From Gemmatimonadota bacterium (GTDB lineage Bacteria; Gemmatimonadota; Gemmatimonadetes; Palauibacterales; Palauibacteraceae): a stretch of DNA of 64,000 bases. The position numbers and the translations under genes are program-made. Positions 1 through 64,000 of this stretch are shown here, in pieces (the stretch's first letter is position 1; each line of letters starts with the position of its first letter). The stretch is from positions 704,001 through 768,000 of the forward strand of contig OZ220691.1 in NCBI GenBank assembly GCA_965116475.1, in the 5' to 3' direction. The notes under the pieces are model-generated. The model did no database searches. It had not been told where the DNA came from and saw only the letters and a program-made list of their open reading frames with translations.

Positions 1-9
1 AACGGCGGG

Positions 10-507
10 TCAGAACCCGGAGGGGAGCGGCACGCCGAGCGCCACCATGAACACGAGGTAGATGAAGGCGGCGAAGAGGAGCGGCACGGAGATGAGCACG
101 AGCCGCGAGCGCTCGCCCGTCAGCCACATCAGCCCGGCCACGAGGAGCGGAACCGACACGACGGTCCCAAGCCGGGGCCAGATGAGGAGGAAGACGGCGA
201 TCCACGCCGCGCCCAGCCCGAGGCGCGCACCGCGGCCGGCTCCCGGGCTCCCGGCGACGTTCCCGCGGGAACGTCCGGCGTCCGACTCGTGCGGCTGTCG
301 CGCGGCCCGGATCGCGAGCCAGGCCGCGCACACCATGAGCAGCACGGCGAGCAGCCGGGGGAAGAAGGCCGGGCCCGGCGCCCCCTCCGCCAGCGATCCC
401 GGGTAGGAGCGCGAGTCCAGCAGGACCCCAGCCGCCACGACGGCGAGCAACCCGGCCTCCGCGAGCAGGCGCAGACGCACGGCCCCGCCCGCCGAGGGAC
501 TACTCAT
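10..507 (-). CDS. tctB: Tripartite tricarboxylate transporter small membrane subunit TctB
   Basis: 4-5 hydrophobic segments, GPAFFP motif, ends LGVPLP; directly downstream of tctC. Confidence 0.85.
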   Translation of the reverse strand: MSSPSAGGAVRLRLLAEAGLLAVVAAGVLLDSRSYPGSLAEGAPGPAFFPRLLAVLLMVCAAWLAIRAARQPHESDAGRSRGNVAGSPGAGRGARLGLGAAWIAVFLLIWPRLGTVVSVPLLVAGLMWLTGERSRLVLISVPLLFAAFIYLVFMVALGVPLPSGF

Positions 508-1507
508 CCAGGATTCCCAGCCGCCGCAGCATGTCCCGGCTCGTCGCCACCTCCTCGGCCATCCAGACGCCGAACGCGTCCGCGTCCGCCATCGTCGCGT
601 ATTCCAGCGCGGCCCGCTCCATGTATTCGCGGAACCCCGGGTCCTCGATCGCGGCCATCAGCCGCGCCCGCAGCTCCGCGCGGATTTCCGGATCCAGCCC
701 CGGCGGTCCCACGACTCCGCGCCAGTGGACCGGAGCCAGATCGTACCCCTGCTCCGCGTAGCCCGGCGTGTCCGGGAGCGCCTCGACGGGGAGCGCCACG
801 CCCAGCACCCGCATCGTCCCCGCCCGCAGGTGCTCGCGCACGATGTTGTAGTTCGTGTGCGCCGCGTCCGTGTGCCCGCCGAGCGCCGCCACCACCGCGT
901 CGGCCGACCCCTCGTACGCGATCCAGCGCACGTCCGGGTCCCCCGCCGCGGCCCTCAGGCGGGCGAAGCCGAGAAAGTGGGCCGACGCCGCCCCGAACCC
1001 CGACACCGAGACCTCGCCCGGCCGGGCGTGCGCCGCCTCGAACAGGTCGCCCAGCGTGTGGAAGGGGCTGTCGTCCCGCACCGCGATCAGGAAGGGGTCG
1101 ATCTGGATGCGGAGGATGGGGGTGAAGTCCCCGGGAGAGAACGGGATCCGCCCGGTCGCCATGTTCACGGTGCCGCTCGCCGTGAAGACGCCGAGCACGT
1201 GGGGGTCGCCTTCCCGGCCCTGCAGGTACTGCATGCCGGCGGCGCCCGCCCCGCCCTGCCGGGTCATCACGTTGACGCGCCGCCCCTCGAAGTGCGGCGG
1301 CGCGGCGTCGGCGAGGGCCCGCGAGAGGAGGTCCGTCGGTCCGCCCGGCGTCGCCCACGAGACGATCTCGATGGACCGGCTCGGAAACGCCGCCCCCTCC
1401 CCGGAAGGCGAACAACCGGCCGCGGCGACCGACACCACGACCAGACCCGCTGCGGCCGCCGCGAGTCGACGTCCGGATGATGGAGCAGACCATCTTCGGG
1501 CATTCAT
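500..1507 (-). CDS. tctC: Tripartite tricarboxylate transporter substrate-binding protein (TctC/Bug), lipoprotein
   Basis: FPSRSIEIVSWATPGGPTDLLSR, YEGSADAVVAALGGH and WRGVVGPPGL match Bug/TctC motifs; lipobox AAGC; start placed at ATG 1507. Confidence 0.9.
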   Translation of the reverse strand: MNARRWSAPSSGRRLAAAAAGLVVVSVAAAGCSPSGEGAAFPSRSIEIVSWATPGGPTDLLSRALADAAPPHFEGRRVNVMTRQGGAGAAGMQYLQGREGDPHVLGVFTASGTVNMATGRIPFSPGDFTPILRIQIDPFLIAVRDDSPFHTLGDLFEAAHARPGEVSVSGFGAASAHFLGFARLRAAAGDPDVRWIAYEGSADAVVAALGGHTDAAHTNYNIVREHLRAGTMRVLGVALPVEALPDTPGYAEQGYDLAPVHWRGVVGPPGLDPEIRAELRARLMAAIEDPGFREYMERAALEYATMADADAFGVWMAEEVATSRDMLRRLGILDE

Positions 1508-1569
1508 GGGAGGAAATGTGACGCCTTCGTCTGAGACAGGCCACCGAGACAGGCCGCAGGGGCCACGGG

Positions 1570-1902
1570 GCGGCCGGAGGGCACGGCATTGCCCGTCGAA
1601 TCGACGGGTTCGATTACATCGCTTCATCGAATCTCCTGGAGGCCGAGCTGCGATCCGCCTGCGCAAGGGAGGGCCGGCCCGTCCCGGAGCACCTTGTATC
1701 GGCCTTCCGCTGGGTACAGCCGACCCGGCCCCTGTCGACCGAACTGCGATCCGTGCTGCGGGCGGGGTACCTGAGAGGCGTGGATCTCTGGCATGTCGCC
1801 TGTGCCCTGTACGTGGTGGGGGAGGCGGAGGATGTGACGTTCATCACGCTTGATCAGCGCCAGACAGAGGTCGTGGCGGCCCTGGGGTTTCGGCTCGACT
1901 AG
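1570..1902 (+). pseudogene. N-terminally truncated PIN-domain (VapC-like) toxin
   Basis: Not in the ORF track. Frame from 1588 reads IARRIDGFDYIASSNLLEAELRSACAREG...LRAGYLRGVDLWHVACALYVVGEAEDVTFITLDQRQTEVVAALGFRLD*, a typical PIN C-terminus. No start codon, no N-terminal acidic motif, no antitoxin. Confidence 0.75.
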
Positions 1903-1970
1903 CCCAGCGCCATCCAGACCGGCGCCGCGCGGGCTGGTGGCGGCGGGCGGGCGTTCGGTAGACTCCCCGC

Positions 1971-2861
1971 ATGAGCGAACCCGGAAGCGAAGCCGCAACG
2001 CCCACTACGGTCCCGATGGCGGTCCCGATGCCGACCGCCAGGACGGGGGCCGGCTGGCGGCGCGACGTGTGGCCGGGGGTCCACTGGATCCAGGAGTGCG
2101 GCGGGCACCGGGCCGGAATCGCGCGCGCGGTGCTGGAGAGCGGCGCGGACTGGTACAGGCCCGGGAACGAGCTTCACATCCCGCAGAACGCGTACCTCCT
2201 GACCGGCGAGCGGACGCTGCTCTGGGACACCCTCTCTCCGGCCTCGGGCCACATCCTTCTCCCGGCGCTCGAGGCACTGCTCGGCGATCGGCCGCTCGAC
2301 TACCTCGCGCTCTCGCATCCCGACGTACCGCACGCGGGGAATACGATGCAGGTGCTGCGGCGCTATCCAGCCTGCCGGCTCGTGGCGCCGGCGACCGGCG
2401 AGACGCACGCGCTGTATCACCTCGACGATGCGATGAAGGTGGGGCCCGCGGCCGAGATCGATCTCGGCGGGCTCCGGGTCCGCTTCCCGGAAGCGACGTT
2501 TCTCGACGCCGCGATCCACACGTGGATGAGCGAGGAGACGACCCGCACGCTCTTCACGGTCGACTGGATGGGATTCCCCCACCAGACCGGCGAGTGCCTG
2601 CGGCGCACGGACGAGATCGACACGGCGGTGGACGTGGGGCGCCTCGAGGAGTTCCACAGCCGGGTCATGTTCTGGTTCCAGTACGTGGTTCCCGAGAAGG
2701 TGACGGCGGCGACGGACGCGCTCGCGGTGCAGTTCGCCGGCTACGGGTTCGCGCCCGCGCACGGACTCCCGATCCCCGGGGAGGACGCGGCCCCGTACTA
2801 CGAGCGCCTGAACGAAGTCGTGCGGCGGGTGGCGGCGGGCGGACGCGGGGGCGTCCTGTGA
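1971..2861 (+). CDS. Metallo-beta-lactamase-fold protein (FprA/ODP-like di-metal domain)
   Basis: NAYLLTGERTLLWDT, SHPDVPHAG, LFTVD, FAPAHG; true start may be ATG 2016 or 2028. Confidence 0.8.
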   Translation: MSEPGSEAATPTTVPMAVPMPTARTGAGWRRDVWPGVHWIQECGGHRAGIARAVLESGADWYRPGNELHIPQNAYLLTGERTLLWDTLSPASGHILLPALEALLGDRPLDYLALSHPDVPHAGNTMQVLRRYPACRLVAPATGETHALYHLDDAMKVGPAAEIDLGGLRVRFPEATFLDAAIHTWMSEETTRTLFTVDWMGFPHQTGECLRRTDEIDTAVDVGRLEEFHSRVMFWFQYVVPEKVTAATDALAVQFAGYGFAPAHGLPIPGEDAAPYYERLNEVVRRVAAGGRGGVL

Positions 2862-2891
2862 GCCGGAGCATCCTGTGAGCCGGGGCGTCCC

Positions 2892-3632
2892 GTGAGCGCG
2901 ATCACCCTGGGCGGCGGGGTCTCCTGGGTCCACGAGTGCTTCCCGGAAACCGACGGCCACATCCACGTCTCCGTCTACCTGGTCGAGGCGCCGGAAGGGG
3001 CGATCCTCATGGACTCCGGCTCCTTTCACCACCGGCAGCGCCTCTCCGACCGGATCGGCGACGCCACCGCGGGACGGGGCGTCGGCGCCATCATCCTCTC
3101 ACACTCCGACTACCCTCACTCCGGGAACATTCCCGCTTTCCGCGGGGACTGGGGCGACTTCGAGATCGTCGCCTCCTGCGGGGACCCGGATCTCCAGGGC
3201 CTCCCGTACGCGCGCCGCACCAGGATCGGGGATGTGACCGATGTCCTCGGCCGGCGGTTCGTGGTGCTGGATCCCCCGCTCGCCGACCGCAACCACACCA
3301 CGTGGGTGTACGACGAAGCCTCGCGCACCCTGTTCGTGGCGGACGGCTTCGGGACGCTCCACGCCCCCGGCGCGTGCGACATCGACTGGGGCCGAATCCC
3401 GGAGGACGGACGCGCGGAGGGCGTGCATGAATTCCATGCACAGACGCTGCCCTGGCTGCGCTATGCGGACCCGAACCGGGTCATGGACGCGCTGCACGCG
3501 ATGCTGGAGCGGCATCCCCCGGCCTGGATCGCCCCGATCCACGGCCCGCCGATCGCCGAGGTGGACGTGGACCGCTACATGGCCGACCTGAGCGACGCCC
3601 TGACCCGCATCGCCGAACGGCACCACCGTTGA
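2892..3632 (+). CDS. Metallo-beta-lactamase-fold protein, paralogue of the upstream gene
   Basis: VYLV...ILMDSG, SHSDYPHSG, LFVADGFG, IAPIHG. Confidence 0.8.
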   Translation: MSAITLGGGVSWVHECFPETDGHIHVSVYLVEAPEGAILMDSGSFHHRQRLSDRIGDATAGRGVGAIILSHSDYPHSGNIPAFRGDWGDFEIVASCGDPDLQGLPYARRTRIGDVTDVLGRRFVVLDPPLADRNHTTWVYDEASRTLFVADGFGTLHAPGACDIDWGRIPEDGRAEGVHEFHAQTLPWLRYADPNRVMDALHAMLERHPPAWIAPIHGPPIAEVDVDRYMADLSDALTRIAERHHR

Positions 3633-3722
3633 CGACGCTCCCCGGACGACCGCGCGGATCCGGGACGCTCCAATCGCTCCTGGAGCTTCTTCCGGCGGGT
3701 CAAGATTCACCCAGACCGCCTC

Positions 3723-4367
3723 TCAGCGGTCGATCAACTTTTCGAGGTCGCCATCGGAGGCGGCGCCGACGTGCCTGGCGCTGCCTGACACGAAGGTCGG
3801 GGTGGCGGTGATCCGCCAGCGGTCGGCGAGCGCGGCGTCGCGGGCGAGGCGCTCGGTCGTCGCGGCCGAGTTCAGGCAGAGGGCGAAGGGCGTTCCCGCG
3901 GGAACGTCCGCCGCCACCGCGACCGACTCCCAGTCCACGTCTCCGGTCTCCCAGTCATCGTTCGTCATCAGGTAGTCGTGCATGCGCGGGAACGTTCCGT
4001 GCTTCTCGGCGCAGATCGCGGCGCGTGCCGCCTGGGCGGAGCGCTCCGAGAGGGGCACGTGTACGAGCACCACGCGGACTTCGCCCGAGGCGACCCACCC
4101 GTTTACTGTCTCGTGCGACGAACGGCAGAAGGGACACAGGTAGTCGCTGAACTCGAAGATCGTCTGCGGGGCAGCCCCGCTGCCGAGCGCACTTCGCCGA
4201 GCCGCGGCGGCCTGTCTCCATTCCTCGCGATACAGCGCGAGCACCTGCCGCTCGGCCTTCCACTCCCGCAGGCGGCCGCCGACGACCCCCGATGGGCGGA
4301 AGGCGATCACCGCCAGGAGGATGCAGCACACGGCGAGACCGATGTCCTGGATCCCGGGGCGCTTCAT
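3723..4367 (-). CDS. Membrane-anchored DsbA-family thioredoxin-fold protein
   Basis: EFSDYLCPFC active site, cis-Pro loop ITATPTF, N-terminal TM; ATGA overlap with the upstream propeller. Confidence 0.88.
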   Translation of the reverse strand: MKRPGIQDIGLAVCCILLAVIAFRPSGVVGGRLREWKAERQVLALYREEWRQAAAARRSALGSGAAPQTIFEFSDYLCPFCRSSHETVNGWVASGEVRVVLVHVPLSERSAQAARAAICAEKHGTFPRMHDYLMTNDDWETGDVDWESVAVAADVPAGTPFALCLNSAATTERLARDAALADRWRITATPTFVSGSARHVGAASDGDLEKLIDR

Positions 4368-5668
4368 GTCCCCGGCGCCCTCGCGCCCGCGGGCAGCGGG
4401 ACGATCAGGACGTGTTCGACATCGAATTCGTCCCGTACCACCCCCACCGCCTCCGTGTCGTCGGCCCACAGCAGGTCGAAGCCGCCGGGGAACCCGACGT
4501 TCACGGCGGGGCTTCCCGGCCCGGCGTACACGCTCCAGACCGAGACGTCGTCTTCACCGCGCGCGGCGTCCGGTCGCGGCCGGTAGCCCGTCACCCAGAC
4601 GCGCCCGTCGGCGCCCGCAGTCACGGACCCCAGGGGCGGGAAGGAGTCGGGAAACGCCCACACATCGAGCGTGGCCGCGACACGGTCCCGCATCCCCGGC
4701 GGCAGAAGGCGGTTCATCTCGGCGCGGATGGGGACGAGCGCCATCTCCCGGTCGTCCGCGGTCACGGGCATCGATGGGAGGGAGAACTCGACCGGAGCCA
4801 GCGGGGTGCCGCCGGGCGTCACCCGCTCCGCGCGCGGACGTGCCGTGGACCCGAAGAGGACCACCGAATCGCGCGGCAGTACGAACGGCTGAGGCGAGAA
4901 CGGAATGCGGCCCGAGATGTACGAGTCTCCGGGATAGTTGAAGACCCGGATGCCCGTGGTCTCGGCGATGGGGTCGAAGCCCGTGCCGTCGGCCGATGTC
5001 AGGAAGATGACGATCTGCAGGGGATGAGACTCGCCCATCTCGTCGACGGCCCGGTCGGGCCTCGGCACCGCCCACACCAGCCGACCGTCGTTCAGGGCGC
5101 CCCGCAGCCGCGGGGATTGCAGGGTGTCCCCCGGAGGGATCGCGACCCCGACGCGTCGCACATTTCCGCCGGTGTACGGCCAGATGGACGCGCCTCCCCC
5201 CGCCCCGTCGTATACGAGCACGGAATCGCCGCGGTATTCGAAGAGCGCCGTCAGTTCCCCGAGTTCACGCGGACCGCCGCCCACGCCGCCCCGCGTGTCG
5301 CGCCACGCCCCATCGAGCGTGAACGTGCGCAGCGTGGCGTCGCCGCGGTTCGCCACCACCAGCACACCGGCCGACCGGTCCACGATGACGCCGGCGATGT
5401 CATGGAAATCCGTCTGCCCATCCCCGGACGCCCCGGACGCGCTCCCGAGCCGCAGGCGGGGCGACCCCGCGCGAAGATGCGCGGGGCCCGCTCCGAGGTC
5501 CGTTCCGACATCCGTTCCGACATCCGTTCCGAGGTCCGCTCCCGGTTCCGCCGAAGCGACCGTATCGGTACGGCTGTCCCCCTCCAGGCATGCGGCAGCC
5601 ACCATCGCCGCCGCGAATGTCGTCCAGTGCCGGGGCCGCATGCGGCCCCCCGTCGTCTTGAGCCTCAT
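4364..5668 (-). CDS. 6-bladed beta-propeller lipoprotein
   Basis: Lipobox AAAC, GGVGGGPRE motif shared with the other propellers, C-terminal VGVVRDEFDVEHV strand. Confidence 0.75.
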   Translation of the reverse strand: MRLKTTGGRMRPRHWTTFAAAMVAAACLEGDSRTDTVASAEPGADLGTDVGTDVGTDLGAGPAHLRAGSPRLRLGSASGASGDGQTDFHDIAGVIVDRSAGVLVVANRGDATLRTFTLDGAWRDTRGGVGGGPRELGELTALFEYRGDSVLVYDGAGGGASIWPYTGGNVRRVGVAIPPGDTLQSPRLRGALNDGRLVWAVPRPDRAVDEMGESHPLQIVIFLTSADGTGFDPIAETTGIRVFNYPGDSYISGRIPFSPQPFVLPRDSVVLFGSTARPRAERVTPGGTPLAPVEFSLPSMPVTADDREMALVPIRAEMNRLLPPGMRDRVAATLDVWAFPDSFPPLGSVTAGADGRVWVTGYRPRPDAARGEDDVSVWSVYAGPGSPAVNVGFPGGFDLLWADDTEAVGVVRDEFDVEHVLIVPLPAGARAPGT

Positions 5669-5684
5669 GTGATCACCATCACCG

Positions 5685-5957
5685 TTAGGGTAGATCGGGA
5701 TCGGAAGGAGGGCCCCAGATGGGAAAGAGGCATCCCCGCACGCACTCGTTGACCTCGTAGTTGCAGCCCCATTCACCGTCCAGGACGCAGTCCGCCCATC
5801 CCCGATAACAGTCGCTCACGCAGTCGCCACCGCCGCGCGCGGACGCGGCCCGGCCGGGTTGCGCCAGGATGGCCGTGGCCAGCACGAGGTTGAAACCAAG
5901 GAGTACCCAGCGTCCCGCTTTCGTTCCCGCTCTCGGTCCCGCTTTCGTCGTCTTCAT
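5685..5957 (-). CDS. Small secreted Cys-rich peptide (90 aa, 6 Cys)
   Basis: Strong RBS (GAGGGAGGGG), signal-like N-terminus ending PGRA, C-x3-C-x6-C-x7-C-x6-C-x3-C. Confidence 0.75.
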   Translation of the reverse strand: MKTTKAGPRAGTKAGRWVLLGFNLVLATAILAQPGRAASARGGGDCVSDCYRGWADCVLDGEWGCNYEVNECVRGCLFPIWGPPSDPDLP

Positions 5958-6238
5958 CGTCCCCTCCCTCTCCCGGGTTGTCGGAAGGCCGGGTCGCGGC
6001 CGCCAAGATCGTCGGCGCGCCCGTCGCGACCCTCCGGGACGGACCCTCCGTCCCATGCCTTCCGAGATTCACCTCCAGAATCCCCCGGGCTATCAACGGG
6101 CTATCAACTCCCGCACGGCCGGCGGGCAACCGGGCGGACGCCGGACAGGCGGGCGCACGCCGGGCGGCACTCGCCTGCCCTTCGCACGCCACGTATCGTC
6201 GGAACCTCACGGAACCTCGGGACGACAGGAGGGCCTGG

Positions 6239-7099
6239 ATGGCGGATGTGCTTTGCATAGGCGGGACGGGGACCGTCGGGAGCCGGGTCGTCGAGGGCCT
6301 GGTGGCCCGCGGCGCATCGGTCCGTTGCCTGACGCGCTCGGCGGACGGCGCGCAGGCGTCGACGGAGGGAGTCGAATTCGTGCGAGGCGACCTGGAGCGG
6401 CCCGACACGCTCGCTCCGGCGCTCGAAGGCGTGTCGCGCCTGCACCTCCTCACCGCGCTCCACCCGCGGGAGGCGCAACTCGGGATCGGGGCGGTCGATG
6501 CGGCCGCGGAGGCCGGCGTCGAGCGGATCGTCTTCCATTCCGCGCACCGCGCGCACGCGGCGCCCCACATCCCCCACTTCGCGAGCAAGATGGAGATCCT
6601 CGCCGCGCTCGAGGCCTCCGGCGTCCCGTGGGCCACCATCGAACCGAACCACTATTTCCAGAACGACCTGTGGCTGCGGCGGTCGCTCGAAGCCGGGGTC
6701 TACCCCGCGCCGCTCGGGGGCGCGGGACTGCACCGGGTCGACGTCCGCGACATCGCCGACGCCACCGTGAACGCGCTCCTCGACGACGGCCACGAGGGGA
6801 TCCGGCATCCGGTGGTGGGACCCGAACTCCTGACGAGCGCGGATGTCGTCGGCACCTGGAGCGAGCACCTCGGCCGCGAGATCGAGTACGTGGGCGACGA
6901 CCTCGACGCGTGGGAGGCGCGCGCCGGTCGGCACCTGCCGGACTGGCTCGTGAGGGACCTGCGCGTCATGTCGGAGTATTTCCTCTCCGACGGGCTCATC
7001 GCGACGGAGGAGGACTTCGCGACGATGAGCCACGTGCTGGGCCACGCGCCGCGCGTGTTCGAGGACTTCGTGCGGGAGACGGTCGCGGCCTGGCGCTGA
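6239..7099 (+). CDS. NmrA-like / atypical SDR NAD(P)H-binding protein
   Basis: GGTGTVG Rossmann motif, HFASK, VDVRDIA; RBS AGGAGG before ATG 6239. Confidence 0.88.
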   Translation: MADVLCIGGTGTVGSRVVEGLVARGASVRCLTRSADGAQASTEGVEFVRGDLERPDTLAPALEGVSRLHLLTALHPREAQLGIGAVDAAAEAGVERIVFHSAHRAHAAPHIPHFASKMEILAALEASGVPWATIEPNHYFQNDLWLRRSLEAGVYPAPLGGAGLHRVDVRDIADATVNALLDDGHEGIRHPVVGPELLTSADVVGTWSEHLGREIEYVGDDLDAWEARAGRHLPDWLVRDLRVMSEYFLSDGLIATEEDFATMSHVLGHAPRVFEDFVRETVAAWR

Positions 7100-7111
7100 G
7101 GAGATCGACAC

Positions 7112-7705
7112 ATGTTCACGATATACATCTTCAGTCTTCTCGTGGGCGGCGGCTTCCTCGCCCTGTCCGTGTTCGGCGACTTCCTGGACGGCATGGACAT
7201 CAGCATGGATGTCGACGTGGACGTCGATGTGGATATCGACGCGGACCTGGACGCGGGGGGCGCGGCCGACGTGGCGAGACTTCTCTCGCTGCGGACGATC
7301 GTCTACGCCATGTTCGGATTCGGCGCGACCGGCGCCATCCTGCACTGGTTCACGAGTCCCGCGGTCACGGCCGCCATCGCCGGCGTCACGGGACTGGCCT
7401 CCGGGGCGTTCATCGGCGCCGCCTTCCGCTACATCAAGCGCTCGGGCGCCGGCACCGCGCTCGGCGAGCGTTCGCTGGCCGGGTTGACGGGCGAAGTCAC
7501 GATGGAAATAGCGTCGGACGGTGCGGGTACGGTGAAGGTGTCGCGCGGCGAGCGCCGGTTCAGCGTGCGGGCCCGCATGGATGCGACGTGCCCGGACGAC
7601 CTGCCGCTGCGCGCCGGACAGTCGGTCGTCGTCGTGCGCATGACGGACGGCATCGCGGACGTCGTGCCCGTGGATCCCGAAGATATGCAACTGCTCGAGG
7701 AATGA
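7112..7705 (+). CDS. NfeD-like (YqiJ/YuaF-type) membrane protein
   Basis: TM helices with acidic DVDVD linker, C-terminal OB-like LAGLTGEV...G.V.V, upstream of flotillin. Confidence 0.8.
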   Translation: MFTIYIFSLLVGGGFLALSVFGDFLDGMDISMDVDVDVDVDIDADLDAGGAADVARLLSLRTIVYAMFGFGATGAILHWFTSPAVTAAIAGVTGLASGAFIGAAFRYIKRSGAGTALGERSLAGLTGEVTMEIASDGAGTVKVSRGERRFSVRARMDATCPDDLPLRAGQSVVVVRMTDGIADVVPVDPEDMQLLEE

Positions 7706-7712
7706 GGTCGAA

Positions 7713-9038
7713 ATGCAAGACTTTCTGAATCTCCTGGCCGCCCCGGTCGTGATGGCGGGCGTCTTCTTCGTCGTCGTACTCGTGGCGATCATCACCATCA
7801 AGAACCTGATCGTGATCGTTCCCCCCAACCGCGCGGCCGTGATCACGGGCCGGAACCGCATGCTGACCGACGGGCAGGCCGTCGGCTACCGCTCCATCTC
7901 GGGCGGGCGCACGCTCCGGATCCCGATCATCGAGACCGTCCAGCACATGAACCTCGAGACGATCCCCATCGAGGTCTTCGTCAACAACGCCTTCTCGAAG
8001 GGAAACATCCCGCTCAGCGTGGAGGCGATCGCGAACGTGAAGATCGCATCGGAGCCCGAGTGGGTGTTCAACAACTCGGTGGAGCGCCTGCTGGGGAAGA
8101 CGGAGGAGGAGGTGCGGGAGCTGGCGCAGGACACCCTGACCGGGAACCTGCGGGGTGTGCTCGCCACGCTCACGCCGGAAGCCGTGAACGAGGACCGGCT
8201 GGGCTTCGCCAAGGCGCTGGCGGAGGACGCGGGGGAGGACCTCGCGTCGCTGGGCTTCCATCTCGACGTGCTCAAGATCCAGAACGTGAGCGACGAGCGC
8301 GGCTACCTCGACGCGATCGGGCGCGAGAAGTCGGCCGAGGCGATCCGGCAGGCGGAGATCGCCGAGGCGCAGGCGGAGGCCGACACGCGCGAGGCGCAGG
8401 CCGAGGCGAGGCGGCGCGCCGAGGTGCGGGAGGCCGCGGCCTCGATCAAGATCGCCGAGGCCCAGAACGAGTTGCGGGTGCGCAAGGCCGAACTGCACCG
8501 CGAGGGCGACACCGCCGAGAAGATCGCGCGCGTGAAGGCGCAGGAGGCCGAGGTCGAGGCCGAGAAGATCCTCGAGATGAAGCGCGTGGAGCGCGAGGAG
8601 CAGCGGCTGCGGGCGGACGTGATCGAGCCCGCCAAGGCCGAGAAGATGGCCGCGTTCGCGCGGGCCGAGGCCGAGGCGGCCCCGATCCTGGAGCGCGGAA
8701 AGGCCCAGGTCGAGGTCCTGAAGCGGCTCTACGCCGAGGTCCAGACCGGAGGCGAGGCCGCGTTCGCCGTGTTCATGGCCGAGAAGCTCCCCGAACTGCT
8801 CGAGATCGCCGTCGGCGCCGTGGAGGGCGTGGACATCGACCGCGTCGTCGTCATGGACGGTGGCCAGGGCAAGGGCGTATCCAACGCCCTCAACCAGCGC
8901 GTGCGCGGCGCCTACGGGACGATGGAGGGACTGGCGTCGGTGCTGGGCCTCGACATCCAGGAGGTCCTCCAGCGGGCGGTCGGTTCCGGAGACGCGGACG
9001 GCGGCGAGGGATCAGCCCCCGAGCTTCCCCCCGCCTAG
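7713..9038 (+). CDS. Flotillin / SPFH domain protein
   Basis: N-terminal TM, SPFH core (GGRTLRIPIIE, LTGNLRGVLATLTPE), AE-rich coiled coil. Confidence 0.92.
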   Translation: MQDFLNLLAAPVVMAGVFFVVVLVAIITIKNLIVIVPPNRAAVITGRNRMLTDGQAVGYRSISGGRTLRIPIIETVQHMNLETIPIEVFVNNAFSKGNIPLSVEAIANVKIASEPEWVFNNSVERLLGKTEEEVRELAQDTLTGNLRGVLATLTPEAVNEDRLGFAKALAEDAGEDLASLGFHLDVLKIQNVSDERGYLDAIGREKSAEAIRQAEIAEAQAEADTREAQAEARRRAEVREAAASIKIAEAQNELRVRKAELHREGDTAEKIARVKAQEAEVEAEKILEMKRVEREEQRLRADVIEPAKAEKMAAFARAEAEAAPILERGKAQVEVLKRLYAEVQTGGEAAFAVFMAEKLPELLEIAVGAVEGVDIDRVVVMDGGQGKGVSNALNQRVRGAYGTMEGLASVLGLDIQEVLQRAVGSGDADGGEGSAPELPPA

Positions 9039-9084
9039 CCCCGGAATCCTCACGAGGGGCGATCCGTGAGAGATGTCGAGCGCG

Positions 9085-10197
9085 TCAACCTGGCTTCTCC
9101 ACGCGCACGCTGAGCTTTGCGATGCGCCACGGCGGGAAACTGCTGTTCTGGAGAAGATAGAGATGCCTGCCACCCCCCAGGACCCTCGAGTCCTCCGGCA
9201 ACGGCACCTCCTCGTACAGCTTGCGGCCCGTGTGCCGGTCGTAGATGTCGAGGGATGAATGATACTCCCCGAAGGGTCCGCCGGACTCGGGGTAACCAAA
9301 ACGACCATGCACCACGACGAGATGGGAATCCACAACTGCGATGTGCGAGATGGTGCCGCGCCCTCCGAGCAGTTCTGGCATCTGCGTGGGGTATGCGCCC
9401 GGGTTGAAGGCACCCGGCTCGAACACGGGGATCGGATCGAACGTGGAGGGAGGAACGCCGATCTGGCCGATCGAGTCGCCTGCGGCGTTCAGAATCGTCA
9501 CCGGGTAGCGCAGGGAATACGCCATATAGATGGAGTCGCCCGCTACGTCGAATGAGAAGCGCACCAGCGACGCCCAGTACGGTCTCTCCACGGGAATGAA
9601 CGGGAAGGTATAGCCGCTCCACGCTATCTCGTCAGCTGCCAGCCGATGCAGCAGTCGAGGCTGCTGCACGAACCGTGACACACCCTGAGTCGCCTCCGTG
9701 AAGAGCTTGATCCCCACCAGCAGATCGGAACCGATTTGTTCAATCCCTGACGGGATACCGGGGAGTTGTACGATGGTATCCGGCACGAGGTTCGCCGTGA
9801 GGTAGGTGAGGCGCGGCCCGGAGCCCAACACGGCGACCCGCCCCCTTGCGGTCTCGGTCAAGCCGTTGATCCTCCGGAACTCGAACGGGCCGTCGCCGAA
9901 TCGACCAAAAGCCGCCTCGAGCCGCCCCTGTGCGTCGTAGCTGCGGACCCTGGGGAGCTGCCCCTCGCCAAGCAGGAAGCCACCATCGGCCCGCTCCTTA
10001 AAGATCCCCGGAGTCGCGATCGAATCCTGCGGATTCTCGCTGAGCGTGATAATGACTTCGGTCTCGAACGCCTCATCGAGCGCGGCCCGCAGTGGCGGCA
10101 ACGGGTCGGGCGCCCTCCCGCACGCCAGGAGGGGCAAGACGGCCGCGCACGCCATCGTGCGGAGCGCACCGGCTCGTTCGCGGGCGAGCGTAACCAC
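9085..10197 (-). CDS. 6-bladed beta-propeller lipoprotein
   Basis: Lipobox LLAC, FGRFGDGPFEF motif; starts 3 nt after the peptide gene stop. Confidence 0.78.
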   Translation of the reverse strand: MVTLARERAGALRTMACAAVLPLLACGRAPDPLPPLRAALDEAFETEVIITLSENPQDSIATPGIFKERADGGFLLGEGQLPRVRSYDAQGRLEAAFGRFGDGPFEFRRINGLTETARGRVAVLGSGPRLTYLTANLVPDTIVQLPGIPSGIEQIGSDLLVGIKLFTEATQGVSRFVQQPRLLHRLAADEIAWSGYTFPFIPVERPYWASLVRFSFDVAGDSIYMAYSLRYPVTILNAAGDSIGQIGVPPSTFDPIPVFEPGAFNPGAYPTQMPELLGGRGTISHIAVVDSHLVVVHGRFGYPESGGPFGEYHSSLDIYDRHTGRKLYEEVPLPEDSRVLGGGRHLYLLQNSSFPPWRIAKLSVRVEKPG

Positions 10198-10200
10198 CGG

Positions 10201-10461
10201 CTATCGAACCACGATTTCCGGGATGCAGCACATCTCCAGCGCCGTGTAGCACGACCAGCCTCCGCATTGCCCGTCCCAGGGATCGCGGTGTTCCAGATCC
10301 ACGCACGGGCTGCCGAGTTCGTCCTCCCACTCCTCGACGCACGGATCCGTGCCCTCCTGCCCATCCAGCGCCGCCGGACCGACGGTTGTGGATGCGACGG
10401 CGAGTATGAAGGCCACCGCCAGCGCGGTGGCGATACGTGTGAACAGTGCGAACTTGTCCAT
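10201..10461 (-). CDS. Small secreted Cys-rich peptide (86 aa, 6 Cys)
   Basis: RBS AAGGAG, hydrophobic signal peptide, acidic core C-x11-C-x12-C-x4-C-x6-CC. Confidence 0.8.
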   Translation of the reverse strand: MDKFALFTRIATALAVAFILAVASTTVGPAALDGQEGTDPCVEEWEDELGSPCVDLEHRDPWDGQCGGWSCYTALEMCCIPEIVVR

Positions 10462-10473
10462 GTTGTCTGCTCC

Positions 10474-11076
10474 TTACGGATTCGAGGATTGGGTACGTAT
10501 GAGGCCCGTCGTGAGCGTCCCTCGTAGCGCGCCCACTTGGGCTTCGAAGCTCCAGCCGCAGTCCGAGGCGGCGGTCCTGGAATCGGCCAGCACCACGACT
10601 CCGGCACCGTCAACGAGAAGCTTCGTGTTAGGGAGAAGCGGACCGAACACAGCTTCCAGATCTTGTCGCGACGCTAAGGTGAACGTCGTGCCGCGAAGCG
10701 CCCGTCGCGCCTCATCGGGCACGTCATGATCACCGAACACCACGACATGGCGCTTCAGCAAAGGATCGTCCCCAAGAGCATTCCACACGGCGACCCTGGC
10801 ATTCAAGCAGGTCCGGCACCGCGCGAGATCGACGATCCAAAGCAGGTGAGCGTCCGCGGCGTCCGGTCTCTCGAGATCGAATGAAGACAGGGATACCGAG
10901 GTTCCGACCAGACGATCCCGGACGTTCGCCCGCTCGACCAGCGGGGTCGTCAACTGCAGCTTCGCCACAAGCTCGCGGTTGGATGAGGCCACGCTCCAAA
11001 CCAAGACCGCTCCGCCGAGTACCAGCCCGAATACGGCCAAGTCCAAGAGCGGTCTAAGGGACTTTCCTACCACCAC
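10474..11076 (-). CDS. Membrane-anchored thioredoxin-fold (TlpA-like) protein
   Basis: N-terminal TM, LLWIVDLARCRTC (CxxC), LPNTKLLVDGAGVV. Confidence 0.6.
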   Translation of the reverse strand: MVVGKSLRPLLDLAVFGLVLGGAVLVWSVASSNRELVAKLQLTTPLVERANVRDRLVGTSVSLSSFDLERPDAADAHLLWIVDLARCRTCLNARVAVWNALGDDPLLKRHVVVFGDHDVPDEARRALRGTTFTLASRQDLEAVFGPLLPNTKLLVDGAGVVVLADSRTAASDCGWSFEAQVGALRGTLTTGLIRTQSSNP

Positions 11077-11248
11077 TAGCGTCTCCCCCTTGCGACGAAA
11101 CCGGGTTTCTCCTCAGCCCCAGGTTGAGCTTCTCGGCAACTCGGCCACAAGGTCCCCAAATGGATGACATCTGACTGAACGTCATCCGATCAGGCGACAT
11201 CCACCTGCGGCCCCTCGGTCCGGCCTCGGCGCAACCGACGCGGCCTCC

Positions 11249-12460
11249 CTAGCGCACGATTTCGTAGTGCACGACGTAGGGGATGTCGAGCGCGTCCACC
11301 TCCACCACCCAGGCTTCGTTCCGGTTCGCGTAGTCTATGTGCCACGTGGCGGGTAGCCGGAAGCGGCCGATGGAAGCCCCCGACGCATCGAGCACGAGCC
11401 ACTCACGCTCGCCGTCTTCGTCCAGGCCGGCGATCCATGCGGTGCCGTCGCTGCCCACCACGACGTAGGCAACGGGAGGAAGATAGCGAGTTTGATCGAA
11501 GAACTCGCGTACGGCGTTCGTAAACGCACGCCGGCCAGCTACGACTTCAGACGTCTCCGGATAACCGAACATCTTCTCGATCTCGCCATCGTAGTAGCCG
11601 TCCGGGACGGGGCGCGGTGGATAGGCGAGGCGACGGTGGAACAGGGTGTCGCCGTTTGAACCCACCATTGTCACGCCGAACTCGGCGGGGCCTTCGCCTG
11701 CCCACGTCGCGCCGTCGACGACCACTGCGCGCGACCTGTCCGGCGCGAATCGCCATACGTCCCCTGTTTCAATGGGGTGACCCAGGCGCACCGTTCCATC
11801 TTCCACCAACCCGGCCGAAACCTCGACTGAAGTCGGCACCGACAGCAGCGCAAGCGTGTCGAGCAGGGCGCCCGCCGTGTCCAACACCACGATGGGTACG
11901 GTCGTGAGGATCCCTTGCTCGGGAGCCCCTTCGGAGGGCCGCCCGGCGGCCGCTGTGCGTGATCCGGACAGCGCGACGACCGGTACAAGTCGTGCCGTTC
12001 CGTGCGCGTCCGGTGAGTACGCATGGTAGGGGATCGTCCTCACCTCACCGGTGACAACATCATAGAACGTGAAGCGCCGCAGTTCTGCGTCCCCGATCGA
12101 TAGGATCCCCGGTTCGATCCACCCCATCGTCGTCGGGCTTGCCAGTTCGCCGGGGCCCGACCCGCGGCGCCCGAGGTCGCGAACGAACTCGCCGTCACGA
12201 GTGAAGACCCGGATCATACCATCCCGTGCTAAGACGACGTACACATGGTCCTGGTCGGCCAACACCCCGCCGACGGCCCAGAGTCCCTGCACCGGATCAT
12301 CCGAGCTTCCGATGGCGAGACCCCGCCGCAGGGTCCACTCCGGTATCTCGCCGATCCCCTCGTCCGACGCGGGGGCGGCGCAGGCGAGCGCCATGGTCGC
12401 AAGGAAGACACTCCCGGCAAGTCGTCGCGACGCACCCATGCGGGCGGAGGTCTTCGTCAA
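11249..12460 (-). CDS. 6-bladed beta-propeller lipoprotein
   Basis: Lipobox ALAC, LGRRGSGPGEL, C-terminal WVVEVDALDIPYVVHY. Confidence 0.8.
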   Translation of the reverse strand: MTKTSARMGASRRLAGSVFLATMALACAAPASDEGIGEIPEWTLRRGLAIGSSDDPVQGLWAVGGVLADQDHVYVVLARDGMIRVFTRDGEFVRDLGRRGSGPGELASPTTMGWIEPGILSIGDAELRRFTFYDVVTGEVRTIPYHAYSPDAHGTARLVPVVALSGSRTAAAGRPSEGAPEQGILTTVPIVVLDTAGALLDTLALLSVPTSVEVSAGLVEDGTVRLGHPIETGDVWRFAPDRSRAVVVDGATWAGEGPAEFGVTMVGSNGDTLFHRRLAYPPRPVPDGYYDGEIEKMFGYPETSEVVAGRRAFTNAVREFFDQTRYLPPVAYVVVGSDGTAWIAGLDEDGEREWLVLDASGASIGRFRLPATWHIDYANRNEAWVVEVDALDIPYVVHYEIVR

Positions 12461-12571
12461 CAGCTCTGCGCGGTCAGCAACCCCGCGCGGAACGCAAGAA
12501 CGAGAACCGTGAGGCCTGGACCGCTACCGTGATTCACGAGTGCATGGAAGCTGCAGAGGGCCACCGATGGT

Positions 12572-13621
12572 TCAGCAGCTCCGGCGGGACACGTCGGCGT
12601 CGAGCCGCAGCGTCATCACGTAGTCGATGCCCAGGGGATCGGACGCCACGGCGTGGATGACGCCGGAGGGGCCGACCTCTGTTACCGCCACGGGATAGGG
12701 TACGGAGGCCGAACCGAGATACACGCCGCAGTGGTCCACCAGATCCCAGGTCGACCTATTGGGATCCGCCGCGCGTCTGGCCCAGATCCAGCCTTCGGGC
12801 GAGACATCCAGTTCCGCCGGATCCGGCTGCGGAATCTCGATGGTGCGGAGCGTATCGCCGGCGATGGTCAGTTCATGCAGCAGGGGTTCACCAGGGGGGG
12901 CCAGCCAAACCGTACCCTCCGGTGAAGCCGTCCAGGCGATCTGGGCACGCGTGGGCCTTATCATCGTGAGCGTAATTGTCCCGCGCGTGGACGCGCCCGC
13001 CGTTTCAACCGTGCGCCGCGTGCCGTCCGTGGCCATGGCACGCGCGTCGATTCTCAGTGTGTCGCCAGACAACGCATAGTCCTGCGTGATCCCGCCACGG
13101 GCCACGTAGCTGTACGTTGAGTCCCCGAAGACTCTGTACTGTTGTTCGTATACCCGGCCCTGTCTGTCGACGGCCATCACTACGGTGATCGGCTGAGTGG
13201 GGTTGCGGCGCAGGTCCGGCACCGTCGTGCTTCGCGCATGTTCCACGCCAAGCGAATCCAGGACCGACTGAAACACGCTATCGTCAATCCACAGCCGACC
13301 CCGACCCTCGTCCCAAGTCACGCGAGCGGGAAACTGGCGTCTGTGCCGCCGTTCGCCCGGCCCCTCGCCCTCGGGGGCAAGCCGACGAATGAACTCGCCG
13401 TCGCGGTCGAACAGGCGCACGTCCCTCCAGCCGGGATCGAGTACGTAGATGCGACCGGCTGAATCCACCGCGAGATCGTGGATGTCGCCGAACACATCGG
13501 GTCCCGACCCTTCGGCACGCCCGAGGCGCGACTCCTCGATCAGGTGGAATTCGCGAGTCTGGGCGGCAAGCGAGGACGCCGAAACCAGCAAGGCAAACGT
13601 GATGGCTGTCGCTGACTTCAC
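12572..13621 (-). CDS. Secreted 6-bladed beta-propeller
   Basis: GTG start with RBS GAGGAG, signal SLAAQ, LAPEGEGPGE; paralogue of 15182..16243. Confidence 0.8.
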   Translation of the reverse strand: MKSATAITFALLVSASSLAAQTREFHLIEESRLGRAEGSGPDVFGDIHDLAVDSAGRIYVLDPGWRDVRLFDRDGEFIRRLAPEGEGPGERRHRRQFPARVTWDEGRGRLWIDDSVFQSVLDSLGVEHARSTTVPDLRRNPTQPITVVMAVDRQGRVYEQQYRVFGDSTYSYVARGGITQDYALSGDTLRIDARAMATDGTRRTVETAGASTRGTITLTMIRPTRAQIAWTASPEGTVWLAPPGEPLLHELTIAGDTLRTIEIPQPDPAELDVSPEGWIWARRAADPNRSTWDLVDHCGVYLGSASVPYPVAVTEVGPSGVIHAVASDPLGIDYVMTLRLDADVSRRSC

Positions 13622-13669
13622 CGAACTCCTCTTCGGGGCAGGAATCTCGACCTGGAACGGCACGATAAG

Positions 13670-13700
13670 GTATGGACCCGGCCGACGCTCGGAAGGTCAC
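13670..13700 (-). promoter_or_regulatory. Putative ECF-sigma promoter copy 1 (GTGACC-N17-GTCCATAC)
   Basis: Exact bipartite motif found five times in intergenic DNA, here 49 nt upstream of the propeller start. Confidence 0.7.
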
Positions 13701-13749
13701 GAGGTTGGCGTGCGGCCAAGGCCGGACCTCTCTCGGCAGCGACGTCAGG

Positions 13750-14769
13750 CTACTTGGTCCAGACGACAACCACGCCGCATCGCGAATCGGACCCGCCGAA
13801 TTCGGCCGGAAGCGACGCCGCCCCCCGGTACACCTCTACTCCGGCCACCTCGATGGGAAGCACCAAAGCGTCGAGGGAGGAACTCCCAACCTGGATGTTG
13901 TCCAGATACACAGCCATGGTGCAACCTGCACGAGCGTTGAACATCCCAGCCCGAACGCTGGGGAGTTCCTCTATCATATTCGAGATTCGCAGCGGTCTCC
14001 GACGCTCGATGTCCGCAGCCGTATAGAAGGTCCCGAGGCCGAGCAACTCTCCCCAGTGTTGCCGCTCGTAGAAGCCCTTGATCTCCAGACGTCGCGACCG
14101 CGTGGTCGACACCACCAGGGGCTCCAGTTCCATCGGCTCCCGCACAAGGCTGATCTCCAACTCCGTCGTGCGTCCGGTGGTCACGTCAACCGCGTGGCGA
14201 AGCGGCGCGTAGCCGAGCCGTCGAACCTGTAGCTCGTGCCGCCCCGCCGGCACGCCGGTCAGCCGGAACAAGCCCTGTCTGTCGCTTGCGACCTCCGTCG
14301 GCCGGCCGACGACGCTCACGGCCGCCGTCTCCACGGGACGCCCGGTCTCCGTGTCGACCAAGCGCCCGATCAGACGTCCCGACCGAACCGAACTCAGGAT
14401 CCGCAGGCGGACCTCTCGCTCCTCCCCGGCTACGATGCCCTCCGGCGCCGCCTGCCCGCTCGAATGATCCCCGAATTCCGCCCACACGACCGCCTGACTC
14501 GCGTCGCGCGGAACGCACAACCGAAGGCGGCCGTTGGCATCCGTCGCCTCTCGCACCGGCATTCGTTCCGCATCGGTCCAGCGAAGAACTACCGTGGCGC
14601 CGGGCAGTACGATACTCCCGGATTCGTCCAGCACGGTGACAAGAAGCGAGGCCGACTGACCGCAAGCCGCCTGCTGGGCCGCGGTCGGGGCCGAGTTGGC
14701 CAGCAAAGCGGCTGAAGCAATAATCCCACATGTACTTAGAGGTCGGCACCTGGACGACCAAAGATTCAT
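13750..14769 (-). CDS. Secreted 2x carboxypeptidase-regulatory-like + TonB plug protein, no beta-barrel
   Basis: RBS GGAGG, signal peptide, GRFRLTGVP..H.L.VRRLGY-type domain, plug end GVEVYRGAASLPAEFGGSDSRCGVVVVWTK*. Confidence 0.8.
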   Translation of the reverse strand: MNLWSSRCRPLSTCGIIASAALLANSAPTAAQQAACGQSASLLVTVLDESGSIVLPGATVVLRWTDAERMPVREATDANGRLRLCVPRDASQAVVWAEFGDHSSGQAAPEGIVAGEEREVRLRILSSVRSGRLIGRLVDTETGRPVETAAVSVVGRPTEVASDRQGLFRLTGVPAGRHELQVRRLGYAPLRHAVDVTTGRTTELEISLVREPMELEPLVVSTTRSRRLEIKGFYERQHWGELLGLGTFYTAADIERRRPLRISNMIEELPSVRAGMFNARAGCTMAVYLDNIQVGSSSLDALVLPIEVAGVEVYRGAASLPAEFGGSDSRCGVVVVWTK

Positions 14770-14825
14770 GTCTTTCCTCCCGTACACCCGGCCAACTCCG
14801 TCTCGATTAGATGCGGCACGACAAC

Positions 14826-14856
14826 GTATGGACGTGGAGAGCGCCCGGCAGGTCAC
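14826..14856 (-). promoter_or_regulatory. Putative ECF-sigma promoter copy 2
   Basis: GTGACC tgccgggcgctctccac GTCCATAC. Confidence 0.7.
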
Positions 14857-14949
14857 GAAGCCGAGAGGAAGTGATGGTGTCCTGATGCGGGGGGATCGCG
14901 AGGCCGAGCAACTCTCCCTAGCTGAGCGTGAGCTCGGGCCGACGTCGCG

Positions 14950-15170
14950 CTATCGGGTCCACACTACGATGGCACCGCACCGCGCGTCGGACCCGGCGAA
15001 CTCCCCCGGGAGCGACGCCGCACCCTTGTACACTTCAACGGCGGCGACCTCCCTGAGCGAGATCGGTACGGGCATTCCTCTCAAATCAATCCCGTCGAGG
15101 TAGTACTTCATCGGGCACGGCCGACCGGAGAACCCTGCGCTCAAGCGTCGATTGCGCAGGTTCGAGGTTA
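14950..15170 (-). pseudogene. C-terminal remnant of a plug-only protein
   Basis: NLRNRRLSAGFSGRPCPMKYYLDG...EVYKGAASLPGEFAGSDARCGAIVVWTR*; all upstream domains are missing. Confidence 0.85.
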
Positions 15171-15181
15171 ATGCTGCATAG

Positions 15182-16243
15182 CTAGCAGACCTGTCTCACG
15201 ACGTCCGTTTCGAGCCGTAGGCGCAGGATGTACTCGAAGTCCAAGGCCCCCGACGCCACGACATGGATGCGGCCGCCGGCACCCACCTTGGTCAGAGACA
15301 CACGGTGCCGTACTGCTACGAAGCCACGGTACGCGCCGCAGTTGTCCAAGAGATCCCAGGTACTGGTTGCATCGGAGTCCGGCTGGCGCCTGATCCAGAA
15401 CCAACCCTCCGGTGAGACGTCCAGTTCCGCCCACTCGGCGGCGCCCGCTATTCTCCCCGGCAAGATCGTGCGTAGCGTGTCACCCGCAAACGACAGCTGT
15501 TGCAGGCGTCTTTCGTTGATACTTCCCACCCACAACTCACCGCCGGGGGACACCGCCCCGACGGTCTTCGGAGCTTCCGTCCGCGTGACAACCACCGTCA
15601 CTGAACCAGCGCCGGTAGTGCTGGTTCGTGGTACACCCTCACTATCGGCCGTCGCTTCGACCACGAGCATGGCGTCATGTGTGATCGCATACTCCGAATC
15701 GGCCGTACCGCGCGCGGCGTATCGGTACGTCGAATCCCGGTTCGGAGAGGGTCCCCACAGGAACTGGTACAGGCGACCCTGCGGATCCACTCCGACCACC
15801 GTCCCAAGGGGTGCCGTATTGGGCGGGACGAAACTCGGTGCCCGAACCTCGCGCGCATACTCGGTTCCGAGTGAATCGAGCACCAGGCGCTGCAGTCCAT
15901 CATCGATCCACAGCCGATCCCTGTGCGCGTCCCATGTGACCCGAGTCGACCCGATGTTCCAGTATTGCCTTTCTCCGGGTCCCCCACCCTCGGGTGCGAG
16001 CCGTCTGACGAATCGCCCGTCGCGGTCGAAGAGCCGTACCTCCTTCCACCCCACGTCCGCTACGTAGATCCGGCCCTCAGGATCGACCGTGAGGTCATGG
16101 ATGTCGGCAAACACGTCGGGGCCGGATCCTTGGATCCGGCCCAGCCGCAGCTCCTCCGCCAAGTGCATTTCGGCGTTCTGCGCGGTCAGCGACCCCGTGC
16201 AGAGCGCCGAAACGAGAACGGTGAGGCCTGTCGCTGACTTCAC
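15182..16243 (-). CDS. Secreted 6-bladed beta-propeller
   Basis: GTG start, RBS GGAGG, LAPEGGGPGE; clear paralogue of 12572..13621. Confidence 0.8.
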   Translation of the reverse strand: MKSATGLTVLVSALCTGSLTAQNAEMHLAEELRLGRIQGSGPDVFADIHDLTVDPEGRIYVADVGWKEVRLFDRDGRFVRRLAPEGGGPGERQYWNIGSTRVTWDAHRDRLWIDDGLQRLVLDSLGTEYAREVRAPSFVPPNTAPLGTVVGVDPQGRLYQFLWGPSPNRDSTYRYAARGTADSEYAITHDAMLVVEATADSEGVPRTSTTGAGSVTVVVTRTEAPKTVGAVSPGGELWVGSINERRLQQLSFAGDTLRTILPGRIAGAAEWAELDVSPEGWFWIRRQPDSDATSTWDLLDNCGAYRGFVAVRHRVSLTKVGAGGRIHVVASGALDFEYILRLRLETDVVRQVC

Positions 16244-16295
16244 TGCGCCTCCTGTTCGGGGCGGGGGGTCTCGCCGGGTCTCCCGTGTGGCTCCG

Positions 16296-16965
16296 CTACT
16301 TCGTCCAGATCACCACGGCACCGCAGCGAGCGTCGGAGCCGGCGAACTCGGCGGGGAGGGAGGCCGGTCCGTCATACACTTCGATGCCCGCGATCTCCAC
16401 CGGCAGGACCAGTTCGTCCAGCTGCCCGCTCGGCATTCTGATGCCATCAAGGTACACGTAGAGTTGGCAGCCTCCGGTCGAGAACCCCCCCGCCGACCTC
16501 CTCGTGCTTTCGAGTACGCAGCCACGGATGCCGCTTCCGCTGCAGCGCAGGCGCATTCCGGGGACATCGGCGATCATGCGCGTGATGCGGACGGGACGTC
16601 GGCGCTCGATATCATCGACCGTGAAGAAGGTGCCACCACCGGTCAGTTCGCCCCAGTGCCTGCGTTCGTAGAAGCCTCGGATCTCGAGATTGCGCGGCCT
16701 GATCACCGTCGCCACGATCGGCGGCAGCGCCATGGCGTCCGGCGAGAGGCCGAGTTCGACTTCCGTGGTGAACCCTTGTTGCACGGACACCGCGTGGGCG
16801 AGGGGTGCGTATCCGAGATGCCGCACCGACAGTTCGTGTTCGCCGACCGGGAGCCCGCTGAGGACGAACCGACCCCTCTGGTCCGTCTGTACAACCTGCG
16901 TCCGGCCGGACACGGAAATCGCAGCCGCGACCACCGTGCTCCGCTGGACGGACGCGGAGCGACGG
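16296..16965 (-). pseudogene. Plug-only protein with N-terminus deleted or rearranged
   Basis: Second domain and plug intact (…GSDARCGAVVIWTK*); signal peptide and first domain absent, with an inverted scrap in their place. The track ORF start at 17198 lies inside the neighbouring gene. Confidence 0.8.
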
Positions 16966-16974
16966 CACGATACC

Positions 16975-17005
16975 GTATGGACATCGCGAGCGCTCGGAAG
17001 GTCAC
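16975..17005 (-). promoter_or_regulatory. Putative ECF-sigma promoter copy 3
   Basis: GTGACC ttccgagcgctcgcgat GTCCATAC. Confidence 0.7.
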
Positions 17006-17046
17006 GAAGGCGGCGGAGCGCGATGCCGTCTCGATGCGGTGGATCG

Positions 17047-18186
17047 CTATTTCGTCCAGACGACCACCGCGCCGCACCTTGCGTCGGAGCCGGCAAACTC
17101 GGCTGGGAGCTGCGCGGGGCCCTGGTAGACTTCCACTCCGGCCACTTCAACGGGCAGCACGAATTCGTCCACCGCACCGCCCCGCAGCAGGACGCCATCC
17201 ACGTAAGTGTTCATCGTGCAGCCTCCCGGAGAAAACCCCTGCGAGAATCGCGGATTCACCAGTTGACAGCTGTTGATCCCGCTGCCGCTGCACCGGAGTC
17301 GGATTCCGGGTGCGTCGGCAATCATGTGGCTGATGCGGAGTGGTCGTCGCCGATCAATGTCCTCTACCGTGAAGAACGTGCCACCGCTAACCAACTCGCC
17401 CCAAAACTTGCGCTCGTAGAACCCCACGATCTCCAGCCGTCGCGGTCGGATCACGGTTGCCACGAGCGGCTCCATCTCCAGAGGCTCTGCCGGCAGTGCG
17501 ATCTCGAGTTCCGTGGTGAGTCCTGACGTCACCGACAGCGGATGCAGAAGGCGCGCATACCCTATCCGGCGTATCTCCAAGTGCTGTTGGCCGGCAAGTA
17601 TACCGCTCAAGGCGAAGTGCCCTTGCCGATCGGTCTCGACAGCGGTGGCCCGGCCGACCAGTGACACGGCGACCGCGCTCAGCGGACGATTCGTCTGAGC
17701 GTCCACCACGCGCCCGACTACCCGGCCCGGCTCCACCGTACCAAAGAGCACCCGGAGTTCGACAGCGTGCGCGGCGGCGGGGTCCAACTGGACAACCGCT
17801 TGCTCGCTCGAATTGTCGCCAAGCTCGGCCCAGATCGTGGCGTGTCTGGCGTCCATGGGGACGCAGAGGAAGAGGCCCCCGTCCGCTCCCGCCGCTTCGC
17901 GCACCGGCCTACTTACGCCGTCCGTCCAGAGGAGAACCACGGTGGCCCCGGGTAGAGGGATCACACCGGACTGGTCGGTGACGGTTACCAGCAGGGAGGC
18001 CCGGTCGTCACACGTCTCGGGCTGCTGCGCCTCTGCCGCGACTGCACCGGACGCGAGTTGTACCGCAACCACGACCGCAACAACAATCGCAGGCATCCAT
18101 TCCGGCGGTCCCCAGTGCAGGCGACCGATACGAACGCGCCGATCTCGTCGAGGTCGGGTGTCAGGTGATTGCCGCTTGGAGGTCAC
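17047..18186 (-). CDS. Secreted 2x carboxypeptidase-regulatory-like + TonB plug protein, no beta-barrel
   Basis: Same architecture, ends GSDARCGAVVVWTK*; start may be ATG 18096. Confidence 0.8.
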   Translation of the reverse strand: MTSKRQSPDTRPRRDRRVRIGRLHWGPPEWMPAIVVAVVVAVQLASGAVAAEAQQPETCDDRASLLVTVTDQSGVIPLPGATVVLLWTDGVSRPVREAAGADGGLFLCVPMDARHATIWAELGDNSSEQAVVQLDPAAAHAVELRVLFGTVEPGRVVGRVVDAQTNRPLSAVAVSLVGRATAVETDRQGHFALSGILAGQQHLEIRRIGYARLLHPLSVTSGLTTELEIALPAEPLEMEPLVATVIRPRRLEIVGFYERKFWGELVSGGTFFTVEDIDRRRPLRISHMIADAPGIRLRCSGSGINSCQLVNPRFSQGFSPGGCTMNTYVDGVLLRGGAVDEFVLPVEVAGVEVYQGPAQLPAEFAGSDARCGAVVVWTK

Positions 18187-19469
18187 TTCGGATTGTGCCC
18201 CGTTTCACCGGGAGACCGCGGGCCGGCTGCGCCTGCGCCGCGGCGAGAGGGATCGCGGCGGCGCGGTCCGCTTGCTTCGGATAAATCTCTTCGAACAATC
18301 CATCCGGCGGCTTCGGCGTCGGGAGGCCCCGTAAACTCGAGCACCTCTCCGCTCGTGGTAAGCGGAACGGCAACCGGCCAGACGGTAGTCCCGATACCAG
18401 CCTCGACCAGCAGCCGGTGAAGAAGGACCGGTGAGCGGATTTCCCACTTGCGGACGAACCAGCGATCCGCCGCAAGCTGTTCGAAATCAAACCGGCCGCC
18501 GAATTGGGACTCCTTGATCTCGGTTCGGCGAAAACTGATGCGGCGATACCGGGATGACAGTTCCGCCCGCAACGACGGCTCCAAGTGCCGTCGCAGAAAC
18601 GGACGCAAGGAAGTGTACTGGAACTCCAGTTCCTCCGGTCCTCCATCGACTCTGTTGATCCACAGCACGCCCTCGACATCAACAACTCGCCGATTCGGCT
18701 TCGGTTCGAACCCCAGTCCGAGCCTCCGTTCATTCTCGCTCGCGACCGGCCGCAGGCAATGCGTCGCCAAGAAGCCGGGTGACGCCAGCGCGCTTTCGTC
18801 CGGGGCGTAGAACGTCGTCAGAGAATCGCCGATCACTTCCGCGTATCCGTACACCTCAAGGTGATTCGGTGAAGCGTTGTCGAAGTACCGCTCCACGACG
18901 ACAGTTGCCGTGTCCTGGGCGTAGTGGCGTCCGCCGCGCTTCCACACGACGGTTGGCCGTATGGTCCGCATCCGCAGTGACCCAAGATCCGTGGAGGCAA
19001 TCGAGGTGAGGATCGGGAGGATCGACTCGTAGAGCGCGAAGGCCTGGGTCCGTTCTTGACGGGTCGTTGGACAGTCGTTTTGCGCCGACGCCGACAACTC
19101 CGGAAGCGGAATCGGTTTGATCGGGACACGTAGGAGTATCGTTCGTGACTCCGATATCGACGCGATATGGAGGGTATCCGATGCCCAGGACTGATAGCCG
19201 ATGCGCGTTACCCGGACGCGATAAACGCCCGGTGGGGGAACCGGCAGGCTGAACGCCCCCCGTCCGTTCGAGAGCGTCTCGCCTGAGACAGCATCCTCCG
19301 AGTTGATCAATGCGACCACTGCGCCTTCAACTGGCAGGCCCTCGCCCTCCGCGACGAGAAACCCACTCAGGCGCGTACCTGCATCCTGAGCTGCGAGGAA
19401 AGACGCAGCCAGCATGAACCCGGCGCTCGTCGCCAGAACTGCACTCCCGAAGGCGCTTCGACGCCTCAT
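18183..19469 (-). CDS. Secreted carboxypeptidase-regulatory-like domain protein; C-terminus replaced by out-of-frame foreign sequence
   Basis: Signal LAAQ, GRGAFSL..P.PGVYRVRVTRIGY, downstream FLATHC / GLGFEP / VEGVLWI region; ATGA overlap with the upstream gene. Confidence 0.7.
   Translation of the reverse strand: MRRRSAFGSAVLATSAGFMLAASFLAAQDAGTRLSGFLVAEGEGLPVEGAVVALINSEDAVSGETLSNGRGAFSLPVPPPGVYRVRVTRIGYQSWASDTLHIASISESRTILLRVPIKPIPLPELSASAQNDCPTTRQERTQAFALYESILPILTSIASTDLGSLRMRTIRPTVVWKRGGRHYAQDTATVVVERYFDNASPNHLEVYGYAEVIGDSLTTFYAPDESALASPGFLATHCLRPVASENERRLGLGFEPKPNRRVVDVEGVLWINRVDGGPEELEFQYTSLRPFLRRHLEPSLRAELSSRYRRISFRRTEIKESQFGGRFDFEQLAADRWFVRKWEIRSPVLLHRLLVEAGIGTTVWPVAVPLTTSGEVLEFTGPPDAEAAGWIVRRDLSEASGPRRRDPSRRGAGAAGPRSPGETGHNPK
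18222..18324 (-). pseudogene. Fragment of a second anti-sigma gene copy
   Basis: Reads PTPKPPDGLFEEIYPKQADRAAAIPL; near-identical DNA at about 27283-27385. Confidence 0.8.
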
Positions 19470-20704
19470 TCGCCCGACCGTTGGACGCGGAACATGCGAA
19501 TCGTCGGCAACCCGAAGGCGTCCCGCGACTCCGCCCACACCAGGTCGCCCCGAACGGCCAGCAGCCGAGCATCGTCGGGGAGGGACACATATGACACATC
19601 CCTTTCCCCCGCGACGACCAGCCAGTCGTTGGTGCGTCCAGACGTATCTGAGACATCGAACCACATCGCGACTCCGGAGTCGATCAGCACACCCCCCTCT
19701 CCGATTCCACGTCCGCGGTTCCGCACCGGCGGATAGTAGTCGGGTTCGTCAAGGGCATCAAGAACCGCGCTGATGCCCGCCGCGCGGCTCGGGAACACCC
19801 CCAACCCTACCATACGCTCCACCGCCCCGAGGTCCGCCGCCCATTTTCGTATCTCCGGTGTCTCAAGAGGGCGTGGCACATACGGGATGCTTATGGAGTC
19901 CGTACTCCGTTGGAGGACGCTGTGGCGTTCCACTACGAAAGAAGCCCGGGACCTGCTCGGCTTCGGCCGTCGAACGACTGCAACTGTTCGGCCGGACGGA
20001 TCGAGCGAAAACATGTCACTGTGCGAGAAAGGGTTGCGAAGTTGCAAGCCGCCGCCACCGGCCGGCACGGCGACCGATAGTGATCGACCAGCAAGATTCA
20101 GCACAGTAACAGTCGTTGCTTCAACATCGGCCTGATGTCCAATCGCATCGTAGGCAAGGACCTCAAGAACCGCCCCCTCCCTTGCCCACCTTAGCGCGAC
20201 GACCCGTCGATCCGCCAGTACCGCGAACGGTTGGAGTCGATTGCCTTCCGCGGTGGCCGCCCCCCATGTCGCCGGACCGATATCCGCGAGGAATGTTCCG
20301 GTAGTAGAATCATACAGATTGATCCGAGGTCGTCCCGCGTCAACGACCCAGAGGGTGTCTTGCCCCAGCAACCCGAGACGCCATGGCGAAAGGAACTCGC
20401 CAGGCCCTTCTCCCCACCGGCCAATCTGTCGACGGAATGTACCATCTGCGTCAAAAGCCAGTATTCCGTCTATCTGTACATCCAGGAGGAATATGGAACC
20501 ATCGGCACCCGGGATCAAGTGTTCAACGTAAGTTAACGGGATGCTGTCCGGGACGGCCAGATTGGACATGTGGACAAGTGTGTCACGCCTATCCTGAGCT
20601 TTGGCCTCCTCCAGTGCGGCGAGGGTCAATACGACAACCGGCAGCACCCCACCGAGAGATCGCAGCTGTCCGGCCCACCAGCCGGGAATCACGGTCTTTT
20701 TCAT
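19466..20704 (-). CDS. Secreted 6-bladed beta-propeller
   Basis: RBS GGAGG, signal AKAQ, IGRWGEGPGEF, C-terminal VWAESRDAFGLPTI. Confidence 0.8.
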   Translation of the reverse strand: MKKTVIPGWWAGQLRSLGGVLPVVVLTLAALEEAKAQDRRDTLVHMSNLAVPDSIPLTYVEHLIPGADGSIFLLDVQIDGILAFDADGTFRRQIGRWGEGPGEFLSPWRLGLLGQDTLWVVDAGRPRINLYDSTTGTFLADIGPATWGAATAEGNRLQPFAVLADRRVVALRWAREGAVLEVLAYDAIGHQADVEATTVTVLNLAGRSLSVAVPAGGGGLQLRNPFSHSDMFSLDPSGRTVAVVRRPKPSRSRASFVVERHSVLQRSTDSISIPYVPRPLETPEIRKWAADLGAVERMVGLGVFPSRAAGISAVLDALDEPDYYPPVRNRGRGIGEGGVLIDSGVAMWFDVSDTSGRTNDWLVVAGERDVSYVSLPDDARLLAVRGDLVWAESRDAFGLPTIRMFRVQRSGE

Positions 20705-20944
20705 CGTTACCTCCGCCTCGACCCCCGCGCGTTAGCAACCGGAGACCCTCGCCGGGCCTTCCAGGCCTCCGGTCGCCGACGCCTACTGGTCAAGCTAGAT
20801 CGTGTTCGACTCGGTTCTTCGTCGCATGTCGGTACTCTCTTCCGAAGCGTACGATCTCGCTACGATGCGACCTTGGCAATCCCGAACGTACTTTGCGTCC
20901 GGGCCTTGCGCGGCGAACAGGTTAGTCACGCGCGCGCCGGAGAC

Positions 20945-21095
20945 GAGCGCCACCTGCGCCTTCAGCTTGGGCGTGTACCGCCGCCGTGCCATGTCGACCT
21001 CCTTCCGGCCTGCCAGGTTCCACCCTGTGCAGCACCGTGCCCGGAGGTCAAACGTCACAAAGGGGAGGTGTCCAGGATATGGGGGTCATATCCCC
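20945..21095 (-). mobile_element. IS3-family-like left-end remnant
   Basis: GATATGACCCCCATATCCTGGACAC resembles IS3-family IRL ends; RBS AAGGAGG then MARRRYTPKLKAQVAL, a typical OrfA start, truncated. Confidence 0.55.
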
Positions 21096-21122
21096 ACCTC
21101 ACGGTCCATATCGTTTCTCCCG

Positions 21123-22050
21123 TTACGCCAAGGTACCATCGTTGATTGAGCAGCTCCGTCTCGGAACTGGAGTTTCGCCACCCGCCAAGGCGGAAAATCT
21201 ATCGATGCGGGCGATCGTGTGGTATCCTGCGAGCGCATTCGAACTCCCTGTACTGTACTGGCCGGGCACCAGAGCGCCCTGCTCGAACACGGGCACCGGC
21301 TTGAACGTCCCGGGAGGCGCGCCGAGTTCGCCGACCGAATCGCCCTCGGCGTTGAGGATGGCCATGGGGTATCGGAGAGAAGACGCCAGGTAGATCGAGT
21401 CGCCCGCCACCGCGAACGGGAAGCCGATAATCGACATCCAGTAAGGTCTTTCGACGGGCACGAACGGCAGGGAGTGAGCGCTCCAGACAACGCTCTGTCG
21501 CTTCACGCGATGCAGCAACAGGGGCTGCCGGAAGAAGCGTGATGCGTCTTCGGTCCACTCGGTGAGCAGGTTCATTCGCACGAGCAGATCGTCGCCCAGC
21601 GATTCGACCCGCCGCGGAACGCCGGGAAGCGACACCAGAGTATCCGGCCGCAGGTCGCTCGTGAGGTAGGTCAGTCCGGCTTGACCACCGTCTGCCACGA
21701 CGACGCGTCCTGCGGGCGTTTCGGTGACGCTTCCGATCCGCTGAAACTCGAACGGGCCCCGCCCGAATCGCCCGAACGCCGCTTCAAGTCGACCGTCCTC
21801 GTCATAGCTTCGGATTCTGGGGAGATGACCGTCACTCAGCAGGAAACCGCCACGGCGTCGCTCCTGCCAGATTCCCGGAATGGAAATGGAGTCCCGCGGA
21901 TCCTCACCCAGCGTGATGACGGCTTCGGTCGCGAATACCTCCTCCAGCGTCGCCCGAACCGCGGGTCGACTAGAGGTGGCATCGGACGTACACGCAACAC
22001 CCCGCAAGGCAGGTGAGGACAGCAAGAACCCGTAACGTTCGCCTGATTAC
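21123..22050 (-). pseudogene. Damaged paralogue of propeller 9085..10197
   Basis: Aligns by eye to 9085..10197 up to about TIARI, then loses the C-terminus; apparent +1 G at 22000-22003 breaks the signal/lipobox. Confidence 0.75.
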
Positions 22051-22052
22051 GT

Positions 22053-22365
22053 TCAGCAACTTCGGCGGGACACGTCGGCCTCGAGCCGCAGCGTCATCAC
22101 GTAGTCGATGCCCAGGGGATCGGACGCCACGGCGTGGATGACGCCGGAGGGGCCGACCTCCGTTACCGCCACGGGGTAGGGTACGGAGGCCGAAAGGTCG
22201 AACAGGCGCACGTCCTTCCAGCCGGGGTCGAGTACGTAGATTCGACCGGCTGAATCCACCGCGAGATCGTGGATGTCACCGAACACATCGGGTCCCGACC
22301 CCTCGGCACGCCCGAGGCGTGACTCCTCGACGAGTTGAAACTCGCCGGCCTGGGCGGCAAGCGAA
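22053..22365 (-). pseudogene. Deletion derivative of propeller 12572..13621
   Basis: Near-identical DNA with a 690-nt net internal deletion and an 83-nt deletion removing RBS, start and signal peptide. Confidence 0.9.
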
Positions 22366-22377
22366 CGGCACGATAAG

Positions 22378-22408
22378 GTATGGACTCTGCCGACGCTCGG
22401 AAGGTCAC
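22378..22408 (-). promoter_or_regulatory. Putative ECF-sigma promoter copy 4
   Basis: GTGACC ttccgagcgtcggcaga GTCCATAC; duplicate of copy 1. Confidence 0.65.
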
Positions 22409-22457
22409 GAGGTTGGCGTGCGGCCAAGGCCGGACCTCTCTCGGCAGCGACGTCAGG

Positions 22458-23075
22458 CTACTTGGTCCAGACGACAACCACGCCGCATTGCGAATCGGAC
22501 CCGCCGAACTCGGCCGGTAGGGATGCCGCCCCCTTGTAGACCTGTAGCTCGTGCCGCCCCGCCGGCACGCCGGTCAGCCGGAAAAAGCCCTGCCTGTCGC
22601 TTCCGGCCTCCGTCGGCCGGCCGACGACGCTTACAGCCGCCGTCGGCACGGGACGACCGGTCTCCGTGTCGACCACGCGTCCGATCAGACGTCCCGACCG
22701 CACCGAACTCAGGATGCGCAGGCGGACCTCTCGCTCCTCCCCGGCTACGATGCCCTCCGGCGCCGCCTGTCCGCTCGAATGATCCCCGAATTCCGCCCAC
22801 ACGACCGCCTCACTCGCGTCGCGCGGAACGCAAACCCGAAGACGGCCATCTGCATCCGTCGCCTCCCGCACCGGCATGCGTTCCGCATCGGTCCAGCGAA
22901 GAACCACCGTGGCCCCAGGCAACGCGATGCTCCCGTACTCGTCCAGCACGGTGACGAGAAGCGAGGCCCTGTCACCGCAGTCTCCCTCCTGTCCGGCCGC
23001 CGCTTCGAAGCTCACTCCGATCAGCGTGATGAGGGTGACCACCCGCGCCACCCAGTACTGTTTCAGGTCAGGCAT
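22458..23075 (-). CDS. Plug-only protein with in-frame internal deletion (possibly a pseudogene)
   Basis: Near-identical to 13750..14650 but GRHELQV is joined to YKGAASLPAEF (393 nt missing); has its own different signal peptide. Confidence 0.8.
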   Translation of the reverse strand: MPDLKQYWVARVVTLITLIGVSFEAAAGQEGDCGDRASLLVTVLDEYGSIALPGATVVLRWTDAERMPVREATDADGRLRVCVPRDASEAVVWAEFGDHSSGQAAPEGIVAGEEREVRLRILSSVRSGRLIGRVVDTETGRPVPTAAVSVVGRPTEAGSDRQGFFRLTGVPAGRHELQVYKGAASLPAEFGGSDSQCGVVVVWTK

Positions 23076-23189
23076 GTGCATCCTCGGTAGGCGGCATCGT
23101 CGAACGTTGCTCGTGCCGGCTCAAGGTCCCATATCGTTTCTCCCGTTACCGCCGAGCGGCTCCGTCTCGATGGGATGCGACGTGTCAAC

Positions 23190-23220
23190 GTATGGACGCG
23201 GCAAACGACCGGCAGGTCAC
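23190..23220 (-). promoter_or_regulatory. Putative ECF-sigma promoter copy 5
   Basis: GTGACC tgccggtcgtttgccgc GTCCATAC. Confidence 0.7.
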
Positions 23221-23290
23221 GAAAGTCAGCAAGGCGTGATGGCGTCCGGGTCGGGAGATCGCGGCGCACCCATTAGGGCGGAGGTCTTCG

Positions 23291-24589
23291 TCAACTCGGC
23301 AGCCCTCGACATTCGCGACCGGGTGCAGCGGCACCGTCGTTTCGTTCGAAGACGCTCACATAGGATTCGCCAAACGTTCCTACCGACGTGGTGAGAACGG
23401 ACGAGCGGGTTGCGTGCAGGAAGCGATGACCCTCCGGAAGCTCCATCACGCGCGACGTTCCCTCCTGCGGCCGGACTGCGACCCACGACCTCGACCCCTC
23501 CTCGTCCCCGGCTTCCAGTTGCAACCACAGCTCGCCGGGAACCCCGCTCCTGATGCTCCGTACCGGAAGCAGGACATCCCGCGCGGGTACAGCCAGTGCT
23601 CTTTCCCGCAGTGTTTCAGACACCTGCGACAACAGTGGTGTGGTCGACTGCAGATAGTCGTACCGCTCGCTCCTCCTCCGTCGCTCCTTCTCTTCGATCC
23701 CGGCTGGCACCGGTGCGCCCTCCAGACCCAGGTGGATCCGCGTCGCTACCGTCCCATCTCCTCGCATACCGACTACAGATGCCTCAGCTGTGTCGACGAG
23801 ATACAGAAGGTCGTCGTTCACCGTACCCAAGGTCGTCGCGCCGAACAGAACGCGCCCCGGTTGGATGCGGTCGCCGAGGTCCACGGAGTACATCTCGGCA
23901 CCGGGCACGTGGGCAAGAAGCGACCAGTCACCTTGCGGGCTTCGGCGCAGGTACCGAATCGGCCTTCGCCAGATACCTCGGCGCTGGCGGTCCGAGAGCC
24001 GTCCCATTTGGGTCTGCGAAGCAACCACCGACCCGTCCTCCAGGAGCCCCAGGCCCAGCGGGGGTGGCGGATCGAGAGAGTGAAGCGTCCTGCTTTCCAG
24101 AAGCTCACCGCCCGGCGACAGCTCGGACATGCGCTGCAGCAGCACGTCCCACACCCAGATCGTCCCGTCGCCGCGCAAACCCATATGGGTTGCCTGTCGA
24201 AACTCACCGGGCCCTTCGCCATCTCTTCCGACGACTCTGATCTGTCGCCCATCCGGTCCGTAGATCAATAGTTCGGTCCACCCGGACAGCACAGCGAACC
24301 GCCCGGATTCCAGGAGCAGCCCGGCCTGAACGCTTCGCATGGGCTCACCGGTATCGTCATCGAGCCCGCCGACCGTGAGGACATGTGTCACGCCGATCCT
24401 CGGAAGGTTGCTCGCCGGTCGCGGGTCGTTGTACGTCCAGACGCCCTCGGCGTCCACCGAGCACTCACCGGACAGATCCGAGTATTGGTCCGACGCAGGC
24501 GCATCGCTGGAACACGCAGCAGCACCAATCGCCGCACACAGGGTTGGGACCAAAACGGAGGACGAGAAACTCTTCTTGCGCCGTGCCAT
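23291..24589 (-). CDS. 6-bladed beta-propeller lipoprotein
   Basis: Lipobox AAAC, VGRDGEGPGEF, C-terminal GTFGESYVSVF. Confidence 0.8.
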   Translation of the reverse strand: MARRKKSFSSSVLVPTLCAAIGAAACSSDAPASDQYSDLSGECSVDAEGVWTYNDPRPASNLPRIGVTHVLTVGGLDDDTGEPMRSVQAGLLLESGRFAVLSGWTELLIYGPDGRQIRVVGRDGEGPGEFRQATHMGLRGDGTIWVWDVLLQRMSELSPGGELLESRTLHSLDPPPPLGLGLLEDGSVVASQTQMGRLSDRQRRGIWRRPIRYLRRSPQGDWSLLAHVPGAEMYSVDLGDRIQPGRVLFGATTLGTVNDDLLYLVDTAEASVVGMRGDGTVATRIHLGLEGAPVPAGIEEKERRRRSERYDYLQSTTPLLSQVSETLRERALAVPARDVLLPVRSIRSGVPGELWLQLEAGDEEGSRSWVAVRPQEGTSRVMELPEGHRFLHATRSSVLTTSVGTFGESYVSVFERNDGAAAPGRECRGLPS

Positions 24590-24596
24590 GAGCTGA

Positions 24597-25154
24597 TCAC
24601 CAGGGGTGAGAGGCTGGATCGTTGCGTCGGTGAGCATAGCCTGAACCGATGCGACCCTCCGTGATCCATCCGCCGGCGAACCACGTTCCGTCCGAAGCGC
24701 GCACGAGCGCTCCGGCGATCGGACCGTTCAGCGGGACGGTTTCGGGGTTCACTTCCGCCCCGGCTTCGATCTCCGGCAGGGACAACCGCGTGAGGCGCTG
24801 ATGGATGCCATCGAGGATCCAGACCTCGTCGGGCGATTCCGCAGCCCCGATGACGACCTGCTCCGGATCCTTGAACTCGCCCGGGCCGTCGCCCTGGCGG
24901 CCGTAGGAACCGAGGCGCCCCGGCGTCTCGAGATCGACGACGTGAACCGACGGCTCCAGCAGCGCGTCCAGCGCCACCACGCGGTCCCCAGCCAACGCGA
25001 TCTCAACGATCCAGCCGAGCGAGTCGTCCGCGAAGACGGCGTCCGGCGTCAACTCGGCCGGGCTGCCGGCATCGACCGTGGCCGGTTCCGCCTGACGACA
25101 GGCGCCGACCGCCAGAACCGCGACGGCCGACAGCCCGATCGCTGACCGCCTCAT
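24597..25154 (-). pseudogene. C-terminally truncated TolB-like 6-bladed propeller lipoprotein
   Basis: Lipobox VGAC, YGRQGDGPGEF; only 185 aa against about 350-430 aa for intact relatives, and sequence style changes near 24650. Confidence 0.65.
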
Positions 25155-25164
25155 CGCGACTCCA

Positions 25165-25371
25165 CTAGGGCTCAACACAGCGCGGCAGCCGGTTTCGCTC
25201 CTGCATGTCCGGGCAGATGCAGTCCACCTTGGATATGCTGCCGCACCCCTCTTCCGTACACGACGCGGCGGAGAGCCTGAGACCGACGGGGGCATCCGCA
25301 TCTGCGGTGACCGGAACAGCCGCCACGATTACCGCGAACGCTGCCGTGGCCAAGAAACGCTTGAAGCTCAT
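25165..25371 (-). CDS. Small secreted Cys-rich peptide (68 aa, 5 Cys)
   Basis: RBS GGAGG, signal MSFKRFLATAAFAVIVAAVP, C-x4-C-x7-C-x-C-x11-C. Confidence 0.75.
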   Translation of the reverse strand: MSFKRFLATAAFAVIVAAVPVTADADAPVGLRLSAASCTEEGCGSISKVDCICPDMQERNRLPRCVEP

Positions 25372-27547
25372 CGTGTCCCTCCAGGTTCGAGTGTTGCCGG
25401 CTATCTGACCGGCGCCGGGAATCCCCCAGCAGAAGTGCAATACGTAGCGCGGGTGCGAGAGCCTCCCCGCGATATCGCAGAGTGCCGCCGCCGTCCACGA
25501 CGAAGAACTGCACCTCCCGCCAGGCGCGCAGGGCTTCCCAGACTTCGGAATGCCTGTCATACAGGAACGGGGGCATCTCCGGAGTGCCGTTCTCGGCGGC
25601 GGTCCGATCCTCGCTCCCGGAATCGGGATTGACGGTGACCAGCAACGCTCGCGCACCCGCGGCCGCCAGTTTCGATTCATTAGCCCTGAGTAGATCCAGA
25701 CTCTCCTCGGGGACGTAGCCCGGTCGAAGGGTCTGGATGATCAGCGTCACGTCGCCGCCGGTCACCTCGTGCAACGTCCTCTCTTCTCCAGAGGCAGTCT
25801 CGAGCCGGGCGCTTCCGTTGACCCACTCATCGAGCAGTGACGATGCCAGGTGCTCTCGCCATGCCGCGCGGGCTACGGCGCGAAGGGCTTCCGTCGGTGC
25901 GGTCGCCCAGTCTTCTCCCTCGGGCACGTAGGGCGCGAGCGGGATGACGGGGTCCGCCTGCGCGAGCGCCAGCAACTGGGCGGCGCGCGTCGATGACCCG
26001 GCCTCCGCGTGGAACCTCGCCAACTCCACGAACAAACGGGGATCCCAACTGAGTTCGCCGGCGCGCTCGAAGGCATCGAGCGCCCCCGCCCGGTCCCCGC
26101 GGTCCACCCGCAGCCGGCCGAGCAGCACGTGCAGGCGGGCCACACTCTCGGCAACCTCCGCCTCGAAGTTGGCTCGCGTGCCCGTCAGCGGCCGATCCGT
26201 GCCCAGCCAGTCCGGCTGCCCACTCAACTGCCGCAGGATCCACTCCTCGGCGATCGCCCCAAGAGCGGGCACCTCGGCCATGCGTTCCGTCACTTCGACA
26301 TCGAGCCGGGAATCTCGAAACACGGGATTCGCGGCGTACCTCTCAAGCCAGATTCCGGTAAGGGCAGGATCGGCCACCTCTTGGGCGAGCTGCAGCCCGA
26401 CCTGGGCCGCCGAGGGCATCGGCGCGAGCCTCCAGCTCCGGTCCAGCGCGTCCAGCTTTTCCGTGTGCGACGTTGACGACAGAAGGATCGACTCCAGCCG
26501 CACCTGCGACGCGTATTCGTGCCGTGGATGTTCGGCGGCGAGTTCGCTCCGCCAATAGGCCTCGATCTCCTCCCGGCCGAGGAGGCGGGCGTAGAGGCTC
26601 AGGGCGTACATTTCGCCCGGTTCGGAGTCTCCCTGCCGCGCCGTCGCGTCCATCCGCTCAAGACGCCGTAGATGCGCGTTCCGCGGGGTCTCTCCCGGGC
26701 CCCCGGGAGCCGCCCCCTCCTCGTACAGGAGGAGAGATGTCCATAGCTCGGGGCGCTCGGGGTACTCCGACAACCCGCGCTCGATCGTCTCAACGACCCG
26801 CCGGGGGTTCAAGCGCGAGGTGGCCAGCACCTGGTACAGGCGGGCGTCGAGCGTCGCTCGGCCCTCCGCGTCCGTCTCGAGGTACTCCCACGACCGGCCG
26901 AAATCGCTGTCAATGTAGTTTCCGTCCAGATCTTCGACGGCCGCGGCCGCGTACACGGTGCCGGGGGGCAGAGCGACCGTTCCGGAGAACACGCCGGGTT
27001 CCTCCCGGGAGAGTTCGACCACGCGGTATCCGGGTTCAGTCTGGGCGAAGCGGAGCGGGTCGGGCACCCAATAACGCAGCCGCGCCCGGAGGCCGGGCTC
27101 CACCGCCAGCGGCGAGACCGTCTCGTACTGGAGCGTGAGTGCGCCCGGTTCCTCACCGTGGAATCGCAGAGTGCTCGCACCGGCCATGGCCCGCTCGGGT
27201 CCAAGCGTCAACACGAGGACTGCCGCGATCCCTGCCACCACGAGGGCCCCTGCCGAGACGGCCAAGGGTCGGGAGGACGCAACCGGCTGCATCTGCGAAA
27301 CCACCAAAGGGATCGTGGCGGTATTGCCCGCTTTCTTCGGGTAAATCTCTTCGAACAATCCATCCGGTGGCTTCAGCGTGGGAACGGCGCGGAGTGCCGC
27401 ACTCAACTCGCGAATGAGCCGGACCTCGCGCCGGCAGACCGCACACGAACGAACGTGTAGCCGCACGGCAGTGGCCGACGGTTCGGGCAGCACCCGGTCC
27501 GCGTAGCGGTTCAGTGTCTGATCGTCGATCTGTGTGCAGGATTCCAT
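25172..27547 (-). CDS. Anti-sigma factor fusion: zf-HC2 + TM + helical/TPR region + redoxin-like C-terminus
   Basis: HVRSCAVC (HxxxCxxC), TM ALVVAGIAAVLVL, TPR-like LLGRL...GALDAFERA, C-terminal FFVVDGGGTLRYRG; directly downstream of the ECF gene; native stop probably at 25401-25403. Confidence 0.75.
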   Translation of the reverse strand: MESCTQIDDQTLNRYADRVLPEPSATAVRLHVRSCAVCRREVRLIRELSAALRAVPTLKPPDGLFEEIYPKKAGNTATIPLVVSQMQPVASSRPLAVSAGALVVAGIAAVLVLTLGPERAMAGASTLRFHGEEPGALTLQYETVSPLAVEPGLRARLRYWVPDPLRFAQTEPGYRVVELSREEPGVFSGTVALPPGTVYAAAAVEDLDGNYIDSDFGRSWEYLETDAEGRATLDARLYQVLATSRLNPRRVVETIERGLSEYPERPELWTSLLLYEEGAAPGGPGETPRNAHLRRLERMDATARQGDSEPGEMYALSLYARLLGREEIEAYWRSELAAEHPRHEYASQVRLESILLSSTSHTEKLDALDRSWRLAPMPSAAQVGLQLAQEVADPALTGIWLERYAANPVFRDSRLDVEVTERMAEVPALGAIAEEWILRQLSGQPDWLGTDRPLTGTRANFEAEVAESVARLHVLLGRLRVDRGDRAGALDAFERAGELSWDPRLFVELARFHAEAGSSTRAAQLLALAQADPVIPLAPYVPEGEDWATAPTEALRAVARAAWREHLASSLLDEWVNGSARLETASGEERTLHEVTGGDVTLIIQTLRPGYVPEESLDLLRANESKLAAAGARALLVTVNPDSGSEDRTAAENGTPEMPPFLYDRHSEVWEALRAWREVQFFVVDGGGTLRYRGEALAPALRIALLLGDSRRRSDSRQHSNLEGHDELQAFLGHGSVRGNRGGCSGHRRCGCPRRSQALRRVVYGRGVRQHIQGGLHLPGHAGAKPAAALC

Positions 27548-27558
27548 CGTACAGCTCC

Positions 27559-28092
27559 CTACTGCTCGAACAGCTCGGCGCGAAGCAGCTTCCGCGCCTT
27601 GTGCAACCGCGACTCCGAGGTCGAGCGCGAGATCTGGAGAAGCTCGGCGATCTCCTCGTGCGACCACCCCTCGATCTCCTTGAGAACGACAACGGTCCGC
27701 AGTTCCTCCGTCAGCGAAGACAGCGCTCGCTCCACTGCGATCGAGTTCAAGACGGGGATTTCCGGCGACGTGACGACCTCCCCTCCATCGGGCGCCGCCG
27801 CCATCGCAGTCTCGTCTCGTCGCCGCTCCGACCGGACGTGTCGGAGGGCGACGCGAGCCGTCACGGAACGAAGCCAGGGGCCCAGCGACCGCTTGCCATC
27901 GAAGCGCCGAAGCATCTCGGGAAGGTCGCCAAAGACATCGTGTAGTACATCCCGAGCATCGGCAGACGACTCCGTCAAACGATACGCCACAGCGAACAAC
28001 GGCTTCGCGTACTCCTCGTACAAGGACTGCAACGCACGGCGATCGCCGCGCGCCGCCCTACGCGACAATCGCCTCTCCCGGGCCGCGGTCAT
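27559..28092 (-). CDS. ECF RNA polymerase sigma-70 factor
   Basis: GDRRALQSLY, DARDVLHDVF, FDGKRSLGPWL, EGWSHEEIAELL...SRLHKAR; start uncertain, ORF is open further upstream. Confidence 0.93.
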   Translation of the reverse strand: MTAARERRLSRRAARGDRRALQSLYEEYAKPLFAVAYRLTESSADARDVLHDVFGDLPEMLRRFDGKRSLGPWLRSVTARVALRHVRSERRRDETAMAAAPDGGEVVTSPEIPVLNSIAVERALSSLTEELRTVVVLKEIEGWSHEEIAELLQISRSTSESRLHKARKLLRAELFEQ

Positions 28093-28678
28093 CAAACCGC
28101 GCGACCTCCCGCAACCAGGCGTGCCTTCTTGACTCTCTCCACGGAGAATCTCTTTCTCGTCGTCGGGCCCCTGCGCCGGAGCCGATGCTCCCGGCGTGGA
28201 TCCTCCCTCTACAGTTAATTGCCCGCCCGAGGGCAAAACTTGCATCGCGTCCATCCGGCGTTTTTCGACGAAGATGGCCCTATGCGAAGGTTTTGCAATC
28301 GATAAGTATAGCGATGGCAACACGATAGGAGTGTGGAGGCTTCGGAAACAGTCATCGGAAATTGGACGGCGCTCGCTGCCGTTGGCACCTTGGCGACGCC
28401 GTCCTCGACCCGACGTGTCGGCAGCGTTCACCACCTGCCGGTGGGGCGACACGCGGCGGCCTGCCCCGAGCTACCGGGACAGGCCGTTCGTACGCTTCGA
28501 GTGGCTCCGCAGCGAGCTGTCTTGCGTGCGCGTCTAGCCGAGACGGATCACGCCGCGGCCGGGGTCGGGTCGCATGTTTTTCTCCTTTGAGGCATGTCGT
28601 TCGTCACCGAGAGCGCGCCAGAAAACGGCGCTCCCGATAACACAAACGCCTCCGGATCGAAAAACCTTACATCACGCC

Positions 28679-29716
28679 CTACTTCGTCCAGATCACGATG
28701 GCGCCGCAGCGTGTGTCGGAGCCGCCGAACTCGGCCGGAAGCGATGCCGGGCCCTTGTATACCTCGACTCCCGCGACCTCCACCGGAAGGACGAGAGTGT
28801 GGAGGGCGACGTTGCTCACATCGACGCTGTCGAGGAATGTCTTGATGTTGCAGCCGGCGCCTGAGAACCCGGCCGACAGTCTCGTGCTGTAGAACCTCCC
28901 GTCCCGTCCCAACCGGATTCCCGACATATCGGCGATCATGTGGCTGATGCGCTGCGGCCGCCGACGCTCGATGTCGGCGGCGGTGAAGAACGTGCCTCCG
29001 CTCACGAGTTCGCCCCACAGCTTCCGCTCGTAGAACCCCTTGATCTCCAGGCGGCGGGATCTCGTCACGGTCGCGACGAGCGGCTCCATTTCGACCGGCG
29101 TGGGCACCAGCCCGATCTCCACTTCCGTGGTGAGCCCGCGCGTCACCGTCACGGCGTGGCCAAGCGGGGCGTAGCCGATGTGTCTCACTTCCAGTTCGTG
29201 CTGCCCTTCGGGGACGGCGGACAGAACGAAGGCGCCGCGCCGGTTGCTTTGGGCCTGCCGGCCCCGACCCCGGACGGATACGGCGGCCGTGGCCACGGCA
29301 TCGCCGGTCACGCCATCGTATACCCGGCCGATGATCCGCCCCGCACGGACCGTCCCGATGAGGACCCGGAGTTCCACCTCGCGTACCTCCCCGGGTTCGA
29401 AGACGACGACCGCCTGCTCGCTCGACCCGTCCCCCAACTCGGCCCACAGCGTCGCCTCCTGCGCGTCACGAGGGACGCAGAGGAAGAAGCGGCCCTGGGG
29501 ATCGGCGGCTTCGCGCACTGGCCGCCGCCTCGCCCCGTTCCAGCGGAGCACCACGGTGGCCCCCGGCAGGGCGACCGTCCCGGATTCGTCCAGGACCGCG
29601 ACGCGAAGCGAAGCCCGGTCGCCGCATTCATCCCCGTCCTGCCCGACCGCCGGAGTCACGGCGACCCCCAGCAGCGACACCACCGCGATCGTCATCGTCC
29701 GTATCACTCGCGTCAT
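28679..29716 (-). CDS. Secreted 2x carboxypeptidase-regulatory-like + TonB plug protein, no beta-barrel
   Basis: Signal AVGQ, same architecture, ends GSDTRCGAIVIWTK*. Confidence 0.82.
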   Translation of the reverse strand: MTRVIRTMTIAVVSLLGVAVTPAVGQDGDECGDRASLRVAVLDESGTVALPGATVVLRWNGARRRPVREAADPQGRFFLCVPRDAQEATLWAELGDGSSEQAVVVFEPGEVREVELRVLIGTVRAGRIIGRVYDGVTGDAVATAAVSVRGRGRQAQSNRRGAFVLSAVPEGQHELEVRHIGYAPLGHAVTVTRGLTTEVEIGLVPTPVEMEPLVATVTRSRRLEIKGFYERKLWGELVSGGTFFTAADIERRRPQRISHMIADMSGIRLGRDGRFYSTRLSAGFSGAGCNIKTFLDSVDVSNVALHTLVLPVEVAGVEVYKGPASLPAEFGGSDTRCGAIVIWTK

Positions 29717-29745
29717 CTCCAGTGCATGGGCAAGGCGCTCCCCGT

Positions 29746-30861
29746 CTACTTCGTCCACACCACGACGGCGCCGCAGCGCGCGTCGGACCCGCCGAACTCC
29801 GCCGGGAGCGTGGCCGGCCCCTTGTACACTTCGACGCCGACGATCTCGAACCCCCGCAGGTTCCACCCGTCACGCCACTCGACCCCATCGACGAAAACCT
29901 TCACGCTGCACGTCAGGTTCAAGAAACCCGCGCTCATGCGCCGATTCCTCGGCGACCGCCAGGTGATCCCGGGGACGTTGTTTGCCACAAGGGAGCGGAC
30001 GTCCCTGGGTCGCCACCGCTCGATGTACTCGGGTGAGAAGAAGTAGCCGTTGCCGGTCAGCTCGCCCCAGTACTTCCGTTCGTAGAACCCCTTGATCTCG
30101 AGCCGGCGCAGTCTCGCCACGGTCGCCACGATCGGCTCCATCTCCACGGGCGTCGGCACGAGGCCGATGTCCACCTCCGTCGTGACGCCCGGCGTTACGT
30201 CGATCCGATGGCGGAGCGGGGCGTAGCCGATGCGTCGCACCTCCAGGTGACGCACGCCGGGCCGCACGTCGCTGAGGATGAACCTGCCCTGTCGGTTGCT
30301 CGCAGCTTCCGGCGCGTGACCGGTCACGGATACCGCCGCCGTGGCCACGGGGTTTTCCGTCAGCGCATCGTACACGCGGCCGATGAGGCGCCCCCGGCGA
30401 ACTTCGGACAGGAGCACCCGGAGTTCGACCTCCCGCACCTCTCCGGGCGCGAGGGCCACGGTCGCCTGTTCGCTCGAATCGTCGCCCAGTTCCGCCCACA
30501 GCACCGCTTCTTTCGCCTCCTCAGGGGCGCAGAGCAGGAAGCGCCCCTCCGGCCCGGCCGTTTCTCGCAGCGGCATCTCCTCGACGTCGGACCAGTGGAC
30601 CACGAGCATGGCGCCGGGGATCGGGATGTTGCCCGACTCGTCGACGACCGTCACCTGAAGGGAAGGCCGGTCCCGGCAACCGTCGTCCTGCCCCAGGACC
30701 GGGCCGGTCGACGCCGCGAGGAGGAGGGAGAAGAAGAAGAAGAGGGAGATGATGCGGCAGGTTCGCCGCGGGCGGCGTGGTTCGTAACGGGGAACTCCGG
30801 GTTCGTTGCCCAAGGCCGTTCCTTTCGCTCTGTCCCGCGCGGGTGCGCCCGGGCAGGACAC
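29746..30861 (-). CDS. Secreted 2x carboxypeptidase-regulatory-like + TonB plug protein, no beta-barrel
   Basis: Signal VLGQ, same architecture, ends GSDARCGAVVVWTK*; start uncertain. Confidence 0.82.
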   Translation of the reverse strand: MSCPGAPARDRAKGTALGNEPGVPRYEPRRPRRTCRIISLFFFFSLLLAASTGPVLGQDDGCRDRPSLQVTVVDESGNIPIPGAMLVVHWSDVEEMPLRETAGPEGRFLLCAPEEAKEAVLWAELGDDSSEQATVALAPGEVREVELRVLLSEVRRGRLIGRVYDALTENPVATAAVSVTGHAPEAASNRQGRFILSDVRPGVRHLEVRRIGYAPLRHRIDVTPGVTTEVDIGLVPTPVEMEPIVATVARLRRLEIKGFYERKYWGELTGNGYFFSPEYIERWRPRDVRSLVANNVPGITWRSPRNRRMSAGFLNLTCSVKVFVDGVEWRDGWNLRGFEIVGVEVYKGPATLPAEFGGSDARCGAVVVWTK

Positions 30862-30871
30862 ACGCCTCCAG

Positions 30872-30902
30872 GATACGACGCCGCCAGTGGGCCCGGCGTC
30901 AC
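30872..30902 (-). promoter_or_regulatory. Variant ECF-type promoter (GTGACG-N17-GTCGTATC) heading the island
   Basis: Same 17-nt spacing as the five exact copies; fills the gap between the dctM stop and the GGAGG RBS of the first island gene. Confidence 0.55.
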
Positions 30903-30903
30903 A

Positions 30904-32187
30904 TCAGTGGTAGAAGACGTTGACCAGGGCGAGGGGGATCGCCGGCACGTACGTCACCAACAGCAGGACGGCGACGAGGACGGCGACGAAGCGGAGGTTG
31001 ACCTTGCTCACCTCCCAGATGTCCGCCTTGGCGACGGAGCAGGCGGTCACGAGCACGCTCGCCACCGGCGGCGTCTGCTGGCCGATGCCGAGGTTGAGGG
31101 TGACGACGAGGCCGAAGTGCACCGGGTCGATCCCCGCCGCGCGCACGAGCGGCATCACGATGGGGACGACGAGGATGATCGCCGCGGCCGAGTGCAGGAA
31201 GAGGCCGATGACGAGGAAGAAGACGTTGAGCAGCGCGAGGATGAGCCACTTGTTCTCGGTGAGCCCCATGATCCCGGCCGCGACCTGCTGTGGGAGCCGC
31301 TGTTCGGTGAGGTAGTCGCCGAGCAGGGCGGAGGTGGCGACGAGGAGCATGACGACGGCCGTCTGCACGCCGCCTTCGAGCATCGCCTCGCGCAGGTGGG
31401 CGAGGTCGAGTTCCCGGTAGATGAGCCCGCCCACGACGAGCGACGCGACGACGGCGAGCCCGGCCCCCTCGGTCGCCGTCACCCAGCCGCTGAAGATCCC
31501 GCCGAGGATGATCGCGGGCAGGAGGAGGGCCCATCCCGCCTCGCGCGCCGTCGTCCACACGCGGCGGAGTTCGAACCGCCCTTCCACGGGGAAGTCGTGG
31601 CGGCGGGCGTAGAGCCACGCGACGAACATGAGCAGCAGTCCGCCGAGCACCCCGGGCACGATGCCGGCGACGAACAGCTCGACGACCGAGGCCTCGGCCA
31701 TGACGCCGTACAGGATCATGGGGATGGACGGGGGGATGATGACGGCGAGCGTGGCCGAAGAGGACGTCACGGCCGCGGCGAACGGCGTCCGGTAGCCGCG
31801 TTTCTTCATGGCGGGGATGAGGATGGAGCCGAGCGCGGCGACATCGGCCACGGCGGAGCCCGAGATCTCCGCGAAGAAGAGCGAGGCGGAGATGCCGACC
31901 ATCGCGAGGCCGCCGCGGATGAACCCGACGAGCGCGGAGGCGAAGGCGATGAGCCGGCGCGAGATCCCGGTCGCGTTCATGATCGCGCCCGCGAGGATGA
32001 AGAGCGGGATGGCGATGAGCGGAAACGAGGTCGCCCCGTCGAACAGCACGAGGCCGGCGTTGGGGAGCATGGCGACGCCGCCCGAGGCGACGATGGCGAC
32101 GAGCGCCACGATGCCGAGCGCGATCGCGATGGGGATGCCGAGGGCGATGAGGAGCAGCAGGCCCACGAAGAGGACGAGAAGCGTCAC
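30904..32187 (-). CDS. dctM: TRAP transporter large permease
   Basis: LIAIPLFILAG, SGSAVAD, IIPPSIPMILY, TPPV; GTGA overlap with dctQ. Confidence 0.95.
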   Translation of the reverse strand: MTLLVLFVGLLLLIALGIPIAIALGIVALVAIVASGGVAMLPNAGLVLFDGATSFPLIAIPLFILAGAIMNATGISRRLIAFASALVGFIRGGLAMVGISASLFFAEISGSAVADVAALGSILIPAMKKRGYRTPFAAAVTSSSATLAVIIPPSIPMILYGVMAEASVVELFVAGIVPGVLGGLLLMFVAWLYARRHDFPVEGRFELRRVWTTAREAGWALLLPAIILGGIFSGWVTATEGAGLAVVASLVVGGLIYRELDLAHLREAMLEGGVQTAVVMLLVATSALLGDYLTEQRLPQQVAAGIMGLTENKWLILALLNVFFLVIGLFLHSAAAIILVVPIVMPLVRAAGIDPVHFGLVVTLNLGIGQQTPPVASVLVTACSVAKADIWEVSKVNLRFVAVLVAVLLLVTYVPAIPLALVNVFYH

Positions 32188-32687
32188 GGCTCGCCCTCCC
32201 CCGCCGGCGGCGCCTCCGCGTCGCGGGCCTCCACCTCGGAGAGGGCGTCCCTCAGCCCCAGGAGCTGCGCGACGATGAAGAGGACGGCGCCGATGGGGAT
32301 GACGGACTGTGCCAGCGCCGCAGGCACGGAGGGCAGGCTCACGAGCGTCGTCCCCTCGAGCACGCGGACGACCTGCCAGCCCGCCCACGCGACGGCGGCG
32401 AAGAAGGCGATGATGGCGCCCTCGGCCGCGAGCACGACGGCGACCCGCCAGCGCCCCGTCAGGCGCTCCGCCAGCGTGGGCACGCCGATATGCGCCCGGC
32501 GCAGCGCCGCGAGCGCCGCCCCGTAGTAGGTGAGCCAGGCGAGGAGGATCGACGCCACCTCGTCGTACCACACGAGCGCCGCCCCCGCCTTCCGGAAACC
32601 GACGCCCACCACGACGACCAGGGCGAGCGCCGCCAGGAGGACGAGCACCGCCCCCTCGAGGAAGCGCCGCACGCCCGTCCTCAGCAT
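32184..32687 (-). CDS. dctQ: TRAP transporter small permease
   Basis: 4 TM, WYDEVASILLAWLTYYGA...HIGV. Confidence 0.92.
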   Translation of the reverse strand: MLRTGVRRFLEGAVLVLLAALALVVVVGVGFRKAGAALVWYDEVASILLAWLTYYGAALAALRRAHIGVPTLAERLTGRWRVAVVLAAEGAIIAFFAAVAWAGWQVVRVLEGTTLVSLPSVPAALAQSVIPIGAVLFIVAQLLGLRDALSEVEARDAEAPPAGEGEP

Positions 32688-32730
32688 GGAGCCGCCGCGC
32701 GCGGCGCCACCCTGCCCCCGCGGCGAGCCG

Positions 32731-33792
32731 CTATGAGCCCGCCTCTCCGGAGCCGGCCTCTCCAGAGCCGGCCGCCCGCGCCCGGTCGATGAGGGACTGT
32801 CCCCCCTCGACGGTCGCCGCGAACTCGTCGTACACGGGCTCGCTGGCGGACTCGAAGCGGGCCGGCTCCGCCCCGTTGATCTCCATCTCCGTGGCCTCGA
32901 GCTCGGCGAGCAACTCCCCGTCCATGCGCGCCGCCGTCTCGTACACGAACGCCTGCATCTCCCGCGCGATCGCCTCCACCTCGGCGCGCACGTCCTCCGG
33001 GTGGCGCTCCCAGCGCCCGGCGCCCGTCGTGACGAAGGCGGGGCTGTACACGTGTCCCGTGAGGGAGAGGTAGTCCTGCACCTCGTGCAGCTTGGAACTC
33101 GTCACCTGCGTGAGCGGGTTCTCCTGTCCGTCCATCACCCCCGTCTGGAGCGCGACGAAGACCTCGGAGAAGGGCATCGGCGTCGGGTTCGCGCCCAGCG
33201 CCTGGAAGAGCTTCACGCGCCACACGCCGCGCGGCGTCCGCAGCTTGATCCCGTCCAGGTCCTCCGGCCCGTGGATGGGTCGGCGGGAGTTGGTGATGTG
33301 ACGGAACCCGTTCTCCCACACCGCGAGGATCCGGTAACCGGCCTCCTCCGCGCGGGGCGCGAGTTCGGGCCACACGACGGCTTCCTCGATCCGCCGCATG
33401 TGCTCGCGGTCGCGGACGAGGTACGGCATCTCGAACAGGCCGAACGCGTCCACCATCGAGGACATGATCGTGGAAGGGATGGACATGTCGAGCGTGCCGA
33501 GCCGCAGCCGCTGCAGCATGGCGTCGTCGCCGCCGAGCTGGCTCGCGCCGTAGACGTGGAGTTCGGCCCGGCCGGCGAGCCGTTCGTTCACGCGGCGTGC
33601 GAACTCGTTGGCCGTCACGTCGTAGAGCGAACCGGGAGAGCCGACGTGGCCCAGGGAGAGTTCGACGACCCCGGTTTCCCCGCCCGCTCCACCGCACCCG
33701 AAGCCGGCGAGCGCCGCGGCGACCGACGCGGCGGCGAGCACCGGAGTCCGCATCCGAGTCCGCGCCAGAGTCCGTCCCGCGGGCCGCTTCAT
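32731..33792 (-). CDS. dctP: TRAP transporter substrate-binding lipoprotein
   Basis: ENGFRHIT, DLDGIKLR, GANPTPMPFSEVFVALQTGVMDGQENP. Confidence 0.95.
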   Translation of the reverse strand: MKRPAGRTLARTRMRTPVLAAASVAAALAGFGCGGAGGETGVVELSLGHVGSPGSLYDVTANEFARRVNERLAGRAELHVYGASQLGGDDAMLQRLRLGTLDMSIPSTIMSSMVDAFGLFEMPYLVRDREHMRRIEEAVVWPELAPRAEEAGYRILAVWENGFRHITNSRRPIHGPEDLDGIKLRTPRGVWRVKLFQALGANPTPMPFSEVFVALQTGVMDGQENPLTQVTSSKLHEVQDYLSLTGHVYSPAFVTTGAGRWERHPEDVRAEVEAIAREMQAFVYETAARMDGELLAELEATEMEINGAEPARFESASEPVYDEFAATVEGGQSLIDRARAAGSGEAGSGEAGS

Positions 33793-34997
33793 GCCCGGGC
33801 CAGAAAGTCGGCGGCGGCCGCCAGGCCGCCCGGTTCGTGCGCGATCCCGCTCGTCTTCAGTCCCATCTCCACCCCGGCCAGCGCTCCCATCAGCGTGAGT
33901 TCGTTGAGGTCCCCGAGGTGCCCGATCCGGAACACCTTCCCCCTGAGGGGCCCGAGACCCGTCCCCAGCGACATGTCGAAGCGCTCGAGCACGGCGAGAC
34001 GGAACGCTTCGGCGTCCTCCCCGTCCCCGACCATCACGGTCGTCCCGGCGCTCGACACCGCCTTCGGATCCTGACAGTAGTTGCGCAGACCCCAAGCGGC
34101 GACGGCCCGGCGCGTGGCCTCGGCGTGGCGGGCGTGGCGGGCGAAGGTGGCGTCGGCCCCTTCCTCCCGCAGCATCGCGAGCGACGTCTCGAGCCCGTAG
34201 AGGAGCGTCGTGGGCGGCGTGTAGGGGAAGTAGCCGCCCTCGTTGTCCCGCAGCATCGCCGTCCAGTCAAAGTAGGCGCGCGGCGTCCCGGGGCCCGCGC
34301 GGTGGCGGGCGAGCGCCTTCTCGCTCACGGCGCAGAATCCCAGTCCCGGCGGGAGCATGAGCCCCTTCTGCGAGCCGCACACGGTGACGTCCACGCCCCA
34401 TTCGGCCTGACGGAAGGGGGTGGCGGCGAGCGAGGAGACGGCGTCGACCAGGAGGAGCGCGGGATGGCCGGCCTCGTCCAGCGCGTTGCGCACGGCGGCG
34501 ATGTTGCTGGTGACGCCGGTCGAGGTCTCGTTGTGGACGACGAGCACGGCGCAAGTGCCTCGCTTTCCGTCCTCCACATCCTCCGCCAGGTGCGCGGCGA
34601 TGCGGGCGGGGTCCGCGGGGCGCCGCCAGTCTCCGTCGACGACCTCCACCCGCAGCCCGAGGGCCCGTCCCACCTCTCCCCACTTCGAGGCGAAGAACCC
34701 GTTGTTCCACAGGAGGACGCGGTCGCCGGGGGAAAGGACGTTGGCGAGGGCGCTCTCCCAGCAGCCGGTGGCGGAGGATGGGAAGATGAAGACGTGCGCG
34801 GGGTCCCCGAACACCCATTTCAACCCGTCGAACAACCCGAGCGTCATCTCCCCGAACTCGGGTCCGCGGTGGTCGATGACGGACCGGTTCATGGCCCGGA
34901 ATACGCGTTCGGGCACCGGGGTCGGGCCCGGAAGCTGGAGGAAGTGTCTGCCGCTGCGGTAGGTCAAGGGTGGCTCGCTCTTGTCAGGTCGGGGCAT
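33789..34997 (-). CDS. Class V PLP aminotransferase (serine-glyoxylate aminotransferase-like)
   Basis: GRHFLQLPGPT, VHNETSTG, VDAVSS, GSQKGLMLPPG, FRIGHLG. Confidence 0.9.
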   Translation of the reverse strand: MPRPDKSEPPLTYRSGRHFLQLPGPTPVPERVFRAMNRSVIDHRGPEFGEMTLGLFDGLKWVFGDPAHVFIFPSSATGCWESALANVLSPGDRVLLWNNGFFASKWGEVGRALGLRVEVVDGDWRRPADPARIAAHLAEDVEDGKRGTCAVLVVHNETSTGVTSNIAAVRNALDEAGHPALLLVDAVSSLAATPFRQAEWGVDVTVCGSQKGLMLPPGLGFCAVSEKALARHRAGPGTPRAYFDWTAMLRDNEGGYFPYTPPTTLLYGLETSLAMLREEGADATFARHARHAEATRRAVAAWGLRNYCQDPKAVSSAGTTVMVGDGEDAEAFRLAVLERFDMSLGTGLGPLRGKVFRIGHLGDLNELTLMGALAGVEMGLKTSGIAHEPGGLAAAADFLARA

Positions 34998-35017
34998 CCG
35001 CCGATACAACTTGGCTC

Positions 35018-38008
35018 GTGACCCGCCCAATCTCTCACGACCGCGCCGGTTCGCAACGGCCCCGGCCCGGACCCGCCGCTCCGTCTGCGGCCCGGCTCGA
35101 AGCTCGACTTCGGACGGGCCTCGGGGGAGAGGTCCGGTTCGACCGCTTCACGCGCGGGCTGTACAGCACGGATGCGTCCATCTACCAGGTCGAGCCGCTG
35201 GGCGTGGTGTTCCCGGAATCCGCCGGCGACGTGCGGCGGGCGGTGGAACTCGCAGGCGAGCACGGGACTTCGGTCGTCGTGCGCGGGGCCGGGACGTCGC
35301 AGAGCGGCCAGTCGATCGGGCGGGGCGTGATCCTCGACACGAGCCGGGGGCTGGACGGGGTGCTCGACTTCGATCCGGCCGCCCGGCGCGTCGTGGTCGA
35401 GCCGGGGATCGTGCTGGACCGGCTGAACGCGTTCCTGCGGCCGCACGGGCTCTTCTTCCCGATCGACGTGGCGACGTCGAGCCGCGCCACGCTGGGGGGC
35501 ATGGCCGGCAACAACAGCGCGGGATCGCGCTCGGTGCGGTACGGCCACATGGTCGAGCACGTCCGGGGCATCGAGGCGGTGCTTGCGGATGGCCGGCGGG
35601 CCGAGTTCCGCCGCGACGCCAGGCCGGGCGCGGCCCCCGGGGACAGCCGCGGAGACAGCCTCGGGGACCGGCTCGGAGACAGCCTCGGGGCCGACATGCG
35701 GGGGCTGTACCGGCGCGAGGCGGACGAACTGGCGCGGCGGGTGCCGGACGTCCCCCGCCACGTGGCCGGCTATGCGCTGCACCGCCTGGGCCGGGAGGGC
35801 GCCGGGCTGTCGGACCTTCTCGTGGGTTCGGAGGGAACGCTCGCGCTCTTCACCGCGCTCGAACTCGACGTTCAGCCCATTCCCTCGGTGCGCGCGCTCG
35901 GCGTGTGCCGCTTCGACGGGACCGGCGAGGCGCTGGCCGCGGTCCCGGCGATCGTCGCCCTCGAACCAACGGCGGTGGAACTGTTCGACGCGACCGTGCT
36001 CGGGCTGGCCGCGCAGATGCCGAGTTTCGAGCGGGTGCTGCGGCAACTCGGGGAGGACGGGAGCGGCCCGCCGCGCGACATCCTCGTCGTCGAGTTCGCA
36101 GGGGACGATCCGGAGCGCGTCTCCGCCTCCCTCTCGGCCCTCGAGTCCGCGCTGGGCGGGATCGCGGTGGGCGTCGTCCGCGCGGAATCCCCCGCCTTCC
36201 AGGCCCGCATCTGGGCGATGCGCAAGGCGGGGCTCAGCATCTCCATGTCCCAACCCGCCGATCGCAAGCCGCTCGCCTTCATCGAGGACTGCGCGATCCC
36301 GCTCGAGCGGCTGCCGGAGTGGTACCGCCGGCTCACGGAGATCATCGACCGCCACGCCACCCACGCCGTCTGGTACGCGCACGCATCCGTCGGCTGTCTC
36401 CACGTGCGGCCGGCGCTGGACCTGCGCGACGGGGACGATGTGGAGCGGCTGCGCGCGATCGCGGTCGACGCCTTCGCGCTCGCGGCCGAACTGGACGGAT
36501 CCCATTCGGGCGAGCACGGGGACGGCTGGATCCGGTCCGAGTTCCTCGAACCGATGCTGGGCGCGCGCCTCGTCTCCGCCTTCGGCGAGATCAAGCGGCG
36601 CTTCGATCCGGGCGACCGCTTGAACCCCGGGAAGATCGTCGACCCGCCCCGCATGAACGATCCCTCACTGCTGCGGGCCCGATACGGACTGGAGACCCGA
36701 AAGCTCCCGACGGCGCTTGACTGGGGGAAGTGGGGAGGGTTCTCGCCGGCCGTCGACATGTGCAACAACAACGGGACCTGCCTCAAGCGGAGCCCCGGCG
36801 TGATGTGCCCGTCCTTCCGCGCCACGAGCGACGAACGGCATTCGACGCGCGGGCGCGCCAACGCCCTGCGGCTGGCGCTGTCGGGGCAGTTGGGGGACGA
36901 CCCGTGGACATCGCCGGAGCTGTACGAGGCGATGGACCTGTGCCTGGGCTGCAAGGGGTGTCGCCGCGAGTGTCCGACGGGCGTGGACATGGCGCGCATG
37001 AAGGTGGAGTTCCTGCACCGGCTGCGCGCCGAGCAGCCGCTCTCGCCGCGGGACCGGGCGCTCGCCTATCTGCCCCGCTACGCGCCGCTGCTTTCGCGCA
37101 TGGCTCCGCTCGTGAACCTGCGGAACCGAATCCCCGCGCTCGCCCGCCTCGGCGAGCAAGTGGCGGGTCTCGCGGCCGACCGGCCGCTCCCACGCTGGTC
37201 GTCGCAGCCGTTCTCCCTGCCGTCCCGGCTCTCCGCCCGGGAGAATGGCGGGTCGAGGGTCGCGCTCTTCGTCGACACCTTCACGCGCTATTTCGAGCCG
37301 GAGAACGCCCGCGCCGCCGTTCGGGTGCTGTCGAGGGCGGGCTATCGGGTGGAGGAGGCCGATACTGCGGGCCGGCCGCTCTGCTGCGGGCGCACCTTCC
37401 TCAACGCGGGCCTCGTCGAGGAGGCGCGTGTCGAACTCGACCGCACCGTCCGGGCGCTGAGCCGGTTCGTGGCGCGCGGGATCCCGGTGGTGGGACTCGA
37501 ACCGTCATGCCTCCTCACGCTGCGCGACGAACTGCCCGCCCTGGACTCCGGGCCCGAGGCGGCCGAAGTCGCGGATCAAGCCCGGCTGCTGACCGAATGG
37601 CTCGTCGAAGCGGCGGCGCTCGACCGGCTTGACCTCGCTCCCCTCCCCGTCCGGCGCGTCCGCGTCCACGGGCACTGCCACGAGAAGGCGTTCGGCGCGG
37701 ACGGCCCGACGCTGGAGGTCCTCCGCGCGATCCCCGACCTCGAGGTCGAACCGATCCCCGCCGGCTGCTGCGGGATGGCCGGTTCCTTCGGCTACGAGGC
37801 CGAACACGCGGAGGTCTCCCGCCGCGTCGCCGAACTCGAACTCCTCCCCGCCGTCCGAGAGTTGCGAGAGGACGAATGGCTCGTCGCCAACGGCACAAGC
37901 TGCCGCCACCAGGTCGCCGACCTCGCCAACGCAACGGCCCACCACGTCGTCACGGTGCTGTCGGACGCGCTCGCCGGTACGGCGCGCCACAACCAACCGC
38001 CCTCTTGA
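35018..38008 (+). CDS. FAD-binding and 4Fe-4S oxidoreductase (GlcD/GlpC fusion, D-2-hydroxyacid dehydrogenase-like)
   Basis: YSTDASIY, RGAGTSQSGQ, SGEHGDG, CNNNGTC, CLGCKGCRRECP, CCG domains; start placed at GTG 35018. Confidence 0.92.
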   Translation: MTRPISHDRAGSQRPRPGPAAPSAARLEARLRTGLGGEVRFDRFTRGLYSTDASIYQVEPLGVVFPESAGDVRRAVELAGEHGTSVVVRGAGTSQSGQSIGRGVILDTSRGLDGVLDFDPAARRVVVEPGIVLDRLNAFLRPHGLFFPIDVATSSRATLGGMAGNNSAGSRSVRYGHMVEHVRGIEAVLADGRRAEFRRDARPGAAPGDSRGDSLGDRLGDSLGADMRGLYRREADELARRVPDVPRHVAGYALHRLGREGAGLSDLLVGSEGTLALFTALELDVQPIPSVRALGVCRFDGTGEALAAVPAIVALEPTAVELFDATVLGLAAQMPSFERVLRQLGEDGSGPPRDILVVEFAGDDPERVSASLSALESALGGIAVGVVRAESPAFQARIWAMRKAGLSISMSQPADRKPLAFIEDCAIPLERLPEWYRRLTEIIDRHATHAVWYAHASVGCLHVRPALDLRDGDDVERLRAIAVDAFALAAELDGSHSGEHGDGWIRSEFLEPMLGARLVSAFGEIKRRFDPGDRLNPGKIVDPPRMNDPSLLRARYGLETRKLPTALDWGKWGGFSPAVDMCNNNGTCLKRSPGVMCPSFRATSDERHSTRGRANALRLALSGQLGDDPWTSPELYEAMDLCLGCKGCRRECPTGVDMARMKVEFLHRLRAEQPLSPRDRALAYLPRYAPLLSRMAPLVNLRNRIPALARLGEQVAGLAADRPLPRWSSQPFSLPSRLSARENGGSRVALFVDTFTRYFEPENARAAVRVLSRAGYRVEEADTAGRPLCCGRTFLNAGLVEEARVELDRTVRALSRFVARGIPVVGLEPSCLLTLRDELPALDSGPEAAEVADQARLLTEWLVEAAALDRLDLAPLPVRRVRVHGHCHEKAFGADGPTLEVLRAIPDLEVEPIPAGCCGMAGSFGYEAEHAEVSRRVAELELLPAVRELREDEWLVANGTSCRHQVADLANATAHHVVTVLSDALAGTARHNQPPS

Positions 38009-38021
38009 CGCGTCCGTGTTC

Positions 38022-39170
38022 TTACCCTCCAGGCCGTGTGCTCATCCAGTCGCACTCCTCGTCCGAGACCAGGTACATCCGAATCCAGGTCTCAAGCATC
38101 TCCGAATCGTCGATTCGCCGGTCCAGGACGAATAGCGTATCGCCCCGGAAGGTTTCCATCGGTCGAATGTCGAAGTCGTGCGGCACGAGGGTGTCCACAC
38201 ACGCTTGTGAGAGGTCTGGCGAGAGGATCCCGACCCAGGTCTTGGCGGTGAGCACCGGCATCGGTTCCATCTTCAGTGCCGTCTGGTCGTGGTGGGTGAA
38301 CAGGAAACCGCCGCCCGGCCGCGGGAAAAGTTGGCGCAGTCGCGAACTCTCCTCCAACTGCTCGCGGTACGGGATGCGCTCGATGTCGATGCGTTCCCTG
38401 AGGTCGGCCGGGACCCCCTTCCTCCTCGCCACCGGGATGTCCAGCGTGTCCACTGCCTCGCCCCGCAGGTTCAGGACGAACATCTCGTCCAGCCCGGACC
38501 AGCCCTGCACAAACCGTCCGTCGGCGTACGCAAGCGAACCGATCCGAAAAAGGCTCGCATAGGACCAGTTGTCGGTGCTGAGCGACGCGACGTATTCCCG
38601 GGGGAGTCCGCCCATGCTCGTGAATTCGTCCGTGGCCGGCCGCCAACGAGTCAGCGATGTTCCGCGCTGGAGCTCGAAATCCGTCATCCAGACGTCCTGG
38701 CCGATCACCACCGGGGGTGTGATTCCGCCCAGCGCGGGAAAGTCCACAACCCGAATCGTCTCTCCGGTGTTTCGGTCGAAGACGTTCACTCGCCGCGACC
38801 CTGTGGTCTGGGCGGCTACGGTCGAATCGTCGATGAGCATCGGAGTTCTGGGCCCGCCGCGAAACTCTCCCGGCCCCTCTCCCGGCCGTCCGTACACGAG
38901 CATCAGGCTGCCGTCTCTGCGGAACCTGAGGAGCCGTCCCGAGAAGATGTCCGGTATGTAGAAGGACCCGTCGAACGGGTCGATGACCGGAGTGTACGGA
39001 TTGCCGATGTACAGCGTGTCGGCTTCCGGCAGCAGAATGCTGTCGACGGCAGTGAGGGTTGGCCCCGCCGCGTCCGCGGTCACGGGATCGCCGGACTCGG
39101 AGCCGCAGCCCGGGATCAGGAACATGCCACCGGCGAACAGCGCGACGCCGACACGACGGGACCAGCCCAC
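38022..39170 (-). CDS. 6-bladed beta-propeller lipoprotein
   Basis: Lipobox IPGC, YGRPGEGPGEF. Confidence 0.78.
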   Translation of the reverse strand: MGWSRRVGVALFAGGMFLIPGCGSESGDPVTADAAGPTLTAVDSILLPEADTLYIGNPYTPVIDPFDGSFYIPDIFSGRLLRFRRDGSLMLVYGRPGEGPGEFRGGPRTPMLIDDSTVAAQTTGSRRVNVFDRNTGETIRVVDFPALGGITPPVVIGQDVWMTDFELQRGTSLTRWRPATDEFTSMGGLPREYVASLSTDNWSYASLFRIGSLAYADGRFVQGWSGLDEMFVLNLRGEAVDTLDIPVARRKGVPADLRERIDIERIPYREQLEESSRLRQLFPRPGGGFLFTHHDQTALKMEPMPVLTAKTWVGILSPDLSQACVDTLVPHDFDIRPMETFRGDTLFVLDRRIDDSEMLETWIRMYLVSDEECDWMSTRPGG

Positions 39171-39189
39171 TACCGTCCCCCGCGAATCT

Positions 39190-39633
39190 TCATTCCAACC
39201 GCGCGGACATCGCCCGGAGGTGCTCCCTGAGCGGCGGCGGGATCTCGATGCCCCGCCAGTTGCGGCTGCCGTGCTCGCGGCGGGCGCAGACGACGGTCCA
39301 GTCGCTGCGGGCGACGACTTCCCGCTCCCCGGAGCGGTCGACCGTGAACTCGGCGGCGTAGCGGATCGCCTTGCGGCGCACCTCGCGCACCCGAAGTCTC
39401 ACGTCGACCTCGTCGCCGTAGTGGACGGCGCCCAGGTAGTCGCACGAGACGGAGACGCGCGGCATCCCGAACACGGAGTCTTCGCTCCAGCGGAAGCCGA
39501 CGAGGTCGAACGACCGGTAGAGGGCGTGCTCGGCCTCCTCCATGAACTTCAGGAGCGCCGTGAAGTGGATGAGGTTCGCGGTGTCCGTATCCGCGAACTC
39601 CACGCGCCGCGTGTAGACGAACTCGGAAGCCAT
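39190..39633 (-). CDS. Acyl-CoA thioesterase (4HBT hotdog fold)
   Basis: RRVEFADTDTANLIHF...MEEAE, SCDYLGAVHYGD. Confidence 0.88.
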   Translation of the reverse strand: MASEFVYTRRVEFADTDTANLIHFTALLKFMEEAEHALYRSFDLVGFRWSEDSVFGMPRVSVSCDYLGAVHYGDEVDVRLRVREVRRKAIRYAAEFTVDRSGEREVVARSDWTVVCARREHGSRNWRGIEIPPPLREHLRAMSARLE

Positions 39634-39712
39634 GCGGCAATCTATCACCCCTTCGAACCCTGGCAGCCCGCGACCTGGACACGACACTCGGGTCTGCGGG
39701 CCGGGAGGCGCT

Positions 39713-40396
39713 GTGTCGGTTGAACCGAGGCACATCACGATCGAGCGGCGGGTGCGCTTCGCCGTGCTCGACCCGCACGAGCGGCCGGCGACCGAGATCT
39801 GGTTCGCCCTGCACGGATACCACCAGCTCGCCCACCGTTTCCTGCGCTATTTACAGCCGATTCACCGGGGCGCCCGGGGCATCGTCGCCCCCGAGGGGCT
39901 GCACCGGCACTACGTCGACCACGAGTCGCGGAAGGTCGGCGCCTCCTGGATGACGAGCGAAGACCGCCTCACGGATATCGAGGACTACGTCGGCTACCTC
40001 GACCGGCTTCACGCGCACGTCCTGGCCGAGGAGTCACGGCAAACGCCAGGCGCCTCGACGCCGCCGAGGATCGTCGGACTCGGGTTCTCGCAGGGGGTGC
40101 ACACGCTGTGCCGCTGGCTCGCGTTCGGCCGCGCCCGCATCGACCGGGCGATCCTGTGGGGCGCCACCGTCCCGCCCGACCTCGACCTGAGCGAGCACGG
40201 CGCCGCGCTCTCCGCCGCCGACCTCCACCTCGTCGTAGGCGACGAGGACGAGTACTACGACCGCGCCGCCATCGACGCCCATGAAGCGCGGTTACGCGCG
40301 GCCGGGATCGCCTTCACGTCCCACACCTATCCCGGCGGACACCGCCTCGACGCCGGACCCCTGCGGCGCCTCGCGGATCCCGGAGGAACGGGATAA
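39713..40396 (+). CDS. Alpha/beta hydrolase (phospholipase/carboxylesterase family)
   Basis: LHGY, IVAPEGL, GFSQG nucleophile elbow, GDED, YPGGH. Confidence 0.88.
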   Translation: MSVEPRHITIERRVRFAVLDPHERPATEIWFALHGYHQLAHRFLRYLQPIHRGARGIVAPEGLHRHYVDHESRKVGASWMTSEDRLTDIEDYVGYLDRLHAHVLAEESRQTPGASTPPRIVGLGFSQGVHTLCRWLAFGRARIDRAILWGATVPPDLDLSEHGAALSAADLHLVVGDEDEYYDRAAIDAHEARLRAAGIAFTSHTYPGGHRLDAGPLRRLADPGGTG

Positions 40397-40435
40397 AGGC
40401 TTCGGCGCTGCCGTTCCTAACGAAGCCGACGTAGT

Positions 40436-41557
40436 TCACCGAATGGGTTCACCTGGTTGCAAGTCGCGATCCCAACCGTGAATCCACTCGACATCGTACC
40501 AATCCACGCGGCGCTCCGGCACTACACCGCCGGCATCCCGCACGACGAGAACTGCGAGCGTGTCCCCGAGGACATCCATCCCCAAGACCTTGTCCGCCAC
40601 CTGCAGCGTCAACGCGTACTCGGGACCTTTGTCGGTGAGTCGAAACATGTCGATGTAGCTGAGCGGGTGGACCACGTCGGTCCCGGCGTTCCAATGGGAC
40701 ACCGCCCAGAACCGCCGCTGGTCATCCACGACTCTCGGCCCGTACCACTCCTTCGGTCTGGCCCGGATCTCCTCCTCGTCGGGAGCCCAGGGCGCCGAGC
40801 GCAGAGTCCGTAGCTCCGACGCCACGTCCTCCGCGGTCGGGTATCGCTCCACATACGTCGGGGACCGCACGATCGCGGTGGGCCCCTCCGCGTCACGATC
40901 CGCATACCAGACGAGAACCTCGCCGTAGCAGGCCAGAAACAGGAGATCACCGCTTCCGTCCCCGTTCGCCAGCCGACGCATCCTCTGCAGAGGCGTCGAG
41001 CAACTCACGACCTCCGCTTCGTGCGGGAACGCTCGCGCCCACTGGACGCGACCTGTTGCCACGTCGATCTCCGCCTGCACGACCGGCCGGTCACCGTTTG
41101 AGTCAAGCCTCCTGTACCAACCAAGCACTGTCCCGTCCATCGCCTCGCGGCGGCTGGCGCTTAACCGGTCAGGGAGCCCACCCGTGGAAGCGAGGAACCC
41201 CCCCGACCCGGAGAACAGCGACAGGCGCTGCAGTCGCCGATCAATTACGCCAACGGTACCTGACGGGCCACGAAGTACGTCGCCCGGAAACGTGAACTCG
41301 CCTGGTCCCTCGCCTTCAGTACCAAACTCGACAGACTTGCCGCCGGGATCGATGCAGATCACGCGGTGCCAGTAGGACTCAATGACACATGCTGCACCGC
41401 CGCGCAGAAGCGTGAGCCCACTGCGTACGCTCAGCGGTGCCGGCGCGGAGGCAACCTGGTCGAGCTCGATTGGCTGAATTGCGATATCGGCCGGCTCGCC
41501 ACACGCCGCGGCGACCAGCGTAGTGACGAGCGCGGCCTGACGACGATTATTGGTCAC
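40436..41557 (-). CDS. 6-bladed beta-propeller lipoprotein
   Basis: Lipobox AAAC, FGTEGEGPGEF. Confidence 0.75.
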   Translation of the reverse strand: MTNNRRQAALVTTLVAAACGEPADIAIQPIELDQVASAPAPLSVRSGLTLLRGGAACVIESYWHRVICIDPGGKSVEFGTEGEGPGEFTFPGDVLRGPSGTVGVIDRRLQRLSLFSGSGGFLASTGGLPDRLSASRREAMDGTVLGWYRRLDSNGDRPVVQAEIDVATGRVQWARAFPHEAEVVSCSTPLQRMRRLANGDGSGDLLFLACYGEVLVWYADRDAEGPTAIVRSPTYVERYPTAEDVASELRTLRSAPWAPDEEEIRARPKEWYGPRVVDDQRRFWAVSHWNAGTDVVHPLSYIDMFRLTDKGPEYALTLQVADKVLGMDVLGDTLAVLVVRDAGGVVPERRVDWYDVEWIHGWDRDLQPGEPIR

Positions 41558-41697
41558 TAATACGGCCCCTCACAGCCCTCCATGCACTCGTCGAGGTGGG
41601 CCTGTGCCTCGGCCATGGCATCGTCGTGCGAAGCCCCTTGGATTTCCATCCAGTCGTTGTAAGTCCGGGAAGCCTCTAGAGAGCATCTTGCGTTGGT
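41557..41697 (-). pseudogene. Probable C-terminal remnant of a Cys-containing peptide gene
   Basis: TNARCSLEASRTYNDWMEIQGASHDDAMAEAQAHLDECMEGCEGPY*; stop overlaps the propeller GTG; no signal peptide or independent start. Confidence 0.45.
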
Positions 41698-41924
41698 CAG
41701 CGATCCGGGTCGTGGTCCCCGCTGCGGCGACGGCGGCGGGCCTCGAGGCGGCGGCGGAGGAGGGGGCTCACGAGGCCCGACGTCGTGCCGCCGATGAGGG
41801 CGAGGATGCCGACGGGGCCGGGGTTCGAGAACATCGGGGCGCTGATCTGCGTGTTCATCCACATCCCGAGCGCCGCAAACACGACCGCGCCGACGACGAA
41901 GCCGAGCCAGGTGAGCCGGATCAC
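41697..41924 (-). CDS. Small membrane protein (2 TM)
   Basis: Two hydrophobic segments, basic C-terminal tail, co-oriented with the upstream operon. Confidence 0.65.
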   Translation of the reverse strand: MIRLTWLGFVVGAVVFAALGMWMNTQISAPMFSNPGPVGILALIGGTTSGLVSPLLRRRLEARRRRRSGDHDPDR

Positions 41925-41964
41925 GGGGCGGTGCGCCGAATCAGGGGGGCCGTGCGCCGGGCCG

Positions 41965-42492
41965 CTATGAGCCGCCGTCCCCGTTGCCGCCGCCGGGGAG
42001 GCCGACGGTGGCGATGCACTCGATCTCGACGCGCGCGTTCAGCACCAGGCCGCCGACCGCGAGCGCGCTGCGGGCGGGCCGGTGGTTGGGGAAGAACTCC
42101 ATGTACGTGCGGCTCATGTCCCGGAAATCCGCGATGTCGGCCAGGAAGACGGTGCACTTCACGACCTCGTCCAGCGACGAGCCGTAGAGTTCGAGTGTTT
42201 CGGCGATGTTCCGCATCGTCTGCTGCGTCTCGGGGATGATCCCGCCCTCGACCAGTCCCTCGCCGGGCACGGTGCCGAGCTTGCCGGAGAGGTAGAGGAC
42301 GTTCCCCACGCGGACGGCCTGGGAGAAGGGCGAGCCGGGCCGTCCGCCCAGGTACTCGACGGAGTGCATCATCTCGGCCATCTCGGCGTGTTCCTGCGCC
42401 GCGAGCGGCGTCGCGGGGGCGAGGGCGGTCGCGAGCAGCGCGAGAGCCGCGGCGAGCGCCAGAGCCGTGGCGGAAAGCTGTTTCCTTGTCAT
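41965..42492 (-). CDS. RidA/YjgF-family protein with signal peptide
   Basis: PFSQAVRVGNVLYLSG, VVKCTVFLAD, PARSA, VEIECIA; RBS GAAGGAGGAG. Confidence 0.9.
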   Translation of the reverse strand: MTRKQLSATALALAAALALLATALAPATPLAAQEHAEMAEMMHSVEYLGGRPGSPFSQAVRVGNVLYLSGKLGTVPGEGLVEGGIIPETQQTMRNIAETLELYGSSLDEVVKCTVFLADIADFRDMSRTYMEFFPNHRPARSALAVGGLVLNARVEIECIATVGLPGGGNGDGGS

Positions 42493-42506
42493 TTCTCCTC
42501 CTTCGA

Positions 42507-43808
42507 TCATGGCGTGATGCGGGTCATCATGCGGGGGAACGCGATCGTCTCGCGCAGGTGGTCGATCCCGCACATCCACGTCACGGTGCGTTCGACGCCC
42601 AGTCCGAATCCGCTGTGTGTGAAGGTCCCGTATTTTCGGAGATCCAGGTACCAGTCGTAGGAAGCCTCCGGGAGCCCTTCCTCGCGGATGCGCGCGAGGA
42701 GCCTGTCGTGGTCGTCCTCCCGCTGGCTGCCGCCGATCACCTCGCCGTATCCCTCGGGCGCGAGCATGTCGTTGCACTTCACCGTGCGGGGATCCTCCGG
42801 GTTCTCCTTCATGTAGAAGGCCTTGACCCCCTTGGGATAGTCGAACACGAAGAGCGGCTTGTCCCGGCCCTCGACGAGCAGCGTCTCGGCCGTCGCGCCG
42901 AGGTCCGAACCCCATTCGATGTCGCTCCCCTTCGACTGCAGGAAGGCGACGGCGTCGGTGTAGCTCATGCGGTCGAACGGCGGCTGGATGGCCTCGAGTC
43001 TGGAGATGTCGCGGCCCAGCGCCTCGAGCTGATCGCGCTGGTTGTAGAGGACGCGCTTCACGATCCAGCAGACGAAGCGCTCCTGCAGCTCCATGTTCCC
43101 GTCGGAGTCGATCCAGGCGGCTTCGGGTTCCACCATCCAGAACTCGGTCAGGTGCCGGCGCGTCTTCGATTTCTCGGCCCGGAAGGTGGGGCCGAAGCAG
43201 TAGACCTTGCCGAGCGCCGCGGCCGCGGCCTCCACGTAGAGCTGCCCCGTCTGTGCGAGGTAGGCGGTGCCGAGATCGAAGTACTCCGTCTCGAACAGGG
43301 TGCCCGCCGACTCGCCGATGGCGCCGGTGAGGATGGGCGTGTCGACGTGAACGAAGCCCTCGTGGTGGAGGAAGTCGTGGATCGCGCGGATGACTTCGTC
43401 GCGGATGCGCATGATCGCGATCTGTCGGGCGCTCCTGAGCCAGAGGTGGCGGTTCTCGAGGAGGAAATCGACGCCGTGTTCCTTGGGCTGGATCGGGAAG
43501 TCGATCGACGGCCCCAGCACCTCGAAGCCCGACGCGGTGAGTTCGACGCCGGAGGGGGCGCGGGCATCGGCGCGCACCACTCCCGTCACGGCGACGCACG
43601 CCTCGTGCCCCACCGCGGTCAGCGGTTCCCACATCTCGGGCGGGACTTCGTTGCGGACGAAGACGCACTGGACCTCGTCCGTGCCGTCGCGCAGCACGAG
43701 AAAGGAGATCTTGCCGCTGGAGCGGAGGCGCCGGACCCAGCCGCGGAGACGGACTTCGTCCCCGATGCGGGCGGGCAGATCGCTTATGGTGACGGTGTGT
43801 TCGGACAT
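42507..43808 (-). CDS. asnS: Asparagine--tRNA ligase
   Basis: OB fold LRDGT, RHLWLRS, GPTFRAEKSKTRRHLTEFWM, GFGLGVER. Confidence 0.95.
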   Translation of the reverse strand: MSEHTVTISDLPARIGDEVRLRGWVRRLRSSGKISFLVLRDGTDEVQCVFVRNEVPPEMWEPLTAVGHEACVAVTGVVRADARAPSGVELTASGFEVLGPSIDFPIQPKEHGVDFLLENRHLWLRSARQIAIMRIRDEVIRAIHDFLHHEGFVHVDTPILTGAIGESAGTLFETEYFDLGTAYLAQTGQLYVEAAAAALGKVYCFGPTFRAEKSKTRRHLTEFWMVEPEAAWIDSDGNMELQERFVCWIVKRVLYNQRDQLEALGRDISRLEAIQPPFDRMSYTDAVAFLQSKGSDIEWGSDLGATAETLLVEGRDKPLFVFDYPKGVKAFYMKENPEDPRTVKCNDMLAPEGYGEVIGGSQREDDHDRLLARIREEGLPEASYDWYLDLRKYGTFTHSGFGLGVERTVTWMCGIDHLRETIAFPRMMTRITP

Positions 43809-43857
43809 GGCGGCGACAAGTTGCGGCTCGCTTCGGGACGGGGCAAACACGGCCGGG

Positions 43858-45987
43858 TCAGCCTACATGGTAGAGCGCCTCGCGCCGGGCGTAGCGGAGA
43901 TCGAGTTCGTGGCGGAACCGGCGGTGGACCGGCTTCGAAAGCCCGGGGTCCGCGTCGACGATGGCGCGGGCCCGCCGGCGCGCGGCTTCCAGCAGGTCGA
44001 AGTCGCGGTCCAGCTGCGCGAACTTCAGGAGGACGGCGCCGTGCTGCTCCTTGCCGAAGAGGTCGCCCTGGCCGCGGATCCGGAGGTCTTCCTCGGCGAG
44101 TTCGAAGCCGTCGGTCTTCTGCTCGAAGGCGATGAGCCGCTCCGACGGTGTCTCGGAGGTGTGGAAGACGATGCAGTAGGACTGCTCGGCGCCCCGCCCG
44201 ACGCGTCCCCGCAGCTGATGGAGCTGGGCGAGGCCGAAACGCTCGGCGTCCTCGATGATCATCACGGTCGCGTTGGGGACGTCGATGCCCACCTCGATGA
44301 CGGTGGTCGCGACGAGGAGGCCGGTGTCGCCCGCGAGGAAGCTCCGCATCGTCTCGTCCTTCTCCGCGGAGGAGAGGCGGCCGTGCAGGAGCCGCACGGC
44401 GACGTCGGGGAAACGGGCCTCGAGCTGCTCGAACATGACCGTGGCGGCGCGCGCCTCGAGGGCCTCGGACTCCTCGACGAGAGGGTAGATGACGTACGCC
44501 TGGCGGCCCGCCGCGAGCTGGTCGCCGAGGAAGTCGAACGCGGCATCGCGGCTCTCGGGGCCGCGCACGGCGGTCCGGATCGGCCGGCGGCCGGGGGGCA
44601 GTTCGTCGATGATCGAGAGGTCGAGGTCGCCGTAGAGGACGAGGGCGAGGCTGCGCGGGATCGGCGTCGCCGACATCACGAGGGCGTCCGGGGCCTCGCC
44701 GCTCTCCCGGAGCCGGCGGCGCTGTTCGACGCCGAAGCGGTGCTGTTCGTCGATGACGACGAGCCCCGGGGCCGCGAAGTCGACGCCTGCCTGGATCAGG
44801 GCGTGCGTCCCGACGACGAGACGGGCGTCGCCGGCCGCGATCCCCTCCAGGGCCTGCCGTCGCGCCTTCCCGGTGACGGCGCCGGTCAGGAGCACGGGCT
44901 CCACGCCGAGCGGGCCGAGCATCTCCTCGAAGGTGCGGCGGTGCTGCTCCGCCAGCAGTTCCGTCGGGGCCATGATCGCCGCCTGCCTGCCCGCTTCGAT
45001 CGCCTTGAGCATGGCGAGCGCGGCCACGACCGTCTTCCCGCTCCCGACATCCCCCTGCAGCAGTCGGTTCATCGGCGACGGCCGGGCCATGTCGGCCTCG
45101 ATCTCGGACCAGGCGCGGCGCTGGGCCGCGGTGAGTTCGAAGGGGAGGGCCTTCAGGAGCGAGCGGGTGAGCGCGGGCGGGCTGTCGAAGGCGATGCCGC
45201 GGACCTCGTGGCGGAGACGCGCCCGGGCTCGGGCGTGGAGAAGCTGGAGGAAGAAGAGTTCCTCGAAGGCGAGGCGCCGCTGGCAGGGCTCCACCCGGGC
45301 GACGGCGGGGGGACGATGCAGCGTGCGCAGCGCCTCGGCGAGCGGGGGAAGGGAGAGTTCCCCGAGCCAGTCGTCCGGAATCGGATCCTCGTCCCCGAGG
45401 TCGGAGAGGAGACGGGCGAGGTTCAGGTGGATGACGGCGCGGATCTGCCGGTGCGTGAGCCCTTCGGTGGCCGGATAGACGGGGAACACGCGCCCCGCGG
45501 CGGGCCGCTCCCCGGAGGGCGCGGAGCGTTCGGCGGGCCTCTCTCCGGAGTCCCCTCGCTCGTCGGAGGCGCGGGACAGCACGATGTGCTCGCGCGGCTG
45601 GAGTTGCCGGCCGTGATAGAAGCGCACGGGACCCGAGGCGAGCAGCAGGTCGCCCTTGTCGATCGTGCGGTCGAGCCACGGGCGCCCCGGCCAGGCGCAC
45701 TCGATGTGGCCGCTGTCGTCGCGGAGCACGGCCCGGAAGACGCGCAGCCGGCGGCGCGTGGGGATGACGCCCTTCGAGACGACGCGCCCAATGACCGTCG
45801 CGTCCTGGCCGACCTTCAACCCGGAGATCGCGTCGACCGTGGTCGCGTCTTCATACCGGTACGGAAGGTGGTAGAGCAGGTCCTGCCCCGTGTGAACGTC
45901 GAGTTTCGCGAAGCGCTCCGCCCGCCGGGGGCCCACGCCCTTCAGGTACTGCACGGATCCCCGCAGGATGGAGCGCCCCGCCGTCAC
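43858..45987 (-). CDS. recG: ATP-dependent DNA helicase RecG
   Basis: LLQGDVGSGKT, DEQHRFG, MSATPIPR, QLHQLRGRVGRG. Confidence 0.97.
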   Translation of the reverse strand: MTAGRSILRGSVQYLKGVGPRRAERFAKLDVHTGQDLLYHLPYRYEDATTVDAISGLKVGQDATVIGRVVSKGVIPTRRRLRVFRAVLRDDSGHIECAWPGRPWLDRTIDKGDLLLASGPVRFYHGRQLQPREHIVLSRASDERGDSGERPAERSAPSGERPAAGRVFPVYPATEGLTHRQIRAVIHLNLARLLSDLGDEDPIPDDWLGELSLPPLAEALRTLHRPPAVARVEPCQRRLAFEELFFLQLLHARARARLRHEVRGIAFDSPPALTRSLLKALPFELTAAQRRAWSEIEADMARPSPMNRLLQGDVGSGKTVVAALAMLKAIEAGRQAAIMAPTELLAEQHRRTFEEMLGPLGVEPVLLTGAVTGKARRQALEGIAAGDARLVVGTHALIQAGVDFAAPGLVVIDEQHRFGVEQRRRLRESGEAPDALVMSATPIPRSLALVLYGDLDLSIIDELPPGRRPIRTAVRGPESRDAAFDFLGDQLAAGRQAYVIYPLVEESEALEARAATVMFEQLEARFPDVAVRLLHGRLSSAEKDETMRSFLAGDTGLLVATTVIEVGIDVPNATVMIIEDAERFGLAQLHQLRGRVGRGAEQSYCIVFHTSETPSERLIAFEQKTDGFELAEEDLRIRGQGDLFGKEQHGAVLLKFAQLDRDFDLLEAARRRARAIVDADPGLSKPVHRRFRHELDLRYARREALYHVG

Positions 45988-45991
45988 CGGA

Positions 45992-46930
45992 TCACGGCTC
46001 CGGGGCGAGAATCTTGTCGAGATACCGGTCGGGCGAGAACGCCTCGAGGTCCTCCGGTGACTCCCCCACGCCGAGGAAGCGAACCGGCACGGAGAGTTCG
46101 CGCACGACGGAGACGACGGTGCCGGCGCGCGCCGTGCTGTCGAACTTCGCGAGCACGAGGCCCGTGAGGTCGAGCGACGTCCCGAACTGTCGCGCCTGGT
46201 TCATCACGTTCTGTCCGGAGGTGGCATCGACGACCAGCAGCCGCTCGTACGGCGCGCCCTCGACCTGTCGGCCGAGCACTCGATCGATCTTGACCAGTTC
46301 GCGCATCAGATCGTCCTGCGTATGGAGCCGGCCGGCCGTGTCGACCAGCACCCAGGCGGCATCCCGCGCGCGCGCCGCGGCCACCGCGTCGAACGCCACC
46401 GAGGCCGGGTCCGCTCCGGGCGTTCCCCCGACGAAATCGGTCTGCAGCCGCTCCGCCCACGCCCGGAGCTGCTCCTGCGCCCCCGCCCGGAACGTGTCCG
46501 CCGCCGCGAGCAGCACGCGGTCGCCTCCGGCCTGCAGGCGCGCGGCGAGCTTCGCCGCGGTCGTCGTCTTCCCCACCCCGTTCACGCCCACGAGAAGGAG
46601 GACCCCCGGGACCCCCGGCCCGTCGCCGCGCGAAGGCGCGTCGGCGGACGACGACCCCGCGGCGGCCAGGGTCTCGGCGAGCCGGGCCCTCAGCGTGTCG
46701 CGCAGGTCGGCTTCCGTCGCGATGGCGCCGCGGCTCGCCGCCCGCTCCAGCGTCTCGACGAGTTCGAGCGTGGTGTCGACTCCGAAGTCCGCTTCGAGCA
46801 GGACCTCCTCCAGGCGCTCGATGGCGCCGCCGTCGAGCCCGCCGTCGACGAGCGTGTTCACGTCGGTCAGCGCGAAGTCGACGATCCGCCGCCACAGGCC
46901 GCGTTTCGGGCGGCGGAGCGTGCCGGTCAC
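45992..46930 (-). CDS. ftsY: SRP receptor FtsY (short form, NG domain only)
   Basis: GVNGVGKTTT, DTFRAGA, DTAGRL, GVGE..EDL. Confidence 0.95.
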   Translation of the reverse strand: MTGTLRRPKRGLWRRIVDFALTDVNTLVDGGLDGGAIERLEEVLLEADFGVDTTLELVETLERAASRGAIATEADLRDTLRARLAETLAAAGSSSADAPSRGDGPGVPGVLLLVGVNGVGKTTTAAKLAARLQAGGDRVLLAAADTFRAGAQEQLRAWAERLQTDFVGGTPGADPASVAFDAVAAARARDAAWVLVDTAGRLHTQDDLMRELVKIDRVLGRQVEGAPYERLLVVDATSGQNVMNQARQFGTSLDLTGLVLAKFDSTARAGTVVSVVRELSVPVRFLGVGESPEDLEAFSPDRYLDKILAPEP

Positions 46931-48900
46931 CGGAGTCCGATCCGGTGCCGCCACACCCACTCCCCGCACAGCAGCAGCACGGCGAGCAGGAACGGCCACA
47001 CGGGCCGGGGTGACCGGACTTCGACCGGCGCTCGAGAGGAGGGCTGGGCACCGATGGCCAGCGGTTCGGACGGCGGCCCGGGGAGAAACTCGCGGGGATC
47101 GGGTTCGACATCGACGGGCCGGCGGAGTTCGACGGGTCCCTCGGGACCGGTCGCCGTCACGAGCACCTCGTAGCGGCCCGCGGGGAGACCGGCGCCCACG
47201 ACCTCGGCCGGAGGATCCGCGATGGACTCGCTCCAGACCTCCGCGCCCGCCTCATCGAGCACCTGGATCGTGAGATCGGAAGATCCGGGACGGATGCGCC
47301 ACACCGGCGGCTCACCGGGCGCCGGCGGCCGCACGAGCGAGGCGAGCCGGGGCGTCGCGTCCTCGACGAGCCAGCCGACGATGCCGCTGAACACGCCCTC
47401 GTAGACTCTGCGCGGCTCGTTCCCCCGCAGCGACCAGCGCCACCAGTCGGAGGCCGCGGCCAGCGCCCACCTGCGCGTCCCGTCTTCGCCCGCCGTGAGG
47501 AGCGGCCGTCCCTCTCCGCGCCGGTTCCGGCTCGCGTCGATCACCGACCACGTCCCCGCGGGCTCCACGGCGTAGAGTTCGCGAACGGGGGGCAGGAGAT
47601 CCAGATCGGCCTCGGCGAGGAGCGCCGCCGAGGGGCTCGCGGGCACCGGCCCGCCGGGGTACCACTCGCCGGGCAGGGGACCCGTCAGGCGCATCCCCAC
47701 GCCCGGCACATCACCCGGCCCTCCGGCGAAGAAGAGCGTCCGCGCGTGCGTCCTCAGCGCGCCGGCCAGCCAGGGCGGGAGGTCGTCCGGCGCGGCCTGG
47801 ACCGCCAGCAGCCTCGCGCCCCGTACCGCTTCGCGTACCCGGGCGGCTTCGACCACGCGAGGACCCGCGCCCATCTCGAGAAAACGGTCGTCGGCCAGGC
47901 GCAGATAGCCGCGCGCGCCTCCCAGCACGAGCCGGTCGAGGGCAGGCACGAGGAAACGCGCTTCCCAGTCGGGCGCCAGCGACACGAGCACGGCCCCGGC
48001 GGAGGACTCCGAGACCTCGATCCAGGCGCCCGTCCGGCCGGAGACGCCGAACGGGTCCGGCGGATCGGTGAGCACCGCTTCGTAGCGTCGCCAAACGGGC
48101 CCGGCGCCTTCGTCGCGGGGCACGAAGGCGATTTGAGCGCGGCCCGTCCGCCCGGGAGCCGGGCGGGGCGCGCGCACGGTCGCGACGACCGTTCCTTCCC
48201 GCTCGAGCTCGAAGCTCACGCTGTCGGGCAGTCCGCCCCCGCCGCCCGGGCCCCCGCCAGCGTGAAACTCGAGGGTGGCGCGGACGGTATCGCCGGCCCG
48301 GGCCCGCTCCGGCGCCCGCAGCGCCGCGAGCGCTACGCGGGGTCCGATGGCGGCGACGCGGAGTTCGCGCACGCCGAGCCCCAGACCCGCAGCCGTCTCA
48401 CGGGCGGCGTCGCGGTCCGTCCACTCACCGTCGGTGAGCACCCAGACGCTGTCGGCCCCGCCGAGCCGCGCGGCCTGCAGGGCCGGCTCGAGCCGGCTCG
48501 CATCGTGCGTCGCGCCGAGCGCGTCCAGCGCGTCGAGCGAATCGAGCCGGGCGGGGACGGGGCGGTCGCCGAACAGGTAGACCCGGTCGGGGGCGAGTCC
48601 GGGAAGAAGGGCCAGGGCGGAGTCGAGCCGCGTCGCCCGCGTCGCCCCACCGGCATCTCCGGCGCGGACCGGCAGCGTCATGCTGCGCGAGATGTCGAGG
48701 AGCACGACGCGTTCGGGCGCCCCGACGCCACTGTCGCGCAACGCGGGCAGCGCGAGCGCGCCGAGAATCAGGAAGACGGCCGTCGCACGAACGGCGGCGG
48801 GACCGGCGCGCCCCGCGACGCGCTCCTCGCGCGCGCCGTAGGCCCAGCCGGCGATCGCGACCGCGCCAAGCGCGACCAGAAACCAGAGGCCCGGGCTCAA
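46927..48900 (-). CDS. Membrane protein with vWA-like domain
   Basis: N-terminal TMs, LLDISRSM MIDAS-like motif, VLTDG, C-terminal LLCGEWVWRHRIGL; TTG start overlapping the M23 stop. Confidence 0.75.
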   Translation of the reverse strand: MSPGLWFLVALGAVAIAGWAYGAREERVAGRAGPAAVRATAVFLILGALALPALRDSGVGAPERVVLLDISRSMTLPVRAGDAGGATRATRLDSALALLPGLAPDRVYLFGDRPVPARLDSLDALDALGATHDASRLEPALQAARLGGADSVWVLTDGEWTDRDAARETAAGLGLGVRELRVAAIGPRVALAALRAPERARAGDTVRATLEFHAGGGPGGGGGLPDSVSFELEREGTVVATVRAPRPAPGRTGRAQIAFVPRDEGAGPVWRRYEAVLTDPPDPFGVSGRTGAWIEVSESSAGAVLVSLAPDWEARFLVPALDRLVLGGARGYLRLADDRFLEMGAGPRVVEAARVREAVRGARLLAVQAAPDDLPPWLAGALRTHARTLFFAGGPGDVPGVGMRLTGPLPGEWYPGGPVPASPSAALLAEADLDLLPPVRELYAVEPAGTWSVIDASRNRRGEGRPLLTAGEDGTRRWALAAASDWWRWSLRGNEPRRVYEGVFSGIVGWLVEDATPRLASLVRPPAPGEPPVWRIRPGSSDLTIQVLDEAGAEVWSESIADPPAEVVGAGLPAGRYEVLVTATGPEGPVELRRPVDVEPDPREFLPGPPSEPLAIGAQPSSRAPVEVRSPRPVWPFLLAVLLLCGEWVWRHRIGLR

Positions 48901-50177
48901 TCCTGGGTGCGGCGAGCGCGCTGCGTGGGATCGATCGGCATCGCAAGGCTTCGCAGCCGCGACAGCACGGCGTGCCGAAGCGTCGCAAACCGCTCGCGCA
49001 ACTCGGCGGGGACCGGCTCGGCCCTGGGCAACTGCAGACGCGCCGGGTTCACCTGCGCGCCATTGCGGAGAAACTCGTAGTGAAGGTGAGGCGCGGTCGC
49101 GAGACCGGTGTCGCCCACGTACCCGATGACCTGCCCCTGTTCGACCTGCGTCCCGGCCGCGACGCCGCGCGCGACGTTGGTCAGGTGCGCATACCGCGTG
49201 CGGATATTGTTCGCATGGCGAATCTCGACGGCATTCCCGTAGTTCCCCCACCACCCTGCCCGGCTCACGCGTCCGGCGCCCGTCGCGCGCACGGGCGTGC
49301 CCCTCACCGCCCCGTAGTCGACGCCGAGGTGCGGTCGGGTACGCCGGAGCACCGGGTGGAACCGCCTGAGGTTGAAGCCGCTCGTCACGCGGACGATGTC
49401 CAGAGGCGCAAGCAGGAACTGGCCCCGGAGGGCTTCGCCCGCTTCGTCGTAGTACTCCACGCGCTCGGCCGCGGCATGCTCGAATCGCACCCCGGTGAGG
49501 ACCCGCCGGTCGTTACGGAAGTCCGCGGCCAGTACCCTGGCGTCCCGCACGGATCCGTCCGGCCGCACTTCGCGCTCGATGAGAAGCCGGTATGCATCGT
49601 TCCGTCGCAGATCGCGCCAGAAGTCGATCTGCCATGCGAAGACCTGCGAGAGCCGGTACGCCACGTCGAAGCGTTCCGCGTCGCCCAGCGTCTCCACGTC
49701 GCCCGACAACTCCGCGTCGAACAGGTTCGACCGGATGAGGCCGGCGAGGAGGAGCGTGTCTCTTACGACCTGTACCGAATCCAGCCGGGCCGACCACAGC
49801 GGCGCGGCTTCGCCGTTGGACCAGAGATGGAGCATGCGGTCGGCGTCGAGGTCGACGCGGATGCGCGCCGGAGACTCGCCCGGCCTGCGCACGAAATGGA
49901 TCGCGACGCCGGGCCGCAGCCGGCGCGGACTCTCGAATTCGCCCATCGCCTCCGCGATCGCGTGCGTCGCGGCGGGACCCAGGCCGTGGTCCTCGAACAC
50001 ATCCCCCAGCGTCTCGCCCCGCCGCAGACGATGCACGAGCGAGACGGGCGCCGGCGGCGTCGGCACGTCGACAACCTTGACGTCGGGCCGCTCGGCCCGG
50101 GAGCCGAACACGGCCCAGCCGAGGATCAGAATCCCGGCAAGGGCGAACCCAACCGCAATAGAGAGTCTTGTTCTCAA
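48897..50177 (-). CDS. M23 family peptidoglycan DD-metalloendopeptidase (MepM-like)
   Basis: HLGVD, YAHL, TGLATAPHLHYE. Confidence 0.92.
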   Translation of the reverse strand: MRTRLSIAVGFALAGILILGWAVFGSRAERPDVKVVDVPTPPAPVSLVHRLRRGETLGDVFEDHGLGPAATHAIAEAMGEFESPRRLRPGVAIHFVRRPGESPARIRVDLDADRMLHLWSNGEAAPLWSARLDSVQVVRDTLLLAGLIRSNLFDAELSGDVETLGDAERFDVAYRLSQVFAWQIDFWRDLRRNDAYRLLIEREVRPDGSVRDARVLAADFRNDRRVLTGVRFEHAAAERVEYYDEAGEALRGQFLLAPLDIVRVTSGFNLRRFHPVLRRTRPHLGVDYGAVRGTPVRATGAGRVSRAGWWGNYGNAVEIRHANNIRTRYAHLTNVARGVAAGTQVEQGQVIGYVGDTGLATAPHLHYEFLRNGAQVNPARLQLPRAEPVPAELRERFATLRHAVLSRLRSLAMPIDPTQRARRTQD

Positions 50178-50180
50178 ACG

Positions 50181-50220
50181 CTCAGTCCACCTGTCTCAGT
50201 CCACCTGTGTCAGTCCATCT
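50181..50220. repeat. 14-bp tandem repeat, about 3 copies (CTCAGTCCACCTGT), containing the ftsZ stop
   Basis: ctcagtccacctgt ctcagtccacctgt gtcagtccatct. Confidence 0.85.
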
Positions 50221-51682
50221 GCCGCCGTATGAAGGTCGGGATCTCGAGATCCTCGAACTCGACGCGGTCATCGGTCCACGACTCGCTGTCCGGCACTTCC
50301 GGCTCCACGTCCGGCGTCACCTCTTCGTACACCGGCGGCTCGGCGGGTTCCGGCTCCGGTTCCTCGGCCAGTGCCGGCGCCGGTTCCGGCGCGGCTTCGC
50401 TTGCCGCCTCGGGCGCCGGCTCCGACACCGGCTCGGACGCCGGCTCCGACACCGGCTCGGACGCCGGTTCGGACGTCGACCCAGGCGTCGGTTCCTCCGC
50501 CGCCAGCGCCTCGAACGCGATGCCCGCCCGCTTCACTTCCGGGGGGGCCGCGGCGGGCTCGGGCTCCGGCGGCGCGACCGGAGCGGAGCGGTCGCCGACC
50601 ACGCTCGGACCGCCGTACTTCGAGCCGATGACCACCGGGGTCACCGGGGTCGCGCGAGGCCGCGGCGGCGCCGTGCTCGCGGGAATCACCCTCTCGGCCA
50701 CCGGCGCCGGCTCGTCTCCCTCCATGTCTCCAAAGCCGGTCGCGATCACGGTCACGCGGAGCTTGCCCTCGAGTTGAGGGTCGTGGACGACGCCGAAGAT
50801 CATCTCGCCCTCGTCCCCCGCCGCCTCCTGAATGATCGAGTTGGCCGTCGTGACTTCATCGATCGTCAGGTCGGGACCGCCGCTGATGTTGATGAGGACA
50901 CCCGTGGCGCCGTTGATGGATACGTTGTCGAGGAGGGGCGAGCAAATGGCCTGCTGCGCCGCCTCCACCGCGCGATCCTCGCCCGTTGCGGTGCCGGTTC
51001 CCATGAGGGCGGCCCCGCGGTTCGACATCACGGTACGCACGTCGGCGAAATCCACGTTCACTTCGCCGGTCACGGAGATCAGATCCGAGATTCCCTGGGT
51101 CGCCTGCAGGAGCACCTCGTCCGCTTTCTTGAGCGCCTGGCGGAAAGTCATCTCCTTCCCTACGACCGCGAGCAGGCGCTCGTTCGGTACGACGATCATC
51201 GTGTCCACGGCGCGCCGCAGCTCCCGCAACCCGATCTCCGCGTACCGCATCCGCTTCTTGCCCTCGAAGTGGAAGGGGCGGGTCACGATCGCGATGCAGA
51301 GCGACCCCATTTCCCGCGCCATGCCGCCGATGATCGGGGCCGCGCCCGTGCCGGTGCCTCCGCCCATTCCCGCCGTGACGAAGACGAGATCCGCGCCGGC
51401 GATCACGGATCGAATCTCGTCGGCACTCTCGGACATCGCCTGCCGTCCGATCTCGGGGCGGGCGCCGGCCCCGAGGCCTCGCGTGAGTTCCTTCCCGATC
51501 TGGACCCTCAGGTGGGCGCCGGATTCCTTCAACGCCTGCGCATCGGTGTTGACCGCGATGAACTCCACGCCTTCGAGTTCCTCATCGATCATGCGGTTGA
51601 CCGCGTTGCCGCCGGCGCCACCCACGCCGACGACCTTCATTTTCGCGTTACGCACGCCGTTTTCGTCGAATGCAAAGACCAT
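50210..51682 (-). CDS. ftsZ: Cell division protein FtsZ
   Basis: GVGGAGGNA, GMGGGTGTG, NVDFAD, C-terminal DLEIPTFIRRQMD. Confidence 0.98.
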   Translation of the reverse strand: MVFAFDENGVRNAKMKVVGVGGAGGNAVNRMIDEELEGVEFIAVNTDAQALKESGAHLRVQIGKELTRGLGAGARPEIGRQAMSESADEIRSVIAGADLVFVTAGMGGGTGTGAAPIIGGMAREMGSLCIAIVTRPFHFEGKKRMRYAEIGLRELRRAVDTMIVVPNERLLAVVGKEMTFRQALKKADEVLLQATQGISDLISVTGEVNVDFADVRTVMSNRGAALMGTGTATGEDRAVEAAQQAICSPLLDNVSINGATGVLINISGGPDLTIDEVTTANSIIQEAAGDEGEMIFGVVHDPQLEGKLRVTVIATGFGDMEGDEPAPVAERVIPASTAPPRPRATPVTPVVIGSKYGGPSVVGDRSAPVAPPEPEPAAAPPEVKRAGIAFEALAAEEPTPGSTSEPASEPVSEPASEPVSEPAPEAASEAAPEPAPALAEEPEPEPAEPPVYEEVTPDVEPEVPDSESWTDDRVEFEDLEIPTFIRRQMD

Positions 51683-51698
51683 GTGTCCCCTCCTCCCG

Positions 51699-52925
51699 TC
51701 AGAAAAACTCCCGTAGCCACCCGCCGACCCTTGCGAAGGCGCGGGTCGCTCCCACCAACCCTCCGGCCGAGACCCGCGACGCACCGTACAGCACCAACCC
51801 CGTGGCGGTGCTGTAGGACGGACGCGCGAGGCCTTCCGCCATGCCCGTGAGGCCGAGTGAAGGAATGCCGGTGCGAACCGGCAGATTGAAGACCGAGCGC
51901 GCCAAGTCTTCCGTGTGGGCGAGCGACACGCCGCCGCCGCTCAACACGATTCCCGCCTCGAGTCCGCGTAGCGTTCCGCTCGTCTCCAGTTCCTCGTACA
52001 CCAGTCCGAGAATCTCGTCCAGCCGTTGTTCGATAATGTGCAGCAGCAGCTCGCGCGACACACGTCGAGCGCGCCCGTGGCGAGCCCCGGAGACGTCGAG
52101 CAGCTCCTGCGAGTCGGCCCGGTCGCGCAGCGCTCCGCCGTGTCGCTCCTTGAGTTGCGCGGCCTCTTCTTCGTGCACGCCGAGGCCGCGCGCGATATCC
52201 CGCGTCACGATCGATCCGCCCCACGGCAGCGTCGCGGCGTGAAGCAGGCGGTGTCCTCCGTATACGAGCACGTCGGTCGTCGCACCCCCGATCTCGACCA
52301 GAGCCACGCCGGCTTCGCGCTCGTCATCCTCGAGCACGGCGAGCGCCGTGGCGAGCGGCGCCATGACCAGCTCGTCCGGCCGGTATCCCGCGCGGTCGAC
52401 GACCTTCGCGAGATCGTGGCAGGTCGTCACTTCCGCCGTCACGATGCAGAGGTCCGCCTCGAGACGGGTGCCGGCCATGCCCTCGGGATCCCGGATCCCG
52501 TCACGATGGTCGACCGCGTACCGCTGGGACAGGGCGTGTATCAACTCGTGCCCGGGCGGGATCGGGACGGCCCGGCCCACCTCCTGCACGCGCCTGACGT
52601 CGGCGGCCGTGACCTCCGACCCGGCGACCTGGAGTACGCCCTTCGACCGGGATGTCCGGACGCTTCCGCTCGGCACGCTCACGTAGGCGGCCTCGACTTC
52701 GCGGCCGGCCGTGGCTTCCGCCTGTCTGACGGCGGTGCGAACGGCCTGGGTCGCCGCCTCGATATTCCCGATGCCCGGACCGTTCATGCCCTCGGAACGC
52801 GTGACGCCGAGGCCGATGATCTCGAGCGGGTCGGTGGGCTTGCGGCCCGGATGCACCGCGGCGACGACCGCACAGGTTTTGGTCGACCCCACATCCACCC
52901 CGACGATGCCCGCCCCCTGAATCAT
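51699..52925 (-). CDS. ftsA: Cell division protein FtsA
   Basis: DVGSTK, EIGGATTD, VLSGGG; position in the dcw cluster. Confidence 0.95.
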   Translation of the reverse strand: MIQGAGIVGVDVGSTKTCAVVAAVHPGRKPTDPLEIIGLGVTRSEGMNGPGIGNIEAATQAVRTAVRQAEATAGREVEAAYVSVPSGSVRTSRSKGVLQVAGSEVTAADVRRVQEVGRAVPIPPGHELIHALSQRYAVDHRDGIRDPEGMAGTRLEADLCIVTAEVTTCHDLAKVVDRAGYRPDELVMAPLATALAVLEDDEREAGVALVEIGGATTDVLVYGGHRLLHAATLPWGGSIVTRDIARGLGVHEEEAAQLKERHGGALRDRADSQELLDVSGARHGRARRVSRELLLHIIEQRLDEILGLVYEELETSGTLRGLEAGIVLSGGGVSLAHTEDLARSVFNLPVRTGIPSLGLTGMAEGLARPSYSTATGLVLYGASRVSAGGLVGATRAFARVGGWLREFF

Positions 52926-53686
52926 CGCTCCTCCACGCGCGTCAGTACAACTTGGCCCCTGAAACGCGCGTCCGCACGTGCGACGCGGCGATCCTCAATC
53001 TGCCCGAGCGCGATCGATACCCGGTCGAGGGCGCGCAGCGGCCGGTCGCGCGGCAGCAGAACGACATCCGCCCCCGCGCCGGGCAGGAGCAGGAACCGGT
53101 ATCCACCCTCCGCCGCGGGCCCGACCTCGGAGACGAGGGACATGAAATCGCTCCGCGTGCGATCCATGCGCGAGAGAGCGAAGATGAGGTCCCGCATGGC
53201 CGCATCCGCCACGAAACCGCCCTCCGTCTCGACCGGACTCTGGACGATCGGCAGGTCGAGCGGCGCGGCGGACGGTTCAAGGGGCAGCACGTAGCCATCT
53301 CCGCTTACGGGACGCAGTTCGGGCGTCGCGACGAGCGCGACGGGACGCCGCTCCACGATGGCGATTTCGAGGGTGCGGAAGCTCTGTCGGCGCGCCGTGG
53401 CCTCGCGAACCATGGGATGGGCGCGGACGCGCTCCTCCCACCTCGCCGGGTCGTCCCACACCGATGCGTCCGGGGTCAGGGCGAGCGCCCGGATCTCCTC
53501 GGGCGGGATGTGATCGGTCCCGACCACGTGCAGTTCAGAAACCTGAAACGCGGGCAACGTCGTGAGGAGGCGCGGCACCCAGACCGGGACGGAGAGACCG
53601 ATCGAAGCGACCATCAGGGCGAAGAGGAGCCTGCGGCGTCCTCGGCGCGTGATGCGCACCGGACGTGACGGCGTGCGCCGGATCAT
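52922..53686 (-). CDS. ftsQ: Cell division protein FtsQ
   Basis: Basic N-terminus, one TM, POTRA, IVERRPVA, DARFRGQVV. Confidence 0.9.
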   Translation of the reverse strand: MIRRTPSRPVRITRRGRRRLLFALMVASIGLSVPVWVPRLLTTLPAFQVSELHVVGTDHIPPEEIRALALTPDASVWDDPARWEERVRAHPMVREATARRQSFRTLEIAIVERRPVALVATPELRPVSGDGYVLPLEPSAAPLDLPIVQSPVETEGGFVADAAMRDLIFALSRMDRTRSDFMSLVSEVGPAAEGGYRFLLLPGAGADVVLLPRDRPLRALDRVSIALGQIEDRRVARADARFRGQVVLTRVEER

Positions 53687-54588
53687 GCGACCCCCACCCG
53701 GGCGAGCTGCGCGGCGTCGAACCCCCACAGCTGGATCTCCGGCTCCAGCGCGACGCGGAGACGCGCCAGGGCGCGGCGGCGAGTTTCCGCCATGAGTCCG
53801 ATCACGTCGGCGGCGCGCGCACCGCCCAGGTTCACGATGAAATTCGCATGTCGCTCGTGGATCCAGGCGCCTCCGATCCGGGCCCCTCTCATTCCCACCC
53901 GGTCGACGATCTCCCAGGCCGGGGGATGCGGCGGACCGGGGTTCTTCCATGTCGATCCGACCGAGGGCAGGTCGTACACCTGGTCCCGGACCTTTCGCTC
54001 CCGGAAGCTCAGGTGCGCTTCGCGGACGGCGTCCGCCTCGGCCGGCGTCCCGGCCGGCGCCGCGTCGACGCGCGCGCGTACGAACACCCAGTCGGCCGGC
54101 ACGCTCACGTGGCGGTACGCGGGCCGCGCCTCCTCGGGCCGGACCCGCACGAGTTCGCCCTCCGGCGTCACGGCTTCCGCCCATTCGACGCGATCCCAGA
54201 GCCCCTCATCCCTCGACCCGGCGTTCATCCGCAGGCCTCCGCCGACGGTGCCGGGCACGGCCTCCAGGAAATGAAAGCCCGACCGTCCGTGGCGGCGCGC
54301 GGCCTGGGCAAGCGCGGGCAGACGGGCGCCGGCCCCGGCCTCGATCGCGGTCTCCCCGACGCGGACGGCCGCAAAATCTCCCTCCAGGACGAGGATGGGC
54401 TCCGCCACCCCGCCGTCCCCGATGAGGAGGTTCGCGCCGGTCCCCAGCACGCGGCAGCCCCGACCCGGCATCTCGCGCAGCGCGGCCTCCAGTTCCGCGA
54501 TCGACCGCGGGCGCGCGAGCCGGGCGGCCGGCCCGCCGATCCGGTAGCGGACCAGGGGCGCGAGCGGAACATCACGCTCCCACCGCAT
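53683..54588 (-). CDS. murB: UDP-N-acetylenolpyruvoylglucosamine reductase
   Basis: IGGPA, GTGANLL, PGTVGG.LRMNAG, GSTWKNP, HANFIVN. Confidence 0.95.
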   Translation of the reverse strand: MRWERDVPLAPLVRYRIGGPAARLARPRSIAELEAALREMPGRGCRVLGTGANLLIGDGGVAEPILVLEGDFAAVRVGETAIEAGAGARLPALAQAARRHGRSGFHFLEAVPGTVGGGLRMNAGSRDEGLWDRVEWAEAVTPEGELVRVRPEEARPAYRHVSVPADWVFVRARVDAAPAGTPAEADAVREAHLSFRERKVRDQVYDLPSVGSTWKNPGPPHPPAWEIVDRVGMRGARIGGAWIHERHANFIVNLGGARAADVIGLMAETRRRALARLRVALEPEIQLWGFDAAQLARVGVA

Positions 54589-56026
54589 CGCCCGCCCGCC
54601 GCTGGACCGCCGCGTGCGCGAGGTCGGTGACATCACCGGCGCCCATGAAGACCAGTACCGCCTCTCCGGCGCCGACTTCCGGCGGAACGAGGTCCAGTGC
54701 GCCCTCCCGGTCGATCGGCGCCGCGGTCGAGCCGGCCCCGCCGGTGATCAACTCCGAGGTCACGCCCGGGAGCGGCGCTTCGCGCGCGGGATAAACGGGA
54801 AGCACGCGCGCTTCGTCCGCGGTCGTCAGGGCGCGGGTGAACGCATCTGCAAAGTCGCGCGTCCGGGTGTACAGATGCGGCTGAAAGACCACCGTCAGCC
54901 GGGCGTCGGGGTACGCTCCCCGCACGGCGGCAAGCGACGCCGCCACCTCCGTCGGATGGTGCGCGTAGTCGTCGAAGACCGTGAGGTCGGGCCACGCCGC
55001 GATCATCTCGAGCCGGCGCGCCACGCCGCGGAACTCACCGAGCCCGCGCGCCGCCGCCTCCGGATCGCCGCCGAGCCGCACGGTGGCGAGGAAGGCCGCC
55101 GCGGCGTTGAGTTGGTTGTGGCGCCCCGGCACGCGGAGCCGGAGGTCGATCGTTCCGTCCGGCCAGGAGAGGCGCAGGGTGCGCCGGCCCGTCTCTTCGA
55201 GCCTGCAACGGGCCCCGTCCCCGAAGCCGTACCCGAGACCGTGCGCGAGACCGTGCTCGGAACCATGCCCGGAACCGTGCCCCGCGTCCGAGAATCCGCA
55301 CGCCTTCGCGAGCCCGCGGGCGCCTTCGTCGTCGTGGCAGTAGATGAGACCGTCGGCGTGCCGGGCCCGCTCCGCAAACTCCGCGAACGCGGCGCGGAGG
55401 CGCTGCCAGTTGCCATAGGTGTCGAGGTGTTCGGGTTCGAGCGAACTGATCACGGCGAGCGTCGGCTGGAGTTCGAGGAAGGAACGATCGAACTCGTCGG
55501 CCTCCACGATGGCGGGGCCATCGCCCAGGCGTGTAAACCCGTTCCATGCGTCGACCCGGCCACCGACGAGGACGAGGGGATCGAGCCCGGCCGCGGCCGC
55601 GGCGTGTCCGGTCATTGCGGTGATCGTCGTCTTCCCGTGCGTCCCGGCGATCCCGACGAGCCGCTGTCCGTTGAGGAGGGTGCCGAGCGCCCGGGCCCTG
55701 CGCATCACCGGGACGCCGGCGAGTTCCGCGCCGAGGACCTCCGGCTCGTCCGCCGGCACGGCCGAGCTTCGAACCAGCAGATCGACCCCGGACGTGTGGG
55801 CCGGGGCGTGCTCCCGCTCGACCCGGATCTCGTTCGCGGCAAGGTCGCCGAGGGCGTCCGCCGGGGCGCGGTCACACCCGCTCACGACGTATCCGGCGCG
55901 GTCGAGGAGGAGGGCGAGCCCGCGCATGCCGGCGCCGCCGATCCCCATCAGGTGGATGTGCCCCCCGGGCGCCGGGAGATCCGCGGTTCCCGCCGGGCGG
56001 GGCGCCCCCACCGCCGCCCCGGTCAC
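54572..56026 (-). CDS. murC: UDP-N-acetylmuramate--L-alanine ligase
   Basis: GIGGAGM, AGTHGKTT, EADEFDRSF, DDYAHHPTE, FQPHLYTRT. Confidence 0.96.
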   Translation of the reverse strand: MTGAAVGAPRPAGTADLPAPGGHIHLMGIGGAGMRGLALLLDRAGYVVSGCDRAPADALGDLAANEIRVEREHAPAHTSGVDLLVRSSAVPADEPEVLGAELAGVPVMRRARALGTLLNGQRLVGIAGTHGKTTITAMTGHAAAAAGLDPLVLVGGRVDAWNGFTRLGDGPAIVEADEFDRSFLELQPTLAVISSLEPEHLDTYGNWQRLRAAFAEFAERARHADGLIYCHDDEGARGLAKACGFSDAGHGSGHGSEHGLAHGLGYGFGDGARCRLEETGRRTLRLSWPDGTIDLRLRVPGRHNQLNAAAAFLATVRLGGDPEAAARGLGEFRGVARRLEMIAAWPDLTVFDDYAHHPTEVAASLAAVRGAYPDARLTVVFQPHLYTRTRDFADAFTRALTTADEARVLPVYPAREAPLPGVTSELITGGAGSTAAPIDREGALDLVPPEVGAGEAVLVFMGAGDVTDLAHAAVQRRAGDAVGA

Positions 56027-57174
56027 GCCGCGCCCCGGTGCAGCAGCGTGAGCATCTCGCGGGCGATGTCGAGCGCCGCATCGGGCCGGCCCCGGCTCGC
56101 GGCGGCCTCCGACATCCGGGCCAGGCGCCCGTCGTCGGTGAGGATGTCGCGGCAGAGCGACCACAACTCGCCCGCCTCGAGTCCTCCTTCTTCGCGAACC
56201 TCCGCGGCCCCGGCCTCCGCCAGCGCCCGCGCGTTCGTCAGTTGGTGCCCCCCGGCCGAGGTCGGGAGCGGCACGAGCACGGCGGGCCGGCCCGCGGCGC
56301 ACAACTCGGCCAGCGACATCGCGCCCGATCGGCACAGCGCCAGCGTCACCCCATCCAGTTGCCGTCCGAGGTCGTCGATGTAGGGCACGACGCGCACCCG
56401 GTCCGCGAACGGAAGCTCCGACGTGCGCGCCGAGAGTTCGGCCGCGTGGGCCGGTCCGGCGATCCACACGACGGAGACGCCGTCCGGCCAGGCCGCGGCA
56501 TCCCGGGCCGCCCATTCCAGATCTCGCAGAAAGGCGCGGTTGAGGCCGAGCGCGCCCTGGCTCCCGCCGAAGACGAGGAGGTTCCGGCCCCGCGGCCAAT
56601 CGAAGCGGGTCCGCGCCGGCCCGGCCGACCCGTTGGGGCCCGCCGCGTCGTCCGGCCCGGGGGCGACGGGGTTCCCCAGGGCGCTCAAGCGCGTGCGGCG
56701 CCCGATCCGGAGCCGGGCCTCCGCCTCCGGGTATCCGAGGTGGATCTGATCGACGCCCGGCGCGAACAGGCGCGTCACGAGCCCGGGAGCCGCGTTCTGT
56801 TCCTGAATCGCGGCGGGGACTCCGTGCAACCTGGCTCCCGCCAGCGCGGGCCCCGCCACGTATCCCCCCGTGCCCACGACGAACCGCGGATCAAAATCCC
56901 GGAACGCGCGCCGCACGCCGGCGATGACGGTCGGAGCCGACGCGAACAGCCGCCAGTTTCGCCATGGCCGATGCCGGTACAGCGGTTGCAGCGGCAGGAG
57001 CCGGAACTCGTACCCGGCGTCGGGCAGCACGCGAGCCTCCAACCCGCGCCGTCCGCCCAGGAACACGCACTCGACATCCGGGGCCAGCCGGCCGAAGGCC
57101 GCGGCCAGGTTCAGGGCGGGATACAGGTGGCCGCCCGTGCCGCCTCCCGCGATGAGAATCCGAGGCGACGCCAT
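56023..57174 (-). CDS. murG: Undecaprenyl-PP-MurNAc-pentapeptide GlcNAc transferase
   Basis: GGGTGGHLYP, EQNA.PG, GGSQGA, RSGA. Confidence 0.96.
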   Translation of the reverse strand: MASPRILIAGGGTGGHLYPALNLAAAFGRLAPDVECVFLGGRRGLEARVLPDAGYEFRLLPLQPLYRHRPWRNWRLFASAPTVIAGVRRAFRDFDPRFVVGTGGYVAGPALAGARLHGVPAAIQEQNAAPGLVTRLFAPGVDQIHLGYPEAEARLRIGRRTRLSALGNPVAPGPDDAAGPNGSAGPARTRFDWPRGRNLLVFGGSQGALGLNRAFLRDLEWAARDAAAWPDGVSVVWIAGPAHAAELSARTSELPFADRVRVVPYIDDLGRQLDGVTLALCRSGAMSLAELCAAGRPAVLVPLPTSAGGHQLTNARALAEAGAAEVREEGGLEAGELWSLCRDILTDDGRLARMSEAAASRGRPDAALDIAREMLTLLHRGAA

Positions 57175-57177
57175 GCG

Positions 57178-58332
57178 TCAACATCTCCGCCGCGAAGCCA
57201 CGTTGAGCAGGATGCCCGTGACGCCGAGCGCGATGACGAGCCCCGTGCCGCCGGAACTGATGAAGGGGAGGCTCACTCCCGTGGTGGGCAGGAGCCCCAT
57301 CGTGATCCCGATGTGTCCGAACGCCCCGATGGCGACGATCGCCGTGAGCCCGATCGCAATCAGGCGCCCGAACAGGTCCGGGGCGGACTTCGCGATCCGA
57401 AGTCCGAGGTGCGTCCACGCGAGGAAGAGGATGAGCATCGTCACCGCGCCCACGAACCCCCATTCCTCGGCAATAATCGGATAAATGAAATCGTTCTGCG
57501 CTTCCGGCAGGTAGTGGAGCTTCTGTGTGCTCTCACCGTAACCGGCGCCCAGGATCCCGCCCGAACCGATCGCGATCTGCGCCTGCTGCAACTGATAGCC
57601 CGCGCCGGACGTGTCCGCCTCCGGATTGAGAAACGCCAGGATCCGCGTGAGCTGGTAGCTGTTCGAGAGCACGAGCCACGCCACCCCCGCGCCGATGGGC
57701 AGCGCGAGGAGAAGGAAGTGCCGGATGCGCATTCCCGCCGCGAAGAGCACGGTGGCCGCCAGCGCGGCCGTGATCAGCGTCGCCGAGAGGTGCGGCTCCG
57801 CCACGATGAGGACGAGCAGCGGGCCGAGGACGAGGAGGAACGGGAGCACGCCGCTCCGGAAGCTGTCGAAGTCCCGCTGCTTGCGGACGGCGAGCGCGGC
57901 CGTCCAGAAGACGACCGCGACCTTGGCCAGTTCGGAGGGCTGGAAGGTCGCGGGCCCGAGCATCAGCCAGCGGCGGGACCCGTTCCGGACGGGCGCGATG
58001 TCCGTCGTGGCGGGGAGGATCATGACGACGAGCAGGGCCGCGACCACAAGGAGGATCGGCCACGCGAACCGCCGGTACCAGCGATAGTCGATGAAGGCGG
58101 CGACGATCAGCGCCACGAGACCGACGGCGGCGCGGGCCAGCTGGCTCATGAGCACGTGGTTCCCCGGCAGTCCGCTCTGCTGCGCCGCGAAGGAACTCGC
58201 CGAGTAGACCGAGAGAAGCCCGAACACGACGAGGACGAGGGTGATCCCGATGAGCGCATTCCGCACCCAGGCCGGCGAACCGGCGAACTCCTGAACGCGC
58301 GGGAGTTCCCGCGAAATTGCGTGGTCCGTCAC
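57178..58332 (-). CDS. ftsW: SEDS peptidoglycan glycosyltransferase FtsW
   Basis: NGSRRW, FQPSELAK, LPEAQNDFI, LPFISSGG. Confidence 0.95.
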   Translation of the reverse strand: MTDHAISRELPRVQEFAGSPAWVRNALIGITLVLVVFGLLSVYSASSFAAQQSGLPGNHVLMSQLARAAVGLVALIVAAFIDYRWYRRFAWPILLVVAALLVVMILPATTDIAPVRNGSRRWLMLGPATFQPSELAKVAVVFWTAALAVRKQRDFDSFRSGVLPFLLVLGPLLVLIVAEPHLSATLITAALAATVLFAAGMRIRHFLLLALPIGAGVAWLVLSNSYQLTRILAFLNPEADTSGAGYQLQQAQIAIGSGGILGAGYGESTQKLHYLPEAQNDFIYPIIAEEWGFVGAVTMLILFLAWTHLGLRIAKSAPDLFGRLIAIGLTAIVAIGAFGHIGITMGLLPTTGVSLPFISSGGTGLVIALGVTGILLNVASRRRC

Positions 58333-59738
58333 GTCGCCCGCTCCGAGGCCGCGCCTTCGTACGATTCGCGGACGCACCGCTCGAACGTCCGGCCCCGCTT
58401 CCGGTAATCGGGGAACATGTCGTAGCTGGAGCAGGCCGGGGAGAAGAGGACGACGTCACCGGGCCGCGCGGCCTCGCGAGCGAGACGCACGAGCTGCCGG
58501 AATCCGCCGGCGACCTCGACCGGCGCCACGTCGCCCAGTTCCCGGACGATCTGCGGCGCGGCCTCTCCGAACGCGACCAGGGCCCGCGCGTTCTCGCTCA
58601 GCGCCGGCGCGAGCGACCGGTAGGACTCGCCCTTGTGCCGGCCTCCGAGAAGCGCCACGAGCGGCCGGTCGAACGCGTTGAGGGCGACGCGCGTCGCGGA
58701 GACGTTCGTTCCCTTGGAATCGTTGATCCACAGGACGCCCTCGAACTCGCCCACCCTCTGGAGCCGATGGGGGAGCCCCTGGAATGACGCGAGCCCGGCT
58801 CCGATCGCCGCGGCCTCGCAACCGGCGAGCGCCGCCCCCAGACCCGCCAGGAGCGCGTTCATGACATTGTGCACGCCGACCAGCGGCAGGTCGGCGGCCG
58901 CGATCCACGGCTGCGGCGCCTCGCCGGCTTCGAGACGCTGGACCATGTGCCCGGCCTCGTCCAGCCATGCCCCCGGTTCCTCGTGGGGCTCGATCGAAGC
59001 GAGGTAGCGGCACCCGGCGGCCGGTTCCGCCATGGCGAGCACGGCCTCGTCATCGCCGTTCAGGACCCAGCGGCTGTCGTCATCGGCGTTCGCGAACAGC
59101 CGCGCCTTGTCCTCGTAGTAGCGCTCGATGCTCGAATACCAGTCGAGGTGGTCCGCGGCGAGGTTCACGAGTATGCCGACCTCGGGCCGGAACGCCTGGA
59201 GATCGGCGAGCTGAAAGGAACTCAGTTCGACCACGAGCCAGTCGGGCTGCCGCTTCATCAGCGGAATCTCGGAAAGCGGGCGGCCGATGTTCCCCGCGGT
59301 GAGCGCGTCCACGCCGGCCTGCTGCAGCAGGTGCCCGCAGAGCGCCGTCGTCGTCGTCTTGCCGTTCGTGCCCGTGATGCCGATGACCCGCGAGCGGAGG
59401 TGGCGATAGGCGATCTCGATTTCGGCCACGGTGGGCACGCCGGCGTCCGCCACGGTCCGCCGGATCTCCGCGTTCGGCGAGATTCCCGGACTCGTCACGA
59501 CGAGGTCGGCGTTCAGGATTCGCTCCACGTCGTGCCGTCCCACCTCCGCGTCGATGCCCTCGGCCGCGAGGGCCTTCACGGCCTCGCGCTGCCGGGGACC
59601 CTCGAACGCATCGCTCGCGTACACGTCCGCTCCGAGCGCGTGCAGGAGCCGCGCGGCGGCCGTCCCCGACACGCCGAGCCCAAGCACGGCCACGGGCTCG
59701 CCGGGTCTGAAGAGCGGAGGACGACGGTCGTCGGCCAT
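58329..59738 (-). CDS. murD: UDP-MurNAc-L-Ala--D-Glu ligase
   Basis: GLGVSG, TGTNGKTT, ELSSFQL, NDSKGTN, SPACSSYDMF. Confidence 0.96.
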   Translation of the reverse strand: MADDRRPPLFRPGEPVAVLGLGVSGTAAARLLHALGADVYASDAFEGPRQREAVKALAAEGIDAEVGRHDVERILNADLVVTSPGISPNAEIRRTVADAGVPTVAEIEIAYRHLRSRVIGITGTNGKTTTTALCGHLLQQAGVDALTAGNIGRPLSEIPLMKRQPDWLVVELSSFQLADLQAFRPEVGILVNLAADHLDWYSSIERYYEDKARLFANADDDSRWVLNGDDEAVLAMAEPAAGCRYLASIEPHEEPGAWLDEAGHMVQRLEAGEAPQPWIAAADLPLVGVHNVMNALLAGLGAALAGCEAAAIGAGLASFQGLPHRLQRVGEFEGVLWINDSKGTNVSATRVALNAFDRPLVALLGGRHKGESYRSLAPALSENARALVAFGEAAPQIVRELGDVAPVEVAGGFRQLVRLAREAARPGDVVLFSPACSSYDMFPDYRKRGRTFERCVRESYEGAASERAT

Positions 59739-60844
59739 CAGCGGATCTTGAGCGTCGCCAGGCCGATGAGCGCGCAGATGACGCCGACGATGTAGAAGCG
59801 CGTGACGACCTGCGTCTCGGGCCAGCCGAGTTTCTCGAAGTGGTGGTGGAGCGGGGCCATGCGGAGCAGGCGGCGGCCCTCGCCCCACCGCCGGCGGCTG
59901 AACTTGAACCATCCGGTCTGCAGGATCACGGACAATCCTTCGAGGACGAACACGCCCCCGACGATGACGAGGAGGAATTCCGACTTCAGGAGCACGGCGA
60001 CGGCGCCGATCGCGCCTCCGAGCGCCAGGGACCCGGTGTCACCCATGAAAACCTGCGCGGGATGGGCGTTGAACCAGAGGAAGCCGATCGCCGCCCCGGC
60101 CAGCGCGGCACAGAACACCGACAGTTCCCCGGCTCCGTTGAGGTACAGGACGCCGAGATAGGCCGACGTGTCCACCCGGCCGATCGCGTAGGCGAAGGCG
60201 CCGAAGGTGAGGGCGGCGATCGCGGCGAGCCCCGTGGCCAGCCCGTCGAGACCATCCGTCAGGTTCACCGTGTTCGCGCTTCCGGCCACGACGATGGCGA
60301 CGAACAGCGGGAAGATCGCCGGCGCGAGGACGACGGTCAGGTCCTTGAAGAACGGGAGCATCGTCTGCGTCGCCCCGTAGGCGGACAGGGGCTGCCAGAG
60401 GAGGAAGCCGCCGAGCGCCAGGCCGAGGACGAACTGCCAGATGAGCTTGTACCGCGCGATCAGGCCGCGCGAGTGCCGCCGCACGATCTTCAGATAGTCG
60501 TCCATGAAGCCGATCGCGCCCATCCAGGCCGTGACGACGACCGCCACCCACACGTAGGTGTTGTCCAGGCGGGCCCAGAGGAGGGTGGGCAGGAGACAGG
60601 CGGCGAGGATGATGATGCCGCCCATGGTCGGGGTCCCCGACTTCTCGAGGTGCGTGGCCGGCCCCTCGCCCCGCACGACCTGGCCGATGCCGTGCTTCCT
60701 TAGTCTGCGGATCACCCCCGGTCCGATGATGAACGCGGTCAGGAGGGCCGTCACCATGGCGCCGGCCGCGCGGAACGAGATGTACTGGAACACGTTGAAC
60801 AGGATATGCTGGTCCGCGAGCGGGAAGAGGAAGCGGTAGAGCAT
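59738..60844 (-). CDS. mraY: Phospho-N-acetylmuramoyl-pentapeptide transferase
   Basis: KSGTPTMGG, NLTDGLDGLA, FMGDTG, MAPLHHHFE. Confidence 0.98.
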   Translation of the reverse strand: MLYRFLFPLADQHILFNVFQYISFRAAGAMVTALLTAFIIGPGVIRRLRKHGIGQVVRGEGPATHLEKSGTPTMGGIIILAACLLPTLLWARLDNTYVWVAVVVTAWMGAIGFMDDYLKIVRRHSRGLIARYKLIWQFVLGLALGGFLLWQPLSAYGATQTMLPFFKDLTVVLAPAIFPLFVAIVVAGSANTVNLTDGLDGLATGLAAIAALTFGAFAYAIGRVDTSAYLGVLYLNGAGELSVFCAALAGAAIGFLWFNAHPAQVFMGDTGSLALGGAIGAVAVLLKSEFLLVIVGGVFVLEGLSVILQTGWFKFSRRRWGEGRRLLRMAPLHHHFEKLGWPETQVVTRFYIVGVICALIGLATLKIR

Positions 60845-62268
60845 CAGGCGTTCTCTCCGAAACGGGCTTCCAGTTCGTCGATGACCCGCTCGAGCCGGAC
60901 GCCGCGCGACCCCTTTACGAGCACGACCTCATCTCCCGCCAGGGCGTCCGCGAACGGGCGCACGGCCGCTTCGGGATCCTCCGCCCGGATCAGGGCGGGA
61001 CCGCGCAGGCCGTCGAACGGCGCGTCGCAGAAAAGGCCCGTGGCGGCGATGACATCGAACCCCGCGGCCCGTATCTCGTCGCCGATCTCCCGGTGCGCCG
61101 CCGCCTCCTGCGAACCGAGTTCGAGCATCGAGCCCGCGAAGACGGCGCGGCGCCGCCCGGGCAGCAGCCCGCGCGTCTGGGCGATCGCCGCGCGGAACGA
61201 ATCCGGGTTGGCGTTATAGCAGTCGGCCAGCACCGTCAGGCGCCCGATCCGGCGCAGCGCGCCGCGCAGGCCCAGGGGTTCGTAGCGCGACAGCCCCCGG
61301 GCGGCCGCGTCGGACGGCACCTCCAGCGATGCCGCCAGCGCCGCCGCGATCAGCGCGTCCCGCAGGTGATGCTCGCCGCCCACGCCCAGGGCGACACGCA
61401 TGCCGCCGCGGCGGAACTCGATCCGGTCCGCTTCGACCGTGTACGCCTCGGGTGCGAAGTCGGCCCCCGGTCCGAAGCCGGCCACGGTCGCGTCGGGCCG
61501 GTGGGCCCGGGCAGCCTCCGCGAGGAGGGCGGGTTCCTCTCCCACAATGAGCGCGCCGCGGCCCGTGGCGCCGTGCGCGAGCGCCATCTTCTCCCGCAGC
61601 ACGCCATTCACGTCGCCGAAGCACTCGAGGTGCGCGGAGCCGACGGTCGTGATCACGACGTGGTCCGGGCGGGCGATCTCCGCCAAGCGGGCGATCTCCC
61701 CGGGCTCGCTCGCGCCCACTTCCAGCACCCAGGCGTCCGCATCCGGAGGAGCGCGCAGGATCGTGAGCGGGAGCCCCACCTGGCTGTTGTAGTTCCCTTC
61801 GGTGCGGTATACGCGGCGTGATTCGGAGAGGGCGCAGGCAATCATCTCCTTCACCGTCGTCTTGCCCGAACTGCCCGTGATCGCCACGACCGTGGCGCCG
61901 GACTCGCGCCGCGCCCGGGCCGCGAGATCGCCGAGCGCCCTCAGCGGATCGGCGACCGTAAAGTACTCGATCCCCAGTGCCGGGTCTTCGCGTCCCGCGC
62001 GCACGATCGCGCCCGGCGCGCCCCGGGCCGCCGCCTGGGGGAGGAAGTCGGCTGCATCGTGCCGAGCCCCGGCGAGCGCCACGAACAGCTCGCCGGGCTT
62101 CAGCGTCCTCGAATCGCACGAGACGCCCGTGTACGCGCCCGCTTCGAAGCCGCCGGCGCCCCCGGCACCCCCGGCACCCCCGGCGCCCCCTGCGCCCCCG
62201 GTGTCGAGGCCGAGGGCCGCCCGAATCCAGTCCGAGCGCAACGCCGGCGCCTGCGTGGCCGCCGTCAC
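60844..62268 (-). CDS. murF: UDP-MurNAc-tripeptide--D-Ala-D-Ala ligase
   Basis: ITGSSGKTTVKE, DCYNANP, MLELG, LVKGSRG. Confidence 0.95.
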   Translation of the reverse strand: MTAATQAPALRSDWIRAALGLDTGGAGGAGGAGGAGGAGGFEAGAYTGVSCDSRTLKPGELFVALAGARHDAADFLPQAAARGAPGAIVRAGREDPALGIEYFTVADPLRALGDLAARARRESGATVVAITGSSGKTTVKEMIACALSESRRVYRTEGNYNSQVGLPLTILRAPPDADAWVLEVGASEPGEIARLAEIARPDHVVITTVGSAHLECFGDVNGVLREKMALAHGATGRGALIVGEEPALLAEAARAHRPDATVAGFGPGADFAPEAYTVEADRIEFRRGGMRVALGVGGEHHLRDALIAAALAASLEVPSDAAARGLSRYEPLGLRGALRRIGRLTVLADCYNANPDSFRAAIAQTRGLLPGRRRAVFAGSMLELGSQEAAAHREIGDEIRAAGFDVIAATGLFCDAPFDGLRGPALIRAEDPEAAVRPFADALAGDEVVLVKGSRGVRLERVIDELEARFGENA

Positions 62269-63761
62269 GCCGCCCCTCCGCGGAGCCCGGACGCGCCGGG
62301 AAGCGCCGGGAGGAGGTCCTCCACGATCCGGCGTTCGTCGAAAGGCAGCCGCTTCTCGCCGATGACCTGGTACGTCTCGTGGCCCTTGCCGAGGAGCGCG
62401 ACCGCGTCGGCCGGCCCCGCCTCGGCGAGCCCGCGCGCGATCGCCGCCCGTCGGTCGACGACGATCTCGTAGCTGTCCGGCTGGAGCCCGGCGACCATCT
62501 GACGGCAGATCTCCGACGGGTCTTCCGACCGGGGATTGTCGCTCGTGACGATGGCGACATCCGCCAGGCGGGTCAGGATGCTCCCCATCTGCGCCCGTTT
62601 GCCCGGGTCCCGGTCGCCGCCGCAGCCCAGGAGGGCGATGACCCGGCCCGGCACGATCGCCCGCAATGAGGACAGCGCCCGCTCGCACGAATCCGGGTTG
62701 TGCGCGAAATCGCGGATCACGAGCACCGGCTCCCGCGAGAGCACTTCCATGCGCCCGGGCACGGGAGGCGCCGCCGAGAGTCGCGCGGCGATCCGTTCGA
62801 GCGGCATGCCGAGGCCCCACGCGATGGCGGCGGCCGCGAGGGCGTTCCGCACGTTGAAATCGGCGGGAAGCGGAAGCGACACGGCGGCGGCTTCACCGGG
62901 CGCGCGCAGCGTGAAGCGCGCCCCCCCGGGGTGGAGGGCGAGCCGATCCGGCCACACGTCGGCCGTCGACTCGAAACCATAGCGGAGCGTGGTGGCGTTC
63001 GGCGGCGCGATCCCCTTCCAGGCAGGTTCGTCGTCGTTCACCGCGCAGACCCCACCCGGCGCAAGCAGATCGAGCAGGCGCAGCTTGGCTTCCCGATACG
63101 CCTTGAGATCGGGGTGATACTCGAGGTGTTCGCGACTGAAACTCGTGAACGCCACGCCGTCGAACGAGCAACCATCGGCCCGGCGCTGGTCGAGCGCGTG
63201 CGAGGAAACCTCGAGCACCGCCGCCTCGGCGCCCTCCGTCCGCAGAGCGGCCAGTTCGAGGGCCAGATCGATCGGATCGGGCGTCGTCAGCCCCGGGTCC
63301 CCGATCTCGCCGTCGATGGATACGGTGCCCAGGGTGCCCAGCGCCGCGGCGGGTCCCACATCGTCCAGGATCCAGCGCGTGAGCCACGCGGTGGTCGACT
63401 TCCCGTTGGTTCCGGTGATGCCGATGAGACGGAGCGCGTCGCCGGGGTCGCCGGCGAAGAGGGCGGCGAGATGGGAGACGGCCGCCCGGGCGTCGCGGAC
63501 GGCGAGTTGCGGCAGGTCGACATCGGCGGCGCGCTCGACGACGGCGGCGCCGGCCCCGGCACGGTGCGCGGCTTCGACGAACGCGTGGCCGTCAACGCGC
63601 GTCCCCGGGATCGCGCAGAAGAGGTCGCCGGCGCCGACCCGGCGGGAGTCCGAACGCAACGCGGGGAACGCCGCGGGAGGCACCCCTCTCCACCGCGGCT
63701 CGAGGCCCGCTTCGTCAAGCCTGCGCTCGACCTGTCGATTCGTCGTTGTCTGCTGCGGCAA
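62265..63761 (-). CDS. murE: UDP-MurNAc-dipeptide--meso-DAP ligase
   Basis: TGTNGKST, LTTPD, EVSSHAL, DFAHNPD, DNPR (DAP-type), GKGHETYQ; start uncertain (TTG 63761). Confidence 0.95.
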   Translation of the reverse strand: MPQQTTTNRQVERRLDEAGLEPRWRGVPPAAFPALRSDSRRVGAGDLFCAIPGTRVDGHAFVEAAHRAGAGAAVVERAADVDLPQLAVRDARAAVSHLAALFAGDPGDALRLIGITGTNGKSTTAWLTRWILDDVGPAAALGTLGTVSIDGEIGDPGLTTPDPIDLALELAALRTEGAEAAVLEVSSHALDQRRADGCSFDGVAFTSFSREHLEYHPDLKAYREAKLRLLDLLAPGGVCAVNDDEPAWKGIAPPNATTLRYGFESTADVWPDRLALHPGGARFTLRAPGEAAAVSLPLPADFNVRNALAAAAIAWGLGMPLERIAARLSAAPPVPGRMEVLSREPVLVIRDFAHNPDSCERALSSLRAIVPGRVIALLGCGGDRDPGKRAQMGSILTRLADVAIVTSDNPRSEDPSEICRQMVAGLQPDSYEIVVDRRAAIARGLAEAGPADAVALLGKGHETYQVIGEKRLPFDERRIVEDLLPALPGASGLRGGAA

Positions 63762-63823
63762 AGTCCGGTGGTTAACCTCCCTCCAATCTTGTATTCCCGA
63801 GACCCGCCCCGGTTCACGCGAGG

Positions 63824-64000
63824 CTATCTCAGCACGACGGTCGCGCCCCGGGACACCGCGCTCCCGGGCGCGGGGTTCTGTCCCGCGACCCGCCCCTGGC
63901 CGCGCCATTCCACGCGGAGGCCGAGCGCGTGCAGGCGCGCGGCGGCCGCCCGGGCGGACAGTCCCGCCAGGTCCGGCAGCGCGATGGCGCTTCTGCCGCT
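63824..64000 (-). CDS. ftsI: C-terminal PASTA domain of a penicillin-binding protein (partial, probably FtsI)
   Basis: Manual translation LPDLAGLSARAAAARLHALGLRVEWRGQGRVAGQNPAPGSAVSRGATVVLR*; directly upstream of murE. Confidence 0.8.
   Translation of the reverse strand, partial: SGRSAIALPDLAGLSARAAAARLHALGLRVEWRGQGRVAGQNPAPGSAVSRGATVVLR

Follow-up and report, generated by a model that had tools for sequence, protein, structure and literature searches.

In Bacteroidales, NVEALA small proteins (PF14055) are known to be encoded next to TlpA-like proteins and six-bladed propellers of the DUF5128/TolB-like kind, in neighborhoods that are uncharacterized. Class II bacteriocin operons include an immunity gene, and some also encode an accessory protein of thioredoxin-like type; in methylamine dehydrogenase the heavy subunit, MauB, is a seven-bladed propeller. 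The light subunit of that enzyme, MauA, is a small exported protein with many disulfides, for the maturation of which MauD, a dedicated CxxC thioredoxin-fold protein, is needed (bioRxiv 10.64898/2026.03.05.709764); such a cysteine-rich small subunit, with a propeller as partner and a CxxC protein dedicated to it, is a precedent for the reading that we favor for the locus described here.

The window, i.e., the whole stretch of 64,000 nucleotides that was analyzed, comes from the 3.62-Mb genome of a sponge-associated member of the Gemmatimonadota. In this genome, a small exported disulfide-rich protein is recurrently encoded directly 5′ of a propeller-shaped lipoprotein, often with an adjoining thioredoxin-type protein, an arrangement for which a literature search found no published description. 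Like the Bacteroidales neighborhoods, it tightly groups a six-bladed propeller lipoprotein with a small exported cysteine-rich protein and a thioredoxin-fold CxxC protein anchored in the membrane. Moreover, the best structural match of one propeller (propeller 2) is from Bacteroides fragilis (4raa), one paralog in the window (19466..20704) scores above the DUF5128 cut-off (39.2 bits vs 22.9), and one elsewhere in the genome passes that of TolB_like. The differences lie in the high-GC Gemmatimonadota host, in two more thioredoxin-fold variants (one DsbA-like, the other a Cys-free domain that is part of an anti-sigma factor), and in the peptides, which fall into at least four families unrelated to each other and without a match to the NVEALA model; the NVEALA analogy drawn in the initial annotation does not extend to family membership. 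Compared with methylamine dehydrogenase, Pfam scans gave no MauA or MauB family match, the propeller is six-bladed and NHL-type, there is no sign of a quinone cofactor, and the cassettes contain no MauG or MauE; one MauE-like gene above the cut-off lies elsewhere in the genome, unlinked to them.

Peptide-propeller pairs in the window

The four pairs singled out in the initial annotation are all present, with every window feature described below on the minus strand at the coordinates first given, gaps of 16, 3, 10 and -1 nt between peptide and propeller in pairs 1–4, and a different cysteine spacing in each peptide. As a set of cassettes they need qualification: propeller 3 is a 5′ half and the redoxin-type neighbor is inconstant. 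The arrangement as such is real and conserved; its function is putative.

Cassette 1 consists of peptide 1 (5685..5957), a 90-aa precursor with a Sec-type signal sequence and six cysteines (spacings 3, 6, 7, 6, 3); propeller 1 (4364..5668), a 434-aa lipoprotein that starts 16 nt past the peptide and has its lipobox Cys27 as sole cysteine; and a DsbA/DsbG-like thioredoxin-fold protein (3723..4367) with a CxxC motif (Cys 78, 81), overlapping propeller 1 by 4 nt. The last of these is recovered by the Thioredoxin_4 (68.7 bits, cut-off 23.2), DSBA (37.4 bits) and DsbG-like (E 3 × 10–12) models. Peptide 1 has no Pfam or NCBIfam match, and propeller 1, without a Pfam match at E 0.01, is recovered by our propeller HMM (E 5.7 × 10–92) and is 24% identical to its paralog at 11249..12460. 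Nine of the 10 congeners searched possess peptide 1, with Cys 46, 50, 57, 65 and 72 invariant in nine aligned sequences and dN/dS of 0.29 in the signal part and 0.41 in the mature part. The positions of propeller 1 downstream of the peptide and of dsbA beside the propeller are both conserved in relatives, the complete triad being found in 6/9 loci. From the peptide-1 locus of two relatives the propeller has been lost; L018 keeps peptide 1 and dsbA intact, and L020 has a degenerate peptide 1.

Cassette 2 is headed by a membrane-anchored TlpA/ResA-like thioredoxin-fold protein (10474..11076; 200 aa) with a CxxC motif (Cys 87, 90) and a third cysteine (Cys 173), all three invariant in 14 sequences. 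It has no Pfam match; its AlphaFold2 model (pLDDT 75.2, N-terminal helix at residues 8–56) gave thioredoxin, DsbE, ResA, StoA and TlpA as best Foldseek matches (probability 1.00, E 7.5 × 10–5 and weaker). Peptide 2 (10201..10461; 86 aa, six cysteines with spacings 11, 12, 4, 6, 0) is likewise a precursor with a signal sequence and lies 12 nt past the redoxin and 3 nt ahead of propeller 2. The six cysteines are the sole invariant columns among 17 sequences with 22–76% identity, dN/dS is 0.30–0.41, and none of the 36 protein clusters recovered from a large database bears a functional name or a Pfam domain. Propeller 2 (9085..10197; 370 aa, lipobox Cys26) is a lipoprotein for which AlphaFold2 gave a six-bladed NHL-like fold (pLDDT 86.7, pTM 0.85). 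Its Foldseek search placed NHL domains and 3s9j (DUF4221) after the aforementioned top match 4raa, a B. fragilis exported protein, and profile comparison against PDB sequences likewise recovered NHL domains (E 5 × 10–14); the few of its 217 relatives that have names are called "hypothetical protein".

A propeller lies directly 3′ of peptide 2 in 5/5 true matches. Of 36 congeners, the same eight (own genome included) possess both the peptide and the TlpA-like protein, adjacent in each, and among 72 propeller-2-like loci 14 have both, one the peptide only, six the redoxin only and 51 neither. Thus, 14 of the 15 peptide-bearing loci contain the redoxin, and three of the six with the redoxin only retain a tblastn match to peptide 2. 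When a metagenome search was started from the redoxin, 7 of 12 loci had a cysteine-rich signal-peptide ORF starting about 40 nt or less after it, an eighth had such an ORF elsewhere in the locus, and 11 had a propeller. Judged from the eight shared congeners, gain and loss of the cassette-2 redoxin go hand in hand with those of peptide 2.

Cassette 3 opens with an ECF-type sigma factor (27559..28452; Sigma70_r2, Sigma70_r4_2 and Sigma70_ECF all above their cut-offs) and an anti-sigma factor (25172..27667) composed of a zf-HC2 domain (24.1 bits, cut-off 22.2; anti-sigma model E 1.5 × 10–7), a TPR-like middle and a Cys-free thioredoxin-like C-terminal domain. It shares with known ECF envelope-signaling modules, which have co-transcribed periplasmic partners, the ECF sigma factor and the zf-HC2 anti-sigma factor, whose periplasmic part is large; it differs from them in the putative sensor end, Cys-free and thioredoxin-like, and in the cysteine-rich peptide and propeller lipoprotein that follow, and a literature search for anti-sigma factors with thioredoxin-like domains listed no paper on such a module. 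Peptide 3 (25165..25371), a precursor of 68 aa, also has a signal sequence; its five cysteines (spacings 4, 7, 1, 11) are invariant in nine sequences (dN/dS 0.24–0.43), and it is present in 8/10 congeners. The anti-sigma ORF of the window extends over it in a different frame, whereas the ORFs of relatives stop ahead of the peptide. Propeller 3 (24597..25154), 10 nt past peptide 3, is a broken gene of which only the 5′ half is left (185 aa with lipobox), diverging after about residue 172 and then stopping; five of six aligned relatives have about 350–364 aa, and that of L026 deviates at its 3′ end. Anti-sigma factor, peptide and propeller occur together in 8/8 loci from relatives, the full set of four genes recurs in 5/5 further peptide-3 copies, and in relatives all 13 copies of peptide 3 adjoin a propeller within an ECF sigma/anti-sigma module. 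The four-gene unit has also been duplicated as a whole in relatives.

Peptide 4 (41557..41697) is, as had been suspected, a remnant: it lacks the signal sequence and first CX3C of a twin-CX3C peptide family and corresponds to the C-terminal half, matching residues 42–84 of an intact 84-aa paralog at genome positions 2108713–2108967 (60% identity, E 1.7 × 10–10). It overlaps by 1 nt with propeller 4 (40436..41557), a 373-aa lipoprotein (propeller HMM E 8.6 × 10–74) with a lipobox and four further cysteines in its mature part; the paralogous propeller at 2107616–2108713 follows the intact peptide with the same overlap. Other propellers of the window are without a peptide. An array at 11249..24637, interleaved with CarboxypepD_reg/Plug proteins, includes copies at 11249..12460, 12572..13663, 15182..16243, 19466..20704 and 23291..24637, in addition to a truncated one (21123..22025) and a chimeric fragment (22053..22427), and a further paralog at 38022..39170 (propeller HMM E 3.3 × 10–80) has no candidate peptide upstream. 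The propellers are NHL/DUF5128-type six-bladed lipoproteins. Across 31 paralogs the GxGPGE motif is invariant, including its glutamate; besides it, one Gly (97%) and one Trp (94%) are the only columns conserved above 90%.

Genome-wide association

Small cysteine-rich ORFs are enriched upstream of propellers in the organism's own genome (P ~9 × 10–7). A scan of the whole 3.62 Mb for ORFs of 40–140 aa with an N-terminal hydrophobic stretch, at least four cysteines and coding-like GC3 yielded 15 such ORFs, six of which immediately precede one of the 55 ORFs recovered by the propeller HMM (binomial P=8.7 × 10–7); six of the remaining nine resemble antisense artefacts. Restricting the comparison to coding-like ORFs, 4/32 propellers have one upstream against 2/2223 other ORFs (Fisher P=4.9 × 10–7). 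Three further pairs are elsewhere in the genome (L001–L003), with no thioredoxin-fold neighbor among the flanking genes scanned, and all seven peptide-linked propellers have a lipobox. Conversely, a peptide is missing beside 49/55 propeller ORFs in the genome and 8/12 propellers, whether genes or fragments, in the window; taken with the 51/72 propeller-2-like loci above, this means that the propeller clearly works in the absence of a peptide as well. The cysteines invariant in relatives and dN/dS of 0.24–0.43 indicate that the peptides are real genes. The same mean values show none of the diversifying selection that the term "polymorphic", as first applied to the pairs, would imply.

Thioredoxin-fold neighbors

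The three thioredoxin-fold neighbors are of three different types: DsbA-like, TlpA/ResA-like with CxxC, and the Cys-free anti-sigma end. The proposal of a dedicated redoxin is well borne out in cassette 2 by fold, invariant CxxC and co-occurrence with the peptide, but such a protein is an inconstant part of the arrangement. The redoxin-like tail ascribed to the anti-sigma factor corresponds to a weak profile match (thiol-disulfide isomerase/thioredoxin 2cvb, E 0.0038; SCO and AhpC/TSA weaker), but the alignment of this domain has no invariant cysteine and the tail itself has none. As the mature propellers 1–3 are free of cysteine besides that of the lipobox, the peptide is the only cysteine-rich export product in cassettes 1–3. 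The genome encodes one VKOR and two DsbD/CcdA-type genes for disulfide metabolism; DsbB was not found in it. TlpA/ResA-type proteins are usually reductants, so the redox step could run in either direction.

Functional interpretation

From gene order, conservation, co-inheritance, folds and cysteine invariance, we infer, with a confidence of about even odds, two-gene cell-envelope modules in which an exported oxidized mini-protein works with the downstream propeller, some with a thioredoxin helper and one wired to an ECF sigma factor. The small precursor would be exported through its Sec-type signal sequence, and its 4–6 cysteines oxidized to give a compact mini-protein of about 35–55 residues, most likely the bound partner of the propeller encoded 0–16 nt downstream, either as ligand to receptor or as small to large subunit. 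Some modules would bring their own helper, DsbA-like in cassette 1 and, in cassette 2, the TlpA/ResA-like CxxC protein, which may form or reshuffle the disulfides of peptide 2; those without a helper would rely on the general machinery of the cell. In cassette 3 the pair is probably linked to the ECF sigma/anti-sigma switch, in which the redox-dead thioredoxin-like periplasmic end of the anti-sigma factor could plausibly sense the peptide, alone or paired with its propeller. Counting against these modules are the peptide-less majority of propellers, the three pairs without a thioredoxin-fold neighbor, the usual reductant role of TlpA/ResA-type proteins, the damaged state of cassettes 3 and 4 in the window, the loss of the propeller beside peptide 1 in L018 and L020, and the odd number of cysteines (five) in peptide 3 with no conserved partner cysteine in propeller 3. 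Further, signal-peptide cleavage was assessed by eye and a hydrophobicity rule only, and the peptide N-terminus could alternatively be a membrane anchor.

An unlikely alternative is a bacteriocin-like system, in which the peptide would be secreted as a toxin against bacteria or eukaryotes and the propeller lipoprotein would protect the producer, the peptide-less propellers being orphan immunity genes collected in an island. In class II operons, too, a gene lies directly downstream of a small secreted peptide with disulfide bonds, and a thioredoxin-fold protein serves as an accessory. The order of toxin first, followed by an overlapping or nearly overlapping immunity gene, is fitting, as are the pairing of several unrelated peptide families with separate propellers, the patchy distribution within the genus (peptide 2 in 8/36 congeners, the peptide-4 family in 2/10) and a lower-GC island at 9–29 kb (0.62–0.67 vs ~0.70–0.74) with tandem paralogs and truncated or chimeric remnants. 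However, the dN/dS values give no sign of an arms race; the signals are Sec-type rather than double-glycine leaders; the neighbors scanned contain no dedicated ABC exporter, C39 peptidase or lysis gene; and a propeller lipoprotein of 370–430 aa takes the place of a small immunity protein. Moreover, elsewhere in the propeller family the partners are CarboxypepD_reg/Plug proteins or unrelated genes, and the ECF sigma/anti-sigma coupling of all examined peptide-3 copies is atypical for bacteriocin loci.

Peptidyl-hydroxyglycine lyase is an NHL propeller enzyme, and the NHL-type fold, the invariant glutamate of GxGPGE and the precursor-like layout of the small ORF would suit a maturase-poor RiPP-like pathway in which the propeller modifies or processes the peptide. 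We hold this to be improbable: the few conserved columns of the propeller fit a binding scaffold better than a common active site, the peptide is absent beside most propellers, and the neighbors scanned include no classical RiPP maturase, as originally stated, and no further maturase or exporter. We give equally little credence to ordinary periplasmic mini-proteins co-transcribed by chance with lipoproteins, the thioredoxin-fold genes serving general envelope redox, for which the unrelatedness of the three thioredoxin-fold types, the three pairs with none and the propeller losses beside peptide 1 speak, but against which stand the genome-wide enrichment, the joint inheritance of peptide 2, its redoxin and its propeller, and the module-wise duplication of cassette 3.

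Cysteine-rich peptides are genomically paired with propeller lipoproteins

The initial annotation described, at four places in the window, a small secreted Cys-rich peptide encoded directly upstream of a propeller lipoprotein; its ORFs are all present, and the arrangement proved to be real, conserved, and statistically supported. In pair 1, the peptide gene (5685-5957, minus strand like all of the pairs) is separated by 16 nt from that of its propeller (4364-5668), which is in turn overlapped by 4 nt by a gene for a DsbA-like protein (3723-4367). Pair 2 has a gap of 3 nt between peptide (10201-10461) and propeller (9085-10197), with a gene coding for a CxxC protein (10474-11076) lying 12 nt upstream of the peptide, and pair 3 (peptide 25165-25371; propeller 24597-25154; gap 10 nt) neighbors an anti-sigma factor ORF (25172-27667). 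Pair 4 consists of a peptide remnant (41557-41697) that overlaps its propeller (40436-41557) by 1 nt. These near-zero gaps suggest that peptide and propeller are coupled in translation.

To judge whether the pairs are more frequent than expected by chance, we used an HMM built from 11 window propellers, which matched 55 ORFs of at least 150 aa in the genome (35 of them at E < 1e-14); overall, about 35-55 propeller paralogues are present in 3.6 Mb. A whole-genome scan for ORFs 40-140 aa long, with a hydrophobic stretch at the N-terminus, four or more later cysteines, and coding-like codon-position G+C, returned 15 ORFs, six of which lie directly upstream of a propeller ORF (binomial P for at least 6 of 15 = 8.7e-7): three are window peptides, and the others are at genome positions 1565175-1565441, 1959012-1959212, and 2108713-2108967. 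Judging by their codon-position G+C values, six of the remaining nine carry the signature of a longer gene's antisense frame, and three are of other kinds, one being a membrane protein with a zinc-ribbon-like end. Likewise, a Cys-rich upstream ORF accompanies 4/32 coding-like propeller ORFs vs 2/2223 other coding-like ORFs under a strict GC3 filter that excluded the genes of the lower-GC island (Fisher P 4.9e-7). A relaxed scan in front of the 55 propeller ORFs, this time for small signal-peptide ORFs poor in cysteine, yielded nothing recurrent, a rough result since the choice of start codon missed peptides 1 and 3.

The peptides are conserved and belong to unnamed families

All intact peptides have a basic N-terminus and a hydrophobic stretch followed by a Cys-rich part, and by sequence their N-termini look like Sec signals. 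Their Cys patterns differ, as had been claimed: the spacings are 3, 6, 7, 6, 3 in peptide 1 (six cysteines), 11, 12, 4, 6, 0 in peptide 2 (six), and 4, 7, 1, 11 in peptide 3 (five). The remnant of pair 4 has an intact 84-aa homologue encoded at 2108713-2108967, whose C-terminal half it matches (60% identity, E 1.7e-10); this intact peptide has two CX3C pairs and, as the remnant does, overlaps its own propeller by 1 nt. A 75-aa ORF (41697-41924; hydrophobic N-terminus, GC3 0.95) ends at the start of this remnant and overlaps its longer frame; it may code for a small membrane protein with no relation to the peptide, or be the front part of a broken gene that has been displaced.

Searches of the peptides against Pfam and NCBIfam at E 0.01 matched no model, that of the NVEALA family included, and the sole match to NVEALA (PF14055) in the whole genome (17.6 bits, cut-off 27) falls within a 979-aa frame elsewhere; by this model, the peptides are not members of NVEALA. 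The peptide-2 family comprises only 36 clusters among 5.8 billion proteins, none of which bears a functional name or a Pfam domain, and an ESM Atlas look-up of peptide 2 gave no usable match. Of 10 congeners searched, 9 carry peptide 1 and 8 carry peptide 3, with the cysteines of both invariant in the alignments. Open-frame relatives of peptide 2 occur in 4 of the 24 congeners searched, a fifth match (E 0.007) being judged noise; among 17 peptide-2 sequences, including distant copies from public genomes, with 22-76% identity, the only invariant columns are the six cysteines. Weak matches of the peptides beyond the genus (E 0.001-0.01; loci L021, L022, and L032-L034), together with locus L009, were set aside as noise because tblastn showed no cassette component there.

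Mean pairwise dN/dS is 0.29 in the signal part and 0.41 in the mature part of peptide 1; the corresponding values are 0.41 and 0.30 in peptide 2 and 0.43 and 0.24 in peptide 3. Purifying selection therefore acts on all three, and these sequence-averaged values give no sign of diversifying selection. In the signal part of peptide 1 (5835-5957), dS across eight orthologues is 0.10 vs 0.47 in the mature part, about 4.6-fold lower, which suggests nucleotide-level constraint or recent exchange at the 5′ end.

The propellers are divergent NHL-like lipoproteins

The propeller paralogues are often about 25-30% identical, or detectable via one motif only. Across 31 of them the only invariant motif is GxGPGE, beyond which a single glycine (97%) and a single tryptophan (94%) exceed 90% conservation. 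An AlphaFold2 model of propeller 2 (pLDDT 86.7, pTM 0.85) predicts a six-bladed NHL-like fold: its best Foldseek match is an exported protein of Bacteroides fragilis (4raa), followed by many six-bladed NHL domains, such as those of TRIM2, TRIM71, Brat, and Thin, and by 3s9j (DUF4221), with probability 1.00 and TM 0.6-0.7 when normalised by target. A sequence profile of propeller 2 also recovered NHL domains from the PDB (E 5e-14). The four peptide-linked window propellers matched nothing in Pfam at E 0.01. Of the other window paralogues, 19466-20704 passes the 22.9-bit cut-off of DUF5128 (PF17170) with 39.2 bits, and 11249-12460, 12572-13663, and 15182-16243 are just under it at 21.4-21.8 bits. 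The peptide-linked propeller in L002, one of three further peptide-propeller loci of this genome (L001-L003), passes TolB_like (PF15869; 35.1 bits vs 29.2).

A lipobox is present in all seven peptide-linked propellers, and the mature propellers 1, 2, and 3 have no cysteine besides the lipid-modified one. Propeller 3 is broken in the window, departing from its relatives after about residue 172 and ending at residue 185; of six relatives aligned with it, five are about 350-364 residues long, and the sixth (L026) differs at its 3′ end. We considered a pairing of the fifth cysteine of peptide 3 with a propeller cysteine and rejected it, as no propeller cysteine beyond the lipobox is conserved. Three complex prediction runs with mature peptide 2 and propeller 2, based on alignments of 17 and 36 rows and run without controls, scored 0.59, 0.01, and 0.01, values that speak neither for nor against a complex.

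Three different kinds of thioredoxin-fold proteins neighbor the pairs

The initial annotation also named thioredoxin-fold or redoxin-like neighbors for pairs 1-3. These neighbors are of three different kinds. Pair 4 has no such neighbor, and none was found among the scanned neighbors of the three further pairs at L001-L003. The cassette 1 protein (3723-4367) matches Thioredoxin_4 (PF13462) with 68.7 bits vs a cut-off of 23.2 and has a CxxC at Cys 78 and 81, clearly identifying it by sequence as DsbA/DsbG-like. The CxxC protein of cassette 2 (10474-11076) has no Pfam or NCBIfam match at E 0.01, the Redoxin, AhpC-TSA, and Thioredoxin families included, and its profile retrieved no thioredoxin-family chain from the PDB sequences, the only hit being a chance match to a lectin. 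In the structure predicted for it (pLDDT 75.2), a long N-terminal helix (residues 8-56) precedes a domain whose best Foldseek matches are structures of thioredoxin, DsbE, ResA, StoA, TlpA, and CcmG, and the CxxC and a third cysteine are invariant in 14 sequences. It is thus predicted to be a protein of the TlpA/ResA/DsbE type, with a thioredoxin fold, an active-site CxxC with putative activity, and an N-terminal membrane anchor. In cassette 3, the last ~120 residues of the anti-sigma factor show a weak profile match to the thiol-disulfide isomerase/thioredoxin 2cvb (E 0.0038) and weaker ones to SCO and AhpC/TSA, and the ESM Atlas offers AhpC/TSA-type look-alikes as leads only. Hence, for the "redoxin-like" tail of the initial annotation, a thioredoxin-like domain is plausible, but as no cysteine is conserved in the tail it cannot be redox-active.

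Cassette components are co-inherited

In public genomes, 72 loci around propeller-2-like genes were compared. An adjacent ORF for a Cys-rich signal peptide is present in 15 of them, and the TlpA-like protein of cassette 2 (hereinafter the redoxin) has a relative in 20: both are found in 14, only the peptide in one, only the redoxin in six, and neither in 51 (Fisher P 1.8e-9, an overstatement of the association given that the genomes are related and hence not independent). In three of the six redoxin-only loci, peptide 2 can still be matched by tblastn. Propellers without a peptide are preceded by other DUF5128 propellers or by unrelated genes of various kinds. Of 12 metagenome loci retrieved with the redoxin, 11 contain a propeller. 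In seven, a Cys-rich signal-peptide ORF begins no more than about 40 nt downstream of the redoxin; in an eighth (L124), a relative of peptide 2 stands before a preceding propeller. A search of 145 genomes from the order located the redoxin and peptide 2 in the same 8 of 36 genomes of the window's genus (our genome included), next to each other in all eight; two genomes of another genus have weak redoxin matches without the peptide. The interpretation given in the initial annotation, polymorphic cognate pairs served by a dedicated redoxin, is supported in part: for the pairs themselves and for the redoxin of cassette 2.

Cassette 1 was recovered at nine loci in relatives, with peptide, propeller, and dsbA together in six and one cut by the locus end; the other two have lost the propeller or retain a fragment of it, and keep peptide 1 (degenerate in one) and dsbA. 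At one of these (L018, genome G002), the DsbA-like gene directly follows peptide 1; at the other (L020, G014), the peptide-1 region is duplicated and degenerate, one copy being interrupted by an in-frame TGA, and the propeller has been reduced to its last 47 residues.

Cassette 3 is headed by an ECF sigma factor (27559-28452; Sigma70_r2 45 bits, Sigma70_r4_2 61.3 bits) paired with the zf-HC2-containing anti-sigma factor (24.1 bits vs 22.2). The anti-sigma factor, peptide, and propeller occur together in 8/8 loci of relatives, and all five further peptide-3 copies, from three genomes, sit in the same ECF sigma/anti-sigma/peptide/propeller unit, indicating that it was duplicated as a whole. In the window the anti-sigma ORF lacks the stop of its relatives and reads on for ~75 codons across the peptide-3 gene in another frame (25172-25402), producing an Arg-rich tail that is not conserved.

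Potential functions of the peptide-propeller pairs

On the best reading, which we hold with middling confidence and in which we infer export, disulfide formation, binding, and signaling alike, a mini-protein would be exported, folded oxidatively with the aid of the dedicated thioredoxin-fold protein in those cassettes that have one, and act together with the propeller lipoprotein it is paired with; in cassette 3 this cooperation would lie under or upstream of the ECF sigma switch. Because the mature propellers lack other cysteines, the adjacent CxxC proteins of cassettes 1 and 2 have no plausible disulfide substrate other than the peptide. The genome codes for one VKOR and two DsbD/CcdA-type proteins, whereas a search of the genome for DsbB found none. 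The CxxC proteins could thus draw on an oxidising route as well as a reducing one, and their step might run in either direction. In a more specific version, which we consider distinctly doubtful, the pairs would be an undescribed envelope signaling or recognition module shared across phyla, with the disulfide-rich mini-protein as ligand and the NHL-type propeller lipoprotein as receptor. Here, the CxxC thioredoxin-fold proteins might set the redox state of the ligand and the Cys-free anti-sigma domain might read it, such that the state of the ligand would control the ECF sigma factor, making this a peptide-based envelope redox or cell-contact sensor, perhaps for a symbiont in a sponge host.

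Alternatively, the peptide could be a toxin and the propeller its immunity protein, a reading that we deem unlikely: it would account for the patchy distribution, for an island that contains orphan and broken copies, and for the order of the genes, but is at odds with dN/dS values this low, with Sec-type signals that come with no exporter among the scanned neighbors, with the variety of other contexts in which the propellers occur, and with the ECF coupling. That the propeller is an enzyme and the peptide its substrate is improbable, being weakened by the near absence of conserved residues across the paralogues. Mere neighborhood of genes with no shared task is equally improbable, contradicted as it is by both the enrichment and the co-inheritance.

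Relationship to known systems

The initial annotation named, as the closest known counterpart, the NVEALA-type small Cys proteins that sit beside six-bladed propellers in Bacteroidota. As it also noted, there is no classical RiPP maturase: neither radical SAM, YcaO, nor lanthionine synthetase genes are among the scanned neighbors in the window and at L001-L003, and the same neighbors include no double-glycine leader with a C39/ABC exporter. With their Sec-like N-termini, the peptide cassettes thus differ from class II bacteriocin and RiPP clusters. By analogy, the nearest characterised precedent known to us would be methylamine dehydrogenase, the heavy subunit of which is a propeller. According to a preprint, its Cys-rich light subunit depends on the CxxC protein MauD for six disulfides (bioRxiv 10.64898/2026.03.05.709764). 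However, the MauA and MauB light- and heavy-chain families are absent from the Pfam matches of the peptides and propellers, and the cassettes do not belong to this system. A propeller paralogue outside the window (genome 955571-956873) is preceded, at ~0.7 kb, by a gene for a MauE/DoxX-like membrane protein (31.6 bits vs a cut-off of 27), after which come two small genes of unknown kind; we rejected the MauE-like gene as a part of the system given the unrelated genes in between.

Full-text searches found no paper on NVEALA or DUF5128 and, among the papers listed, nothing relevant on the combined components or on anti-sigma factors with thioredoxin-like domains; the text of the main Palauibacterales genomics paper (PMC10469786) does not use the terms propeller, NHL, eukaryotic-like, lipoprotein, cysteine, or thioredoxin. 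The arrangement combines known folds (NHL/DUF5128 propellers and DsbA- and TlpA-type thioredoxin folds) with new peptide families, and its function as a unit is undescribed in the literature searched. This Gemmatimonadota version has at least four unrelated peptide families, three kinds of thioredoxin-fold partners, and one ECF-coupled form. It offers a handle on a large unexplained expansion of propeller lipoproteins in sponge-associated bacteria and on how specialised thioredoxin-fold proteins become dedicated to single small substrates, and the cassette 2 triad is compact enough for testing in E. coli.

Genomic setting and a second pairing of propellers

The genome is a single contig of 3.62 Mb with 69% G+C, of which the window spans bases 704001-768000; the closest named relatives of the window proteins are from 'Candidatus Palauibacter' and 'Longimicrobiales' MAGs (Gemmatimonadota). 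A sponge metatranscriptome is among the sequencing runs containing window DNA: assembled contigs of this one run, whose library may contain DNA, match parts of the DsbA-like gene and of propeller 1, as well as the genes between the cassettes, at 95-99%, the uncovered parts (peptide 1 and cassette 2) being uninformative. Promoter and terminator scans of 3400-11400, both uninformative for this high-GC organism, gave no promoter-like site and two terminator-like sites vs 2.9 expected by chance.

The stretch at 9-29 kb has a G+C of 0.62-0.67 vs about 0.70-0.74 in most other parts of the window, and nearly all of its genes are on the minus strand. It is dense in propeller paralogues and gene debris (9000-29000), such as a truncated propeller copy 56% identical to propeller 2 (21123-22025), a chimera that joins the N-terminal end of a 12572-13663 relative to its C-terminal end (22053-22427; 87% and 98% identical), and an ORF resembling a C-terminal piece of a Plug protein (14950-15144). 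Two propeller genes flank a short ORF (20795-21058) that has no match in Pfam; by eye, we take its start to resemble the N-terminus of an IS3-type transposase OrfA. On the plus strand between cassettes 1 and 2 (7112-9038) are an NfeD-like gene (below cut-off) and an SPFH/Band 7 (flotillin-like) gene.

A second recurring pairing (12572-18186, 22053-23081, and 28679-30861) involves barrel-less CarboxypepD_reg proteins, with or without a TonB Plug, of about 350-380 aa, whose genes immediately precede those of propeller paralogues with an ordinary signal sequence in place of a lipobox. Thus, 13750-14856 precedes propeller 12572-13663, 17047-18186 and 16296-17198 precede propeller 15182-16243, and 22458-23081 precedes the propeller fragment 22053-22427; further copies are at 28679-29866 and 29746-30861. 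At L001, one such protein is encoded upstream of the peptide-propeller pair.

Follow-up and report, generated by a model that had tools for sequence, protein, structure and literature searches.

Gemmatimonadota proteins that end where the barrel of a TonB-dependent transporter would begin

Introduction

Plug domains have been described as parts of TonB-dependent transporters, in which ligand binding exposes the TonB box. The proteins analyzed here come closest to the N-terminal module of SusC/XusA/Oar-type transporters, with which they share domain order, homologous sequence, the position of the TonB box, and a predicted plug fold; unlike those transporters, they lack the 22-strand barrel and have an extra N-terminal β-sandwich, an insert of ~22 aa and two conserved Cys pairs, and their plug-like domains form a clade separate from the transporter plugs of the same genome. 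Our literature search for isolated plugs returned one case, an unfolded laboratory fragment of FepA, which according to a review (PMC11658791, citing Usher et al. 2001) kept siderophore binding at about 5 μM, an affinity about 100-fold lower. As summarized there, this artificial fragment is likewise a barrel-free plug able to bind its ligand, whereas the family described here consists of natural genes, is phylum-wide, and has features that may stabilize the fold. BlaR1-like M56 sensors, too, employ Plug and CarboxypepD_reg domains in the envelope without a barrel, and in the relevant part of an InterPro survey (10.64898/2026.04.08.717257) TonB_C, Plug, and CarbopepD_reg_2 are listed as domains that M56 proteins commonly have at the C-terminus. 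Such sensors, as presented in that part of the survey, are membrane-anchored, BlaI-paired proteases, whereas our proteins stand free, with their genes linked to an ECF sigma/anti-sigma pair. The FecA/FecR/FecI system resembles our locus in that the gene for a plug/TonB-box protein lies beside those for an ECF sigma factor and an anti-sigma factor; it differs in that our system has neither barrel nor STN domain and that a zf-HC2 anti-sigma factor takes the place of FecR.

Results

A Cluster of Plug Genes with a Common 3′ End

The window, a stretch of 64,000 nt (C1:704001-768000), comes from the 3.62-Mb genome of a marine-type Gemmatimonadota bacterium and carries on its minus strand, like all window genes given below with coordinates, a cluster encoding putatively secreted plug proteins. 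A family of 104-nt direct repeats that are 69–82% identical starts at positions 13750, 14950, 16296, 17047, 22458, 28679, and 29746, and the repeats are the 3′ ends of ORFs terminating in RCG(A/V)(V/I)V(V/I)WT(K/R)-stop. All seven 3′ ends had been placed exactly in the earlier note; four of the copies are intact, and the other three are degraded (a stub, an N-terminally truncated copy, and an internally deleted copy).

The intact genes encode proteins of about 340–380 aa. Plug gene 1 (13750..14769; 339 aa) lies in an ORF that reaches up to 14856, with the ATG probably at 14769; its product matches CarboxypepD_reg with an E value of 1.8e-20 and is 81% identical to its orthologue in the congener locus L013 (dN/dS 0.24). 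Plug gene 4 (17047..18186) is an ORF of 379 aa with a probable start near 18096 and an extra Cys pair in the loop. Plug gene 6 (28679..29716; 345 aa), used as the query for searches and models, has an orthologue at 90% amino acid identity in congener locus L015, and plug gene 7 (29746..30861; ORF of 371 aa) has one at 83% in L013 (dN/dS 0.33). Among the degraded copies, the C-terminal stub (14950..15160; repeat family D2) retains about the last 70 aa and immediately follows a propeller gene, whose stop is at 15182. Copy 3 (16296..~16934), in which signal peptide and first domain are missing, retains one CarboxypepD_reg domain, the TonB box, and the plug; the upstream part of its ORF (16296-17198) overlaps plug gene 4 out of frame. 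In copy 5 (22458..23081; 207 aa) the plug body is gone and both N-terminal domains are joined in frame to the last plug strand. This region is a DNA duplicate of 12570-14859 that is 92–97% identical with three deletions; a plug gene and a propeller gene were duplicated as one unit, and copy 5 is unchanged in contigs X2, which come from a different study than X1. Plug-gene copies are thus gained and lost in tandem, and because three of the seven local copies have decayed, single copies are dispensable.

Protein Layout and Conserved Motifs

The intact proteins consist of a signal peptide-like N-terminus, a divergent β-sandwich, a CarboxypepD_reg domain, a TonB box, a helical insert, and a C-terminal plug-like domain. 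The N-terminus suggests that they carry a signal peptide, are exported, and probably reside in the periplasm. Two carboxypeptidase-regulatory-like domains had been proposed, one of which is clear: Pfam scans find one CarboxypepD_reg domain (PF13620; gathering cut-off 32.3 bits) in each of six copies (E values 7e-11 to 2e-20; 42.8–73.5 bits). The first domain reaches only subthreshold scores (19.1 and 16.6 bits) in two of the three proteins tested, and in the plug gene 6 protein it is modeled as a β-sandwich. In a fold search with the whole model, tandem Ig/transthyretin-like domains such as occur in pilins and adhesins dominate.

The motifs reported earlier (MEPLVATV-like, RRLEIxGFYERxxWGEL, and EVYxGxAxLPAEFxGSDxRCG) are present in the window proteins, and among ~240 relatives their positions are conserved at 95% (P), 91–95% (G/F/Y), and 99% (R). 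Directly after the CarboxypepD_reg domain, and thus N-terminal to the plug as expected of a TonB box at the sequence level, stands the motif (L/M)-E-P-(L/I)-V-(V/A)-T, one of the family's best conserved stretches (P in 95%, L/I in 96%, and V/A in 96% of these relatives), which resembles the boxes of transporters of the same genome (e.g., lDEIVVT and lGELVVT) and occupies the same position. A family-specific helical insert of ~22 aa (RRLExxGFYERxxWGE), which transporter plugs lack, separates the TonB box from the plug core. Conservation reaches 90% or more at C31, C80, and C289 and is complete at C337; these two conserved Cys pairs may form disulfides and would also fit the alternative raised in the earlier note, soluble disulfide-stapled binders. 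The extra Cys pair noted in two window copies is indeed there, and 136 of 243 relatives have one in the loop.

The C-terminal Domain Is Predicted to Fold as a Plug

The C-terminal 136 aa of the plug gene 6 protein were modeled with a pLDDT of 92.1 and a pTM of 0.86. All 50 Foldseek matches listed for this model are TonB-dependent transporters (28 with an E value of 0.001 or less), and the best 33 rows of a VIA-align comparison are all transporter plugs (FyuA, Z 8.9; BtuB, Z 6.0); the BtuB alignment pairs residues 6-132 of that protein with residues 19-136 of the model. The plug fold claimed for this domain therefore agrees with the model, which among the matches listed resembles TonB-dependent transporter plugs only, and we consider a plug fold predicted. 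AlphaFold may give a plug merely because the sequences are homologous to plugs.

Pfam Plug (PF07715; gathering cut-off 23.9 bits) matches four of six copies at an E value of 0.01 or less, but only copy 3 passes the cut-off (24.6 bits); three copies score 17.7–20.9 bits and two have no match. The domain assignment made in the earlier note is therefore firm for CarboxypepD_reg (six of six) and weak for Plug. Among 16 longer relatives scanned, nine exceed the Plug cut-off, with up to 50.9 bits. The family profile aligns with residues 24-230 of XusA (9gbc_A; E value 1e-18) and residues 30-232 of SusC homologues. In a tree of 20 barrel-less plug domains and 26 transporter plugs of the same genome, one branch separates the two sets (SH-aLRT 100); the barrel-less domains share one origin, apart from the transporter plugs of this genome.

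The Family Natively Lacks a Barrel and Is Widespread in Gemmatimonadota

No window copy matches a barrel family (PF00593 or PF25183) in Pfam. Among relatives with a complete plug-like domain, 235 of 238 stop within 12 residues of its end, which bears out the claim that these proteins and their homologues stop where a barrel would begin; tails run to 175 aa at most, none passing 250 aa, and leave no space for a barrel. Having no 22-strand barrel and stopping at the last plug strand, the window proteins are not TonB-dependent transporters. Neither lack of a plug fold nor homologues continuing into a barrel, the two outcomes named beforehand as speaking against the claim, was observed; with a predicted plug fold and homologues that have no barrel, these proteins are not truncations, and barrel-lessness is native to the family.

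Relatives with an E value of 0.001 or less fall into 417 clusters of 189–604 aa, the best 120 being 311–400 aa, and where their source is named it is Gemmatimonadota or Candidatus Palauibacter. A search without length limit gave 92 representatives with an E value of 1e-30 or less, and the longer forms (589–860 aa) differ only by extra CarboxypepD_reg repeats. The C-terminal profile was found in 104 of 201 Gemmatimonadota genomes, representing 59 of 98 genera. Some relatives are annotated at their source as 'TonB-dependent receptor'. Our literature search, which covered the main texts of articles, found no paper on barrel-less plug proteins, and the terms TonB, plug, propeller, carboxypeptidase, and sigma are all absent from the main text of the Palauibacterales genome paper.

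Elsewhere in the genome, dispersed plug-like paralogues stand among unrelated genes, and one of the paralogues (C1:2029424) matches Pfam Plug with 45.7 bits. The same genome has a BlaI gene adjoining one for an M56(BlaR1)-TonB_C-partial-Plug protein, next to which proteins are encoded that consist of CarboxypepD_reg, a plug-like domain, ~120 residues without assignment, and a second CarboxypepD_reg domain. TonB_C domains number seven in this genome.

Searches with Known Barrel Families Find No Plug-less Barrel

As one possibility, the earlier note proposed a split receptor, with plugs that are interchangeable and a barrel provided in trans. Its observation that the window has no barrel gene stands, as none of the 19 places with PF00593 matches in the genome lies inside it. 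All 16 ORFs with a PF00593 barrel above the cut-off have their own Plug in the same frame, both PF25183 barrels have a Plug (one weak), and in the one Oar-like barrel for which no Plug was listed, residues 278-379 match Plug weakly over its full length. Moreover, when the barrel parts of all 26 transporter ORFs that carry a plug served as phmmer queries, no ORF beyond these 26 was recovered. We thus found no plug-less barrel in the whole genome using PF00593, PF25183, and phmmer, searches that a barrel unlike known families would escape. That a complete predicted plug fold ends exactly at the plug/barrel boundary, in several paralogues with differing loops, is what exchangeable plugs inserting into a plug-less barrel encoded elsewhere would look like; given that the known barrels own their plugs, that their barrel parts lead to no further ORF, and that the barrel-less domains have the helical insert absent from transporter plugs, we regard such a split receptor as very improbable.

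Loop Variability and Selection

The loop before the plug Cys had been called hypervariable. The quoted loop sequences, including RAGMFNARAGC, were verified, and loop length does vary (17–39 aa in 74 relatives); its mean entropy in these relatives (2.54 bits) does not exceed the N-terminal domain's (2.35–2.56 bits), and every loop type is found again in other species. Loop dN/dS between orthologues is 0.375, 0.33, and 0.40, over only 15–26 codons each, and dN/dS of the plug genes in three orthologue pairs is 0.24, 0.24, and 0.33. Purifying selection acts on the plug genes. A hypervariable repertoire is contradicted by the loop dN/dS of 0.33–0.40 and by loop types common to different species, and we rejected a diversifying locus, as there is no non-synonymous excess and variability is not confined to the loop.

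Sigma, Anti-sigma, and Propeller Genes Accompany the Plug Genes

The cluster includes genes for an ECF-type sigma-70 factor (27559..28452; Sigma70_r2 and r4_2; TIGR02937, E value 3e-24) and, according to Pfam and synteny, a zf-HC2 anti-sigma factor with a large extracytoplasmic part (25172..27667), whose 3′ end a 4-nt difference at 25418-25420 leaves uncertain. The order DctM, two to five plug genes, ECF sigma, anti-sigma, and propeller is kept in the congeners G082, G177, and G058, whose anti-sigma factors are 45–83% identical to that of the window; like the family membership of the plug genes, this synteny is an observed result. Pfam lists neither an STN nor a FecR domain among the window proteins, and the locus does not classify as FecIRA-type signaling.

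Directly downstream of plug gene 1 lies a gene for a six-bladed β-propeller (DUF5128/NHL-like; 12572..13663), whose relatives are named '6-bladed beta-propeller' at their source. Six-bladed paralogues are encoded at 15182..16243 and 11249..12460 (both Pfam and a custom HMM) and at 19466..20704 (DUF5128, E value 6e-10), and a further paralogue at 21123..22025 is detected by the custom HMM only (E value 1.6e-58). The stretch 22053..22427 is a propeller remnant, the deleted duplicate of 12572-13663 (custom HMM and duplication). The custom HMM also matches 23291..25301, which comprises a paralogue (23291-24637) and, following the anti-sigma gene, a propeller-like ORF (24597-25301); all three congener loci likewise have a propeller gene in this position. 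Across the genome, a propeller gene lies within 3 kb of four of 11 plug-like loci (1.28 expected; P about 0.03). The gene at 18183..19664 (start probably 19475) encodes a CarboxypepD_reg protein with ~320 C-terminal residues without an assigned domain and has relatives at 28–32% identity in the clusters of G082 and G177. A promoter-like motif, GTGACC-N17-GTCCATAC, occurs on the minus strand at 13670..13700 and in further exact copies at 14826-14856, 16975-17005, 22378-22408, and 23190-23220; these five are its only exact occurrences in the genome, all within the plug-gene cluster.

Discussion

Each plug protein seems to comprise what a SusC/Oar-type TonB-dependent transporter has as its N-terminal module (one or more β-sandwich domains, TonB box, and plug) and natively ends at the last plug strand. 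The reading that we tentatively prefer, while holding it to be short of probable, is that these proteins are periplasmic modules that present a TonB box and serve in binding or signaling. The free-standing modules would stay in the periplasm, the two conserved Cys pairs and the helical insert would stabilize them, the length-variable loop would bind a ligand or partner, and the TonB box would be offered to TonB or to TonB_C-type sensor proteins. The plug genes, the ECF sigma/anti-sigma pair, and the six-bladed propellers form a conserved unit, which suggests a role in envelope sensing or regulation more than one in transport. With a zf-HC2 anti-sigma factor and no STN domain, the known route from transporter to sigma factor is not applicable as such. 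TonB binding, ligand binding through the loop, and a signaling role are putative. The isolated FepA plug, which kept its siderophore binding, is a precedent, and the M56 protein of this genome shows a plug piece in a sensor that has no barrel. Counting against this reading are that only four of the 11 plug-like loci have a propeller gene within 3 kb, that dispersed paralogues lie among unrelated genes, that single copies are dispensable, and that Pfam Plug scores are near or below the cut-off.

It is possible, if on the unlikely side, that the proteins are TonB-independent, disulfide-bonded binders or scaffolds that reuse both folds to bind glycans, peptides, or propellers, with a structural or vestigial TonB-box strand. 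The conserved Cys pairs, the length-variable loop with its frequent extra Cys pair, the prominence of Ig/transthyretin-like folds, the enrichment of propeller genes beside plug-like loci, and the duplication of plug and propeller as a unit would all fit; a vestigial strand is hard to square with a TonB box that is among the best conserved stretches and that matches the genome's own transporter boxes in sequence and position. Soluble TonB-box proteins under ECF sigma control might instead act as decoys, vying with the transporters for TonB and thereby throttling TonB-dependent uptake, in keeping with a conserved box in a protein without a channel, the linked sigma/anti-sigma pair, and promoter-like motifs confined to the cluster. 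This seems improbable to us, as the box alone would be enough for a decoy, which would have no need of a conserved plug, of a helical insert and Cys pairs, or of loops that are specific to each paralogue and preserved in different species. The visible degradation of three of the seven local copies is all that recalls truncated pseudogenes of ordinary transporters. For the four intact genes decay is refuted by the stop common to 235 of 238 relatives and by dN/dS of 0.24–0.33; together with the presence of the family in 59 of 98 genera and the single branch that separates barrel-less domains from real plugs, this makes receptor decay next to inconceivable.

A more far-reaching and rather unlikely reading holds that the modules are free-standing ligand-gated plugs: binding at the loop would expose the TonB box, and a signal in the periplasm would thereby be passed to the TonB machinery or to an ECF sigma/anti-sigma switch. 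If this were true, TonB or TonB_C sensors would have soluble periplasmic clients, and TonB-dependent signaling would proceed without an outer-membrane channel across Gemmatimonadota.

Proteins of this family labeled 'TonB-dependent receptor' are not receptors, which corrects their annotation, and one may ask what the many 'carboxypeptidase regulatory-like' or 'TonB-dependent receptor' annotations in Gemmatimonadota actually denote. Natural plugs without barrels raise the question of how a plug can keep its stability by itself, and their maintenance by selection throughout a phylum, with the TonB box kept, raises the question of whether TonB has clients that are not transporters.

Intact and Decayed Plug Genes

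A repeat search of the window returned a 104-nt repeat family whose seven copies begin at 13750, 14950, 16296, 17047, 22458, 28679, and 29746, exactly the coordinates at which the earlier note had placed the ends of seven genes for secreted plug proteins. Each copy forms the 3′ end of an ORF on the minus strand, with the C-terminus RCG(A/V)(V/I)V(V/I)WT(K/R)-stop, and a seven-way alignment has 16 invariant columns, all within the last 26 residues. The intact layout described in the earlier note holds for four minus-strand genes (13750–14769, 17047–18186, 28679–29716, and 29746–30861); the other three are decayed. The first of these (14950–15160, minus strand) is a ∼70-aa stub that immediately follows the stop codon of a propeller gene. 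The second, plug 3 (ending at 16296, minus strand), is without signal peptide and first domain, and its ORF begins with the tail of the upstream gene, read out of frame. The third (22458–23081, minus strand) is internally deleted and belongs to a duplicate (22051–23223) of the plug 1/propeller pair at 12570–14859. Duplicate and original are 92–97% identical in DNA, and their common coding part has a dN/dS of 0.23 (dS 0.22); three deletions removed the plug body, the propeller start, and most of the propeller from the duplicate. Contigs of sequencing run X2, which comes from a study other than that of run X1, cover 22131–29374 with no base differences and only four extra letters near 25418–25420, so that the deletions do not stem from the window assembly. 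An RNA-library run (X3) has contigs ∼95% alike over 13750–14653 and a few short pieces; because they are from a related strain and may reflect DNA carry-over, they do not demonstrate transcription.

Domain Architecture and the Predicted Plug Fold

The earlier note had assigned two carboxypeptidase-regulatory-like domains to the intact layout. Pfam found one strong CarboxypepD_reg domain in all six copies scanned, and to this extent the assignment stands; for the first domain, only sub-threshold CarboxypepD_reg matches were obtained, in two of the three copies tested. Pfam Plug matches are weak (e value of 0.01 or less in four of six scanned copies, one of them above the cut-off). A full-length model (345 aa, pLDDT 88.9) consists of a beta-sandwich at residues 36–118, a CarboxypepD_reg sandwich at 125–203, an extended linker with a TonB-box-like strand, two short helices at 221–238, and an alpha/beta domain at 242–344. 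When the whole model was used in a fold search, tandem Ig/transthyretin-like proteins dominated the result and nothing was learned about the plug; therefore, the C-terminal domain was folded alone.

The last 136 residues, folded from 89 aligned sequences, gave a model with a pLDDT of 92.1 and a pTM of 0.86. Foldseek against PDB returned 28 matches with an e value of 0.001 or less, and all 50 matches listed are TonB-dependent transporters. Comparison of the same model with 48,161 representative chains by VIA-align gave 44 chains with a Z score of at least 2, of which the best 33 are without exception transporter plugs. FyuA aligns with Z 8.9 and an rmsd of 3.5 over 109 residues, and BtuB with Z 6.0, residues 19–136 of the model being aligned to BtuB 6–132, which indicates that the end of the protein coincides with that of the plug. 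Moreover, a profile built from 74 family members and compared with solved transporters is co-linear with XusA (9gbc_A residues 24–230; E 1e-18) and with SusC homologs (residues 30–232) over both the N-terminal extension and the plug, and matches the plugs alone of PirA, Cir, and BtuB (E ∼1e-4). The ESM Atlas clusters nearest to the C-terminal part consist of short proteins named "Plug domain," most of them from Gemmatimonadota. The predicted fold thus bears out the plug-type C-terminal domain, with the proviso that a prediction from sequences homologous to plugs is no independent proof of the fold.

As read by eye, the window plug proteins have N-termini in which A-x-(A/G)-Q comes after a hydrophobic stretch, suggestive of signal peptides. 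The putative signal peptides of the plug and propeller ORFs at 11249–30861 end in A-x-(A/G) with Gln as the next residue, and they resemble the +1 Gln "Q-rule" described for Bacteroidetes.

A Family That Ends at the Plug

If the window proteins were truncated receptors, their homologs should continue into a barrel. A word-indexed search gave 417 clusters of 189–604 aa, the best 120 of which are 311–400 aa long, and an exhaustive search of 1.84 billion representatives of all lengths gave 10,492 matches with an e value of 0.001 or less, 92 of them at 1e-30 or less. We ran an HMM of the C-terminal domain over all 269 proteins retrieved and found the complete domain in 238, of which 235 end no more than 12 residues beyond it; the remaining three tails (17, 37, and 175 aa) are too short for a barrel. 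Longer relatives (589–860 aa) differ only by extra N-terminal CarboxypepD_reg repeats, and 9 of 16 scanned have Pfam Plug above the cut-off. The window plug proteins are not truncations. In a tree derived from a quick search, in which the barrel-less rows contain a helical insert, one branch (SH-aLRT 100) splits 20 barrel-less plug domains from the plugs of 26 transporters of the same genome. Three orthologue pairs with congeners have dN/dS values of 0.24, 0.24, and 0.33. The C-terminal profile matched 104 of 201 Gemmatimonadota genomes (102 of 199 without the unpublished genomes G097 and G182, which enter into no other result), covering 59 of 98 genera and all seven congeners with 5–16 matches each.

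A 652-aa ORF elsewhere in the genome (C1:1885409–1887367; L009:7410–9368) has two complete plug-like domains in frame, at residues 133–269 and 517–651; either the module is fused in tandem or two genes are no longer separated by a stop codon.

The earlier note had also stated that the window has no barrel gene, and it was right: the places matching PF00593 and the Oar-like barrel model PF25183 are all outside, and none of the barrels detected in the genome is in the window. Its further suggestion, a barrel supplied in trans, found no support in sequence-based searches of the whole genome, which a barrel of a novel family would escape. PF00593 is above the cut-off at 17 places in 16 ORFs, every one with PF07715 Plug in the same frame, and PF25183 matches two ORFs, one with a clear Plug and one with a weak but full-length Plug match (residues 278–379, E 0.099). 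Phmmer searches of the genome with barrel regions taken from the 26 plug-bearing ORFs returned only the same 26 ORFs at an e value of 1e-4 or less.

TonB Box, Helical Insert, and Variable Loop

The transporters of this genome have a box (lDEIVVT, lGELVVT, lPDIVVT, etc.) directly after CarboxypepD_reg, and the barrel-less proteins have mEPLVAT or lEPLVVS at the same position. Across ∼240 relatives, this sequence reads (L/M)-E(78%)-P(95%)-(L/I)(96%)-V(74%)-(V/A)(96%)-T(73%), and the MEPLVATV noted earlier is in place and sequence a good candidate for a TonB box. Between box and plug core are ∼22 family-specific residues that transporters are without (consensus R-x-RRLE-x-x-G(95%)F(95%)Y(91%)ER(99%)-x-x-W(85%)GE(89%)); these are modeled as two helices, which may cover the surface that in transporters meets the barrel wall.

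In transporters, apical loops that face the ligand are found between the PGV and (I/L)DG strands. In the barrel-less family, the segment preceding the plug Cys has a length of 17–39 aa in 74 relatives and 9–44 aa in 243. The description of this segment as hypervariable in a conserved frame goes too far, although its length does vary and its mean entropy in the 74 relatives is 2.54 bits, above that of the flanking blocks (1.1–2.3). The N-terminal domain is equally variable (2.35–2.56), and loop dN/dS, measured over only 15–26 codons, is 0.375, 0.33, and 0.40, values of a mildly relaxed constraint and not of diversification. Each window loop type (the RLGRDGRFYSTRLSAGFSGAGC type, the short RAGMFNARAGC type, and the Cys-pair type) recurs with close matches in other species, and the extra Cys pair is the majority state (136 of 243 relatives). 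The paralogues represent old lineages that have orthologues, rather than a repertoire generated locally.

Setting of the Cluster

The window genome is one contig of 3.62 Mb with a G+C content of ∼70%, and the closest relatives of the window proteins are from Gemmatimonadota, mostly Candidatus Palauibacter where sources give names. On the minus strand, the cluster (∼11249–30861) reads plug 7, plug 6, ECF sigma (27559–28452), anti-sigma (zf-HC2; 25172–27667), propellers, the decayed plug/propeller pair, more propellers, a CarboxypepD_reg protein, plug 4, truncated plug 3, propeller, stub, plug 1, and two propellers. The order DctM, two to five plug genes, ECF sigma, anti-sigma, propeller is common to three congeners (G082, G177, and G058), whose anti-sigmas are 45–83% identical to that of the window and whose plug gene number varies. 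Linkage to the ECF sigma/anti-sigma pair and propellers is thus conserved in this genus. Two other loci (L017 and L018) have tandem plug arrays without a sigma gene, and full-length paralogues outside the window in the same genome have unrelated neighbors. A propeller ORF is within 3 kb of 4 of 11 plug-like loci, with 1.28 expected by random placement (P ∼0.03, 5000 placements). The score of 0.00 obtained in two runs for a complex of plug protein 1 (31–339) and the adjacent propeller (35–363) speaks neither for nor against such a complex, as the controls did not fold.

The two-part motif GTGACC-N17-GTCCATAC, which resembles an ECF-type promoter, is upstream of plug and propeller genes at 13670–13700, 14826–14856, 16975–17005, 22378–22408, and 23190–23220 on the minus strand. 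These five exact occurrences are the only ones in the genome; all are upstream of cluster genes, two of them in the duplicate. Upstream of the sigma gene (28050–28700), the motif does not occur. A 13-nt version, with 20 matches in the window against 16 expected, shows no enrichment; only the two-part form is specific to the cluster. Scans for sigma-70-type promoters and for terminators had no higher yield than shuffled controls.

Further observations concern other parts of the cluster. Its G+C content (∼10000–30000) is 0.62–0.67 versus 0.70–0.74 in the flanks, and 0.71–0.82 versus 0.83–0.95 at third positions; the gene order is nevertheless common to congeners. Contigs of both X1 and X2 have four extra letters at 25418–25420, close to where the anti-sigma ORF ends, which probably reflects a 4-nt indel in the window; this leaves both the final ∼80 aa encoded by that ORF and the beginning of ORF 24597–25301 uncertain. 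Kinship of the anti-sigma with two TPR-redoxin proteins beside the paralogue at C1:269650 was rejected (best E 3.7–4.0). Propellers 12572–13663, 15182–16243, and 22053–22427 have a C-terminal Cys (RRSC, RQVC), and 54 ORFs in the genome match an HMM made from the window propellers. The CarboxypepD_reg protein (18183–19664, minus strand), in which Pfam finds no family for the C-terminal ∼320 aa, has relatives in the clusters of two congeners, and its ESM Atlas features point weakly (0.87–0.93) to clusters named SusC-family or DUF5686. At the downstream end, a 200-aa ORF (10474–11076) with a CxxC motif (C-R-T-C) matches no Pfam or NCBIfam family and is possibly thioredoxin-like. PADLOC defence models found no families among all eight cluster proteins tested, and NCBIfam gave only partial matches far below threshold.

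Proposed Role of the Barrel-Less Plugs

TonB_C domains bind TonB boxes. At C1:2017609–2024511 (L007:1609–8512), outside the window, are a BlaI-like repressor and two M56-TonB_C proteins, one of which (BlaR1) also carries two partial Plug motifs; adjoining these sensors are two proteins, each with CarboxypepD_reg, a plug-like domain, ∼120 residues without assignment, and a second CarboxypepD_reg. The genome has seven TonB_C domains, those of the two M56 sensors among them. Plug pieces without a barrel near TonB_C domains are thus not unique to the window. An InterPro survey of ∼15,000 M56 proteins, given in a preprint, also names TonB_C, Plug, and CarbopepD_reg_2 among C-terminal domains with at least 100 entries (10.64898/2026.04.08.717257).

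The family is conserved, under selection, and natively barrel-less; its members have conserved Cys pairs, a conserved TonB-box motif, and, by prediction, a plug fold. We tentatively read its members, with somewhat less than even confidence in the reading as a whole, as TonB-box-presenting periplasmic modules, mainly because plug pieces are found near TonB_C outside the window as well. The proteins would be exported to the periplasm, as their sequences suggest, and would have two disulfides each (C31–C80 and C289–C337); the helical insert may stabilize a plug without its barrel, the variable loop may bind a ligand or partner, and the TonB box would be caught by TonB or by a TonB_C sensor. Binders or scaffolds that act independently of TonB, in which the box would be structural or vestigial, we regard as possible, if on the doubtful side. 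Decoys for TonB, which would need the box and not the loop, are unlikely. That the proteins are plugs for a barrel encoded elsewhere agrees with their predicted fold and is, given that every barrel detected has its own plug, quite improbable, and pseudogenes are scarcely credible as an account of a family with low dN/dS between orthologues.

Sources annotate the family proteins as "carboxypeptidase regulatory-like domain-containing protein" or "TonB-dependent receptor," the latter of which is wrong. Full-text literature searches for plug domains without barrels returned nothing on such proteins, and the main text of the Palauibacterales description paper mentions neither TonB, plug, propeller, carboxypeptidase, nor sigma. 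According to section 4.4 of the review PMC11658791, a laboratory-made FepA plug was unfolded, yet bound enterobactin at ∼5 µM. That construct, as described there, is the nearest published parallel we found, whereas the free-standing plugs reported here are natural and known from genes. What is new is a known domain in a free-standing, so far unstudied form.
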